Source: Protoeuglena noctilucae
Taxonomy: Eukaryota
Assembly (NCBI GenBank): GCA_958009085.1
Contig: OY253681.1
Location: 186,001-250,000 of the forward strand
DNA: 64,000 bases
Direction: 5' to 3'
The notes beneath the pieces were generated by a model. That model did not search any database, was not told where the DNA came from, and saw only the letters and a list, made by a program, of their open reading frames with translations. This document shows positions 1 through 64,000 of this stretch, one piece after another. How positions within the stretch are numbered: the first letter of the stretch is position 1; every line of letters begins with the position of its first letter. The position numbers and the translations under genes were made by a program.

Positions 1-923
1 CTGGCCATCCTGAGCCATCTCTTGTCCGTCTTTTCCCCGGGGGGCAACAGGGCCGCTCGACAGGCACGGCGGGCGCCCGCCAGCAAGCGCCCGCCGCCCG
101 CCACGCTGCCCGAGCCGGGGTCGCTGGGAGAGCAGGCGAGGCAGCGGCATCGTCACTCGCATCCCGGCGTGAATCGCAACAGCGCCGCGAGGGTCTTGCA
201 ACCGGTCTGCCGCGTCACTGCCCCAGGTGTATCGCAAGGGCCGGCTTCTGTCGCGCGTCACGCTGTCCTTGCCCGGGACCGTGCTGACCCAGAGCACCCC
301 AGCCGAGCTCAGCCGGGGGGCGTCGCTGGTGCCGTCGGGGGCGGAGATCGTGCGATGGCTGTGCGCCGCGACGGACTTGTATTTGATGGCTGAAGTGGGG
401 GACGACGCTGCAGAGGCGCACGTGCGGGGGTGCTTGGAGGCCGCGGGGTGAGGGCAGAGGCGACCATCGGCGCTGCGGGACGCGAGGGATTGTTAACGAA
501 TGTTTGTTTCTCGTTCTCTTACCTCTCAGGGTCGTGGGGGACAAGGCGGGGCAGGTGCCTCGCCACCGGGTCGTCTTTTGCGGGACGGAGGTGGGCAAGA
601 CAAGCATCGTGCGGCAGCTGGAGCCGGAGCTCCACGTGGACGCATCGCGAGACACCGTCTCGGCGCTCCAGTGAGTAGGAATGCGTTGGTGTGCGGCTGG
701 CGGCATCACCTCAGAGATTGCCTGGCTCCGTCATCGGATACTTGGTTGCTTAAGTGAAGCTTGTTGGGTCCTCGTCAAGCCCTAAGCACGTTTCCTGCAT
801 CTCTCTCGCAGGCGCTTCCTACCCCAGTTGCTGCTGGTGGTTTCTAAGGATGAGGGCGGGCCCGCAACAGTGGCACCGAACATCGGCAGGGCCACGTCTC
901 TCGTGGACTACTTCAGGCACTGA
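1..923 (+). CDS. PEX22: Peroxisome biogenesis protein 22 (5'-truncated, spliced)
   Basis: Spliced exons read ...DLYLMAEVGDDAAEAHVRGCLEAAG / ...RVVFCGTEVGKTSIVRQLEPELHVD / RFLPQLL...DYFRH*. This matches the plant PEX22 pattern DLYLME...VLFCSTEIGRTSFVRQLEPDWHID. Stop TGA at 921-923. Confidence 0.8.
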
Positions 924-939
924 CTCAGGGAGTTTGCTA

Positions 940-944
940 TTACA
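940..944 (-). terminator. Putative chlorophyte poly(A) signal TGTAA for the kinase gene
   Basis: TTACA on + (TGTAA on -), about 280 nt downstream of the inferred stop at 1223. TGTAA is the known Chlamydomonas-type signal. Confidence 0.35.
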
Positions 945-1222
945 GGGTGGGTAGCGCGTGGTGCGGCAGGGCCTTTGTCGTGGGACTGCGGACTGGGGCA
1001 CTGCAAGGGGATGCGTGATGGCTGGGGGCATTGTTTGCCGTCGTTGTGGCATGAGGCGCGAGGCTGGGCTGCGATTTGACATGCCCAGTGAGGGGTCGAC
1101 GTAGGCTGCGTCCCCGCTGTGCCCGTGAGTCTCGACGGCGCTTTCAAACACGCAACGCCACGCAAGTCACAGTCGCAGTCACATGGTCTCCGCCCGTGCC
1201 AGACCCCCGTGCCAATGCGCCG

Positions 1223-4200
1223 TCAGAAACGCAGCGCCGCGATGGCCGCGTCCAGGCCAGGGTCGTTTTTCACGGTCGCAGGCTCGCCCTTGGCCCCAGC
1301 CCTGACAGCACCATCGCCCTTGCCGACCCCCTGCATATGTGACCCCACTTCCTCCGCACCTGGCCGCTGCGCCCACCCCGCCACGCCTCCCGACGCGGGG
1401 CCCACCCCGCCGCCAACCTGGGCCGGGACTGCGGCCGGGACATCCCCAAACAGGAACCGCCCCGGCGGCACCAGCGGAGTCGATGAGGCGAGGGCGGCCT
1501 GGCTGGGCTCTGCTCTCCAGGCATCGGATGAGGGCCGGGGGCGCTTGGCCTGGGGAGCCTGCCCCGAGGCGTCCGTGTCGCGGGTGCGCGGCAGCAGGGG
1601 ATTGGGCGTCTGGGGTCCCTGCGAGGGAGGTGCACGCGCGGGCGATGCCCGGTGTGCTCTCGTAGGCACGGTGTGTAACGGCAATCGCAAGGAGGGCGTG
1701 GCTCGGGGTGAGGGTGCAAGCAATGGTAGCGCAACTGCACGTGCCATGGGCAGAGAACAGGGCAGCGGCGGCTTTGTGTGACTGGATGGCAGTGGCTGGC
1801 GCTCACGCTGGCGGTGGCCTGGGACGGCCGGGGCGTGCCCCCAATGACGCGGAATCCCCGGCTCGCGTTGGTTTCCGACAGCGAAAAGGCCCCGCCCTGG
1901 CCCACCCTGCGGCAGAGGGAGCGCCAAGCTACTAGCACCACGCTACTAGCACGAGACGCACACTCGCGTCACACTGCCAACATGACAGGTGTCAATGCTG
2001 GTGCGCACAGGGTAGCTCGAGAGAACGCGTCGACGCTGGCAGTGCTCTCAACTGCACCCCCCCTATGCATCCATTCCGTCCCCTCCAAACCCCCCACTTC
2101 ACGCCCCATCACGCGTGTCACCCCAACGCCGCTCACCTGGCCGTCCCCACGTCGGCTTCCCCAGTGCCCCCCACCACCCTGTGCGCGCGGAACTTGCTGT
2201 GGATGCGCTTCCGCACCCCCCGCTCCTCCTCCACCGTCAGCTCCTGCCCCGCGGCCCCACGCACGCCGTCCAGCGCCACGGCCCCGTCCTCGTCCGTCTC
2301 CGGTGCCAGTATGCTCAAGACATGGCCCCGATCCGACTCTCTTGCTTCCGCCTGCGCCGCGTGTGCCTGGGCCCCAGCCATGGCCGGCAAGGCGGCGCGG
2401 GCATCCCCACCCGCCCTCTCTCGCACCACGACCTCCTGGCCAGAGCCAGCCAGAGACCCCTGCGCTGCCTGTCCGGTGGGCCCGACTAGCAGCGGCGCCG
2501 CCTGTGCGGCGGGTGCGGCAGGCGCCACAGGTACGCCTGGCAGCGGGAGCCACCGTGCCAGCCACGAGGCCAGCCCTCCCCGCGACGGCGCCGCCTCCTC
2601 GATCGCCGGCTGCGGCGCGCGCTCCTCGCGCTTCAGGGATGGCACTGCCCGCCCTGGGTCGCCGGTGAGGGGTCGCGGTGGGGCGGGCGAGGGCGCACGG
2701 TGCCGAGGCGGGGACGGCGCTGCGTCGCCTCCCGATGCGATGTGCTGCTCGGAGGAGCTGTGGCGCGCCACCTGCGCGGGGTGGAAGCCTTAGGGTGAGG
2801 GAACATGACCAGCCACACCATGTGTTGCCGTATGCACGAAGCCCCGACGGGGGGTGCCATGGATAACCGATTGCGTGACAAGGTGAGTGATGACAGGGCA
2901 CAACTGGCACCATGTCTGACACCGGCCTACCCCTCGCAGCCCTGCACCGTCACCTTGGCCAGGTAGCGCGCGTAGGCGCGGGCGTTGTGGTTGAGCCAGG
3001 TGTCGTGGTACACCACATCCAACGGGGGCCGCATTTCTGGGTTGGTGCTGAGGAGGCGGTCGATGAAGAGACGCAGGCCGATGGACGTGTTGCTGGGGAA
3101 CGGCTGGCGACGGTTTGCCCTGCAAGCGTAGACGGGGCGAGACGCGTAGCGCTAGCAAGGGCTGGGACTCCATTCCAGGGCAGGGGGCTCCTGGTACATG
3201 ACGCGCACAAACTGGTCACCACCTCTGCTGCCTTGCACCCCACCCAACTCCTGCACGTGATCATGCGCCAGCCTGGCTCCTGCTACATGCGCGGCTTGCA
3301 ACCCTCCTCCGGTCTCACCGGATGTTCTCGACGGTTCGAATGCTGTTGTTGCGATTCTCGGGGTCCTCGAATGGGTACTTGCCCGTGCACAGCAGGAAGG
3401 CCATCACCCCCACCGCCCACGCGTCGACCTTCCGGGCGTCGTACAGCCCCGCACGCTCACGGCCCGGCAGCGGCCGCGTGTAGGGGCCGCCCAGCAGGAG
3501 CTGCGGGCACAGATCGGGTCTCCCACCCACGGTGGTTAAACTGTACACCAGTCAGCGTGCCTTGTATGTGACTGAGGTCGGTTTGGTTCCCGCACCGCTC
3601 ACCCCGAGCGCATGATCCCTCATAGCTGTCTCCCCACTAGCTGCAGTCTCACAACGATCCTGTCACTGACAGCATACCTTCCCTCACCTCGGGCGCCATG
3701 TAGTCGGGCGTGCCGACCTGCAGAGTCTCTGCGGTTTCGATTCGCTTGGCGAGCCCAAAGTCCACGATCTTGCTCTGCCACGTGGCGCGCTCGACCACCA
3801 CGTTCTCCGGCTTGATGTCCCGGTGGCACATGCCCCGCGAGTGCAGCACGAGGATCCCCTGGATGACCTGCGAGGGTTGCACATACGGTGTTGCATGTGA
3901 CGACGGCAGCCTGCTTGTACGCAAGGCCATGTGCCACGTGCTGGCGGCGTTGGTTGCGTGTGGGCCTGGTGTTGGTGGCGCACAGGGGCACAAGGCATGC
4001 TCACATGCATCCTGCCTGTCATCACGACTGACCCCTCGCATCAGTCCAGCATCGGTGCCCTACCTGCCAGCGCTCTCACCTGGCGCAGGTAGTAGGCCGC
4101 CATGTCCTCAGGCATGATGCCCCCGCACTCATTGAGCAGGTCCAGGAGATCCGGGCCACGTACCAGCTCCAGCACCAGGCACAGCTGCACCCCCTCGGCA

Positions 4201-4639
4201 AAAACGTCCAGCAGTCGGACGACGCGGGGGTGGTCGATGGAGCTGGCCAGGGCGATCTCGCGCTTGATCAGGTGCATGGGCGGCGTGTTGGTGCCGGCCT
4301 TGGCGTTCACTGCCTGCGGAGGGCACTAGGTGAGGCATTGGAACTCGATGCGACATGCAGACCACTGCGTCAGGATTCGCTGGTCCAGCAAAAAGGGACG
4401 ACTGGAGCTGCGCCTGCTGAGTGTCCCGTGGCTTATATCGACGCCGGCTGCCTCAGCCCGCGGCTCGCCTTGAGAGCGACGTGCGTCCCTGGGTTGTGGC
4501 GGTCTTCCGCCTCGTACACCGTCGCAGTGCCGCCCGTGTTGAGCAGCCGGATGACGACATAGCGGCCTCCCTTCAACTGGTCCCCGAATACGAAGGGCGC
4601 GTTGCCCTTGCGGGCCGGCGTGAGCTCAGCGGAGCTCAT
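1223..4639 (-). CDS. Ser/Thr protein kinase (CAMK/SnRK2-like) with a low-complexity C-terminal tail, multi-exon
   Basis: Exons encode LNTGGTATV, VALK|AV, HRDIKPEN, DFGLAK, GTPDYMAPE, DAWAVGV and RLLSTNPEMRP. Start and last exons are uncertain. Confidence 0.85.
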
Positions 4640-5039
4640 GGGCTCACCGAGCCTGGGTCGGGGTCGCGAGTCGCGGAGAGGGTCCAGCGTTCAGCTGCGG
4701 CATGCCACATAGAGTCTCACGGCCCATGGGGGGCACGAACGCTCGGGCATCGCGCCACGTCGGAGGGAAAAGCGGGGACAACGAGTTCTCGGAGCAGCGC
4801 GAATGCGGCGCGCTTCCTGCACAATTGCGGCGCACGATGCGTTCGATGAAGTTAAAACCAGAAAACGCCCTTCGCGCGAGGCTATCGCGCGGAGATGGCG
4901 AGTCTTGGAGGCGCGCGGCCCCAAAGACCGTTGGACTCCCCGAGAGGGACTGCATCGACAGCGCTGCGGGTGCGGCCAGAAAACGCTACCCGAAACTTGC
5001 TGTCATCAAAACTTGACGTGGAGAAGCGCGACGTGCGTC

Positions 5040-6702
5040 TCATACAGCCTTGGCGGGCTTCAAGGTCGAGCCCAGGGCCCCCGACCAGGACTGCGGGGGC
5101 GGGCGTTCGGTGCGCATGGTTAGCTGGCGCCGCAGTCGCCGGGCCTACCCATCGCACATCACGTCACAGCGGAGCCAGCACGCACCTGCCAGTTGTACAG
5201 CACCAGGCCGGCCAGCAGCGCGGCCCCTCCGGCGAAGAACTGGGGCCCGAGCGCGGGGGAGGGACCGAGCAGCGGAATGGGGAACGTGAAGGCGAGGACG
5301 GTGAGTGGCACGACGCAGCTCATGACCAGGCTGCGGTGCGGTGCGGTGGGCGGCGCGGTCATTGCAGTCGCGGTAAGGCGGCATCAGGCATGTCGCTGCT
5401 GTCCACAGAGGGCGGGGTCACATCCAACCGGGCCGACAGGAAGCCGAGATGTGTCCTCTATGCAAGTCCGCCCCCACCACCGGCAGCTCACCTGACGACG
5501 AGGGCGCCCGACTTGCGCAGGGTCGCAAGGAGGGTGACGTTCATGGCGAGGTTGGCAGCGACGTAGAGCAGCGGCACGAGGGGCGTGGCGGGGCACGCGG
5601 GGTCGAGTCCCGCGAAGCACCGGATGCCGGCGGTCACGTATCCCGGCAGGTCGGCGAGCGTCAGCCCGCGCAGATGGTTCATCACGGGCAGGAGGAGCAG
5701 CGTGAAGGTGGCCTGCGCGAGGCTCGAGTAGGAGTTGACGACAAAGATGTCAATGTTGCGGCCCAGCTTGGCCTGCGCGTCCTTGAAGAAGCCCTCCTTG
5801 ACGACCGAGCTCAGGGCGGGGAAGGCCATGGACGCCATCACGAGCGCCGCGGGCAGGAGGGGGACCTGGAGGGCCGAGGGAGCCTTGCTGGGCCACCCCA
5901 CTGCGGCGCAGGGGGTGAGGGAGGGGTGGTGCTGGGGGAGGGGTGGCGCGAACGAGGGCTAGACGAGGGCACAGTCATGGACTGTGCGATGGTGCTGCAC
6001 GCTAAAACAGGATATCTAGAACACCCCTGCGGAGGTCTTGCACGCTGCCCCTCACCGATGAGCACGCCGCCCACGACCGCCAGCACTCCCAGGTACTGTG
6101 TGAGCGAGAAGCGCTTCTGCAGGAGCGTCTGGGCGAAGAGCACCTGCCACAGGATGGCCGTCTGCCCGACGAGCGGCAGCACCACGCCCGGCAGACTGGC
6201 GGCCCCCACCATCCCTGCGGGCGCCAGACGCCGCGTGCGTGTCGCCATTGTCAGCACCTGCAGCTCTGTCTCCTGCCTCTCGGCCGCAGTTCTCACCTAT
6301 CAAGAGTCCCACGGCGTCCAGGGCCCCCACGAGCCACAGCCTGGCCCGGGGGATGGCGAGCATCTCGTCCGTGACCAGCCCGACCCGGCGGCGCGTGCCC
6401 AGCGCCGCAAAGTAGACGGCCAGGTAGGCCAGGGTGTTGAACTGGGACAGGAAGTACGTGTAGTCGCGCAGGGGCACGAGGGCCACCTTGTAGAGTACGC
6501 GATTGAGCACGCCAAAGACCAAGCCGCCGACCACCAAGACCGGGACACCCGCACTGTCGAGCATGTCGGGCTTGACCTTGCTGTTGGTTGCGGGAGACGC
6601 GCGCTCGCTGCTCGGTCCGGGGCCCGCGCCCTCCTCTGCAACGGGGGCAGCCTCTTGCACCGAGAGGGGTCCCTCCTGCAGTGAGGCGATGGCTGGCGTC
6701 AT
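5040..6702 (-). CDS. CLT: CRT-like (chloroquine-resistance transporter-like) membrane transporter
   Basis: GVLNRVLYKVALVPLRDYTYFLSQFNTLAYLAVYF...VTDEMLAIP, LPLVGQTAILWQ, DIFVVNSYSSLAQ and LVMSCVVPLTVLAF are plant CLT motifs. Multiple hydrophobic segments across GT-AG exons. Confidence 0.88.
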
Positions 6703-7418
6703 CCTCTCGTCAAGAGCACAGGGCGCGCCTCCTACCCAGCCGCAGAATCGTCAGTTGAATGCATCCAAAACCATTCCTCCCTGGCCTCCAGCATTATGGG
6801 TGGGGCGGGCACCAAGCCACCCATGCCCCTCACGCTTTTCGGACGCCCTCCCGCGCCATCCGTCTCACCTCTTCAGCAGTACGGGCAGCACCGGAGCTCA
6901 GGCAAACAACCCGGCGCTTTTCATGTCGCGGCTGTCGCAGCGGGGCCAGAGCCGCGACGAGGCCCGGTGTCGTGGATGACGAGATGCAGCCAGCCTTGCA
7001 CAAGGTAGCAGAGAGTTGCCCAACGCGGGCGGCCTCGTTCACTACACGAGTGAATGCTTTGGGATTAGCCGGGCCAGCCAGCGCCATACTGCTGGCTGAG
7101 TGGTCGGGACTGGCTAGCTTGAAGCACAACGATTCAAAATGGCTCGCTGAGCATGCCGATTCTCTCGTCGAAATTGCTGAGTATGGGGGGCAGCGTCCTG
7201 CGACGGAGTGGTCGGGCACGCGGGGAATTCTGGAAACGCGAATTCTGACAAGTGCATTTCCTCCGGCCGGCGACCGCGACGCTCCGCAGTGATCCACGCG
7301 GCAGATGTGCTAGCAAGGAGTGGCGGGGCGCTTTCGCGGTGGGCTTCGCCTTCTCCTTCGACCCCCAGGGCCTCTCTCGCCACATGGCCCGGCGCGGATC
7401 GCGATCGCGCGACCGGTG

Positions 7419-9798
7419 ATGCAGGCGCTTCACGATGCCGTCTGCCTGGTGAGTGCCAAATGCCGGGCCGAGCCGAGCATAGGAGGAGGCGACCGCAATG
7501 CCGCACCGAGCGATCAGGACGGCGCTGTGCCCGCTCCTGTGGCTGGATGCTGCGCCCCGATTGCCCGCCTCCGCATTTGCAGGCTGCACCGCCATCTCGG
7601 CCGTGCGCTGGGGCAGCCTGCCGCGCTCCCGCCGCGGATCGGGGAGCGAGGCGTCGCGGGGGATGGCAGTGGGTGGGCCAGCCGAGGCGGGTGCGCGTCG
7701 CGGCCGGCGATCTGGCAGGCGCGACGGGCGCCGTGGAGTCTGTGACAACCATCGCAAATGTAGGTTCCATCGCGAGCCTGACAGGGCCCGTGGTGCAGGT
7801 GCTGGGCGACATGGCCAACGGCAGTCCACCGGTGCTGGGCCCCCTTGTGGCCCTTTTGGCCGAGGACGTCGCCAACGTCACCTCCCTCAACTTCGGTGCG
7901 TTTGCGGAATGCCCATCGACGCCTCGGCTTGGATGCGCGCTCCTCCTGGGGCGAGCTCGCGCTTCGCCCGACAAAACACAACGCTGTTTCTCCCCTGCCC
8001 AGTCCCGGAGTCACTTCTGCACCTGGGCCCCGTATACTACGCGTTCCTCATGCGACCCTCGCCCTTCTGGGCTATGGTGGACTACTTCCTGTTCTCTCCG
8101 CTGTCCACGCTCGCACAGGCGAGTGTGGCCAGGGCCAGCCCCGTGCCCGGCCTCCTGTGCCCGGCGCCTTCCTCTGCCCACCCCGGCATTCCGACATTCC
8201 TGCGTGTCCTTCTCCGCCCTCGCAGGCTAAGTGGGGCCCTGAGGACTTCTCGCTGCGGGATCGTTTGGGGGGCGGGAACTACGGGGTCACCTACGAGGCC
8301 GTGAGGAGGGTGAACGGTGCGAAGGTCACGGGGCAGGAGCTGACGGCTGAGGAGAAGAAGCGACGGGTGGTGCTGAAGAGAGGCGAGCGAGCGAGGGTAG
8401 ACGCGCTGCGTTTGGCGCACGACCCTCCCGGCTGTCGATGGATCACATGGGTCATTGCTGAGATGCCCAGCGTGCCTCCCCCGTTGCAGTGGGAGAGAAG
8501 CGGGGCTCGCAGTCCGTGCGCGCGGACTTCCTGGCGCAGGGCACCATCGCGCGTGGGGTGGCGGAGACGGGGGTGGTCGAGGCGTACATGGGGCGCAAGC
8601 TCAGCCGGGTGCCGCTTGCCCGCGGCCGCGTGGCCGAGTACCTGGGAGACTTTGTCGCGGACTACACGGAGGGCGCGTTCGCGAAGGGTACGCAGTGGCT
8701 CGTGTGGACGTTTGAGTCCGACTCGACGCTCTCCGACGCCCTGGAGGGGGCCCTGGGGCCCTTCCCGGAGTGCCTGCACGAGGCGAGTCGCGCACACCAT
8801 GCTGCGTGCGCAGCCCTGCCCCCGCCTGCACCCTGGGCTGTGCCGACGGGCCCGCGCGTGCGTTGCGGGCGCAGATCATGCTGCGGCGCGAGCCGCCGGC
8901 CAAGTGGGACCAGGAGCGGCGGGATCATGAGACGATCAAGGCCATCATGCGGCAGATCTTCCAGGGCCTCGAGGTCCTGCACGGGGCGGGGATCGTGCAC
9001 CGGGACGTCAAGCCCGAGAACATCCTCGTGACGGTCGAGGGGCGCATCAAGCTCATCGACTTCGGGGCCGCCACGGACCTCTCGACGGGCATCAACTACA
9101 GCCCGCAGTACGGCATGCTGGACCCGCGGTACAGGTGCGGCCGGGCGGTGGCGTTGCGTTGCGAAGTCGGCCGCTGCGTGCTGTCCATGTCCATGTCGGC
9201 TGGGCGCGCCGCGTTCTCGCAGTCCGCCGGAGCAGCTGGTCCTCCCCGCCGAGACGCCCAAGTCCCCGCCGCCCCTGCTGGCCACGCTCTCGGCGCCCTT
9301 CATTTGGCTGTACGGCGCGCCGGATCTGTTTGACACGTACTCGGGTGAGCGTCGGCTGTTTGTGCTCCAAAGTAGCAGGCGCGTTTCGCGATTGGTCGAC
9401 AGCCTGATAAGGCCCGCTCGTCGCTCCTCCCGCAGCGGGGGTCATCTTGGTCCAGATGTCCGTCCCCTCGCTGCGGTCCAAGACGGCGCAGAAGACCTTC
9501 ATCGACGAGTTGATCAAGTGCCAGGCAAGTTCGTGCGCGAGATGGCGGGAACGGGGTTGGAGAGTAAGTGCTCGCATGCCATTACATCGACGCCCCGTGT
9601 CGGCTCGCGCAGTTCGATCTCAAGGCCTGGAGGTCGTCCGGCCTGCCCCGAGCCCGCTTCGCTGACTACAGCCTGCTCGATCGCGCCAACGGCGCGGGGT
9701 GGGACCTCGCCTGTCAGCTCCTGAGCAAGCGCAACAGGCTGAATCGGGGCCGGCTGACGGCGGGTCAGGCGCTGGGGCACCGGTACTTCCGGTCCTGA
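7419..9798 (+). CDS. STN8: Thylakoid-associated Ser/Thr kinase, STN8/STL1-type
   Basis: Transit-peptide-like N-terminus; [78 protein letters not shown]. No STN7-type lumenal Cys pair was seen. Eight introns, four with GC donors. Confidence 0.85.
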
Positions 9799-10053
9799 GC
9801 TAGAAGAGACCTCCTACAAAAGCGTGCTGCACGATAGTTGGGTAGCGTTGCCAGTGCAAGCGCGAGCAGAGACTGAGGTAAAAGGGTGCTGGTGAGCCCG
9901 TTCGCGAGCCGAGGGCGCCCGCCAGACTCACCCGTTGATATGATTGAACATAAAAGAGCTAACGGGTGACTTCCGGGGCCGGAAGGGTGGGGATTAACGG
10001 TCGCGCGAGTTTCCACGATTTCTCCTTCTCGCATCAGGCGCGTCTGGGGAGCA

Positions 10054-10885
10054 TGAGCGTCGTCATCGTAAGCTCTATGGAAACGCGGGATACATTGGCG
10101 GCTACAACGGCGCCTCCATCGGCTCCGTCCGCCGCACAAGGCAAGCCACGATGGCAGCAACGTGGCGCAGTCTCGGGGAGCCAGCGCGCCACAATCGCTC
10201 CAGTTTTCCATTCCCAGGCATCGCGTCCGGATCTAGTGAGAGCTCAGGATCGCAGGGTCAAGCATCCTCCAAGCAAAGGCGGACGCGTCCCCCGTCACGC
10301 GAGGTCGTCGTCTCGTCGGATGAGAGCACAAGCGAGTCCTCATCCACTTCCTCTGAGGAGTCCCAAGACCCGTTATCCGAGGACAGTTTGTCTCAGCCGG
10401 GCTCTGCGCGCACACCCAAGGCTAGCCACTCCGCCCCCACTTCGTCCCACAAGCACCCGTCCGACGTGCGGCAGCCTGTGGGTCCCGACAAGGAGGTCAT
10501 GAGCGACCCGCCGTCACTCTCCTTGGGCCAAGACTTCGATTGGACGGGAGACGGCAGCAGCGCGGGGGAGGACGCGGTCGCTGGCAAGAGCAGCGGCGCC
10601 TCGCCCAGCCGTGCATCCCAGCCGGCCAGTGGCAGTGCCCCCTCCCAGGAGGCGGCCGTCTCCGGCCCGTGCACCGCGCGCAGGGGCATCAAGCGCCGTC
10701 TGGAGCCCGAGTTCGCCGTCGCAGAGGACTCGTTTGCGTCCGCAGCCGCCAGCGCCTCGCTCGGCTCCCCAGAGACGCCGACCCGGGGGCTGTGGGCGTG
10801 CGTCCCGCGCGAGCTGGCAGCTCAGGTCCTCTCAGCCGCTCTGGTGCTCGCTTACATGTACGTCGTGCACCCGGACATTGTTTGA
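10054..10885 (+). CDS. Unknown Ser-rich protein with a single C-terminal transmembrane segment (tail-anchored)
   Basis: ATG at 10054. A probable GC-AG intron at 10141-10217 restores frame into ORF 10151..10885, which ends VLSAALVLAYMYVVHPDIV*. Confidence 0.5.
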
Positions 10886-10952
10886 AAGCACGCGCGGCTG
10901 TTGAAGGGCGCCGCCTCAAACACTGAAACACAACGCATGTGCTGCAGCGCCG

Positions 10953-12667
10953 TCACAGCACTGTTACGTCCAGGATGAGGCTCGTGGGGGTCCAGGGCAC
11001 CCTCACCTGCAGGAACGCAGTCAGGCTGGGGATGTCGAGCAACGTCGCTGGCGTGTTCTCGGGCGCAGGTCAATCTATACCCCTCACACCCCAGTCAGCG
11101 TCACCCAGCCTCACCTGGAATAGCGGATCTCCCAGGCTGAGCAGAATCTTGTCCGTAACGCTGGGCGGCGACTGCCATGCGTCCTGAAAGAAGAATTCGG
11201 TCGTTGACACATCCCGGGCGCCCGCGGCCCGCAGCAGCGCGTCGATGGTGCAAGGGACGAACCGAGGCCAGAAGCGCCCGTCCTCCTCGGCGCGCATCGT
11301 GACCGTGACGTCCAAGTCAGCGGGGCGGAGGGCCCGGACCTGGAAAATACCGCCCTGCAGCCCCAGCGCGGCGTCTGGGCCCTGGCTGGTCGTCGTGGGC
11401 GACTCCTCCGGTGTCATGTCCGATGCAGGCTCGGAAGGGCTTCGCTTAAGCACCCCCTGGGTGACTCCCGTCGAGGGATCCTCCGTGATGGGCAGGGAGC
11501 CAAAGCCCAAGCTCTGCGGAGGACGCGGACGAAGGGACTGGGCTGGGTTGCTATGTGTGGTGCTGCCTCTTGCACTTTGTTGTTGTGTCATCGCCGGGCG
11601 GCGCCCACAGCAAGTGGCTGCAGCCATGCCGGGGGCGGCAATTGGCGAGCGGCGCATGCAGCGACAGCGCATGTGGTGTGGCACTGCATGTGGTGACGAC
11701 ATTGCATAGGGGGCAGCCGCGCATGAGCCCGTCCCGCTTGCGTCTCGCCTTGGCGTTTCCGAGGGAGGGCTGCTCGCCCCAGATGAGAGACCAGGACTGC
11801 AGGTAACCCGCCTGCTGGAGCCTCCCCATGAGGTCCTGCACGGCTGCGGCCGTGGCGGACGCCGGGGCACGGCCCGTAGGCGCAGCGGCAGCCGCTTCCT
11901 GGAGGGCCGCGATCCGCCCCGGCAGGAGACGCCCAGCGACGCGGCGACCGACAGATTGATAGAAGGCCCGGACGTCCTCTGGGTCTGCGAAGCGATAGGG
12001 GCGAGCGGCGGTGCAGAGGATGTGCTTCAGCTGCGTAGTAGAACACATCGACAACACATCGCTGCGTAGGACAACACATCGCTGTTGCGTGGCAGGCGGC
12101 GCTGGGTCGGCACCTTGGACGGTCCGCGCTGCCAGCTTCCAGGTGCAGTAGGAGAGGAACTGGAAGTAGCCCCCGACCCACTTCTCCCCCGTTATCTCTT
12201 GCGGCGTGGCCTTCACGCGCATGTCCGCGTAGACACGCTGGAATCCCGCCATCTCGGACTCCCGCAGCTTCGCCAGGGTACGCTGCATGTCCGCCTCGGG
12301 GCCGTCCCACACCGCCACAAGAGAGTCGTACACGGCGCCAATCAGGGCCGACGCCACCGCGTTGTCCACCCGACGCAGCGCCTGATCGCCTCTGCGACCG
12401 CAGCGCCACCGCCTTGATGGGCGAGAAGGCATGCAGCATCCCAGGCCTTCCAAACCCTGAGCGCGATCCTCACCCCGTCGCCCTGGAGAACTCATCATTG
12501 AAGAAGTCCAGGCCACCTGCACACGCAGGCGCCGCTGCGAGTGCACAGGGCAGCGAGAGCAGCACGGCCCGCCTCGGGGCTGGTGGGGCCGGCTTCTCTG
12601 CTTCCGCCGTAGCACGCACGCATCGCTGTCCTGCAGAAAGAGCGAGAGGGATTGCACATCTCGCCAT
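10953..12667 (-). CDS. Unknown plastid protein, probably thylakoid-lumen targeted (twin-arginine signal)
   Basis: N-terminus MARCAIPLALSAGQRCVRATA...PRRAVLLSLPCALAAAPACA (RR, hydrophobic stretch, AxA). Five exons with consistent phases; last exon VRVPWTPTSLILDVTVL*. Confidence 0.65.
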
Positions 12668-13215
12668 CGGCATCGCGTGCAGGGCGAATCGCCCAACCCC
12701 CTGTTGCGAACGAGCTTTCACCTCCACAGCATCCGCGGCACGCCACCCCGGTCCGTCCTGGTCGCGCTCGCGAGAAGAGGGCACGCCGCTGCATCAAGAA
12801 CACATCAAAGTCTCGGGAATGCGGCAGCGGATTGGTACATTCACAGCACCAGACTGATGTGGCCCTATCTGACGTCTGGCAAGGCACTGTCGCACGGCAC
12901 GGGGCCCTCACATGCCAAGAGAAACACGAAGATTGCTATGATGTGATTTGGGGCATGGTGTGAGCTGGCCTTGGCGCGCATTCTGTGCCAGAAGCGGCGC
13001 AGGGACGCGTCCTTGGACCGGGAGCTCATCTTGACCGCGCAGGAACATGAGTTACGCATCAGCTAAGTTTCAGAAAGACAGAAGACAACTCTGCCAGCAG
13101 CTGAGGATGAATAGCGGCCAGGGGGTTGTTCAACGCATCTGCCAGGATCAGGCCCTCCCACCCGATGATCATAGCGAAGTCTGCTTGCGAGGAGAAGCCC
13201 TCCGCTATCAAATCT

Positions 13216-14772
13216 CTAGACGGCCTGGCCACGGTCGAGGGACTGCTTAAGCTTGGCAATGGCCTTGGCCGGGTTGAGCCCCTTGGGGCACACGCTGGTG
13301 CAGTTCATGATGGTCTTGCACCGGTAGAGCTTGAAGGGGTCGTTGAGGGCCGCCAGCCGCTCGGCCGTCATGTCGTCCCTCGAGTCGATCACCCACCGGT
13401 ACGCCTGGAGCAGGGCTGCCGGGCCCAGGTACTTGTCCGAGTTCCACCAGTAAGAGGGGCAGCTCGTGCTGCAGCATGCACACAGGATGCACTCGTACAG
13501 GCCGTCCAGCTGCGGGCAGGGACGGCGGGGCGATTCGTCTCTCCGGCGGTGACCTCTGCACCAGCGCTCTTGACAGCGGCAGCTCGTGAGCGGCCCTGTG
13601 CTGCACGCGAATATAGCACACCTTGGCGCGGTCCTCTCGGGACTGGTACAGCTCCTTCCCGGGCATGTCCTCCCGAGTCTGCAAGTAGGGCTTAATGCTC
13701 TTGAGCTGGGCGTAGAAGTTGCTCATGTCGACCACCAGGTCCCGGACGACGAACATGTGCGGCAGGGGCGCGATCTTGGTGACCTGCGGGGCGGCGGATG
13801 CGGGAGGGACTGCGTCAACGTGCGGCGTGCGATGTGCCACGCTCTCGCGCTGCGTTCCCCTGCAAGCTTCTTGCCTTGGACGCGTCCCGGTCGACCTTGG
13901 TGAGGCACGCGAGCCCGTTCGTGCCATCCATGTTCATGGCGCACGAGCCGCAGATGCCCTCACGGCACGACCGACGGAAGGACAGCTTCGGGTCCTGCTC
14001 GTTCTTGATGGCGAAGAGCACGTCCAGCATCATCGGCCCGCACTTGTTGATGTCCACCGTGTATTCGTCGTACCTGGGGCTCCCGCCCGCGTCCGGGTCC
14101 CACCTGCGGTAGAAGTCCGGGGCCGGGCCCGCATTCGGCTCCAATCGCCACCTCTGTCCCCACGCTCTCTTCCGCGTCTCTGGGACGCAGACTCACCGGT
14201 ACACATGAAACTTCTTCAGCAGCTGCGGCTTGGCCCCCGAGATGGACTCCTCGACCGGCTGCGCGAGCGCAGCTGCCTCGGTTGATGTCTTCACGGGCCT
14301 GCGCGCAGCGCGAGGCAGTTCCGGTGGGCAGAGGAGGGGAGCAGATAGGCACAGAGCACGCGCAGATCCAGCGAGAAGCTCGCGCCCATCAGCGCCTCCG
14401 CTCGGCGGCGCGGGGACCCTTGTGCAGAGTTGTTGCCCGTGGCCACACGGGGCCCGGCGAAGCCCAGGCCGCCGACCCGAGAGCCCGCGGGATTAGCAGC
14501 GACAAAGAGCATCGAAAGAGGCCCGTTTTGGACGGGGCCCCCGGCCGTAAGGGGACCAACAGCGGCAAGACTTTGACTGGGCAGGGGGCAAGGGGCTCCC
14601 GGGACCCTCGGTAGCCACCGCGCCGGCGCTCGGGACGCTGTGCGACACCAAAGCCATTGCACGAACCCATCGAAAGCCACCCAGCGGGCTGGAGAGCGCC
14701 CTGGAGACCCCCGACACACCTGCCCCCCGACAGCCGCGCCAACTGCGCAAGCGCCGCTGTCGCCCTCCTCAT
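13216..14772 (-). CDS. SDH2: Succinate dehydrogenase iron-sulfur subunit, mitochondrial
   Basis: [82 protein letters not shown]. Confidence 0.97.
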
Positions 14773-15122
14773 CCTGTCTCCCAAAGCGCGCACGTGCAGC
14801 GGTATCGCGTGGACTCGGCTGCGATCCCCAGAGCACGACTTTCAAGGCGTGGCCGTGGAAACGGCTGGATGGCACGCGCTGCGAGTCTCGCGGGACGCAA
14901 TTTTCACGCTGACGCACGCAATGACGGATCGTGGGGGTCGCGCGGCTGCCCTAACGGTCATTTGGCGTTGCAGGCCAGGGGTGCCAGCGACGCCAGATGC
15001 TCAAAATCGCCGCCTACACCGAGCGGATGCTAGCGACAGGCCGGGGAAAGCGGGCACGCAGGGGAGTTAGCACATGCAGGAGCGCAGGAGCACAAGCACG
15101 AACGCGCGCCACTCGCACCGCC

Positions 15123-15792
15123 CTACTCGTCTGGCAGTTTCTCGGGCTGCTGCAGGACGATGATGCTGCGGAGGAGGAGAGAGGACGGGGAGTCAGCTGC
15201 TGTCAAATGGAGCCAAGCCAAGCAGTGCGGACCACACCGACCCCCCGCTGCTGGCCCAAGCCCCATATTGGATACCATCCAATGCCCACCTGAAGTCAGG
15301 ATAGGGTGCCACCATGATCTCGCACTTCGTGCTCTTCAGCCGCAGGAACTTGAGGTCGTTCTGGGGGTCCATGGTCCGAATCTGCGGTCGCGGGGCCCTC
15401 GGTGTGTGAAAGGGTGGGCCTCGTCCCTTTCCAAATGCCCCACCCCTGAGAGATGGTCCAGACTCACCATGTTGCTCGCGAGATGCACGAGGTCTGGCAC
15501 CTGGAGGCCGTACTCGGCCGACAATTCAGGCTGCGGGGAACGTGGGTAAAGCGCGGCGTCGCCGGGGTTGCAGCACGCGCCAGCTGGCCTGCATGTTCTA
15601 GCCTATGACTATACCTCGACGCGGGGGCCTCGGCTCCCCCTGGCCACCGGCGCGCCCGCCAGCGACCCCGCATGCCGCAGAGCTCACCGAGACATTGGTG
15701 CGAATGACCTCCCGCTCCTTCCCAATGATGACGACCCCCATAACATCCCGATAGTTCCCGATGCGCTTGAAGGCTGCCTCGATCTCCGCCAT
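15123..15792 (-). CDS. DYNLRB: Dynein light chain, roadblock/LC7 family
   Basis: MAEIEAAFKRIGNYRDVMGVVII...IRTN / ...IRTMDPQNDLKFLRLKSTKCEIMVAP / IIVLQQP; four exons. Confidence 0.92.
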
Positions 15793-16272
15793 CCTCCCCC
15801 GGCACGGGGGGCGCTTCCACGCCCGCCCCGCTGTTCGCTGGTTGTTCGGCGCCCCTAGCCAACTACGTCGTGCCCGCGTCCGCTACGGCTGCTTTATGTC
15901 ACCAACAGGAGAGCAGGCGTTTGTGCTCGTCCCAAACTATGCAGCTTTGCGGCAAAGCAAAGTTTTAGAGCTCAGGTGCTCTGAAAGAGCCTGTGATCTA
16001 GTCAGCGACGCGAATGGTGCACACGCGCGTGCTGGGAAGCGTCCTTTGACGAATTGCAAACATGTGTCTGGCGCCAGAAATCTGCCGCGGACTCGCTCCG
16101 GGCTTCAAGCTCGACCCCACGCCACCCCGCACGCTAATGTCGCTGGACGGACGCGGGGGTGGACGGTGGATGCGCGACGCCGATCCCGATGCTCGGGCGT
16201 CGCCCACGCGAGTGAGCGCGTCCCGTTCTTCTCCGGCTGTCGTCGATCCATCAGGGCTCCCGTTGGTGGGAG

Positions 16273-17042
16273 ATGCCCTACGTTAGCGGAGGTGGGGCCG
16301 CGCCCGGGTCGGGGTCCGTCGCAGAGCGTTGCACCAGACCGCCCATGCGGCTGCTAGCAGTCACCGAGGCGTTCCACTCGTTTCCTTTTTAGCGGTGCCG
16401 GTGGCTTCTGCGTCTGCCCGGGCTCCGTCGCCCCCGATGGGGCCCCTCATGTGGTCAGCTGCGAGTGACCTCACCGCTCTCGCCGTGTTCGCCCGCCGCA
16501 GGGCGCGTGCAGCCCTCGCACCCGTTCGGACTGTCCACCATCATCGCGTGGTTCCTGGGCGTCGTTAACGTGTTTGTGAGCTTCATCCGCACCATGGTGC
16601 GCGTTGCAGCGTTGGCATCTCGCGACGCCCCATCATCAGCGCCGTCTTCGGGTCCGGGAGCAACGCTTACCTGACGCTTCCTCGCGCGCAGTTCGACGCC
16701 GAGGCGCAGGACGCGTACACGGGCCGGAACACGAAGGTGAAGGGGTTCCGCGGCCCTGGCGTGCCTCCCCCCGGGTCCGGGGGGCGGTGGGGAGGTGGCG
16801 GTGGCGGCGGAGGCGGCGGAGGTGGCGGTGGCGGTGGCGGTGGCGGGAGGGGCGGGTACGGAGGAGGGGGTGGGAGCAGTTCCCGCATGATGCCGATGGG
16901 GGATGTGCGGTGAGTCCTCATTATCCGCGCCCGGCCTGATGTTCAGTCGTCCATCCCCGTGCCTCGCATGTGTCTTACGTCAAGTGTCTCGCTCTGCCGC
17001 AGGCGCCAGCAGGCAGCCGCCCGCCCTGCCTGAGCACGGTAA
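16273..17042 (+). CDS. SELENOK: Selenoprotein K (SelK/SelG family), UGA = Sec at 17031-17033
   Basis: Exons 16273-16291, 16502-16596, 16692-16909 and 17003-17042 give MPYVSGGRVQ-(TM: IIAWFLGVVNVFVSFIRTM)-Gly-rich-...RPA-U-AR*. Sec is third from the end, as in animal SelK (GGUGR). A SECIS lies downstream. Confidence 0.9.
16791..16875 (+). repeat. GGN trinucleotide run encoding a poly-Gly tract of SelK
   Basis: GGA GGT GGC GGT GGC GGC GGA... in frame within exon 3. Confidence 0.8.
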
Positions 17043-17293
17043 AGCGCTTGGGGCGTGGGCGGTGCCAACACCGGGGTGCCAGCCTCCGCTGTGTGTTGTC
17101 CTGAGGGAAACGCACAACTGGGGCCCGCCCCAGGCACCGCCTCCCAAGCGCGTGGGCCACTGCGTGGCGTGAGTGAGGTCGACAGGAGCCCATTACGCGC
17201 CCATCGCCTGTTCTTCACCCTCGTATGCGCCCTTCCCGCGTCGTAAATGTCGTCGCCGGCGACTGGAACGAGCCCCGCGCCGTCTCCAGCCCT

Positions 17294-17360
17294 GCCTCGG
17301 CATCCCATGATGCGCTGCCGCTCAACGCGAGAGCGCGTGGCAGCGCGGATTTCTCGACGC
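17294..17360 (+). promoter_or_regulatory. SECIS element, type II, in the SelK 3' UTR
   Basis: ATGA (17307-10), stem TGCGCTGCCG, unpaired CTC-AA, mini-stem CGCG/agag/CGCG, complementary TGGCAGCGCG, then GA (17348-49). This gives the canonical AUGA...AA...GA core with a 10-bp helix II. Confidence 0.85.
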
Positions 17361-17481
17361 ACGTCTCCTTCCTCTTGCATGCCGCCGCCGACTCGCACAT
17401 TCGCGACCCGGCAGCGCCGGTTGAAGAACATATTCAAATGCAAGCAAGCACGTGGCAGGTGGGGCTCCCGACACTCGACCT

Positions 17482-19541
17482 TCACTTGGCGAACCGGCCC
17501 TCCTTGCGCCACAAATGCTTCTCCTCGTACTTCGTCGTGTGATCGTAGGGGTCCCAGAGGTTGGCGGGGTGCGCGTGCTTGTTCCTCTCGTACCTGCGAG
17601 GGTGGTGTCAACGACTCACGAATCTCACTTTGCTATTTGCAACCCCACAGAGCGATCCTAGGCTCTCTCGTGCACAAAAAGACGCGGAGACGGCTGCCTT
17701 CAGTCCAGGTCAGGCCACCCCAGTTGTGTTCACTTGAGTGTGCGGCCACTTACCATCCCCGCTCAACCACCTTGCCCAGCTGCAGCTTGGCCTGGCCCTC
17801 CGCGGGCGGGGGCCGCTTTCGGCCGTCTGGGCCCACGCGCTGAAACTCCTGGTCGTGGAACCTGCGCAGATGAAGTCGCACGCGTGACGCACTTACGACC
17901 CCACGCATGCGACAGTCGCATCGTCTCACATGGAGCATGCCAGCACAACTCCCCGCAAGCCGTCTTCGAGCTCGGGGGACCGTGATCATGCGCATGCTTC
18001 ATTTCCCATCTGCGATTCAAATCTGAGCAACCTCACCGGAAGAGTGGCACGTCCTTCCCGGGCGCATCAACACGCTTCATGATGAGGTCGTAGAAGGTGA
18101 GATCGTGTGGGATGATGAAGTCGTCCTTGACGTACATGAGACTCGAAGCCCCGACGCTCGCCAGGTCCCTGGGTGTCGAGCCGGGGAGCGCAGGCCTTCC
18201 CATCAGCCCAGACAAGGCAGGCCAGATCTGGACGCACACAACCTTAACAATCGTTGCAGAAACTGCTCACCGGAACTGCGGGGCCAGTTGCTCCTTGGCT
18301 TTGGCCAAAAAGCTCCCAATCGTGTCGCCCTTGCGGATGACCAGGTTGCTCCCGTGGCCGTTGCCATCCCAGTACAGATACTTCATCTCCAAAGGCTGCG
18401 GGTTGTCGAAAGCATCGCAACTCGACCTTAACACCCCGCAAGCTGCAAGCCGCAATCTCGAAACCTGCCAAAGCAAACGAAGCAAACGCGAGGCTCCCTG
18501 CCGCACCGACCTCCGTCAGTCTCACCTCGTTCTTGATAGCCTCCTGCTTCTCCTGCCACTCTCGCTTGAGCCTCTCCCGCAGCTCCGCCTCCTGCTCCTG
18601 CCTCTCACGGTCCGGCAGGTAGTCCGTACGGACACTGGGGTTCTTGATGATGCGGGTGCGTTTGCGGGGTCCCCCTTCACTGCTCAGCTCAGACCCTGCG
18701 GTGACGCGGACAGGCTAACAGGGGTCGCGAGGGACCGTGCCGACCCCGGGCTGTCTCCCTGTGACCAGTTACAGGGAAACAATCGTGCTGAGCTTACGCT
18801 GCGCGGAGCCATCAGTGCACCGACCTGACACGCTGGCCTCCTTCGGTGCCACGCGGCTCTGCGCGAGTTTCAGGCGCTCCGCCAGAGACATGCCCTGCGC
18901 CGGCGCGGCAGGGGCCTGACCGGACGCCCCTTCTCCCGGCCCTCGCGTCGACCCCTCCGCCGCTGCCGCCTCGGCCTGGGCCCCCGACGGGCCCGGCGCC
19001 CCGTCATCGGCCCCACCGGCCGCTGCCACCGGCTCCGCTGCCCCGTCGTCTCGCTCCTCCTCGCCGTGGAAAAAGGAGAGCTTGGTCTTCTGGGCCAGCT
19101 CCGCCTCCCGAGCCTTGCGCTTCCTCTCCCGCTCCTGCTCTAATTGCTCCTGTTCCTGACGCTCTGCGTGATCATCGACACGTACAAACATGTCATGCGC
19201 CGGAGCACGCGAGGGAGGCCGCACAGAGACACAGCCTAACAAAACGTCCCTCCGTGCTCACCCCTCCTGCGTCTCTCCTCCTCTAGCCTCTCGGCGATAG
19301 ACTTCTTGGTCTCGACGAACTCATCCTTGGTCTTGAGGCCGATGGTCTCGACCTTGAACGCCGAATCCAGCGTCTCGACCGTCCCGCTCGCGAAGCTCAG
19401 GTCGGTGCGCACATCGCGCGCCCCGCTGCTCGCCAAGCCTCCGAAACCCTTCCCACGAAGCGCCTCGAACTTCCGCTGGCTCTGCAGCGCCGTCTGCTCC
19501 AGCAGCGACAGGTCTTTTCCCGCTGCGTTCTTCTTCGACAT
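17482..19541 (-). CDS. XAP5: XAP5/FAM50 family protein (XAP5 circadian timekeeper-like)
   Basis: [81 protein letters not shown]. Start uncertain. Confidence 0.9.
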
Positions 19542-19932
19542 CGGCCCTGCCCGCTCCACAGCGTGGGCCGGCCAGCCAGGCGATGCTCGCTGCCGCGGAT
19601 GTCAGGAAAGCGCTGGAACGGTCACCGCACGCTGCCGCGACCGGCCCAGCGATCTATGACACGGGCAAACACGATGGCCGGGCTAACTCTCGAGGATGGT
19701 GAGCAAGCCGCGACGAGGGCGGCGGGGACAGGAGATGGCGCGCGTCAGGCGAGTTGCAGGCCATTCAATTCTCGGCGCTAGCCCATGCCAGCGAAGTGCA
19801 GCACAGGGTCCGGCAGGCGCGGGTGTGACGGTGCAACTGGAGGAGGGCAAAACGAGGGCGGGTGCATCCGCAGGCGAGGAGAGCGCTGCAGGGCCGCAGC
19901 GACCGGCGCAAGCGCTCCCTTCCTCGACCTGT

Positions 19933-22587
<2,655 letters not shown>

Positions 22588-23058
22588 GGCTTCCCGCCCC
22601 CTCCCCCCCGGAGCCCCTCCAATTCAACGCCAAGACCACGAATCGAGCACCGGAGGACGAATGGGGGCGCCGAAGAGGCCGCCTGCGCGTCGTCGCAGCC
22701 GCGGAGGACCGGAAGCGATGCGGGAGCGGGGTGGGAATGCGAGCGCGGTTTGGTGCGAACGTAGCGGTCCGGCGAGGGGTCTGAACGGCGGGAAAGCAGG
22801 GCCTTGGGGTCAGACAGGGTAAACTGACGACTGGCAGGGCGCGCGGGGACGAAGGAGAATTTGCACCTTATGCGCGGACGAGACAAACTTAGGCGGCAGT
22901 CGGGGGGGGCTTACGATTTCAAGCTGCCTGGCGTTTTTGCTATTTCCAAGCATCTCTCAAGCGCTTAGCCACTCTAACCGCGCTTGCAGCGTAGCACATC
23001 GGTTGCACTCGCAGGGGGGCACTGGGGTCCGGCTAGTGGGGAAAGGGGGCGGCCAGAC

Positions 23059-24414
23059 ATGGCAGAAGGGCGAGTGGGCGCCCGTGCCGCCCTCGCCGCG
23101 CGCGAGTCGGCGCAGCAGGCGCAGTTCAACGGGCCGTCGCTGCCTCCCTGTCACGCAGCGGGGCGCGGCCGTCCGAGTACCTCGACGACGAGGATGCGGG
23201 CGAGTTCGAGGCGCCGCAGAGGAGTCTGCTGGACGTCCTGAAGGTGCATGTGGAGGAGGAGGGGCGTCGGACGATGATCGCAAGGATTATTTTCGTGGCG
23301 CAGCTGCAGGACAAGCACAGCAGGACACGGTGACGGCGGCGCGGGCAGTGGACATGTGCGGGGCTGTGGCGGGGCTTTGCTGGCCTAGGAAGTCACGCCT
23401 CGCCATCCTATGCAACGCGCAGAGTGGTGGAGCATCAGACGCGAATGGTCGCCGATGTCCGGGAGGTCACGGGCCAGTCGCTGACGGGGTTGTTGCTGCT
23501 GTGGGAGTCGTGCTGCCTCCACGTCTTGGAAGCGCCGCTAGGGCACTTGATGGGTAAGCAGCGGGACGATACTAAGCGTCCCTGCCTTCCCGCGACTCGG
23601 CGCGCCTGGATGTCGCAGTGTCGTCTCAAGCTGCCCGCATCTGACAAGCGCTGTCCCGGCCCCCGCAGTGTTTGCCGAGCGTTTGATGGAAGACCTGAAC
23701 CAGGGCGTGGCGCCGCTTCGGGAGCCCCGCGTGGCGTCGTTTATGGACGACGTGGAGGCGCGAGCCTTCACCTTTTGGGATTCGTCCAACCTCAACGCCG
23801 TGGCGGCAGACGAGATCGAACCTGTGTCGTACAACGATGCCGCGGAGTATATGTCAGAGGCGAGAAATGCTGTTTTGCTCACGGGCTGTCGCGGGTGGCG
23901 GACAGTCTTGCCGCGCTGCTGGGGCACGCTCGGAGCAGGGCCGGCGTCACAGGCACCTCCGCCGTGGTTCCGTTCGCAGGCGGGCGTACAGATGCTCAGT
24001 CTCGGGAAGCAGCTGAGTGGGTATCCTTCCGCCGAGAAGCGCAAGACGGCCATCAATAAGCTGGCCACGTTCGTGACCGACCTGCCCTCCCCCGACCGGT
24101 GCGCTTGCCTCTGCGGAGTGTTGGCCCTCCCTCTGCGTCGTGGGCGTTGCACTGCGGTCCCTTCTTGCCACCCGTGCGTTATGATGGAACCCGTAGCTGC
24201 TTACGTGTGCACCCATGCCGTGTGTGTCGTCGCATGCATACTGTGCACGTTGACCCATGCCATGCGTGTTCTTTCCGTGCGCAGGGTGACGGCCATGTCC
24301 CTCAGCGACGACCTCCTCAGCCTGGCCGAGTTCATCGAGATCTTCAATGAGCCTATCCAACTGGAACTGGACTCGGATAACGTGTGGCCCATCCCACGGT
24401 CGGTGGCTGTGTGA
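23059..24414 (+). CDS. TEX47: TEX47/MOT7 (DYBLUP-like) dynein-associated BLUF-like protein
   Basis: Five exons: QRSLLDVLK...IARIIFVAQL / LTGLLLLWESCCLHVLEAP / DVEARAFTFW / FIEIFNEPIQLELDSDNVWP. The TGLLL..H..E and C-terminal DS..VWP motifs are typical of the TEX47 family. Confidence 0.75.
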
Positions 24415-24661
24415 GACGTCGGTCTCCCGAGTATGTGTATGTGAGTAGAGGTCGCCGATCGCGTGAAAGTGCTAGAAACGCCCGGTGCCTTGCATGCGCT
24501 TCCTGAGCAACAGTGGTATCACAGAATCGCGCGCGCCATGTCTCATCGCGAATGCGCGGCCTTATCAACGGACACGAGACGGCCGCTGCGCGCTCAAACC
24601 CCCGAAAATCGTCCAATGCCGCGTCGCCTGTACTCCAGACAGGCTCTTTGTCTGGAGCAGC

Positions 24662-27600
24662 TCAGCAGCCCAGCGTCCTGACGAGCACGTCCGGCCCCAC
24701 CAGGATTTCCTTGTACGTCACCCGCGGGCGCCCGAAGAAATCCCGCTGCTTCTGGTCTCCCGACAGCCCCACCGCGCACCGCATCACCCGCGTGCCTCGC
24801 AGGTCCGCCCTACCCCCGTCTGCGCAGGAGACCCCGTGGGGCGCCGAGGACAGCTCCCCTCTCACCAGCTTGACGGCAGCGCCCTTGCCCGACGCCCGCA
24901 CCGCTGCCCTCCGGGCGCCCGTCACCACCGCGCCCTCGCAGTGACACCAGCCCCCCGCGCACACCTCGATGCCGTCCGTGGCCGATTGGAGGATCGTGAC
25001 GTTGTTCAGCGCCGCCATCGACCCTCGCCCGCCCACGCGCACGCCCGACCGCTGCGCCTGGAGGACCGAAGAGTCCCGGGCACCCACGCTGCCGTGGGCC
25101 CATGCGAGCATGCCCTCGAGTCCCGTGTCGGACATGGTGGTGCTGACCATCGCGGCCCGGCTGCCCCGGTCGATGGCCATGACCCCGACCCCCGTCACCG
25201 CGGATATACGGCAGCCGTGCAGGTCGACGGCGCCCCCGCGCTGGCAGGAGGCGCCATGCAGGCCGGCGCGGATCACGCAGTCCCGGGCCTCCACGATGCT
25301 CTTGGGGCCTTCCGACAAGACGCACGACTGCCCCGTGCGCATGACCTCGACCCCCAGGGCCTCGACCCAGCCGCCGTTGAGGGCCACGACGCCCGCCCCG
25401 GCCGCGCCCGCCAGCCGCGACTCGCACACCCGCGCCCGGCTGCCCCACCCCACCGCCGCCACGCCGCACCTCCCCGCGGCACACACCACCGACTCGGCCA
25501 CCAGCACCGCTGCGCCTTGGCGGCAGACGACCGCGCTCGCCCCCGCGCCCTGCACCATGCCCCGCTGGAGCCTCAGCTGGGACTTGGGACCCGTCGCGTG
25601 CAGCCCCGAGGACGGGTCGGCAAAGTACGCGTCTGTCAGCACCGCCTCGCCGTCCTCCACGGCGACCGACACGCCCCTGGCATAGACGTCCCGCAGCTGC
25701 AGCACAGCCCCGCACGTCACGTGGATCTTTGCCTGGGCACGGCCGATCAGGATTCCGTTGCACACGACGACCGGCATCGACACGCGGAGCGCGCTCTCGA
25801 TGGCGGCTATCCTCCCTCCCAGGTCCACCGGTTGCCCCGGCAAGGCGCAGGCCAGGACGCAGGCGAAGTCATCGTGGGACATGATAAGGCCCTGAGGGGG
25901 TACAGAGTTAGCCAGAATGTGAATCATTCTACTCTGATGTCTCATCAGAGGCTGCAGAGACTGTAAAGCTCTCAGTCAGGGCAGCCACAATGCTTTGATC
26001 ATCGCCCTCACTCACCACCGCAGGAGGCGCATGGAGGCCCTCAGACACCCGCTGCTCCCATCGGCTGAAGGCGCTGACGACGGCGACGAGCTTATCCTCG
26101 AGGCTGGCATGCGCGTGGTAGGAAGGCGAGCGGTGCGGGACGACGCGCGGCGCAGCGGCCGGTGCCGTGGCGGGGCGCGGCACGGTGGCTGGGCGTGTGG
26201 GTGGCGCGGGCACGGAGACGGCCGCCGCGGGGTGAGGGAGCGCGAACAGGAGCTCGGGGAGGGGCGGGGCCACAGCTGGCGACGCCTGCATCGCCGGCGC
26301 AGCGGCGCGGGGCGCCTCTGGGCTGGTCCGCGTCACCGGCAGCAGCTGCGGTGGGCTCTCGCACCGCAGAGTCTCTGCCCCGTCTGCCGAAAAGGTGTCG
26401 GGCCACGTGCAATCCCTGGCAGCTCCCGTGACGGACACCAGCGGCAGTGGCGGCACGCATTGGCACCCTGCGAGCGAAACTCAGAGAGGTGATTTTGCCT
26501 GCTGGCATCTCAGTCATGGACATGCACGTAGTTGCCTCCTGCGCATGGCCGTGCCACAGCTCACCGGCCGCCGCGCCTGGGGAAGGCCCGCCGTCCGTTT
26601 CCTCGTCATCTGATGAAGCGAAGGGATCCTCCACAACGTCGACGGCCCCACAGCCAGGGCCCCTCGGGGTGAGCACACCACCCGTGACCTTTGCCCGTGC
26701 GCCCTGCTGCTCTGGCCCCGCTCCCTGCCCCCGCTTGCAACGGCCCTTCTCCACGACCACCGCCCCCCTGGCGCCCACCGCCCGGCAGAAGAGGGCACGG
26801 TCGGCGGGTCGCAGCACGGCCGCTATGTCAGCCGTGGCAAAGTGTCCCGAGCACTCTCCCGCGAGGCGAAATGGGAAGCGGCCTTGGTGCTCCGCCATCG
26901 CGGATGCCAGCCCATCCCCGAGGGCAGCCAGGTGCGCCGAGAAGCACCCACGGCACACCCAGTGCCCCGGGGTCCCCGAGCACCGCGCCACCGCGTCGTG
27001 CGGCACGAGGGCGCCGTGGCCCGAGCACATCACGAGCGGCGCCGGGGCCGTCGACAAGCCCCGCAGCGCCGCGGCGGTGGCCCGGGTCGCGTGCAGCATG
27101 CTCTCTGCCGTGGGCCGCATGGCCCCGTCGCGGTGGAAGGCGCAGTACATGGCACCGGCCAGAGGCTCCGGGACTGCCTTGGGCACTTGCGGGCAGGCGC
27201 CCTGCTCGCACACCGCCCGCATGATCCGCTGCAGGCTCCAGCCGGCGAAGGGAGGCTCCCCGCTCGCGGCGTGCACCAGCGTGGCGCTCGCGCACCACAC
27301 GTCGGATGCTGGCAGAGTATCGCCGATGTTGGGGTTCCACTGCTCGGGCGCCATGTAGCTGTCCGTGCCGCAAGCCATGGCACCGGATCCCGCGAGCTGC
27401 GGCCACAGGACGGCGACATCGTCGTGTGATGCCAACACTTCCAGGACGGTATATGTGTCTCAGAAAAGCCTGCAAACGCGCCCCTCGCCTGGTTCTTGCT
27501 GGCCCGCACGGCGAGGCCCAGGTCCGAGAGGAACGCCCGCCCCTCGTCGCTGACGAGCACGTTAGCAGGCTTCACGTCGCAGTGGACCACGTCCGTCTGG

Positions 27601-28075
27601 TGCAGCTGCGTCAGTCCCTCAAACAGGTCCTCCGCAATCGTCAGGAAGAGGTCCAGCGGCACGCCGTTCGGGAATTTCGTGCGAATCAGCTCCTCCAATG
27701 AGGAAACCATGAGAGGCATGACAATATACAAATTCGCCCCGTGCCGGCTGAATCCAAACACCCTGCGTCGAGAGGCAGCACCTCAGGAGGCGATAGGCGA
27801 GACTCCGGCCCGGCGCGCCCGCACAGCGCCACGCCCATCCATCGCACACTCACGGCAGCCGCTGCGGCGCATCCGGCTCACCGGCAGACCCTGTCGCAGC
27901 GCATCGCCGCCGTCATCATGCGCACGAGCTCCTGGCGGCCATCATCCCCCGAGTTCAGCCGCTTCACAGCGACGGGCCCCCCATTCCAGTCCCCCCGAAA
28001 GACCTGGCCCTGACCGCCGGACCCTATCACTTCAAACAGTTTAAGGTCCTTAAAGGGGATTTCCGCCGCGTCCAT
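24662..28075 (-). CDS. Multidomain protein: TKL/KEG-like kinase, degenerate RING-like Cys/His region, right-handed parallel beta-helix
   Basis: GSGGQGQV, VAVK, HCDVKPAN, DLG, GTDSYMAPE; then C-x2-H...C...H-x2-C-x2-C. Introns near 26565-26469 and 26014-25892 join in frame to ORF 24662..25945, which carries repeated G(V/I)x(V/A)xxxG.x.l.xcxI beta-helix units. Confidence 0.75.
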
Positions 28076-28387
28076 CTTCACGCGTCGGCGGGGAACGGGC
28101 CCATAGCACAGTGTCAAGGACCCCAATCGTGAGCAGGAATGGGATGCATGTGTGGAATGGGCAGGGGTTGCGGCTCGATGGCGCGAATGGCGTCCAGACG
28201 GCCAGCAGCACTGGTCAGACAGGTGCCGTGACCGACAGTGTTTAAGGTTTCTACCCTGTGGCTAGCCTTGCGGATGCCCTGTGGACTGACAGAGTATTCA
28301 CAAGTAAGCAGCTATCAAGTCTTCACCCGCTTTCACTGAATCCAGTCGACTCTGAGAGCGTGGGAGCAGCCAGAGCCCCCGGACGTG

Positions 28388-31300
28388 TCAAACGCCCTTC
28401 TTCTTCTTAGCCTTGAGCTTCGCCACCATGCCCTTGAGCTCTAGTTTCTCCAGGGCACTCGCGGAGTGCTGCGGCTTGGCCGGCTCGGCAGCCTTCGGAC
28501 GGTGCTGCTGCTGGCTCCGGCGCCGGGCGGCCTGCGAGTGGCGATACCGTCGGCATGTTTGCCACTCAGGGCCCCGCGGCCGTTTGTCAGCGACAACCTC
28601 AACGTGCTCACCTCCTCGGCGAGCGCCTTGGCCCCGAGGGACTGCTTGAAGCGCGGGTCGGTCGGGTCGAGGGCATAGTCATGGTCCCCAAACAGGCGCG
28701 CGAAGCGGGGGTCGTCGAGGTTGGCGCGGAAGGACCCTGCGTCCTCCTCGTCGCTCTGGTTCTCCTCCCGGAGCCGCTTCTTGCTCTGCGGGCCCGGCCA
28801 CCCGTTGCAGCTTCCCGCAGCGCACCTCCGCTGCCGCACCTCCCTGCCCGCGCCCGCGCCCGCGACGCACCTTCCATTCCTTCCTCCGCTCCTTCTTCGT
28901 CTTGCTCTTCCCGACATCCCCATCGGTAGCCGCCCCTCTCTTCTCCTGGCCCTTGTACTTGCTCAGGACATCCGCGCTGGTCTTACCGGACGCTGCGGGC
29001 ACGCGTGGCGGGCGAATGACCGATGACACAGTCACATCTGCTAATATCATCAATGCCTGAACACGCCACGCGACCTTACCGACCGCCCGCAGCTCCCCGT
29101 CGTCCATCATCAGCAACTCGAGCTCCGCCTTGCGCCTCGCCACCTCCGCCCCATCCACCCCCGCCCCCTCGCCCTCCACGCTCCCCTCCCGATCCCCCTT
29201 CTCCCCTCTCCTCCCCTTCCTCTTCCCCTTCCCACGCTTCTCCCCGGCACCCCGCCCCTCCTCGCCCCCCACCTCCGCCGCCATCGCGGCCTCCATGTCC
29301 CCCTCCGCGCCCTCCGCGAAGAAAGGGTCGCTGAACGGGTCCGCCCCCTCCGTCGCCGCCCGCTCCAGCCCGCCGTCGTCCCCGCTCACCGACCCTCCCC
29401 CGTCCGTGTCGGCGTCAGAGTCGTCCATTCGCATCGCCTGCCTCCGCTTCTCTCGCTTCTTCTCCTTCTTCTTTCTCAGATACTGCTCCCACACCGTCTC
29501 CTCCCCCGCACCCTTCCGCTCCTTCAGCCGCTTCCCCAGACTCTCCAGCCCCCCGGCAAACGTCACCGTCATGTCCCCTCGCTCCCCGCCGCCGCCCCAG
29601 TTGGCGCGGCCCGAGCGCGGGGCGGCCTCCGCGCCCTCGCCCAGCAGCAGCGCACGGTATTTCTGCGGGACAAAGCGGTGGGTGTGGAGCGACCGGGCGC
29701 CGAGCATTGCCCAGGTGAGCTCACAGCAGAGGGCGGCACAGTCAGTGTGGGCGGTGTGGGCTGAGAAAGTGACGCTTATAAACCGATCGAAGAAGCGGCA
29801 AAGCAACGGGTAAGAAGGCATGGCATGGCATGGCTGTGTGCCCGCGCCCCCACACCCGCACCCACCTCTGCGTCGGTCCTCGTGTCTGGCTCTCCCTCCT
29901 CCGCCGCAGCTGGCTCCTCTTCATCGGACCCTGTATTGCAAGCAAGCAGAGAGTCACGCTTGCTGCGCTGCGCTGCTCGGATGCATTGCTTTGTGTGCGA
30001 GTACACAGTGGTGGCCTGCGCAACGAGCCCCCTACACACCGCCACGTCTGCCACCCACGCCCGGCCCTGCCCGCTCACCCGACGCGAGATAGACGCGGAA
30101 ATCGTCCTCGCGGATGTCCTCCTCAGTCAACTTCTTGGTCAGCACCCGCCGGCGCTCGTGACTGTCTTCGTCCCAGGTCAGCTTGGCGTGCGTGGTGTTT
30201 AAATTCTGGCGCAACTGGGGCGGGCGGTAGTCCGCCGGGACGCCCGTCGCCTCGTCGCGGACCGTGCGGCCACCGAAGTCCTCGGAATCGGGGACAAAGC
30301 GAAGGTCGAGCACGTTGCCTGCGACGGGCGGTCGGGCAGGTGGGCGGGGTGAGAAGAACCGGGGAAGTACCGAAGGGTGGTATGGATGAAATAGTAAGGG
30401 GCAGTTGAACAGGGAATGGACTGGGCGAGCATCAGCGGGTATGGGACGGGCGGGTGTCATGGGGCAAGACGAGGCGCATGGGGGAATGTCAGTGTCAACC
30501 AAGCGCACACGGCCCGTGATTCGCGACTCACCCGACAGCTCAAACTCCATGCCGTCGCACTCCTGGTAGCAATGGAGCGCCGTGGCTGCGCTGTCGAACT
30601 CCGCCACTGCGTAGTACCACCGCATCTTCGACCTTTCGTAAGCCCTCAATCGCTCGTTGAGTGCCTCCTCCACCTCCCGGCGCTTGGAGAGCGGCAGCGA
30701 TGCCATCTCGTCCGCTTCTGCACCTGCACCACCATTCCTTGAGGACGCCCCTGTATCGGCCCCCGCCCCGACACCCCTGTGCCCTCCCTCGCTCCCCTCG
30801 CTCCCTCCCTCGCTGTCCTCCTCATCGCTGTCCCCGTTACTCCCCAAGCCATCGCTTCCCCTGTCCCCATCACTTTCCTCGCCCAGGCCATCACTGCCAC
30901 TCGGACCCTCGTCATCGCTCCCGCCTTCACTCCCCGTCTCCTCATCGTCGCTCAGCGTCGCCGCCGCCGCCCGCATCGCCGCCTGCGCCGCCTCCACCTC
31001 CCGCATGTCCTCTGCCACCCGCCGCTCCACGTCCCAGATGCCCTGCGAGGGGTCACCCCAGAGGTCACGCCAGAGGGCGAGTGAAGCGTCGATCGCAGGC
31101 AACGACGCGAGCACGAGCGGTGTCGGAGAGCTCGTTGAGTGAAAGGTGCAGGTGATAAGGGTGTACCATAGTACAAACAGCACACACCGATTCGTTGCAT
31201 GGTTCACCCACCCCTTGGTCATGACTCCCACCCTGGCCGCACCTGGGGTCCCTTGGCTCTCTCCGCCTCCATCCTCTCCATTCCATAGTCGGACAGGTAC

Positions 31301-32836
31301 ACCCGGACGGATCGCAGGGTGCCCCTGGATGGCACATTGGAGGCCAGGACCGCAAACACATCGACCGCTCGCACCCGCGACCAATCCAAGTCCACCACGG
31401 CCAGCCTGCGATGATGCGGTGCACGTCGTCAGTCCGATCGAACTGATATAAAGCATGCATGCTCGGTATCTCTGCCCGGGGCCAAGAAACCAGGACTTGC
31501 AACATTCCCGGCCCATTGCATCGCCCCAGCCACGGGCGACCTAATGAGTGTTGGCCATCCATCCAAGCCGCCCATACCGCTTCACCCAACACAATCCCCA
31601 ATCCCCACCTTCCATGTCTACCTCCACTCAAATTCACCCTCACCTGGGCGTCTCCTCAGCCTCGGGCACCGCCTCCCGTCCCTTGTCGATCGCGTCCCAC
31701 CCCGCGCCCCACACCGCCCGTCCCCCCAGCATCGCCTCGTACTCCTTCTCGTCCATCTCCTCGCCGTAGTCCGATCCCTCACCGTCCCCCACTCCCGCAC
31801 GAGTACCTGTACCCACCGCGCCGCGCCTGTCGTACGCCTCGTCGTCACTCGACGACGACGAGGAGGATGAAGAGCCCGCGAGCCCACGCATCCGCGCCCA
31901 CCGCAGGTGCGCCTCTTCCTCCGCCTCCTCCACCGCCCGCCGAGCCGCCGCCTCCTCTGATGGCGCCATCGCCGCCCTCGCGGCACGCGCGGCCTTGCGT
32001 CCGCCTTTGGCACCTCCCCGGCCCCCCTCCCGCCCGCGCGCAGTCCCCTCCTCGTTTCCGCTCACCCCTCGGGCATCCTGCCCCGCCTCGGCACCCCGAC
32101 CACTCGCCCGCTCCCCACCGCCACGCCCACCACGCTCCTCGCCCTCGTCTCCCGACGGGGAAGGCGACGCGAGTGCCCGGTCCTTGGGCCCCTCCCCTTC
32201 GTCGTCCTCGCCCTGCAACCTGCGCAGGGATGCGTGCGGGTGGTTCAAGCTCGACCTATCTGAGACGCGGCATGCCATGTACAATGTGGGGCAAGCGTCA
32301 TGCATGTCACCCTCTCACCCCCCTTACCGGTAGTAGCGGCGAAGGTTCTCTCCCTTCTTGCGGTCGGCCTTCTTGCCGCGCTTGTCGACGGCCACGCGAG
32401 ACTGGAACCGCTCGTCCTCAAACCTGCTTGACAAGCAAAGACGCAAAACCGATTCGCAATGCGGCACCGGCACGTGCCGCGTGGTTCCGCGAAAGAGAGT
32501 CGCGGACCTGGCGCTTGCGAAAAACGGATTCGAATCAATGCAGCCACTCACATGGCTTTGAACCTGTCGTCAATCTCCACCTTGCGGCTCTTGGCTGGCA
32601 TCCTTGCGAAGCGTGGGTCCGAGTGCATGGACTGGAAGCGCGCATCTGCATCGGGCCAGGCGCGCGGGTGGTGAGATGAAAAGCAAAGCAGGGCGCGGAA
32701 ACAGCTCGTGCCCGGAGGCACAGGGCGGCGCATGGCGGGGCGGGCAGCCGGGACAGCAAGGGCACGCACCGTCCGTGACGAACGCCGGCCCTTTGGGGCG
32801 ACCGGAGCCTCTCCTTCCTGACTTATCGCCACCCAT
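28388..32836 (-). CDS. ESF1: Pre-rRNA processing protein ESF1 (NUC153 domain)
   Basis: DARFQSMHSDPRF...KVEIDDRF, VDKRG, ETPR, LRAYERSKMRWYYAVAEFDS...CDGMEFE, LDLRFVPD, LTWDED, DDPRFARLF...YALDPTDPRFK. Confidence 0.95.
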
Positions 32837-33356
32837 CTTGGCGAACCTGTCCACGGTATCTCGCGACGGCGGCCTGCGACGGCGCAGGAGTCTGCAGTGC
32901 TGCTGCCCAGCCTCCGCTACAGAAGCGGGGACGCAAACGCGCAGCCACATCTTCCCAGCATGCGCTATAATGTGGTTGCCCTGCTCATGCATCTCGGCGC
33001 TGCGGCGTGCAAGCGCCCCGGCGGCGGCGGCACCTGTGACGCCACAGAGTGTTGACGCCAGCGTAGACGGTACAGAGAGATTAAGGGCTTCCAGTCGCTA
33101 CCGGCGCTAACCGTACAGTGCCTGTACGGTATATCACCCGTAATGGCTGTCATTCTCGCCTCCGCCATCCGCGACAGACACAGGGCCTCCCCCAGCTGTT
33201 GGGGCATCAACCGCGGGGCTCCGGCCCGGCTCAGCGCACATCTCGCGAGTTGTTGGATGCGAGCCTGAGCCATCGGTCGCGAGAGCGCGAGCGGAATGAG
33301 CCTCGAGCACTGCTGAGACAAGTCTCCCGGCTCGCCGTCTGTGCGTCCGCGCCGTT

Positions 33357-33398
33357 CCGGGGTCGTTGGGGCCGAGTCCGGGGTCGTTGGGGCCGAGT
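33357..33398. repeat. Two-copy 21-bp tandem repeat upstream of the F-box-ankyrin gene
   Basis: ccggggtcgttggggccgagt x2. Confidence 0.8.
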
Positions 33399-33535
33399 GC
33401 AGGACACGTGAATGGAACCTGCGACTGCTTTGCAGGACGTGGCCGGACGGGAGGCCTCCGACGCCGCGCCTGTGCTGGTTGAGTGTGCCTACACAGTCGT
33501 AACGGTGCGCGGCCGGCGTGTCCGCAGACGAGGCC

Positions 33536-35159
33536 ATGATTTCGGACGGTGAGAAGGACAAGCGAGCGTCGAGGACCAGCCGGAGGGACCCGCTCGTGGG
33601 TGAGGCGCTGCAGCGACGCCGTCCGCACTTACATTGCTGGCAGGGGTGGGACGGCACCCCACATCGGCCGGTCGCTCTCGCAGGGTGGGACGACCTGCCC
33701 GGGGATCTGCATCGCGAGATCCTGCGGCTGGTGCCCCTGAGCGACGCGACAGCGGCGCGGGCGGTGTCGCGGGAGATGCGCGACGAGGTGGACGAGGTGT
33801 GGAGAGCGTGGGGCATCCGGGCCACGAAGGGGGGCGGGCGAAACGCTATTTGCGAGCGTCTGCACGATCGCAGAAAGATGACGGAGCTTGACTTCGGTCC
33901 GCTGGTGGTGCACGCATGAGGGGCCCCACGCGCACCACCTGGCGAGCCTGGGGCTGTGGTGGCTGGTGGTGCTGGTGACGGAGGCGCCGTACATCGACTG
34001 CATACCGTGGAGCGCCCGTAAGGATTGGGACATCGACCAGTCGCCGCTGATGGTGGCGGTTCGGGCGCGGCGGCCAGTGGGGCGGGGGCCGGACGGCAAG
34101 GTGGAGTGGGCGTACGCGCTGGGGCACACGGAGGTGGCGCGATTGGTGCGGGCAGCGGTGGCGATGGGGGCGGACGTCAACCGGCGGCTGCACGGAGCAT
34201 GGCCGCTGATGACGTACTGCGCGGCGCGGGGCTGCTTGGAGGCGGTCAAGGCGTGCCTGGCAGCGGGGGCGGAAGAGGATGCGCGTGATAACGCTCTCCA
34301 TGACTGGCAAACGGCGTTGGTGCACGCCGGCTATGGGGGTCACGAGGCGGTAATGGAGGCGCTGCTGGAGGCCGGGGCTTCGGCCAAGGTGGGATGTCGT
34401 GATCGTCCCGGCGACGATCAGACGTTGCCATGGGTGTGCGGTGGTCAGCCGACACCGGGCATCGTGAGGCGGCTGGCGGAGGCAGGGGCAGACGTGAACG
34501 CCCGTGGCATGCACCGGTTCACGGCCCTCCATCAAGCGGCACGTGAAGGCAATCTGGCCGTGTTGGAGGCCCTGGCAGACCTGGGGGCGGATATGGCCGC
34601 CGTAGACCTGCCTCTCCATACCGCAATGCATTACGCGGCAAATGGGGAGGTCGTGCGGTGGCTCGTGGCGCATGGGTTGAGCGTCCAGGGCAACAGGGAC
34701 AACGACCCTCCACTCCAGCGTGCGTGCGTTGATGGCCGCGTCGATGCCGTCCGCGCACTGATCGAGCTGGGCGCGGACGTCCATTACCTCAACATGAAGC
34801 GGAACACGTCGCTCCACTTTGCTGTTGCGACAGAAAGTAGTGGGGAAACGGCCGCAAAGATCACGCGGCTTTTGCTGGCATCGGGAGCGGACGTCAGCGC
34901 TGTCAATGCGCGTGGCTGGACGCCCCTATGCATGGCAGGGCACGCCGTGTGCGTGGACCTCCTGCTGGATGCCGGGGCAGATTTGGAGGCACGGGACAGG
35001 GAGGGCAGGACGCCGATCTGCATCGCTTCAAGCTTAGCGGAACCCGCGGACGAGGTGGTGCAGCGGATGGCTGACCGCGGCGCGGACCTGGTCAACACGG
35101 GTGGGGTGCTAGGGCACGAGGAGCTCGACGATGGGGAGGCTTTGGAGTGGCTCTTGTAA
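33536..35159 (+). pseudogene. Intronless F-box + ankyrin-repeat gene with an apparent frameshift (pseudogene or assembly error)
   Basis: F-box-like WDDLPGDLHREILRLVPLSDATAARAVSREMR in an ORF ending at 33919. Overlapping ORF 33888..35159 has multiple ankyrin repeats (TALHQAAREGNLAVLEALADLGAD, TSLHFAV, GWTPLCMA, GRTPICIA). Confidence 0.7.
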
Positions 35160-35596
35160 CCAGAGCCAGCCCAGCTGACCAAGGGAGCCAGGTGGGACAC
35201 GACAGGTGAGGAGCACGCAGTGACAGCCGTCATGGTGCACATGGCCGCAAGCGGCAGCCGGGAGCGACCCCACTGACTCACGCCCCGTGTCCCACCTGTG
35301 TCCCTGTGGTTGCGCAGGAACGGAGCCCGGAGGCGCATGGGAGTTGAGGCGGGAAGGTCGCATGCAGGAGGGCCAGCACGGTCTTGCAGGCAGCCCAGCT
35401 TCCCGCAACGGGCCCCACGAGAGATAGGGAGCGGCCCAGACACGCACTGACATTGCATTGATGCGTCTGGCAGGAGACTGGCGCGTCGGCCCCAGTGGAG
35501 CCGCTCTGCCGCACCTTTCCCGACTTTGCCGCTTCGCATCGGCTTATTTGAAACAGAAGTGACTCCTTGTGGACCATTGGCGCCTCGTCGGCCCTC

Positions 35597-36542
35597 ATGG
35601 CCGCCTGCTCGACCGTAGCCGTGCCGCGGTGCTGCTGTCACCCGCTGCCGCGCCCGCACGTGCGATTGGCCTACGCAGATGCTCACGGTCGCTGCGCGTG
35701 GTCTCGATGTCGGTCAGAGAGCCGGAATAATTGCGGAAGGAGGCCCCTCCGGCATATGATCGCGTTTAGCGCGTCGAGCCGTGGCGAGGCAGCCGCTCCC
35801 CGGAAAGTGGGCCTGGACGACGATGACCTCTTCTTCAGGATGGCTCGTGTTGAGGATTTGAATCGCATCGTGGCGCTGGAGGAGGCAGGGTACCCCGAGG
35901 ACGAGGCAGCAAGCCCGCAGAAGATGGACTTCCGGGTCCGCAATGCACCGGGTCTTTTCATGTGCTGCGTGACGCGTAACGACGACATGGACGAGGACGT
36001 CATCGTCGGCTATGTGTGCGGGACGCTGACACGAGCGGAGACGCTTACGCATGGTGAGAGCGAGATGGACATTCACACGTGCATCGGCAGCATACTCTTC
36101 ACTAAGCGGCCGCCTGGTTCGTCGTCGCAGACTCGATGAGCACCCACAACCCAGAGGGCTCCACGCTGTGCATCCACTCGGTCTGCGTCGACGAGGGTTT
36201 CCGCCGAAGGGGCGTGGCGCTGCGGTCCCTCATCGCGTACGTCGACTTTGTCCGGTGAGACTAGCTTAGCTCAGGCGTGCGTACCTCAGCCGCGCTCGCC
36301 GCGCAGGCCTCACACCCCAGACCGGCGCGTCCCGCCGCAGGGAGACGACGCCGCACGTGCGGTGGATGCGGCTGATATGCAAGGAGCCCCTGGTACCCCT
36401 GTACCGCAAAGCTCGCTTCGAGGTCGTTGGCCCCTCCCCGGTCGTGCACGGATCGGACCCGTGGATCGAGATGGCTCTCCGTGTGCGGTCTCGGGAAGAA
36501 GAGGAGACGCTCGACCGCAAGAGGCGCAGCTGGTACTTTTGA
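35597..36542 (+). CDS. GNAT acetyltransferase, arylalkylamine/polyamine N-acetyltransferase (AANAT/PAA1-like)
   Basis: LEEAGYPEDEAAS, GYVCGT, SMSTHNPEGSTLCIHSVCVDEGFRRRGVA, LICKEPLVPLY, GPSPVVHGSDPWIEM; two GT-AG introns. Confidence 0.88.
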
Positions 36543-36567
36543 ACGAGTATATGAGGGCACTGTATTC

Positions 36568-37832
36568 CTAACAACGCTTCATCCACCGTGTAACGCTAGA
36601 GCGCGACGGTACAGGGTGGCGACCTGCGGGGCAGAGGCAGCGTGCAGCGGTGTCAGCTGCAGAGTGATGCAAGGCATCTGGACCTGCCAAGCCCATGGCC
36701 CGTGGGCGTCCATCGCAATCAGCGCTGCGCTTTCTCGCCTCTGCCGCCATCGGGGCCATCCGCGCGACGCCCTGGAAGTGCAGCAGCCGGAAGCGGAGGT
36801 ACGCGTGCAGAACGGTGGGGTCGGTCCGCAGGGCCTCGTGGGGCGGGGCATGCAGCACCGCGCCCAGATGCACGTCGGCCAGCGACGCGCCGGCGGATAA
36901 CGCGGCCGACGGCGCGGCTGCGAGGTCCCCGGCCGATGCCGCCATCGACCCCGTAACTCCCCTGTCAGCAGGGTCTCTCGTCCCATGCAGACTGCCCTGG
37001 TCCCCGATCACAGGCACGGTGCGCAGAGGACTTGCTCTCTGTCCGCCTGGCGTGTCCTGGGCGTCCAACACTCCCTCGGCCCAGGCGTGCGCGCGGCAAA
37101 ACACGAGCACGTTCGACAGCCTCCCCCGCTCGCTGACGAGCGTTTCAGAGGCGACACGCCATCCCGCCAGCCGCAACTGCGCACGGAGCGCGTGCCAGCC
37201 GTCCCCCTGCGGCTGCACCACGAGCGTGTGGATGCCACCCGCCCACCGCAGCGGCGCGGGGGCGTGGCCTGGCCGAAGGATCGCCCAGATGCTCGCGGCG
37301 CCCATGCCGGCCACGACAGCCACGTTAGCGCCGTCCGAAGTTTGCAGGGCCTTTAACCCGTCCCCCTGACGCACGTCCCATGGGAGGCTCTCTCCACAGC
37401 AGCGTGCCTGGGAGTATGCCCTTGCCTCAGCAATGGCGTCGGCGCTGCGGTCGACTGCGACGGCCCAGGCAGCCTTGCCTGAGGGAGTGCAGAGGTGGTG
37501 TGAGGTCCTACCAGGCGGCTGGCTTGCATCAGGCATGCAGGCGGCAGGCGAAAGGCCAACGCATGCATGCGGTGTGGCTCACCTGACGCCGCCAGGGCGA
37601 AGGCGACCCTCCCATGCCCGCAGCCCAGGTCAGCCACGCGGGCACCGTCTGGAACGGCGTCGAAAATGGCCTGGAGGCGGCCGCTCCAGTCTCCCACAGG
37701 GACGCACGGCGGGCAACGGTGCCGCCACGTCAATGGGCTCGGCGGGCCCTGCCAGCGAAAACCTCTCTTCGTGACCAGCAGCAGCCACGCGGACGAACGC
37801 GGACGGCATCGGCAGGAACGTCTCAGTGCCAT
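36568..37832 (-). CDS. trmK: TrmK-like tRNA (adenine22-N1) methyltransferase with N-terminal extension
   Basis: SGRLQAIFDAVPDGARVADLGCGHG / AVD / VRQGDGLKAL / VVAGMGAASIWAIL / LVVQPQ / LRAQL...GWRVASETLVSERGR is the TrmK motif series. One GT-AG intron near 37582-37480. C-terminal extent uncertain. Confidence 0.8.
36588..36592 (+). terminator. Putative TGTAA poly(A) signal of the GNAT gene
   Basis: TGTAA about 45 nt after the stop at 36542; position approximate to within 1 nt. Confidence 0.4.
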
Positions 37833-38807
37833 TACAGCCCTTAATCCGTTCCTGTTCCGCCAGTCTCTCTAGTCAGGCCCGCTGGGGAAGCGGGCGTCCA
37901 CCAGGGGCTGCGCCTCAAGGTCCCTTGTCGAGTCCGTCCGCCGCGGAATGGCCGCCGACGAGCCCGTGAAGAGGCTGGCGGTGCCAAGAGCGCAGGACCT
38001 GGCCGAGTTGAGCATCCACGACCCCAGGGCACGAAGGAGGCTCCTCGTATGGCCTAACCAGGTCCCGTTGACTAGCTCGGGGGCAAAGTACTGCGTGGAA
38101 AGCGCGTCGACTCCTCGTGGAAAGCGCGGCGAGCAAACGGGGGCTTGAAAGCGCCTTCAGCAGCTGCGCGCGCACCAGGCAAGTCGAGCATGACTCTGCG
38201 CAGGAGGCCCAGTCGATTGCCAGTCTCCCACAGCACTCGTGCAGCACCACTCCTGCGGACAGTGCAGCTGCGGGGTCGCCGGACGCACGCCCTTACTACA
38301 AGCCGGCCTCCCAAGACATCAGCAAGCTTTTGCGCACCTGAGTCGCAGAGGACGCTGGACAAAAACGCCACCACCTCGTCAAGCATGGAGCATCACATAG
38401 AATTTGCTTTTGCTGTCATAAAGGACGCCGACCCTTCCAGCAAGCTTTGGTTAGGATAGGATGCAGCGCCTGCTTTCAGGCTAGCAACGGCAGACTGGTT
38501 CTGCGTGAATCGGGCTCGACGATGTCGGCTTCGCAGGCATACGTCAGGCGTGCCGACCGCACGCCAGTGCTGCGGCCCATCTTCGAGTCCGCCGCGCTTT
38601 GCGCTTCAGCAGTAAATTGTGACCACATTCACCTTCCCGGCGAGCCATACCAAGCATCCAATTAGCGCCACGCTTTCAAACGAGCCTGGTCTCAAGCTTA
38701 AATCTTCTGTGCCGCCCCGCGCGAGGCAGGAGCCCGTTCCGCTGCTCCCGCGCACACCTTAGGTTGACGTTGAGTAGAACCAGAGCTTGAGGGGGAGGCG
38801 CGGCGAC

Positions 38808-40465
38808 ATGCCGGTCCAGGCAGGCCGGAAGGTGGTGCGCCCCCGCACTCGGGACGGCGCAGCGGCGTCCGTCGCGTCCGTCGATGGGAGGGCTGAGAAG
38901 GCCATGGACGAGAAGGAGGTTTTGGAGGAGATGGCGCGGCTGATGACGAAGACGGGTGCGTACATGGCGCTGCGCAGATGTAGATGCATGGTGAAGGGTC
39001 CCCGCCGCCGCAACCGGAGGCCCTTGTCCCTGACTTCGCGGCCAACCACTTCAATCTGCCGTGCCGTGTAGCGAGGGAGCGGTGCGCGAGCATGGCGGGC
39101 AAGCGCGCGCCCCGGGAGATCCGCACGTCTGCGCTGCGCAACGCACTCATCATGCAAATGCTCATGGGGATCGACGAGATGTGGTCCATCCGGGACAGGC
39201 ATCTCCAGAAAAGGCGAGAGCTCAACAATCTCCCCGCTCTTTTCGAGGAACGCTGCGCTGGATGCGTGGGTCACCGTCGCTAGGGTTTCGTGCTCCACAG
39301 GCTTACCAAGACCGAGGAGGCTCTGGAGCACCAGAACGACGTCACCAAGGAACTGAGGCGAGTCGACTGCTCATGGGGCTTGCAAGCGACCTTTTGAAAA
39401 CGACTCTGCCCAACCATCGACCTTGTGGCATGCCACTCGCTACCCAGTGGCACGTGAGCCAATCCAAAGCAGCCCTCGCCTCGCAGGGCCCGCTTGCTAG
39501 CGGCGGAGAACGCGCTGGAGGCGTGCCAAGGGGAGCTGGCACAAGCCAAGGAGGAGATCGTGACGTTGATGGCTGAGGTGCGACGGCAGCGACGGGGGAA
39601 GCGCGCACTCCCTATCCAGTATCCAGTCGCAGTCAGTTACTTGACTCTTTCATGTAACGTGCTCTGTCTCTCGCAGAAGGAGGAGTTTGCTGAGGCGATC
39701 GTGAAGGCGGAGCAGGCGGCGGTGGCGGCCACGGTCGAGTGCCACAACCTGCAGGAGGAGGTGGAGAACGTGGCGCTGCAGCACAACCAGTGGCAGAAGA
39801 CGCGCGCGATGCAGGAGCACCGGCTGAACGAGGAGCTGCGCCGGGTGCGCATCGAGCTGCGGGACTTGCGGATGCGGTCCAAGAAGGCACGGACGGACAT
39901 CCTGCACCTCCAGTCACGCGTGCACCAGCTCCAGGTGTGAGGGCAGGTCCATGGCGATACGCTTTCTCGAAGGACAAGTCCGGGTGTCGTGCAGTGGGGT
40001 GACAACAATACCTTCGCTGGGTTGTGTCTGGCACAGGAGGGTCCCATGGTGCGTGACGGGGATGCCACGTCGGCGAGGGGCGGCTCGGCCAACCATTACC
40101 TTCTGGAGATGTCCGTGGACGACCGCACCCGCGCCGTCAGCCGCGCCCCCGCATCGACGGTGTTCGAATTCCGACCCACAGACCGCAAGCGCCGGCCGCG
40201 GGTCAAGGGCAGGGGAGAGGGCGAGGCCCTGACGAGCCAGCCGGAGGAGGACAGCCACACCGTCAGGCGAGGGCAAGCGTGTTGGCACGGCAGGGCGAGG
40301 CCGGCGGGCAGGGCGAGGCGTGCCTCAGCGCTGTGCCTCAACGTGGGTTGCTTGTTGCGCAGGTCTGTGGACCGCTCGCTGCCATTGCCGGGGCAGCGGC
40401 CGAGCTCGACGGGGGACAGGCCAGGACCAGTGACCCCGTCTCGCAAGCCGGCCAAGGCCAAGTGA
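38808..40465 (+). CDS. Unknown coiled-coil protein, multi-exon
   Basis: Exons with consistent phases encode heptad-rich E/Q/L/R segments (LTKTEEALEHQ, LEACQGELAQAKEEI, LNEELRRVRIELRDL). Three GC donors. Confidence 0.65.
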
Positions 40466-40770
40466 ATTGATCCCGCGTCGATGGCGTTGTGGCACGCAGC
40501 ACGTTCACTCGTTGGCTTGATCCCCGGGCCACGGCGGGGGCTAGCAGGCAGGGACAGCTCTCATGCATCCCACATGATTATGCTCATGAAGTGCTGACTC
40601 GCAGGGGAGATGCCAGGCACGGGGTGGCCCCTTGCACACCATGCATCGCGGCATGCGTCTTTGCAAGTGGGTTTGGCTTGCACTTTCCCGCCCCTCGTCC
40701 CTTGGCGGGCTCGCTGCGTCGCTCCTAGGCCCTTTCGCACATGCTCTCTACAGCTGCCAGTGCTGTTCCC

Positions 40771-43700
40771 TCACAGGCCCCGGCCTTGGCGCAGCACGAT
40801 GTCACCGTAGGCCACGTCCTGCTGGACCTTGATGAACCCGGCACTCGCGCACACGCAGACCTGCGCGACCGAAAGCACGAACGACATAGTTGCTGCGTGC
40901 AGCAGTGCATTGGGTCGAACACGCACACACACACAGCCAACAAGACAAAGTTAATAAACTTAAGCCATCCGTACATAGTTCCAGCAATGACGACCCTGGC
41001 TGTCTCTGGCACCTGGTAGAACAGCTTGGCTGCCTCCCCACGGGAGAGACCCCGGCTAAGGGTCGCCGTGGAGATGTCGGGGGTCTGCTGGCCTTTGGCC
41101 GACTGCTCGAGGAATTTGGCCCGGAACAGACGCAGCATCGCCAGCGTGGTCCTGGGAACATAACACATCGCAAGGTCTCTGTGTGGGGAGTGTGGGGTGG
41201 GGGATGGCACGGGCGGGTGCGGGACGTGCCGTGCTGTGAGCATCCTCCAAAGCACCATTCAGCGGTGCAGTACTGCTGGACTGGAATGTGCTGCGCTTAT
41301 TTAGTCACCCAGCAGGTCCCCGATACTCCCAGGGAGGCCCAGCACACTCCAGCTGGTCGTGTCCATGAGTGGTGACCCAGCCCGCATGCACTGCAAGTGC
41401 ACCCACCTGCTCAGGGCCCCCGCGACCGTCACGGACGGCTGCGTCTCCCTGGCCGTCTCCTCCGGCAGCTCGAACTGAGTCAGCGACCCCAGGGCCTTGC
41501 TGACGCCCGACCCGGTTCCACAGCCGCTGCTCCCGGGCCCCACAACATCCGGGCCCTGGTAACCCTCCAGGGGCAGGAACTCGCTGGGAGCAAAGAGATG
41601 AAGAGGGAAAGAGTTGACTGGCGTTGCTTCTGTTGTGGCGTATGATGTGCGGTCATTGGCTCACTACGAAGTGGGTCCATGTCATGGGCATGCACATCAA
41701 TGCTGCCACAGGCGCGCAGAGCCTAGCGGACGCAGTCACTTGAGGTCGGCGTCGATGTCCGAGTAGACGGTGTTGTTGCCGGGGCCGGTGTTCGACGTGG
41801 GGCGGCTGCTGGGCACACGGGTGCTCCCGCTCACGTGCCCTGGGGGGGTGAGCCGAGGGCGGCATGGAGTCACCAGACTGCCACGGCTGCCACTGCACAT
41901 CGCTGTCACAGTCAGCGGGAGAGCAGCCAACTGGCAGCATCGTATGAACGTCACCACATCTCCTGCGCGCACTGTCGAAGCCAGAAGAGCAGGTGCCGCT
42001 CGCGCCCAGCACGCGCTCCCTCACTCACTCACCCGACCCGGACGACACCAGACCGAGCCGCGCCAGCTGCGCCTGCGTGCCCCCCGCAGCGGGCGTGCCG
42101 AGCGCCGCACGCAGCCGCTCCACCTCGAGCGCCGCCTCAGAGCCCAGGGACGCTCGCAGGGACGGCGATGGGCGGAGGGCCGATCCCGGAGCCCACGGTC
42201 CAGGGTCGTCGGAGGATCGCGGAACCCGCGCCCCGCTGCCCGTGGCACCCGAGGCACCGCCGCCCGATGTGCCACCGCCGCCGCCCAGCTGTGCACGGCG
42301 CACGGTGGCTCAGTCAAGACGTCCAGGGAGACGAATGCAGCAAGATGCTATGGAGGGCCCACGGGCTTGTCGATGAGATCGAGGGGTGCTTCATGCAAGC
42401 CGCAGATCCTCGCTGGCTGTTGTGCATGCGCATTCTGGCATTCTGGCAAGGGCGTGCGTCACCTCGTAATCGAACCCGGGCGCGTACATGTCGTTGTAGT
42501 GCGCCTGGAAGAGGTCTCCGGGGCCAAAGTCTCCGGGCATGGGGCTCCCGGCACCCGCCCACGGCTGGGGCTCGGGCACGGGGGCGTTGGGCGTGGCCGG
42601 GGCGGGGACCAGTGGGCTGGCATCCTTCTTGGCACGCTTCCTGCGAGCATCGGTCGCATATGGAGCCAGCTGTGGCTACTGGAATGGCTCTTGTCGTGTT
42701 ATATGCAAACAGCACAGGGCCTGCGGGACACACGCAGTCTCTCCCAAGGAGGCGCGTCCCAACAAGCCAATGCCGTAGATGGGTAGCCTCGCTCGGTGCA
42801 GTCACGATTGGCAAATTCGACAATCATGCACGGTGCATTCTCTGGCTCGCCTGATGCCTCCCAGGAGGGGCAGGCGCGGGAAGAGGGCCGAGAGCCGATC
42901 GAGGAAGGCGGCGTCCAGGGGCCCATACAGCGACTCGAGGAGGTGACGGATCTCGGGGCTGCGAAGAGATTGAATGGATCAAGTGGGGCGACGTCTGCAT
43001 GACGTGCTGGCGAGGAGCTGGGTGCGACGGAGGCCAGCCCAGGCTGCACCATGATGCGGTGCATCACAGTCCGTCGGCACATGTGCTCTGCCTGACCAAA
43101 ACTATGCTCAGAGATGGAAACAAAGACGACAGACTCACCACGGCGCCTGTTGCGCCCAGCACGCGGCGTCAATGCCAACGCCTGCCACCTCACCCGTCCA
43201 GGTCTCCGGCGTCCGTCGTGGCCCTGCGCTTGCCCAGGATGGCTTCGTGCAGGCGGTCCTTGACGATCTCGCTCTGATCCGTCGTCCACAGCCTGCGGAG
43301 AGCCCAAGCGGTGCTGCACATGCGACAATGTCCATGGATGCGACGCGGTGCCCACGGCAAGTGAGACGCGTCCCAATGGGGTGGCAAAGAGGCGAACAAG
43401 CTCTGATGCATACGTGCCGTGCATCGACATGTCAAAGCTGCTCCCTGCCCAGCATCTCTGCCCTCGTCACCGGTAGTCCCGACCCCGCACGGTCGTCTCC
43501 TCGTCCACACGCAGCTTCTTGAGGCCCTTGCCCTTCTTGCGCTTTGCGGGGCTCTCGTCAGCTGGGCTCGCCGCCCCGACTGGAGAGGCCTCCGGGGTCA
43601 CCGCAGCGGGCAAGCCGTCCCCGGACCACCCACCGCCACTTCCCATCTGCACGCCCCAGTCGGCGCTCCCGCCACCCGCGGCCTGCGAATGGTCACTCAG

Positions 43701-45031
43701 GCACTCTTGCAAACACACGGCAGTCACTTCCTCGCAAACCGGACGGTTCCCCGTAGCACGTCAGCACCGCCCCGCATTCTTCAGCTCACCAGGCCCAGTG
43801 GGCTCCGTTGCCCGTCGCTCCAGGGCTGGGCCTGCCCGCCGATGACGATGTCGTCGATGGCCGGCATGTCGAATGCACCCTCGAACTCCAGGGGCTGCCC
43901 TGCAAGCGGCTCACTGCTCGTGCCGCTCCCCGGCGCGCCAGGCGCCGCCAGCCCCAGTCCCATCGCTGGCCCAAAGCCCTCTGACAGCTCCGGCACGTGC
44001 ACCTCGACCAGATCGTCTGCAAAAGGAGCCTGGAATTACAGTGAGCAGCGCGCTAGGCCCGGAACCCGGTCCACTCCCACAGCACCGGTCGCATTAGCAC
44101 TCGCCATGCGCAGCGGGGTCCGCGGTGAGGTCAGGGAGCGTGGACATGACGAGAAACTCCTCCGCCAGCATCGTCTGCATGGTAATGGAGGTTGCAAGTT
44201 ACGGACCGGCTGTTCCGCGATGCAGCGGCACCAGCCAGAGGCGCACCGTTGCACACCTTGCGCTGCAGGCTGCTGGGCGGCGCGTTGGAGTCCGTCCCTG
44301 GCGCGGCGACCTCCTCGTAGGCAAGCGTGATCTTTCTGCAGGCGGTGGGAGCGAGCAAGAGACTCCGCGCCCGCTTGCCCCGTCCGGGCGTGCGCGCAGA
44401 GCTCCAGAAGGCAGCTGCACCTGAGGGTCTTGTCCTTCTTGGCCACGACGACCTCCGGGGGCTCCGTCTGGACCTCAAAGTCGGCGAGCGAGCGCTGCGA
44501 GAAGTGCGCTAGGCCATCTTTGCGCTCCACAGGTCCGGGCCGGGGGCGGGAGAGGTCGCAGGCCTGCACTCACCGCCGCCTCCAGCGAGTCGTCGTGCAG
44601 GTACGCGATCTGCCGGCTGAAGACTTTGACGACACCTCCGGCGAGAATGCCGCTCAGTCGAAGCGACAGGGGGACGTCCGGGTGCATGATGCGCTTGCTG
44701 TGGAGGGCGACAGGCGCAGCGTGCAGCAGCCCCTCCGGCGGCGAGGCAGCACCGCTGCGGGGCCTCGCTTACGCAGCAAGATCTGGTATCAACTGAACAT
44801 CATCCTCACCATGCTTCCGCGACGTCCACGGCGAGGATCTTCGCCCGGCCCAGCTTCTTGCCTCCATGCGCCACAATCCAAATCACTGCGCGCGCACAGG
44901 GCCGCGGGTCGCGAGCGCGGGTCGGGAGGAAACACTTATCCACTCAAGCAACGCATGCGTGCGTTTCCTCGCGGCGGCATCTCGCCTGCGAACGGACTCT
45001 TCCGCCCCAGCAGCTCGTTCGACCAAAACAT
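40771..45031 (-). CDS. REC8: Rad21/Rec8 kleisin, REC8/SYN1-like
   Basis: N-terminus MFWSNELLGRKSPFAVIWIVAH...PDVPLSLRLSGILAGGVVKVFSRQ; C-terminal winged helix GLSRGEAAKLFYQVCV...FIKVQQDVAYGDI. The kleisin call is firm; the REC8 subtype is inferred from LRLSGIL.GGVV. Confidence 0.8.
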
Positions 45032-45199
45032 CCCGGGACCCCGCGCTATGCAAAACCGAACAAATATCTTCAAACAGAGCTCTAAGGCGGCCGCAGCGGC
45101 TTCGAATTAAGAAAAGCCACCTCGGTGCTGGAGGTGCCGGTTTCAACGACAAGGCAGACTCTAAGCGGCAATCCACGCGCGAGTGGCATCCAGCGGTAT

Positions 45200-46627
45200 C
45201 TAAACGATACGTTCAAGCTCCCGGGCGTACATGAGCGAGTTGGTGATAAGCTGGAGGGTGGGGATCGCCTCGTGCGACTTCTCCGTGGCCTCCTGCGGCC
45301 AAGGGCCGTCAGCTTCCCTTTGCCACCTCAGGAACGCGACAGAGAGCAACGAGGTCTGGACGGACGGCGCGCCTGCGCCCATGGCCCGCACCTTGAACTG
45401 GAAAACACCGCCCAACACCTTCCAGCCCCGCTCTTCGGCAATCTTTGAAACCTCTGCCTCGGAATCCACCATCAGCAGCTCCTGCAGGGAGGGATTGACA
45501 GACGCTGGAACCCATGCTCCCCACAACCATGCTCCCGCCAACACAGAACACTGCCGAGTGTCAGCAGGGCTAGCACAGACCACCATCGCCCCCCCTGCCA
45601 CCCCTCACCTGCGCGTCCTTCACTTTTAGAGTATGGTATGCCTGTTCGATGCACGACGCGACCTCGGACCGCACTGTCGACATGAGCATCGCGGTTAGCC
45701 ACCCAAACGCTGGGTCAGGGATGTGCTTCTTACTCTCGCTGACGTTGTTGTATGCCCCATCCATCATCCACTGCTCTACTTGAATTACGTGACTGCGAGG
45801 CAACGGGACTTGTCGAGGTTTCTTTGTTGCGCCCCAGCCAACTCACGCCGCAGCTGCTGCCGTGGCTGGCGTGCAAGCTGAGCTGACCCGACCGGCATAA
45901 GCCCGCACTGCGCACCTGATGTATTTATCGCTGCGGGCCTCGCGGGGCAGCAGCTCGAGTTCCATGTGGAATTCCGCCGTGCGATTTTCGACCAGCAGGG
46001 ACATGAGGTGCAGCGCCAGCAGGAGGTTTTGATGCGCGGACGGTGGCATGCCGACCTCGGCGGCCGACGAATAGAAGGTCTGCAGCATGCTAAAGTTCCG
46101 CTGGAAAGCATCTTTGTCCTCCATCTTTGCTGCCACCTGCGGCACGAGGCTTGTGCGGCCTTTGATGGCGGATCCGGGGCGCCAAGGAGCGCTGGACGAT
46201 AAAAGATATCTTTGATAGCGGATCCGGGACGCCAAGGCGCGCTGGACGATAAAATATATGTAAGGAGCAAGATGCAAGCAAGGACGTGGCCGCCAGTCAC
46301 CTTGACGGCGTACTCGAGGCCCTCTTGTGCGACAGTGAGCTCGGCCTTGACCGAGGGTGAAACGGAGCCGGGGACTAGGCCCGGGAAAGCCACGACTTTG
46401 GACTTGATTTTGTTTACGAGCTGGTCGCATGCCTTGAGGTCGTTCTTAGAGAAAGCTTTCTGGGGAAATAAGCGGGGGTGGTGAGTTTGCCACCGCAGCG
46501 GCCCCGGGCCGCGCCTCGCGTGACACACAGTGCGCGTAGCCAGGACAGACGGCCGTGCGGATCGTTAGCAGCGCGCACGCGCCTTGAGCTCCTCCACAAA
46601 GCCCTCCGTCTCTTTCAGCGCGGCCAT
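45200..46627 (-). CDS. RPN12: 26S proteasome lid subunit RPN12/PSMD8
   Basis: LLVENRTAEFHMELELL, EQWMMDGAYN, TVRSEVASCIEQAY, LMYARELERIV*. Confidence 0.96.
46161..46260. repeat. 50-bp tandem duplication inside RPN12 intron 2
   Basis: tttgat(g/a)gcggatccggg(g/a)cgccaagg(a/c)gcgctggacgataaaa(g/t)atat(c/g) x2. Confidence 0.9.
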
Positions 46628-47036
46628 AATTGCGCCGTTCCCCCTTCCGTGGCCGCTGGCCCCTCTTACTGAAGCCTGTTCCCGCTCGGGGTGGTCAAAG
46701 GAGGGCAGAGCCGGCCAAATGCGCCAAGAGGCTCAAGTTGGGGGAACTTGGGTGGTTAGCGGCTAAGAAGGACACCGAAGCGCCAGATCGATGGCTCCTT
46801 TGTCCACAGCTAAGATCATGCAACGTCTGGGGAGAAACGGGGGGGCGAGGAAAGCGTTGTGGAGGCGACAGACCAGCGAAACGGTGCGTCCTGCAGGTTC
46901 CGGCACCCGCAGTTCTCTTCCTGGCCTCGTGAGGCGCAAGCGAGACTGACGCTTTCGCGAGAACGTCGCAGGGGAGGAAGCGGGTGCGCTGGCTGGGCCA
47001 GCACGTGCCAACGAGTCCCCGGCAGCGCGGGGGGCC

Positions 47037-49884
47037 ATGGTGTCGCCCGATTTGGGAGATGCGGCCTTGCCACTGTCGACGATACGTGCGGTGAGTCAAC
47101 GTCGGTGCTCATGTGGTCTCTGAGGCTCGGGCGGGGAGAGCCCGGACTGCAGAGCCCCGTTGCGTCCCGCAGGAGGCACGCGCCTGCCTTCTGAGCGCGC
47201 TTGACGCGCGTCGGGGGAAGAAGCTGCTCGTGCTGGACCGGCGCGTGGCGCCCATCGTGAACCAGCTGGTGGAGAAGCCCCTATTGAGGGAGCACGGCGT
47301 GGAGGGCGACGTGTTGCTGCCCCTGCCTGGCCAGCACGGCACTCTTGCGGCCGCAGCGCTGGCGGTGCCGGCGCAATGCACGCACGTCGTCTTCCTGATG
47401 CGCCCGGACGTGGAGCAGGTGCCCAACCTGGTGGCGTGGGTCAAGGCGATCCGCGCCGACCACCCAGACGTCGAGATGTCCGCCGTGTTCGTTCCCCGGC
47501 GCACTTTGGCTTACGACCAGGCCATCGACGAGGCGGGCATCTCCGGCGACCTCGCGTGCTTCGAGGCGGACCTCACGATGCTGCCCCTGGAACGTGACGT
47601 GCTGTCGTTGGAGCTCGAGGGGTCGCTGGGGGAGGTGGCCTTGGGCGGGGACACGACGTCGCTGTTCTACACGGCGACGGCGCTCCTGCGGCTCCAGCAG
47701 CGCTTCGGCGGCGTCGAGACGGTCCTGGCGGTCGGCAGGGCGGCCGGGGCCACGTGCGGCATCCTGGCCCGGCTGCGGCACGGGCTGCAGGTGTCGCAGC
47801 TCCCTCGCTCGGGTGGCAAGCTCGGGAGCATCGTGGTGTTTGACCGGGCCGCGGACCTCGTGACGCCGCTGCTCACCCAGATGACCTACGAGGGTCTCAT
47901 TGACGAGCTGCTGGTGAGGGGCTTCGTGGCACGTCGCATATTGTTGAACAATATGATAGGCAATATGTCCTGGTGGTCTCAGTCGTCAGGGAGTAGCTCC
48001 TGGCAGGGCAGGCCAGAGAGCTGGTTGGGTTGAGTCAATCCCTGAGGCTGGGTCCGTTAGGTAAGATGCGACGCTTCCTCCGCCCTTCTGATCCCTCTGC
48101 AGGGCATCACGAATGGCATGGTGGAGTTTGAGAAGCCTCCAGACACCCCCGTGCGCGAGACGGGCGGGGCCAGCACGAGCGGGGCAGGGACATCGGCCGG
48201 CGATGGGCGTGGGGCGCGGCCTCAGATGCAGCGTGCGGCCTTGAACTCGTCGGATAAGGTGTTTCGGGAGATCCGGGATTTGTCGTACGCGGCGGCGGCC
48301 GCCTGGATCCGGGAGGTGAGCGACGGAGCGAGTGAGGGATGACCTCTGACCAACCATGACTGAGCCTTCCTGAGAAGCCCGGAGGAGAAAGGGGGTGCGC
48401 GAGTTGCCTCGGACAGCGCAAGATTCGAACCAATACGTTTCACCCCGGTCCTCGCCCCCCGCAGAAGGCAGCGACGATGCAGCAGGACTACCGTAGCCTC
48501 GACGCCCATGCGCAGAGCATGCAGGGCGTCAAGGCCTTCGTGAAGCGCCTGCACACGCTCCCGGAGCTGCAGAGACACACGAGCATCGCCGAGACGCTGT
48601 CAACCGGTGCACGTGACGAGGCTTTCATGGCCCGTATCAGAGCAGAGCAGTCACTGTTGGAGGGGGGCTCCCAAGCCGGGGAGATGGCTGCAGAGGTGCT
48701 GGAGGGGATGATGGTGGACCGAAAGCCTTTGGAGAGCGTGCTCAGGCAAGGACAGCTGGGCTTTTGATTCATGTCACCGGTGCTGCCGGCGTACCTGCCC
48801 GCCTTTCGCTGGATTGTTCACCTGGTGTCGTGAAGCCACCACCCTCAGTGACTGTTCGGATCTCATGCTCGATTCCATGAACCCGCTGCTCTCAGGCTCC
48901 TCTGCCTCGCGACGCACACCCCCGGCGGCGTGCCGCGGCGGTCCTGGGAGGGCCTTTGCCGCGCGCTCCTACACAGCTACGGCCACGAGCACAGCCTGAC
49001 GCTCCAGGACCTGCGCAAGGCCGGGCTGGTGTGCCCCAAGGACGGCGGCAAGTCGCCTTACACGGTGCTCAAGCGTCCCCTGGGCCTTCTGGTGGATGCG
49101 CTGGATGAGAGGAACCCCGACGATGCGGCGTACGTGTACGGAGGGTACGCGCCCATATGGTGAGAGGCAGTGGTCCCGCCGCGTGCCTGGAGACGAGCGC
49201 GAGGATATTTGTAGATCGGAGGGTAGCTTGATTACGCTCTGACGGCGTCTGGTGTCCCGGGTCTGCCCCGGTGCGCGATGAGGGCCCGCCTGCATCCCCC
49301 CGTCTTGCGGTTGCAGTGTGGGCCTTGCCATGGCACCCCTGCCCCGCTCGCCCTCGCAGTGTCCGGGTCGTCGAGCGATGGCTTAAAGGCACGCTGCCGG
49401 CGGACGCAGTCAAGCAGGCGACGGGCGTGTGTTTCGAGATGAAGCAGACGGTCGATGCCCGGGGCGTCCCTGTCGAGGTGAGGGCTGCTGAGAAGAGCGA
49501 GATGGAAGACCCTTTCTTGTTGCTTCGTTGGCAGCTGAGGAACGGGGCAGTGTCGCTGCCCCTGTCTCGCAGACGCGCGCGGACGTGCGTCCCACGAGGC
49601 AGCGTGGCGGGTCCGTCGACGATGCCGGCGGCTCTTCGGCCTCTCCGGCCCCAGCCCCGGGTGCCTTGGTGGTGGTCTTCCTGGGCGGGGTATGCCCTGC
49701 GGAGATCTCTGCGCTGCGGCACCTGGAGAAGCGCGGGCTGATCCCTGGCGGTCTGGTGGTGCTCACGACCAAGGTCATCAACGGCAACAGCCTCGTGCGG
49801 TCGCTGGTGCCCGCCGCGGTGCAGCGGGCCGACCTGCTCCGGCAGTCACTGGCTGAGAAATGGGCAGCGGTTGGGGCGGGATGA
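47037..49884 (+). CDS. VPS33: Vacuolar protein sorting 33 (Sec1/Munc18 family)
   Basis: GKKLLVLD, FVPRRT, PLERDVLSLE, DRAADLVTPLLTQMTYEGLIDE, LNSSDKVFREIRD, LLHSYGHEH, YVYGGYAP, VVFLGGVCPAEISALR. Confidence 0.95.
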
Positions 49885-50038
49885 GGCGGCGTGCGAGCAA
49901 CGCCTGTGGCCTCTTGAGCGCAAGTGCTGTCCTCAGATGTCTAGCACACGAAATCGACTCTAACCCATTTGCTGGGCAATACATCATGAGCCGTGTCAAC
50001 TGTTGTCTACGTCCGCTGCTGCAATGCCGTCTGCATAG

Positions 50039-51201
50039 CTAGCCAACCATTGGCCGCTTCCGCCCTCGCAACCGAACCTCCTTGAAGCGGTTGATGATTA
50101 CGCCGCCACGTTTGGAGTGCCTCCCATAGGCACTGAGGATCTTTTGGAACATGGCCGTGTCGCCGTCATGGGCAGAGGAGATGGCTCTCTGGGAGTGCAG
50201 TGAGAGTGGCTGGCGTTGGGTCGGGGACAAGACAAGCAGGCGTCGCTGCAGCAAACGGCTGGAAGTTGGCGGATTGCGGCCTCTATCGATGACACTATGC
50301 GCATGGATCGCACAGGTCGGAATTACAGCTGCAGCGAGGGTACGCTGTAACCATCCCAATGCATCCACTGCAGCCCCACCTCCAGGACGTAGAGGTCGAC
50401 GGCCTTGTCCTCCACCACGGTGCTCGTGAAGGCGAGGCCGAAGTCTATCACGACCACCTTGCTATCTGCGAAGCACGGGTGTAAGAACGGTGACACGCAT
50501 GGCGTGACGCTTCCCGCCTTCTGCTGGCGGCGTTCGCCCAAAGAGAGGCAGCACCTGAGTCGCGAACCAAAATGTTGGAGGTGGTGAGATCGCCGTGCAC
50601 GAGGTTGCCGTCGTGCAGCGTGGCCACGGCAACTCCAATCTGCGACAGGACGGAGTCCAGCGCCTGCCCCTCCAGCGCCTGGCTGAAGAGGAGGTCCTTC
50701 ACGCTCCGCCCTTGCACATGCTCCATGAAAATGCAGTACCGAGACATGTCTGCGACGAGGAAGCGGGGGCGTGGGAGGCGGCGCGGCTGGGGCAGGAGCT
50801 GCAGCAGCAAAAGAGGCGCCCCTGCTCGCACCCGTGTAGTAAACGGTGGGCGCCCGGACGCCCATCTTCCTCGCACGAGCGATGCACGCGACCTCCGACC
50901 TGCACCTTTGCTTCGCCAGCTTCTCGTCGAGCGTTGGGTGCCGATACGCCTGCAGCAAGAAAGCGAACCAGGTCTTGCGTCTCCGGGGCGCAGAATTCGG
51001 TCATGGGAAGTCGCTGGCAGGAGGTTCCTGAGACGACAGTCACGGTGGCCTGACCATCGCTCGCATCGGCGCGGAATCGTGCACGCAGCGCACCTTCTTG
51101 AAGCGTTGCTTCACGATGGCTGGCCGGCCCAGGAACTGCGTGCGGTACACCTTGCCCTCCGCGCCCTGCGCGAGGATCTCCATCGCTTCTACATCGTACA
51201 T
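50039..51201 (-). CDS. BUD32: KEOPS complex kinase Bud32/TP53RK
   Basis: AQGAEGKVY, KQRFKKAYRHPTLD, VHGDLTTSN, IDFGL, EDKAVDLYVLE, EVRLRGRKRPMVG*. Confidence 0.96.
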
Positions 51202-51733
51202 CCGCCTCCAGCCTTCGCGTGGGATGCCCACGCTAACCACGCCGACTGCGCGTGTCGACGGCTTGGCCGACAAATAGCTCAGGTGGAAAGGAACGGCGTG
51301 GTAAGTGATACAAAAAACGCTTCTCTTTGCATCCAAGCTCGCGATACACCACGCGGACAGGCTGGTCGCCAGCTCTTGAGGCGCTCGACGCATCGCCAGA
51401 CCATGCCAGGAAACAGCGGACGGCGAACATCTGCTGGCGTGATGGCTCGACAGCCTGTACTCCACACTCGGATAGAACAGACACAGTTCGCACTCACTTC
51501 CTCGGCTGGCCCCGTTGGAACCCAGCAATTCGTGTATCGCAAACTCCGGGCCTAAAGGAGGCACTTGAGTCGGATAAGAAGCCTTCTTTCATCCCCTGCG
51601 GTGCTTAGGGGGTTGAGGGGAGCCCAGGGCGCTTAGGGTGGGAGCTTTCCACGCTTGGAGCACAGGGCGGGAGCTCCCCGCGCTCGGCGCCCGCTGAGCT
51701 TCGCCGTGGGCGGGACCGGCATCAGCGGGCGCC

Positions 51734-53741
51734 ATGTCGTATGGGGGGCGGGGAGGAGGCCCCGGTCGGGGCGGGAGGGGGCACGGGAGGCAGGGCATGG
51801 CGGCCCCGCAGGCTCGGAAAGTCTGGACCTACATTCCCGAGAGCCGCATGATGTCTGAGCTGCAAGACTTGGAGACGCAGGCGAGTTTCACCTGTCGCGC
51901 ATAGCAGGTCCGGCAACTGTCCATCGTGCAGAGGCCTCATGCGTGCCCCGCTTGCCTCTGCAGATCGACGTGGCCATTGCGACGCGGCAAACGCAGATGT
52001 TGTACACCGCAGCGGAGAGCATGCCCAAGTACCTGAACCTGCGGATCTTCTTGTGGCACAGCACGCGCAACCAGCCGCGCACCCGCCGCCCTGCTGGCGC
52101 GGCGGACGGCGGTGCGGGTCCGCCGGACTCGTCGTCGGCGTGGGACTCGCCCGCCGTGCTCTCCGGGGCGTTGCCTGCGGAGCGTGATGGCGACCCTCCC
52201 AGCTGGACGCTGCACATCCACGGCAAGCTCTTTTCGGAGGAGGTGGTGAAGATCGAGTCGCGGATCCCGGACGCGCGTTCGCCGACGGGTTTCAAGCGCC
52301 TGGAGTCGCACGAGATCCGCGAACAGGAGGTGCAGGGGACGGCGCTGTCGGCGCTCGTGCGACGCATGGAAATCAAGGCGAGCCACGGCACCTTTCCTGG
52401 TCATGACCTTCTGCATGCATTGTTCTGACTGTCCGCTGCGCCTTCGCGCTCCCGTCTCACTGCAGCCGTGGCTCCGCTTCGCTCTCAGATTACGGCCCTG
52501 GACGACCCCAACGCACCTCCCTTCGTGGTGTCGTGGGACAAGTCCCTGCACGGAATGAGTTTAGTGGAGGGATTTGAAGTGCGCCGGGCGGGGTCCTTCC
52601 CAGTCAAGGCGACGGTGACGGTGGACGTCGAGAGCACGCCGGAGCTGTTTGAGGTGGATGAGGACTTGCAGGCGGTCATCGGCCTCCAGGAGTGCACCAA
52701 GGGGCAAGCCATCCACGCGGTGTGGAAGTACATTCACGCGCACAACCTGCAGGACGCCAACGTGCCGATGCGCATGGTGAGCCGGCGGGTGGCATAGCTC
52801 AGGTGGTGGTGAGGGAGCGAGGACTGCGCGAGGGTGGGCAGTTCCAGCACCGGCCGTCCCCGCAGACGCCCGACGACACGCTCCGTCGTTTGTTTGGTGA
52901 CAACCTCACGCAGCTGCACCAGGTCGGGGAGCGCGTGGACGCGCACTTGCGGCCGCTGCCGCCCGTGACGCTCGAGCACACCATCGACCCCGTCGCCTCG
53001 ACTACGGGGACCGTGGACGTGAGCGGAGATGGGTTTTCTTACCTCTTTACGATGCCCTGGAGCGCAGCGATTGTTGCCGCTGTTTGGGAGTGTCGCGATG
53101 CGTCTTGATTTGCAAAAGAGAGTCGCTGCGAGTTGCTTCCCCGCCCCCCGTCCCCAGGTCTTCAACATCCGCGTGATGCAGCCCACGATGGCGCCGCAGG
53201 GGGATTTCGTGCGCCAGGCAGCGCCCGACCGGGGCCGCCTGGGCGAGATCTCGGGCCCTCTGACCGACGTGGTGTCCCGCCTGGACGAACGCCGCCGCGC
53301 CCGGGCGCTCCTGCACGGTTTCTCCGAGTCGCCCGTCGACTTTATCACGCAAATGCTCGTCTTGCAGGGGCAGGACGTCCGGTACCACCTCGGTGCGGCG
53401 CCCACGCAGCGTGGCACCCTCGCTCGTGCTTTTACGCGACGTGGCTTGCATGGACGCCCGTAACAGCGCGGATCGCACGGCGCGTTGCTGCCGAGCTGAC
53501 GTCCATGCGAAGAAGCTTGCTTTCGCGTGTGTCTTTGTGCTCCGCAGACCCCTCCACCAACACGCACACGTACATCTTTGGCCGGCCCTCTGAGGTTTTC
53601 CAGAAGCCCTGGATCAACCACGCGGTGCTCAAGTACTTCTACCAGCGCAACCAGATCGTCACCGGCAAGCAGATCGCCGACAGGGACGTCGTGGGGCCCG
53701 ATGGGCACCGCAAGCCCCATACGCGAGGCGCTGGCAAATAG
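51734..53741 (+). CDS. SWP73: SWI/SNF subunit BAF60/SWP73 (SWIB domain)
   Basis: IPESRMMSELQDLETQID, LRIFLWH, PSWTLHIHGKL, GFEVRRAG, IHAVWKYIHAHNLQD, GFSESPVDFI, VFQKPWINHAVLKY. Confidence 0.9.
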
Positions 53742-53974
53742 CGGGCAAAAGGCCCCCCTTTGGCCCGTGACGATCCCATTAAGACCTCATGAGTTTCTTG
53801 GCAAATGCACTGGTGCTTTAAGCGCATCCAGGGCGCCTGTACAGCTTGCCAATGAGTCATGTCGGGGTGGCCTTGCCGTCGCGGCGACTGGCCGGCGACG
53901 AACGGGGCTCGCTGCTAGTTCCGCTGCGGTTCCGATGCGAATGTTTGAAACCACGGCGCCCTTCAGCAGTCTAC

Positions 53975-56900
53975 TCAGTACTCGCCCGGCCCGTCGCTGG
54001 CCCCCGCGGCATCCAGCGCGCCCATGCAAGCCTCGATCGACTCTTGTGCCTCCCTCTCCGGCAGCCTGCGCACGTCCCCCGCGTCCATGGCGACCCCGCA
54101 CATGGGGCACTGCGCGTTGGCCTCCACGACCCGCCTCATGCTCGACACGCGGTAGGGCATGAGACACGAGGAGCACGCGCCCCACTCCTCCCGTGGGACG
54201 CGCTTGCCGCTCGCCACGCAGAAGGGAAGCATCGACTTGCAGTGGATGCAGTCCAGGTCCGTCTGGATCAAAGGAACAGAGGGTTTGAGGTCTGAGGTCT
54301 GTCGGTGCCGAGCACAAAGTGCAGGGCATGAGCACGACGACGGGGCATCGGTATAGGCATGAAAAATGGGCATGGGTATAAGGATAGGCACAAGTGCAGG
54401 GCATGTAGGCTGCCAGCACCTCACCTCTGGCCCGTCCACGCCACACCGAGGGCACGGCACCATTTCCTCCGGCAGCTCATCTCCCTCGGCCCTCTTGCGA
54501 ACCACTGCCTCGATCTTGCGGCGGTACTGGGCGTTGACTGCGAGAGGCACGTCGTGAGAGATGCTTGAGCGTGCTGTCTCCACTCATCAGACAGCCGGAG
54601 CATCGCTTGGTTGGTATTCTGGCCCGGGCTGTCTACATCGCCTCTCACACACACACCCTCTCGCTCGCCATGCGCGTGCACACCACACCACACATCCCCG
54701 CCCCTCACCCTGGCTCTTGTACTCCGGTCGCATGAGCACGACGGCGTATTCGAAGGCCGTGGCCTTGAGCCCCGCGCGCTGGCACTCGATGACGGTGCTC
54801 GTGAGGATGGGCACGACGTGGAGAGGGAATTTGGAGATGTTGGCCGCGACGCGCGCCAGCATCCGAGCCGCGCCCACGTGGTCCTCCAGCTTCACCAGGG
54901 TGCGCACTGCGGGGAGGGCAGACGGATGGGACTGAGGGTGGTGCACCAAAGTGCGCACTGCGTGCCAGCATGCAGGCGCGGTGCACCCAGCGCTGTGGGC
55001 ATGTCAGTGCATCCCATGCAAACGCCACTGGAATCACGTCAGTGCAACTCAGAGTTGCACCGCAATCGCCCAAGCCTGCGCTCCCAATCATCGCGGGCCC
55101 CACAGACCCCTCCTCTACCACAGCGCCCGCCGCACCGCCCCACAGTGCGCCACCTTCTCCGCGAAACAGCCCCACCGCGGCTCACCGAGAATGTACGAGT
55201 GCACGAGGAGCAGCGATTTGGCCAGGTCCGCCGGGACGCGCTTCCCACGCTGCCTGAGCTCCCGGTACATCTCGAACAGACTGGCGTGTGCCGCACGGTA
55301 GTTGCCGTTGTCCTCCCGCTCCATCCTCGCGTGCATCACGGCGTGGTCCGCCGCGTCCTCGGGCTTCCCCAGCGCCATCTGCAGCTTGAACATGTACTTG
55401 GCGGCGAGCTTGCCGGCTGCAGACGACTGCTCCAGCCAGGACAGGACCTGCTCGGCCACGGGCGGGTAGCGCTGCACGACACCGATCGCCTCCTCCAGCG
55501 CCGCCTCGGAGCCGTCCCGGAGCAGCAGGTCCACCGCGCCGGGGTACTCCCGGCACCGCAAAAGGCACCGGGCCGCGTCGGTCCATTTCTGGCGCTCCTG
55601 GTAGTGCTGAGCTGCGCGGAACAGCACCCGCGCCTCCACGCCCTCCCGGTCATCGATCAGCGACAGGAACCACTCGACCAAATCGTGCCGCGTGGCCTCA
55701 TCCAGCGCCTCGTCCAGTCGGCCGGCAATGACGAAGAACTCCACGGCCTGCTTGAGCTGGCCCAGGTTGAGGCAGTACCGGGCCACCATCAGCGCGCCCT
55801 GCGCGTCCCGCGTCTTCCGCGCGATCTGGAAGGCCCGCTGCGGGTTTTTCAGCTTGTCCAGCAGCACCCGCACCGCGCTGGCCCACTGTCCCGCGGCCTC
55901 GTGCGACGCCAGCGCATCCGCGAACCGGCCCTCGGCCTCCTGCACCGCGGCGTACTCGGAATGCACCTGCGGGGCGATGGGGAACGCAGAGCCGGGCTGG
56001 GGAGAGGGCGGGGCAAGACATGCACAGTGCACTCATCAGGCGCTGCGGGGTTATGCTGTGCACTTGATGCTGCTGATGCGGTAGCGCACGGCTTGCAGAG
56101 AGCTACTGGGTTTTCCACCGACAGGCAAATATGCACGTCTGCCCCAGTACCCGTCGCGGCCCACCGCAAGCACCCAACCTGGCCCCACCCTGCAAGCGAC
56201 CTCTCGCCTGGACCGACTGCACGCGCGGCATGATGGGACGCAGCGCCGTCCAGTTCTTGCTGCGAATGTAGATGGCCGCCGCGCGGTCGAGCATGTTGGC
56301 GGCCACGAACATTTCCGCGGCGTCCGTCAGCTGAGACTGGCCCTCCAGGATGAGCGCAGCCTCGCGGCACAGGTTGCGGTCCCGGGAGTCCAGGCAAGCG
56401 GCCTCGCCGGCCTGGATCTGACCCGTCTGCGGCAGTGGGAAAAGTGGAAACGATCGTCAGCGTCGACGTGAACCATCGGTGGCAGATACCGAGCCAGCTG
56501 CCATGAACAGCCGTGGGCAGAGGGTGGTGCCGTGATGCTGCAGCGCTTCAGGTGTGACGCTATCACTCAGTGTGGCTAGCGTCACTGCCAGTGCCCCCCT
56601 TGCCACCTCTCCCCCAGCCCCCGTCCTCGCCTGCAGCAGCGCCCGCACCCTCCCCGCCACGCATCGCTCCACCAGCCGCGCGTCCCTGTCCTCCGCATCC
56701 TTGGCCATCTCCGAGGCCAGCGCGCCGTCGTAGTGCTGCAGCGCCGCGTCGTAGTCGCACCGCGTCTCGAGCATCCGCGCGTACTCCGCCGACACCTCCG
56801 CCACGCTGCAGAGATGGGGCAGAGGGGAGATGAGATGCGGGTGCGGGTGCGGGGTGTGCAGAGGTGCAGAGCGGATGTGGGATGTGCGGAGGTGCAGAGC

Positions 56901-59900
56901 AGATGCAATTGCGGAGTGCAGAGGCGCGGAGAGGTTGCAGATGCAGGACGAGGTGCTATAGCGGGGTGCAGAGTGCGCTCGCCAAGTGCAGGCCAGCAAT
57001 GCGGCGCTCCGCCTGGGACACAAAGCATCACCCACCAACCCCACCCGTGTCTCACCTGCCCGGGTCCAGGCTCTCCGCCAGCTCCAGCGCCTTGTCCCAG
57101 TGCCTCAGGTCCCTCCTCAGCTCCAGGGCCGCCCGCTTCTCGGAGCTGGCCAGCAGCAGCCGCTGGGCCTGGTCGTACTCCTGGTGCACCAGCGCCATCA
57201 CGTGGCCCGCCAGAAGGTTCTTGTCTTCACGGTCCTGCAGGCCCTGGAGCGTAATCACCAGGCCCGCGTCCCCCACGATCCTGCGATGGATTCAACGTAG
57301 GGAGGCGAGGGGTGAGAGGTGAGAGGTGAGAGGCAAGATGACACGTCGCATTGTGAAGCTGTGGGTCTGCGGGTGGGGCTTGAAGCGTGACGCAGTGATG
57401 CGCAGGTGGCGACGGTGGCATTCCCCACAGCGCCGACCTGCGCTCCGCACCCGCGCGCACCCATCGCCCATCAACAGGAATGCAACCAACATCTGCCACG
57501 CCTCGCCGGTCTCACCGCAGGCACCGTATCGCGAGCGCCAGGTCCAGGGAGTCCAGCGCCGCGAAGGCCAGCTGGGTCCACTCGGAGGGACCGTCGATCG
57601 CCTTGGCTGCCTCCCAGGCGTCCTCGAGGCGCCCCAGGGCCAGCAGGGCCTTGAACCGGTCCCGCGGGTGCACGGCGCCGTCCGCCCGCAGCGCCCGGTG
57701 GGTGTCCAGGACGAGGGAGCTGAGGGCACCCCCACCCACCTGGGCCTGCACGATGCCGTCCACCAGGGCAATGGGAACCGCGTCCCCTGCAGGCCGGCTC
57801 CACACCGAGCGCACCGAGGGGCCCTTGACGTGCGTGGACACGTGGAGGTACGCCATGAGGGCCTTGCGGGAGGCGGCTACGAAAAGATTGGGGTCGTGGG
57901 CGTCCCAAACCACGCGCGTGACAGTGCCAGCTGCAGCCACGTCCGCCACCAGCAGCGAGAGGCCGTTGGCCGGGGTGAGGAGATGTAAAGTGCCGTTGAC
58001 GTCCGCGAAAATGCACTTGGTCCCCGTCGTGTTGGGCCACACCGCCCGGATGCCGCAGGTGTGGGAGAACTCCTCGGCCACCGTGTTGGTCTGGGAGGAC
58101 AGGGAGAGGCTCGGCGGGTGGGTGTGACTGCGAGGCAGTGTGACATCAATTAGATCTCAATATGATATGTAAAGATCGAAAGTCACGCCCGTTTGACTCG
58201 CCATGAAGCAGTGGCGCTGGCTGCGTGTCGTGGAGTGGGATTCGAACAATTACCATAACCATTCTCACCTCAGGCGAATAGAAGCAGACCTTGCCCGACT
58301 CTGTGCCGTACACAAACATGGTGCTGGAGCTGGCCAGGCACGCGATGTTGGCCGGCTGCCCCCGCCCGGGGAGCACCACATCCTCCACGTCAGCCTCTGC
58401 GGATGGTTTGAAACATAGCAGTATTGGATTACTTGAGTAACAGCGCGCTTTCTCTCTGCAGAGCAGGGCAGCACACTCGCATCGGGCCAAGAGGATCTTG
58501 CTGCATTGCATGGCAAGACGCCTCATCATCTCGATGCATTGCTGCAGTCGAGCAGTGGTGCAGCACCACGCATACGCGCACAATGCTCTACTCCAGCGCA
58601 GCATCCGGCAGGCCGCTCTCACCGCCCCCGTGCTCCCCCGGCAGGCGGTGCACGAAGACGCGCCCGTCGGACTGCACGGCCCCGAACTCCTGAGTCAGGG
58701 CGATGCCGTCCACGGACCCCACGAACTCCTTCTGCACCACGAAGCCCCCGTCGACGGCGTTGTGGGGGTACACCCACGCGTGGTTGTTGAGGGCACAGGC
58801 GAAGTGCAGGGGCCCGCACGCCAGGACGGCCGGCTCGGTGGTGAGGCCCACTGCGGGAGGCGCGGCTGGGACGCTCATGTGAAGGCAAGGCACAGGACGG
58901 GTGACATGGGCAACGGCGTGCATGCTGGAATCACTGCGTGATGGCTGGACGAGCAGCGCATCGCACAGCGCACGCACGCACGCTTCCGCATCGCAAACAC
59001 CCGCCACGTCTGCCCCGGCCGCCCCGCCGCTCACCGGTGGCCACGCTCCCCTCGACCCCTGCGTTCCTTGCGTCCATGAGGCTGACCTCGTTCAGAGAGG
59101 ATAGCCAGCACATGGCGGTGCCGAACGAGGCGTTGAGAGGAGGCAGGGCCGCGACGAAACTCAGGATGGCGCCCTTGTCGTTCGACACCGACAGCACCTG
59201 ACCGTCCGGGGTCCACTGCGGGACATGGCACGGCATGTGGGGGGGAGTCGCTCAACACAGGATGGCATCTTCTGCAGCATGTGCGACCAGCAACTGCCAC
59301 AGCCGGGCACGCTCGTGTGCCGACCGCCGGCACTCAGCGGCTGCCGAGAGCGGGGTAACGACCACGCACGCTGCGGCGCGGAGGGTCGTGACCGACCCAT
59401 CGGGCCATGCCTCGTGTCCCTCCCGCACTCACGTCGAGCCCCGTGGCGATTTGCGAGGGATCCAGGGTGATGAGCTCCGATCGCAGTTCCTTGATCTCCG
59501 CGCCCACCTCGACCAGCCGCACCTCCTTCCCAAACGCGCACGCCGCACGGGACAGTGGACCCGAAAAGGCGCAAGTCCTGCGGGCCAAGCAATCACAACC
59601 GCTATGCTGTGCTAAAGACACGCACGCGTCTCGCTCGCAATCCACGCCCCCGTCACCACAGCTTGCGGTCGTCACTGTGTCTGGCACGATCTGCCCCCAC
59701 CACACCCACAACAGCACCCTCCCATGCCTCGCCTCATGTTTGGCATGACCTTCTCGGAGCAGACCTCCTCCTGCACCTCCCGCCCGTACATGGACTGCAC
59801 GATGACCTGCCCGCTGGAGAAGGCGATCGCGATGTAGCCCTTCCCGAACCAGTGGTGCGTCAGTATCGTGCCGTAAACTGGCAGGAACTGCAGCTCCATC

Positions 59901-61569
59901 GGCGTCTCCTCTGTACCTGACTGCGTGATTTTCACCACGTAGAGGCGCTTGGCATCCAACACCTGCAGAAAGGGAGGGCGAGAAAGTCAGGGTGCGCCTC
60001 AAGCTGCGGGGTAGTGGGGCTGACGCAAAACAGGAGTGATCCCATCTCTCACCACAGACAGCCCCACACAGCCACCTCTCAGCACCAACCCCATCTCTCA
60101 CCACAGACAGTTCCAGACAGCCACCTCTTAGCACCAATCCCATCTCTCACCACAGACAGCCACCCGGGCGGCAGCTTCCCTGCAACCGCCAGCTCCGGCC
60201 CACCCAGGGCGTCCCAGGCCAGCTCGGAGGGCATGGACGTGAAAGAGAACGTGCGGATGACCTGGAACGTCTCCGCTTGGATGACCGAGACGCTGCGGTC
60301 GTCGGAAGACAACGCAAAGCGGCCCGCGCCGACCCCAACGATGGCACCGATGCGCTTGGTGTGGATGCCAGCGCGACCCACGACCTTCTGCGTGCGCTCA
60401 TCGTACACTGTGACGCTGCCCTTGACTGCGGGGTGCAACAGCAGGGGCGGCTGTCTCGCATCCAGCGGCACGGGGGCGGCGGGCGGTTGCGAGGCTGTGA
60501 CGGTGCGGGGTTATGATGAGCAAAAGGCCCAAAGACGCGATTCAGGCTTGGCGGAGAGGAACAGCGCTGCCACGGAACGCACGATCGCGACGGCTGCTGT
60601 TACTTGGGGCCCGCCAGACCCCGCTTTCATTGCTGCGGTGGCGCGGCCTCACCTGTACCGAGCACGAGCACCGGCAAGTGGGGGTCCCACCCTGCGGCCG
60701 TGACCTCTCGCGAGGGCAGGTTGTGGTTGTCGAGGGAAGCCCGCGACCAGATTTGCAGTGCCTGCCCCGTCTTGGTCACGCACGCCTGCAGAGATGCAAG
60801 AGCACTTTCTCGCCTAGGAAAGGCACAGCTATGATAATATGATATGAACGACGCGTGGGTATCACGATGGCAATCGTGAGAGGGCGCCCAGCAGTCCTGA
60901 GCCCGCCAGACTGGCCCCTCGCTGCCCCTGCAAGCGCCCACGCACCAGACGGTCGCCCGCCGCATCCCACTCGAGCACCGAGCACATGGGGCCCCCGCCC
61001 CGGGACATGGCCATCGCCTTCTCCTTCTCATCCATAGTCATCGCAAAGTCCGCCTCGACCTGGCCCTTCCTGCAGAGACACCACGCTGCATGTGTTGGGG
61101 CGCAGCTGCAGCGAAAAGGCCACGGGGCCAGCCGGCCGGGGCGTGACGCGCCTGTTGTAAATCTGCACGGCGAAACGACTGCCGTTGACAGCGAGGAGGT
61201 CGCCCCGCGTCGACCATTTGAAGATGAGGCCCGGCTGGCCCGTGTCATTCACTTTGATCGTGAACAGGTCCTTCTGCGGAGGCCGTGGGGAGTAATTGGG
61301 TATGCCATCAGCAGGTATGCGAACAAAGGTCTCCACAGAAGGCGACACCGGTGGAATCCGGGAGAGGGCGCGGGGCTGGACTGGCAACAGCGACGCCGAG
61401 CCATTCCCAGCCCCCGCGAGGCGCGCGGGGGGGCTGGGCAGCGGCGCAAGGTCGGTCTGGTGGCTGATAAGGCCATGAATTGTCATGACACATTGCGACT
61501 TCGCAGGCTCCGGCTTCCCACCGGCCCCTGCTACCCTCGCAGCGCTCCAGAGGCTCGCCCGCTCACCAT
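53975..61569 (-). CDS. WDR19: Intraflagellar transport protein 144 (WD40 + TPR + C-terminal zinc ribbon)
   Basis: [115 protein letters not shown]. Confidence 0.95.
56808..56975. repeat. Degenerate (g)tgcagag-type short repeats in a WDR19 intron
   Basis: Recurrent gtgcagag / tgcggag / tgcagat units. Confidence 0.55.
60041..60163. repeat. Minisatellite of about 49 bp (about 2.5 copies) in a WDR19 intron
   Basis: cccatctctcaccacagacag occurs three times, with intervening cagccacctct(c/t)agcaccaa. Confidence 0.85.
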
Positions 61570-61898
61570 CCTGTCGCCCCGCTTCCCCCTCCGCAGCGGC
61601 GCTGCAACAGCAAGGTCTCAAATCTTAGCTGCAAGGTCTAGAGCATCCATGCAGGCGTCGTGTGGCGCACCATCTAGCGTGACATGCTCAAAACCCGAAA
61701 GCGCTCGCGCAAACCATCAGCGGTCTAGGTCCATCGCGGCCAGGCACATCGCATCCGATAACTGCGAGATGGCAAGGCCAAATCCGCATTCCCCTCCGGC
61801 GCTTGGGTCCGTTTACTGGCAGGGGCTCTCCCCAGCTCCCTGCCCCGCGCTCCTTGGGTCGGGACGACGCTCCTCCACCGCCCTCTTCCTTCGCTAAG

Positions 61899-64000
61899 AT
61901 GTCCGCATTATCGTCCGTGCTGCGAGTGACGGCGCTCGCCGCGCCCGCGCAGGTGGGAAGCGACAGGGGGCTCGAAGCGTGCCCTCACCGCGCGAGCAGA
62001 CGGATTCGCATGCGTGTTTGACATCGGGTGGCGCAGCGTCTTTCGGCTCGGGCTGTCCGCGCTCGCACACCGACCGGCACTTCTGTGGGCAGCGGCGTGT
62101 CGACGGGAGAGCTCCCCCGGCCGTTATATCCATCCCCTGTGCTTGTTTTCGTACCCTGGCGCCCCGGGATGCCTCGGCCGGCGCTCCACGGGGCGTATTT
62201 CGTCCCAGTCCAAACGCTGGTTTTTTTTGTGGGGCGCTGGGGCGGTGCCGCGCCCTCGCTTTCGGCATAGGGGCGCGGCTCGTGCAGATGCATTTCGCAA
62301 AGGCGCGGGTTGTCCCAGAGAGCCTTCCCGTGATCGCGCTGGGTCATCGCGCCGGGTCATCGGGCTCCTTGCGGCCCTGTCGATCGCGGGGCGCAGGGGT
62401 GCCGGGTTTTCAATTACCAGCGGTCTCGTCGACTGCGACTGCTCGCTGTGGGCTTGCCCGCCGCCGCGCCCGGTCCCAGGCTCGGGGTCGCGAGGACCCA
62501 CAAGCCGACTATCCGTTCCGTGTTCGCAGGCGCGGAGCCCGGCGCGGACCCCGCTGGTTCGGTCCCGCTCTGCTAATGTCAACAGGTGCGTTCGGCGCAT
62601 CTCCCGGCGTCCCGCGCCCCTGGGCGGTCCCGGAGACTCGCGCACCAGGCTCCCCTTTGCGGGCCTCCCGGTCGCAGGGCGCGGCCTCCCCGACGCCGCC
62701 CTCCGCCCAGCAAGCTCTTTGTCATGATCGCGAGTTTCCTGCCTGCGCGCCTTCCCCTGCAGGTCCAGGAGCGTGACGCTGCGGGTGGCTGCTGGGACGG
62801 AGGCGGAGCCCGCGAGCGAGGCGGTGGAGGCGAAGGCGAAGGAGGCGCCGAAGGAGGCCAAGATGCCGCTGTCGGAGGTCGTGGTGGGCAAGACGTACAA
62901 GGGCGTGGTCCGCAACGTCCAGGTGCGTCGGCGCGAGCTCCATTTCCTGGCTGTCGCTTTCTCGAGGTCCCGCGCGCCCCGCGACGCGCCCCGCCGCCCC
63001 GCACGCAGACCTACGGCGCGTTCGTGGACATCGGCGCCGCGTCGGACGGGCTCGTGCACATCTCGCAGCTCTCGACGTCGTTCGTGAAGGACCCGAAGGA
63101 GGTCGTGAAGAGCGGCCAGGAGGTGGAGGTGCGCGTGCTGTCGCTGGACATGGCGGCCAAGCGCGTGGCGCTGACGATGCGTTCGGAGGGCGAGGAGCGC
63201 CCCCGCCGCGAGCGCCGGAAGCGCCGCGAGGGGCAGGAGGGCGAGGGCCAGGTCCAGGGCGACCGCCCGCGCCGCGAGCGCCGGGAGCGCCGCGAGGGGC
63301 AGGAGGGCGAGGGCGAGGGCCGCATGGAGCGCCGCGGCAAGGTGGCGCGGGCCTCCAAGCCCCGCGCCGAGCGCAAGGCGGTGCCCTTCAAGGTCGGCGA
63401 TGTGGTGAAGGGCCAGGTGGCGCGCATCCTGCCGTACGGGGTGTTTGTGTCCCTGGTGGAGGGCGTGGAGGGGCTCCTGCACCAGTCCGAGGTGCAGACG
63501 CAGGAGATGGAGCCCAACCTGCGGTCCATGTTCGTGGAGGGGCAGGAGGTGGAGGTGCGGGTGCTGTCGGTGGAGGGCGGCAAGGTGTCGGTGACGCAGA
63601 AGTCGGAGGAGGAGCGCAAGCCCTTCCGCGGGGCGTCGGCCACGGTGGATCCCTCGACGGTCAAGACGGCGCTCGAGTACCAGATGGCCAAGGCGGGCCT
63701 CAAGGCCTCGATGTTCAAGGTGGCGACCGCATGAGCGACGCGCGGCGCGGCGTAGTGCGCGCCGTAGCCCTCGGCCGGCCCGCTGCGGGCCGTTGAAGGA
63801 GGGCGGCCCTCGCTGGCGCCTCCGGCCCTGCGCTGCGCTACCTGCCGGCCTCGTGGCGATGCGATCTCAACGCACCGCCCCTGCGCTGTGCCCAGGCACC
63901 GAACCAGGCGGACAAGGACGCCAAGGCGAGTACCGCCAAGGCCGCTCCTGCCCCCGCTGCCGAGGCCAAGGCTGCTCCTGCAGAGGCCAAGACCGCCCCT
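61899..64000 (+). CDS. Plastid S1-domain protein, PSRP-7 / EF-Ts polyprotein (PETs)-like; 3'-truncated
   Basis: Transit peptide spread over three exons; two S1 domains ([59 protein letters not shown]); a further Ala/Lys/Pro-rich exon from 63896. EF-Ts domains are not in the window, so the polyprotein call is inferred. Confidence 0.75.

Follow-up and report, generated by a model that had tools for sequence, protein, structure and literature searches.

The DNA analysed here, called the window below, is a 64-kb stretch of nuclear DNA from a marine green alga (chlorophyte). It is GC-rich (66%) and intron-dense, with at least 41 verified introns, seven of which lie in the gene for an STN8-like kinase alone. 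The window also holds genes for SDH2, SnRK1, RPN12, VPS33 and WDR19, identities that had been proposed in a sequence-only reading and that Pfam bears out. About one fifth of the spliceosomal introns in this window begin with GC instead of GT. The sequence-only reading had listed 25 such GC donors, and a G followed by a C is indeed found at each of these 25 positions. Ten of them are fixed by RNA-derived sequence and seven are supported by homologue or profile continuity, whereas six come from our gene model only and two more (10141 and 23070) were not chosen by that model.

GC-AG introns and the evidence at each site

Two transcript-derived proteins, both 100% identical to the window, were mapped onto it. 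The STN8-like kinase P0003 (481 aa, Logan), whose longest contig (1715 nt) is shorter than the genomic span (2120 nt), maps exactly onto eight exons separated by three GT-AG and four GC-AG introns. P0013 (342 aa, jgi and Logan; contig of 1594 nt for a span of 1655 nt) defines six introns, three of them GC-AG, in a coiled-coil protein gene at 38808-40462. Contigs from four marine metatranscriptome runs, which are assembled sequences that carry no isoform ratios, were also aligned to positions 4400-24399, giving 49 joints of which 15 were listed. Two of these 15 were dropped (an AC..GT skip limited to a single run and a joint that goes back), leaving 13, of which ten were GT-AG and three were GC-AG. 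These three correspond exactly to the donors at 13874(-), 20082(-) and 20635(-), each was found in all four runs, and no GT-AG was present among the equivalent cuts at any of them. The introns fixed in these ways are:

8119..8225, +: STN8-like kinase, GC-AG intron 2; exact mapping of P0003, GC..AG being the sole cut that ends in AG
8383..8489, +: STN8-like kinase, GC-AG intron 3; exact mapping of P0003
8783..8874, +: STN8-like kinase, GC-AG intron 4; exact mapping of P0003
9525..9612, +: STN8-like kinase, GC-AG intron 7, GCAAGT donor; exact mapping of P0003
39214..39300, +: coiled-coil protein gene, GC-AG intron; exact mapping of P0013
39358..39486, +: coiled-coil protein gene, GC-AG intron; exact mapping of P0013
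40267..40362, +: coiled-coil protein gene, GC-AG intron; exact mapping of P0013, no in-frame GT-AG alternative
13784..13874, -: SDH2 (succinate dehydrogenase Fe-S subunit), GC-AG intron; RNA joint, GC..AG sole choice among equivalent cuts, Fer2_3 profile continuity
19996..20082, -: SnRK1/AMPK-like kinase, GC-AG intron; RNA joint, no in-frame GT-AG alternative
20450..20635, -: SnRK1/AMPK-like kinase, GC-AG intron; RNA joint, ends CT..GC on the + strand

The sequence-only reading had named the use of nearby GT donors in spliced reads as what would speak against its proposal; at these ten sites the RNA-derived sequence leaves no equivalent GT-AG cut, and the placement of GC is fixed.

Comparison with homologous proteins and domain profiles supports seven further listed sites, and adds one at 59732(-) that the earlier list had missed:

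55967..56207, -: WDR19/IFT144, probable GC-AG intron; gapless junction alignment with P0001 (WDR19, 61% identical)
56427..56630, -: WDR19/IFT144, probable GC-AG intron; gapless junction alignment with P0001
59578..59732, -: WDR19/IFT144, probable GC-AG intron, newly found; gene model and P0001 alignment, the latter with a one-residue gap located two positions before the junction
51881..51963, +: SWIB-domain (BAF60-like) gene, probable GC-AG intron; gene model, contiguous junction alignment with P0014 (42% identical)
52378..52488, +: SWIB-domain (BAF60-like) gene, probable GC-AG intron; gene model, P0014 and P0015 contiguous up to and across the junction
48746..48895, +: VPS33, probable GC-AG intron, GCAAGG donor; Sec1 profile 281-375 upstream and 385-470 downstream of the junction
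27397..27488, -: kinase/beta-helix gene, probable GC-AG intron; Pkinase profile 65-151 upstream and 157-259 downstream of the junction, gene model
44886..44985, -: Rad21, probable GC-AG first intron; gene model, next exon opens at Rad21_Rec8_N profile position 17

In VPS33, the exon downstream of the intron matches residues 409-495 of human VPS33A from its first residue onward. In Rad21, about 15 residues ahead of profile position 17 are encoded by the first exon, which is 46 nt long.

The remaining candidates come from the gene model or from the earlier list:

4314..4468, -: protein kinase gene, putative GC-AG intron; best GT-AG alternative 11 nats worse
11514..11748, -: gene without family assignment, putative GC-AG intron; best GT-AG alternative 14 nats worse
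23860..23979, +: TEX47-like gene, putative GC-AG intron; best GT-AG alternative 14 nats worse
42641..42850, -: Rad21, putative GC-AG intron; best GT-AG alternative 15 nats worse
44017..44104, -: Rad21, putative GC-AG intron, ATG|GCGAGT, missing from the earlier list; gene model only
46460..46582, -: RPN12, putative GC-AG intron with a GCGCGT donor; GT-AG alternatives at least 12 nats worse
61070..61151, -: near the WDR19 5' end and beyond P0001 coverage, putative GC-AG intron with a GCGCGT donor; GT-AG alternatives at least 15 nats worse
10141..10217, +: putative GC-AG intron of the earlier list; frames fit, not chosen by the gene model
23070..23158, +: putative GC-AG intron of the earlier list; the ATG at 23059 would give an 11-nt first exon in matching phase, not chosen by the gene model

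At the six listed sites that come from the gene model, the best in-frame, stop-free GT-AG alternative scored 10-15 nats worse, and the RNA-proven sites show equal margins. At 10141, an in-frame ATG at about 10150, downstream of the donor, allows an intron-less start, and the GC3 of the claimed first exon is low (about 59%, manual count). The context at 23070, GG|GCGAGT, differs from that of every verified GC donor.

Frequency and donor context

That about 20% of the introns in the window are GC-AG, as the sequence-only reading had estimated, is borne out by three mutually consistent estimates: 3/13 RNA joints, 3/15 WDR19 junctions and 26-32 of 122-125 modelled introns (GC priors of 1 to e^-4, i.e. 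penalties of 0 to -4 nats), all within this single 64-kb window. The modelled introns are the output of our own gene finder. Because its donor matrix was trained on verified introns, it could under-call GC donors in weak contexts; its errors include false introns at 9441-9482 and 9760-10648 and wrong acceptors for 48746 and 56207. At a penalty of -3, decoy donors were taken 7 times (GG) or 4 times (GA), compared with 27 for GC. GC donors matter for gene annotation in this alga: a model restricted to GT recovered 23/41 verified introns and lost about 1.6 kb of coding sequence, compared with 35/41 introns for the model that allowed GC.

The context AG|GCGAG, AG|GCAAG or AG|GCGCGT, previously described for nearly all sites, was found again, with an exonic AG preceding the donor in 23/25 listed sites; 22 donors read GC(G/A)AG and two read GCGCG. 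The full context AG|GC.AG, which combines the exonic AG with A at +4 and G at +5, is present in 13/13 verified GC donors, compared with 4/28 verified GT donors (Fisher p = 1.35e-7). Two genes of the verified set were picked because they contain several GC donors, which enriches this set for such donors; its GC frequency is affected by this choice, the comparison of contexts is not. The proposal that a strict exonic AG compensates for the C at +2 thus stands in part: the AG is present, but verified GC donors also always carry the A at +4 and the G at +5. The two GCGCGT donors, at the putative sites 46582 and 61151, break the rule at +4.

In animals and plants, GC-AG introns are U2-type, represent about 1% of introns and show a compensatory consensus at other donor positions. 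Those of the window resemble them in being U2-type, in their AG acceptor and in a stronger match of the other donor positions to the consensus complementary to U1, and differ in being about 20-fold more frequent. U12-type motifs were found in 0/25 of the GC introns. The GC-AG introns of this window are ordinary U2-type introns with compensation.

Other GC-rich algae

The sequence-only reading had presented this case as exceptional, but the fractions published for Micromonas pusilla, Aureococcus and Emiliania huxleyi are similar to the one found here or exceed it. High GC-AG shares have already been published for other GC-rich algae, and the pattern seen here repeats theirs. Iwata and Gotoh (2011, PMC3033335) reported 39.6% in Aureococcus anophagefferens, 22.2% in Micromonas pusilla and 7.7% in Chlorella sp., compared with an overall average of 1.3%, and noted that GC-AG abundance goes with high genomic G+C in algae with a canonical U1 5' end; the window, with 66% G+C (theirs: 65.9-69.5%), also lies far above that average. 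Micromonas RCC299, with 64% G+C, has just 2.7% GC-AG introns, showing that the fraction is not predicted by base composition alone. These authors termed the cause an enigma, and neither the full-context rule nor the C share at +2 appears in the part of their paper considered here. Micromonas pusilla is likewise a marine green alga and its 22% matches the approximately 20% found here (PMC3033335), but the window is much more intron-dense. No Micromonas protein is among the ten matches listed for an STN8-like exon; those named are from Chromochloris, Monoraphidium and Coccomyxa (60-64%).

In Emiliania huxleyi (65% G+C), GC-AG introns were verified by ESTs, RNA-seq and RT-PCR and attributed to GC content (Feldmesser et al. 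2014, PMC4028052). As in the window, the AG acceptor is unchanged and GT-only prediction mis-annotates genes, but this alga is a haptophyte in which GC is the majority donor (56-65%), whereas GT accounts for about 80% in the chlorophyte studied here. Predicted GC-AG shares of 14-17% in GC-rich pelagophytes, compared with 0.32% in a lower-GC relative, were also attributed to GC content (bioRxiv 10.1101/2024.10.30.620910); unlike the window, these stramenopile genomes are intron-poor (0.1-0.9 introns per gene). Annotated Chlorellaceae resemble the window in being GC-rich, intron-dense green algae with raised counts of major non-canonical introns (7090 for 117336 canonical in Chlorella sorokiniana, 8057 for 106289 in Micractinium conductrix; Pucker and Brockington 2018, PMC6310983). 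Their 6-7%, which pools GC-AG with AT-AC and varies with the annotation pipeline, is about one third of the share found here.

Possible origins of the high GC-AG share

The sequence-only reading had offered GC-biased mutation as one explanation, and this fits our counts. Among full-context donors, C stands at +2 in 13/17 verified and 21/38 modelled cases (55-76%, with a wide error), and C/(C+T) is 0.603 over 4701 interior intron bases. The heptamers AGGCGAG and AGGTGAG serve as donors in 19/34 and 17/27 of their occurrences. This static count, which is not one of between-species substitutions, suggests that T and C at +2 are near-neutral under a GC-biased composition. We favor, with a probability of about 0.65, a model in which these are ordinary U2-type introns whose full-context donors are near-neutral at +2, the C share being set by GC-biased composition. 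A C at +2 would cost one base pair with U1 snRNA and would be tolerated solely where all other contacts are consensus (A-2, G-1, G/A+3, A+4, G+5). In such donors, T and C would act as almost neutral alternatives, and the GC-biased composition would leave a slight majority of them with C, the driver presumably being mutation or conversion bias. A full-context donor share of about 31% multiplied by a neutral C share of about 0.6 gives roughly the 20% observed.

That GC donors are misplaced boundaries next to GT donors really used, or that assembly or strain variation has put a C in the place of a T, is very improbable. The eight listed sites that are modelled only or were not chosen by the model could be read this way, and without a penalty our gene finder accepts 31 GG decoys; but misplacement is refuted at the ten RNA-covered sites, the model-only sites match proven ones in score margin, and all sampled words of 4400-14399 are present in four DNA runs (word matches). 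It is hardly credible either that the GC-AG introns arose by the copying of a mobile, introner-like element carrying a GC donor. Introner elements are reportedly found in Micromonas pusilla, a GC-AG-rich species, but an all-against-all blastn of the window's 129 introns gave 0 non-self matches at E <= 1e-3, and GC introns (82 to 241 nt) do not differ in length from GT introns (p = 0.40).

Selection could instead keep GC donors as weak sites for regulated or alternative splicing, or for intron retention, in particular genes. Animal GC-AG introns are linked to alternative splicing. Emiliania GC donors come with high intron retention (PMC4028052). We consider this unlikely: the GC introns occur in unrelated housekeeping genes, making up to 4/7 introns of one gene, and the C share at +2 is near the neutral expectation. 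A little less unlikely, while still doubtful, is an altered reader of the 5' splice site (with a variant or modified U1 or U6 snRNA, or with changes in U1C or Prp8) that makes C at +2 intrinsically equal to T, so that the high share would stem from a changed machine and not from base composition. The sequence-only reading had offered such a change, in U1/U6/U5 pairing or Prp8, as its other explanation, and our analysis gives it no support. At +2 of full-context donors, C is indeed no rarer than T, and Iwata and Gotoh, given that composition alone fails to explain RCC299, suggested that in Micromonas pusilla and Aureococcus modified bases or proteins of the U1 snRNP are responsible (PMC3033335). 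No snRNA lies in the 64-kb window; in the published GC-AG-rich algae, the first 11 nucleotides at the U1 5' end are the universal consensus (PMC3033335), which argues against such a change. Moreover, the GC donors of the window still require the complete compensating context, like ordinary GC-AG introns elsewhere, arguing that a C at +2 still costs binding energy.

RNA and protein evidence for GC donors

All 25 sites at which the sequence-only reading had placed GC 5' donors indeed carry a G followed by a C. These sites were said to lie nearly all in the context AG:GCGAG, AG:GCAAG or AG:GCGCGT (the colon marks the exon-intron boundary), which held for most of them: an exonic AG precedes 23/25, and the intron begins with GC(G/A)AG in 22 and with GCGCG in 2 (46582(-) and 61151(-), where (-) denotes the minus strand). 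At 23070 the sequence is GG:GCGAGT instead. With both strands of the window counted, the heptamer AGGCGAG is found 34 times, and the motif by itself is weak proof of a GC donor.

Single-exon Pfam scans of the window, whose G+C content is 64-69% in every 4-kb bin, revealed ordinary nuclear genes on both strands and matched the housekeeping identities previously proposed (SDH2, SnRK1, RPN12, VPS33 and WDR19). A search of the window with Rfam at gathering thresholds gave no match.

Genes identified by Pfam in the window
SDH2: Fer2_3 and 4Fe-4S
SnRK1/AMPK-like kinase: adenylate-sensor domain
RPN12: CSN8_PSD8
VPS33: Sec1
WDR19/IFT144
Rad21
ESF1
CRT-like transporter
XAP5
Several kinases

A 97-aa exon of an STN8-like thylakoid kinase had chlorophytes as its closest named relatives, with 64% identity to STN8 of Chromochloris zofingiensis, 61% to Monoraphidium and 60% to Coccomyxa. 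Searches with the SnRK1 exon against the protein atlas returned generic kinase clusters only, the STN8-like and TEX47-like exons had no matches among metagenome contigs, and the SWIB gene had only two distant relatives among representative proteins.

Of the words sampled from 4400-14399, 35-48% occur in each of four RNA libraries labelled marine metagenome. Together with the chlorophyte relatives, this points to a marine green alga with a GC-rich genome as the source of the window. Assembled contigs of these four RNA runs were mapped onto 4400-24399. Among the 15 joints listed out of 49, we kept 13, enumerating every equivalent cut for each, and dropped an AC..GT skip with a 25-nt side seen in one run and a joint that "goes back". 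The kept joints, among those listed, were GT-AG in 10/13 cases and GC-AG in 3/13; the latter correspond to the claimed donors 13874(-), 20082(-) and 20635(-), each found in 4/4 runs and none readable as GT-AG, so that this junction check in 4400-24399 bore out the claim at these three sites. Two transcript-derived proteins provided further junctions. P0003 (481 aa, 100% identical, Logan source), found by searching with one STN8-like exon, has a longest contig of 1715 nt for a genomic coding span of 2120 nt, showing that it derives from spliced RNA. It maps exactly onto eight exons separated by seven introns, three of them GT-AG and four GC-AG (8119, 8383, 8783 and 9525) when all cuts that reproduce the protein are enumerated. 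P0013 (342 aa, 100% identical, JGI and Logan sources; 1594-nt contig for a 1655-nt span) maps exactly with six introns in a coiled-coil protein gene, three of them GC-AG (39214, 39358 and 40267). Altogether, RNA-derived sequence fixes 10/25 claimed sites (three contig joints and seven protein-mapped junctions), with no equivalent GT-AG cut.

Some RNA contigs also displayed unusual structures:
13731-13922, inside SDH2: a joint in run X1 that skips 192 nt, with AC..GT ends and 25 nt on one side; not in the other three runs
7282 to 9268: joined in one RNA contig (X3), with 18 foreign letters between
9004-9066, within the conserved kinase catalytic exon: several RNA contigs diverge into unlike sequence
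The SDH2 skip must reflect either an artefact in the contig or a non-canonical event that happens rarely, and the other two structures are probably chimeric assemblies with kinases of other organisms.

Homology provided evidence at additional junctions. The WDR19 model, aligned with its relative P0001 (61% identical, 1287 aa), has 19 junctions, four of which, including 61151(-), lie upstream of P0001 coverage; the remaining 15 (12 GT and three GC) have no gap at the junction.

Homology evidence at GC donors
56207(-), 56630(-): WDR19; gapless against P0001
59732(-): WDR19, unclaimed; 1-residue gap against P0001, two residues upstream
51881, 52378: SWIB gene; the relative P0014 (42% identical) is contiguous over both
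27488(-): Pkinase profile positions 65-151 before the junction, 157-259 after
44985(-): second Rad21 exon begins at profile position 17; the first exon is 46 nt
48746: VPS33; Sec1 profile 281-375 before the junction, 385-470 after; the exon that follows aligns with human VPS33A 409-495, starting at residue 1 of the exon

Against PDB, the VPS33 exon 48465-48743 had no match. For the putative WDR19 donor 61151(-), the exon upstream (61154-61273) gave a marginal hit (E = 0.7) in a solved IFT144 chain, over residues 4-40, and the exon downstream had no match to IFT144. The 5' end of the WDR19 model (61274-62011, minus strand) consists of three short exons upstream of 61154-61273. Because the latter exon already matches IFT144 residues 4-40, these three exons are doubtful and the 5' end of the model is probably wrong.

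Frequency of GC-AG introns and gene models

The RNA joints, the transcript-derived proteins and the WDR19 alignment together gave 41 verified introns (13 GC and 28 GT). We used them to retrain the signals of an exon-chaining gene finder, which scores sequence by codon log-odds, with shared matrices for donors and acceptors and a strand mask.

Gene-model output under different treatments of GC donors
GC penalty (nats); introns; GC donors; verified introns recovered
0 to -4; 122-125; 26-32; 35/41
-6; 120; 21; 34/41
GT-only; 107; 0; 23/41

At GC penalties of 0 to -4, the model recovered 22/25 claimed donors. Under the GT-only model, about 1.6 kb of coding sequence was lost and most multi-intron genes were broken, and its recovery of 23/41 verified introns implies that annotation of this organism must permit GC donors. 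When decoy donors were allowed at a penalty of -3, 7 GG or 4 GA were called versus 27 GC, indicating a false-call background of about 4-7, and the score gain over the GT-only model was 76 nats for GG and 12 for GA, versus 295 for GC. For the 23 model-chosen claimed sites and the two unclaimed ones (59732(-) and 44104(-)), the best in-frame, stop-free GT-AG alternative was 5-17 nats worse or did not exist. The six putative sites that rest on the model (4468(-), 11748(-), 23860, 42850(-), 46582(-) and 61151(-)) had margins of 10-15 nats over GT-AG alternatives, like those of RNA-proven sites. The gene finder also made errors, inventing introns at 9441-9482 and 9760-10648 and, in one run, pairing the donors 48746 and 56207 with acceptors that are wrong.

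Two claimed sites are less certain. At 10141, the reading frames proposed earlier fit, the proposed first exon has a low GC3, and an in-frame ATG at about 10150, just 3' of the claimed donor, permits an intron-less gene. At 23070, the phase is compatible with an 11-nt first exon, and the site is without the exonic AG present at every verified GC donor.

The unbiased verified sets (3/13 RNA joints and 3/15 WDR19 junctions) gave 6/28 GC-AG introns, or 21% (95% interval 8-41%), and the model set gave 27/123, or 22% (95% interval 15-30%). The earlier manual count of about 25 in 120-130 introns is consistent with both. The RNA joints, the WDR19 junctions and the model are three estimates that each place GC-AG introns at about 20% of the introns in the window.

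Donor context, intron class and comparison with other algae

Verified introns are 82-421 nt long, and apart from the GC donors their splice signals are rigid: the GT donors are GTG in 28/28 cases and their acceptors GCAG in 35/41, usually preceded by a C-rich tract. At verified GC donors, the consensus is enhanced at the other U1-pairing positions.

Donor context in verified introns
Feature; GC donors; GT donors
A-2 and G-1; 13/13; 12/28
A+4 and G+5; 13/13; 16/28
Both features; 13/13; 4/28 (Fisher p = 1.35e-7)

Among donors with this full context, C occupies +2 in 13/17 verified and 21/38 modelled cases, and the heptamers serving as donors comprise 19 AGGCGAG and 17 AGGTGAG. Interior intron bases have a C/(C+T) of 0.603 (n = 4701 bases). 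Multiplying the full-context share of donors, 38/123 (31%), by 0.6 leads to an expected GC-AG share of about 18%, not far from that observed. These static counts suggest that position +2 is conditionally near-neutral under GC-biased composition: GC donors would be restricted to a complete AG:GC(G/A)AG, inside which C and T would occur at about their frequencies at neutral intron sites.

Several other accounts of these introns were considered. U12-type introns carry an ATCC donor motif following the first two bases and a CCTTRAY branch box; no U12-type donor or branch box was found in any of 25 GC introns, and comparison of transcript with genome at 10 junctions gave introns that start with GC and end with AG, so that by their sequence features the GC-AG introns of the window appear to be U2-type. 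An origin as introner-like mobile introns is ruled against by the lack of shared sequence beyond splice signals (none of 129 introns had a blastn hit other than to itself); lengths of GC and GT introns did not differ (p = 0.40). Dinoflagellate-type usage, in which GC and GA donors occur together, was rejected given that GA donors were found in 0/41 verified introns, that the GA decoy gained so little at penalty -3 and that the homologues are chlorophyte. Finally, 5' splice-site recognition itself may have changed in this alga, by modification of an snRNA or at the contacts made by U1C, U6 or Prp8, with the effect that full-context donors would work equally well with C or T at +2. We consider this unlikely, and the evidence from the window speaks neither for nor against an altered spliceosome. 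If it were the case, thousands of GC/GT donor pairs would be naturally available in a genome so rich in introns.

The observation of abundant GC-AG introns is correct, and the phenomenon is already known. In the parts of Iwata & Gotoh 2011 consulted (PMC3033335), GC-AG introns amount to 1.3% overall, 39.6% in Aureococcus, 22.2% in Micromonas pusilla (65.9% G+C) and 7.7% in Chlorella sp.; their high frequency is tied to G+C content, yet RCC299 has only 2.7%, and U1 5' ends are canonical, the origin being termed an enigma. According to the consulted portions of three other sources, GC donors reach 56-65% in Emiliania huxleyi (Feldmesser et al. 2014, PMC4028052), GC-AG introns are predicted at 14-17% in GC-rich pelagophytes (2024 preprint, bioRxiv 10.1101/2024.10.30.620910) and major non-canonical sites amount to 6-7% in Chlorella sorokiniana and Micractinium (Pucker & Brockington 2018, PMC6310983). 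Within the sections consulted of the literature on GC-AG introns in green algae, we found no value near 20% besides that of Micromonas pusilla (PMC3033335). GC-rich algae with abundant GC-AG introns (Aureococcus, Micromonas pusilla, Emiliania and Pelagomonas) have about 64% G+C or more, as does the window. The group is further marked by GC-AG at 10% or more of introns across the genome, and the share estimated for this window is about 20%. The GT-biased JGI models described in that part of the Emiliania study showed the same annotation problem as our GT-only finder.

What the window contributes is a chlorophyte case dense in introns, together with a quantitative rule on donor context. It also offers a published puzzle an explanation that is simple and open to test. 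Were the rule to apply across the genome and to algae elsewhere, two numbers would suffice to predict how common GC-AG introns are in a genome: the fraction of donors with full consensus and the neutral C/(C+T). Should recognition have changed instead, the GC/GT donor pairs could solve the "enigma" of 22% GC-AG in Micromonas pusilla versus 2.7% in its close relative RCC299.

A SelK/SelG-like gene

One gene with RNA-confirmed introns was missed by the gene finder, probably due to its in-frame TGA:
16273-17039 (+): SelK/SelG-like gene; three introns, all GT-AG, RNA-confirmed
16780-16857 (+): long encoded glycine run, skipped as a repeat in RNA-contig mapping
16595 to 16524: joint that "goes back 72" in one RNA run
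Rfam, searched over 16900-17700 with E <= 1, showed no SECIS element, and RNA contigs extend to 17438. The spliced frame runs from the ATG at 16273 to the TGA at 17031, after which two further codons precede a TAA; judged by this arrangement, it would have the layout of selenoprotein K, with a putative selenocysteine third from the end.
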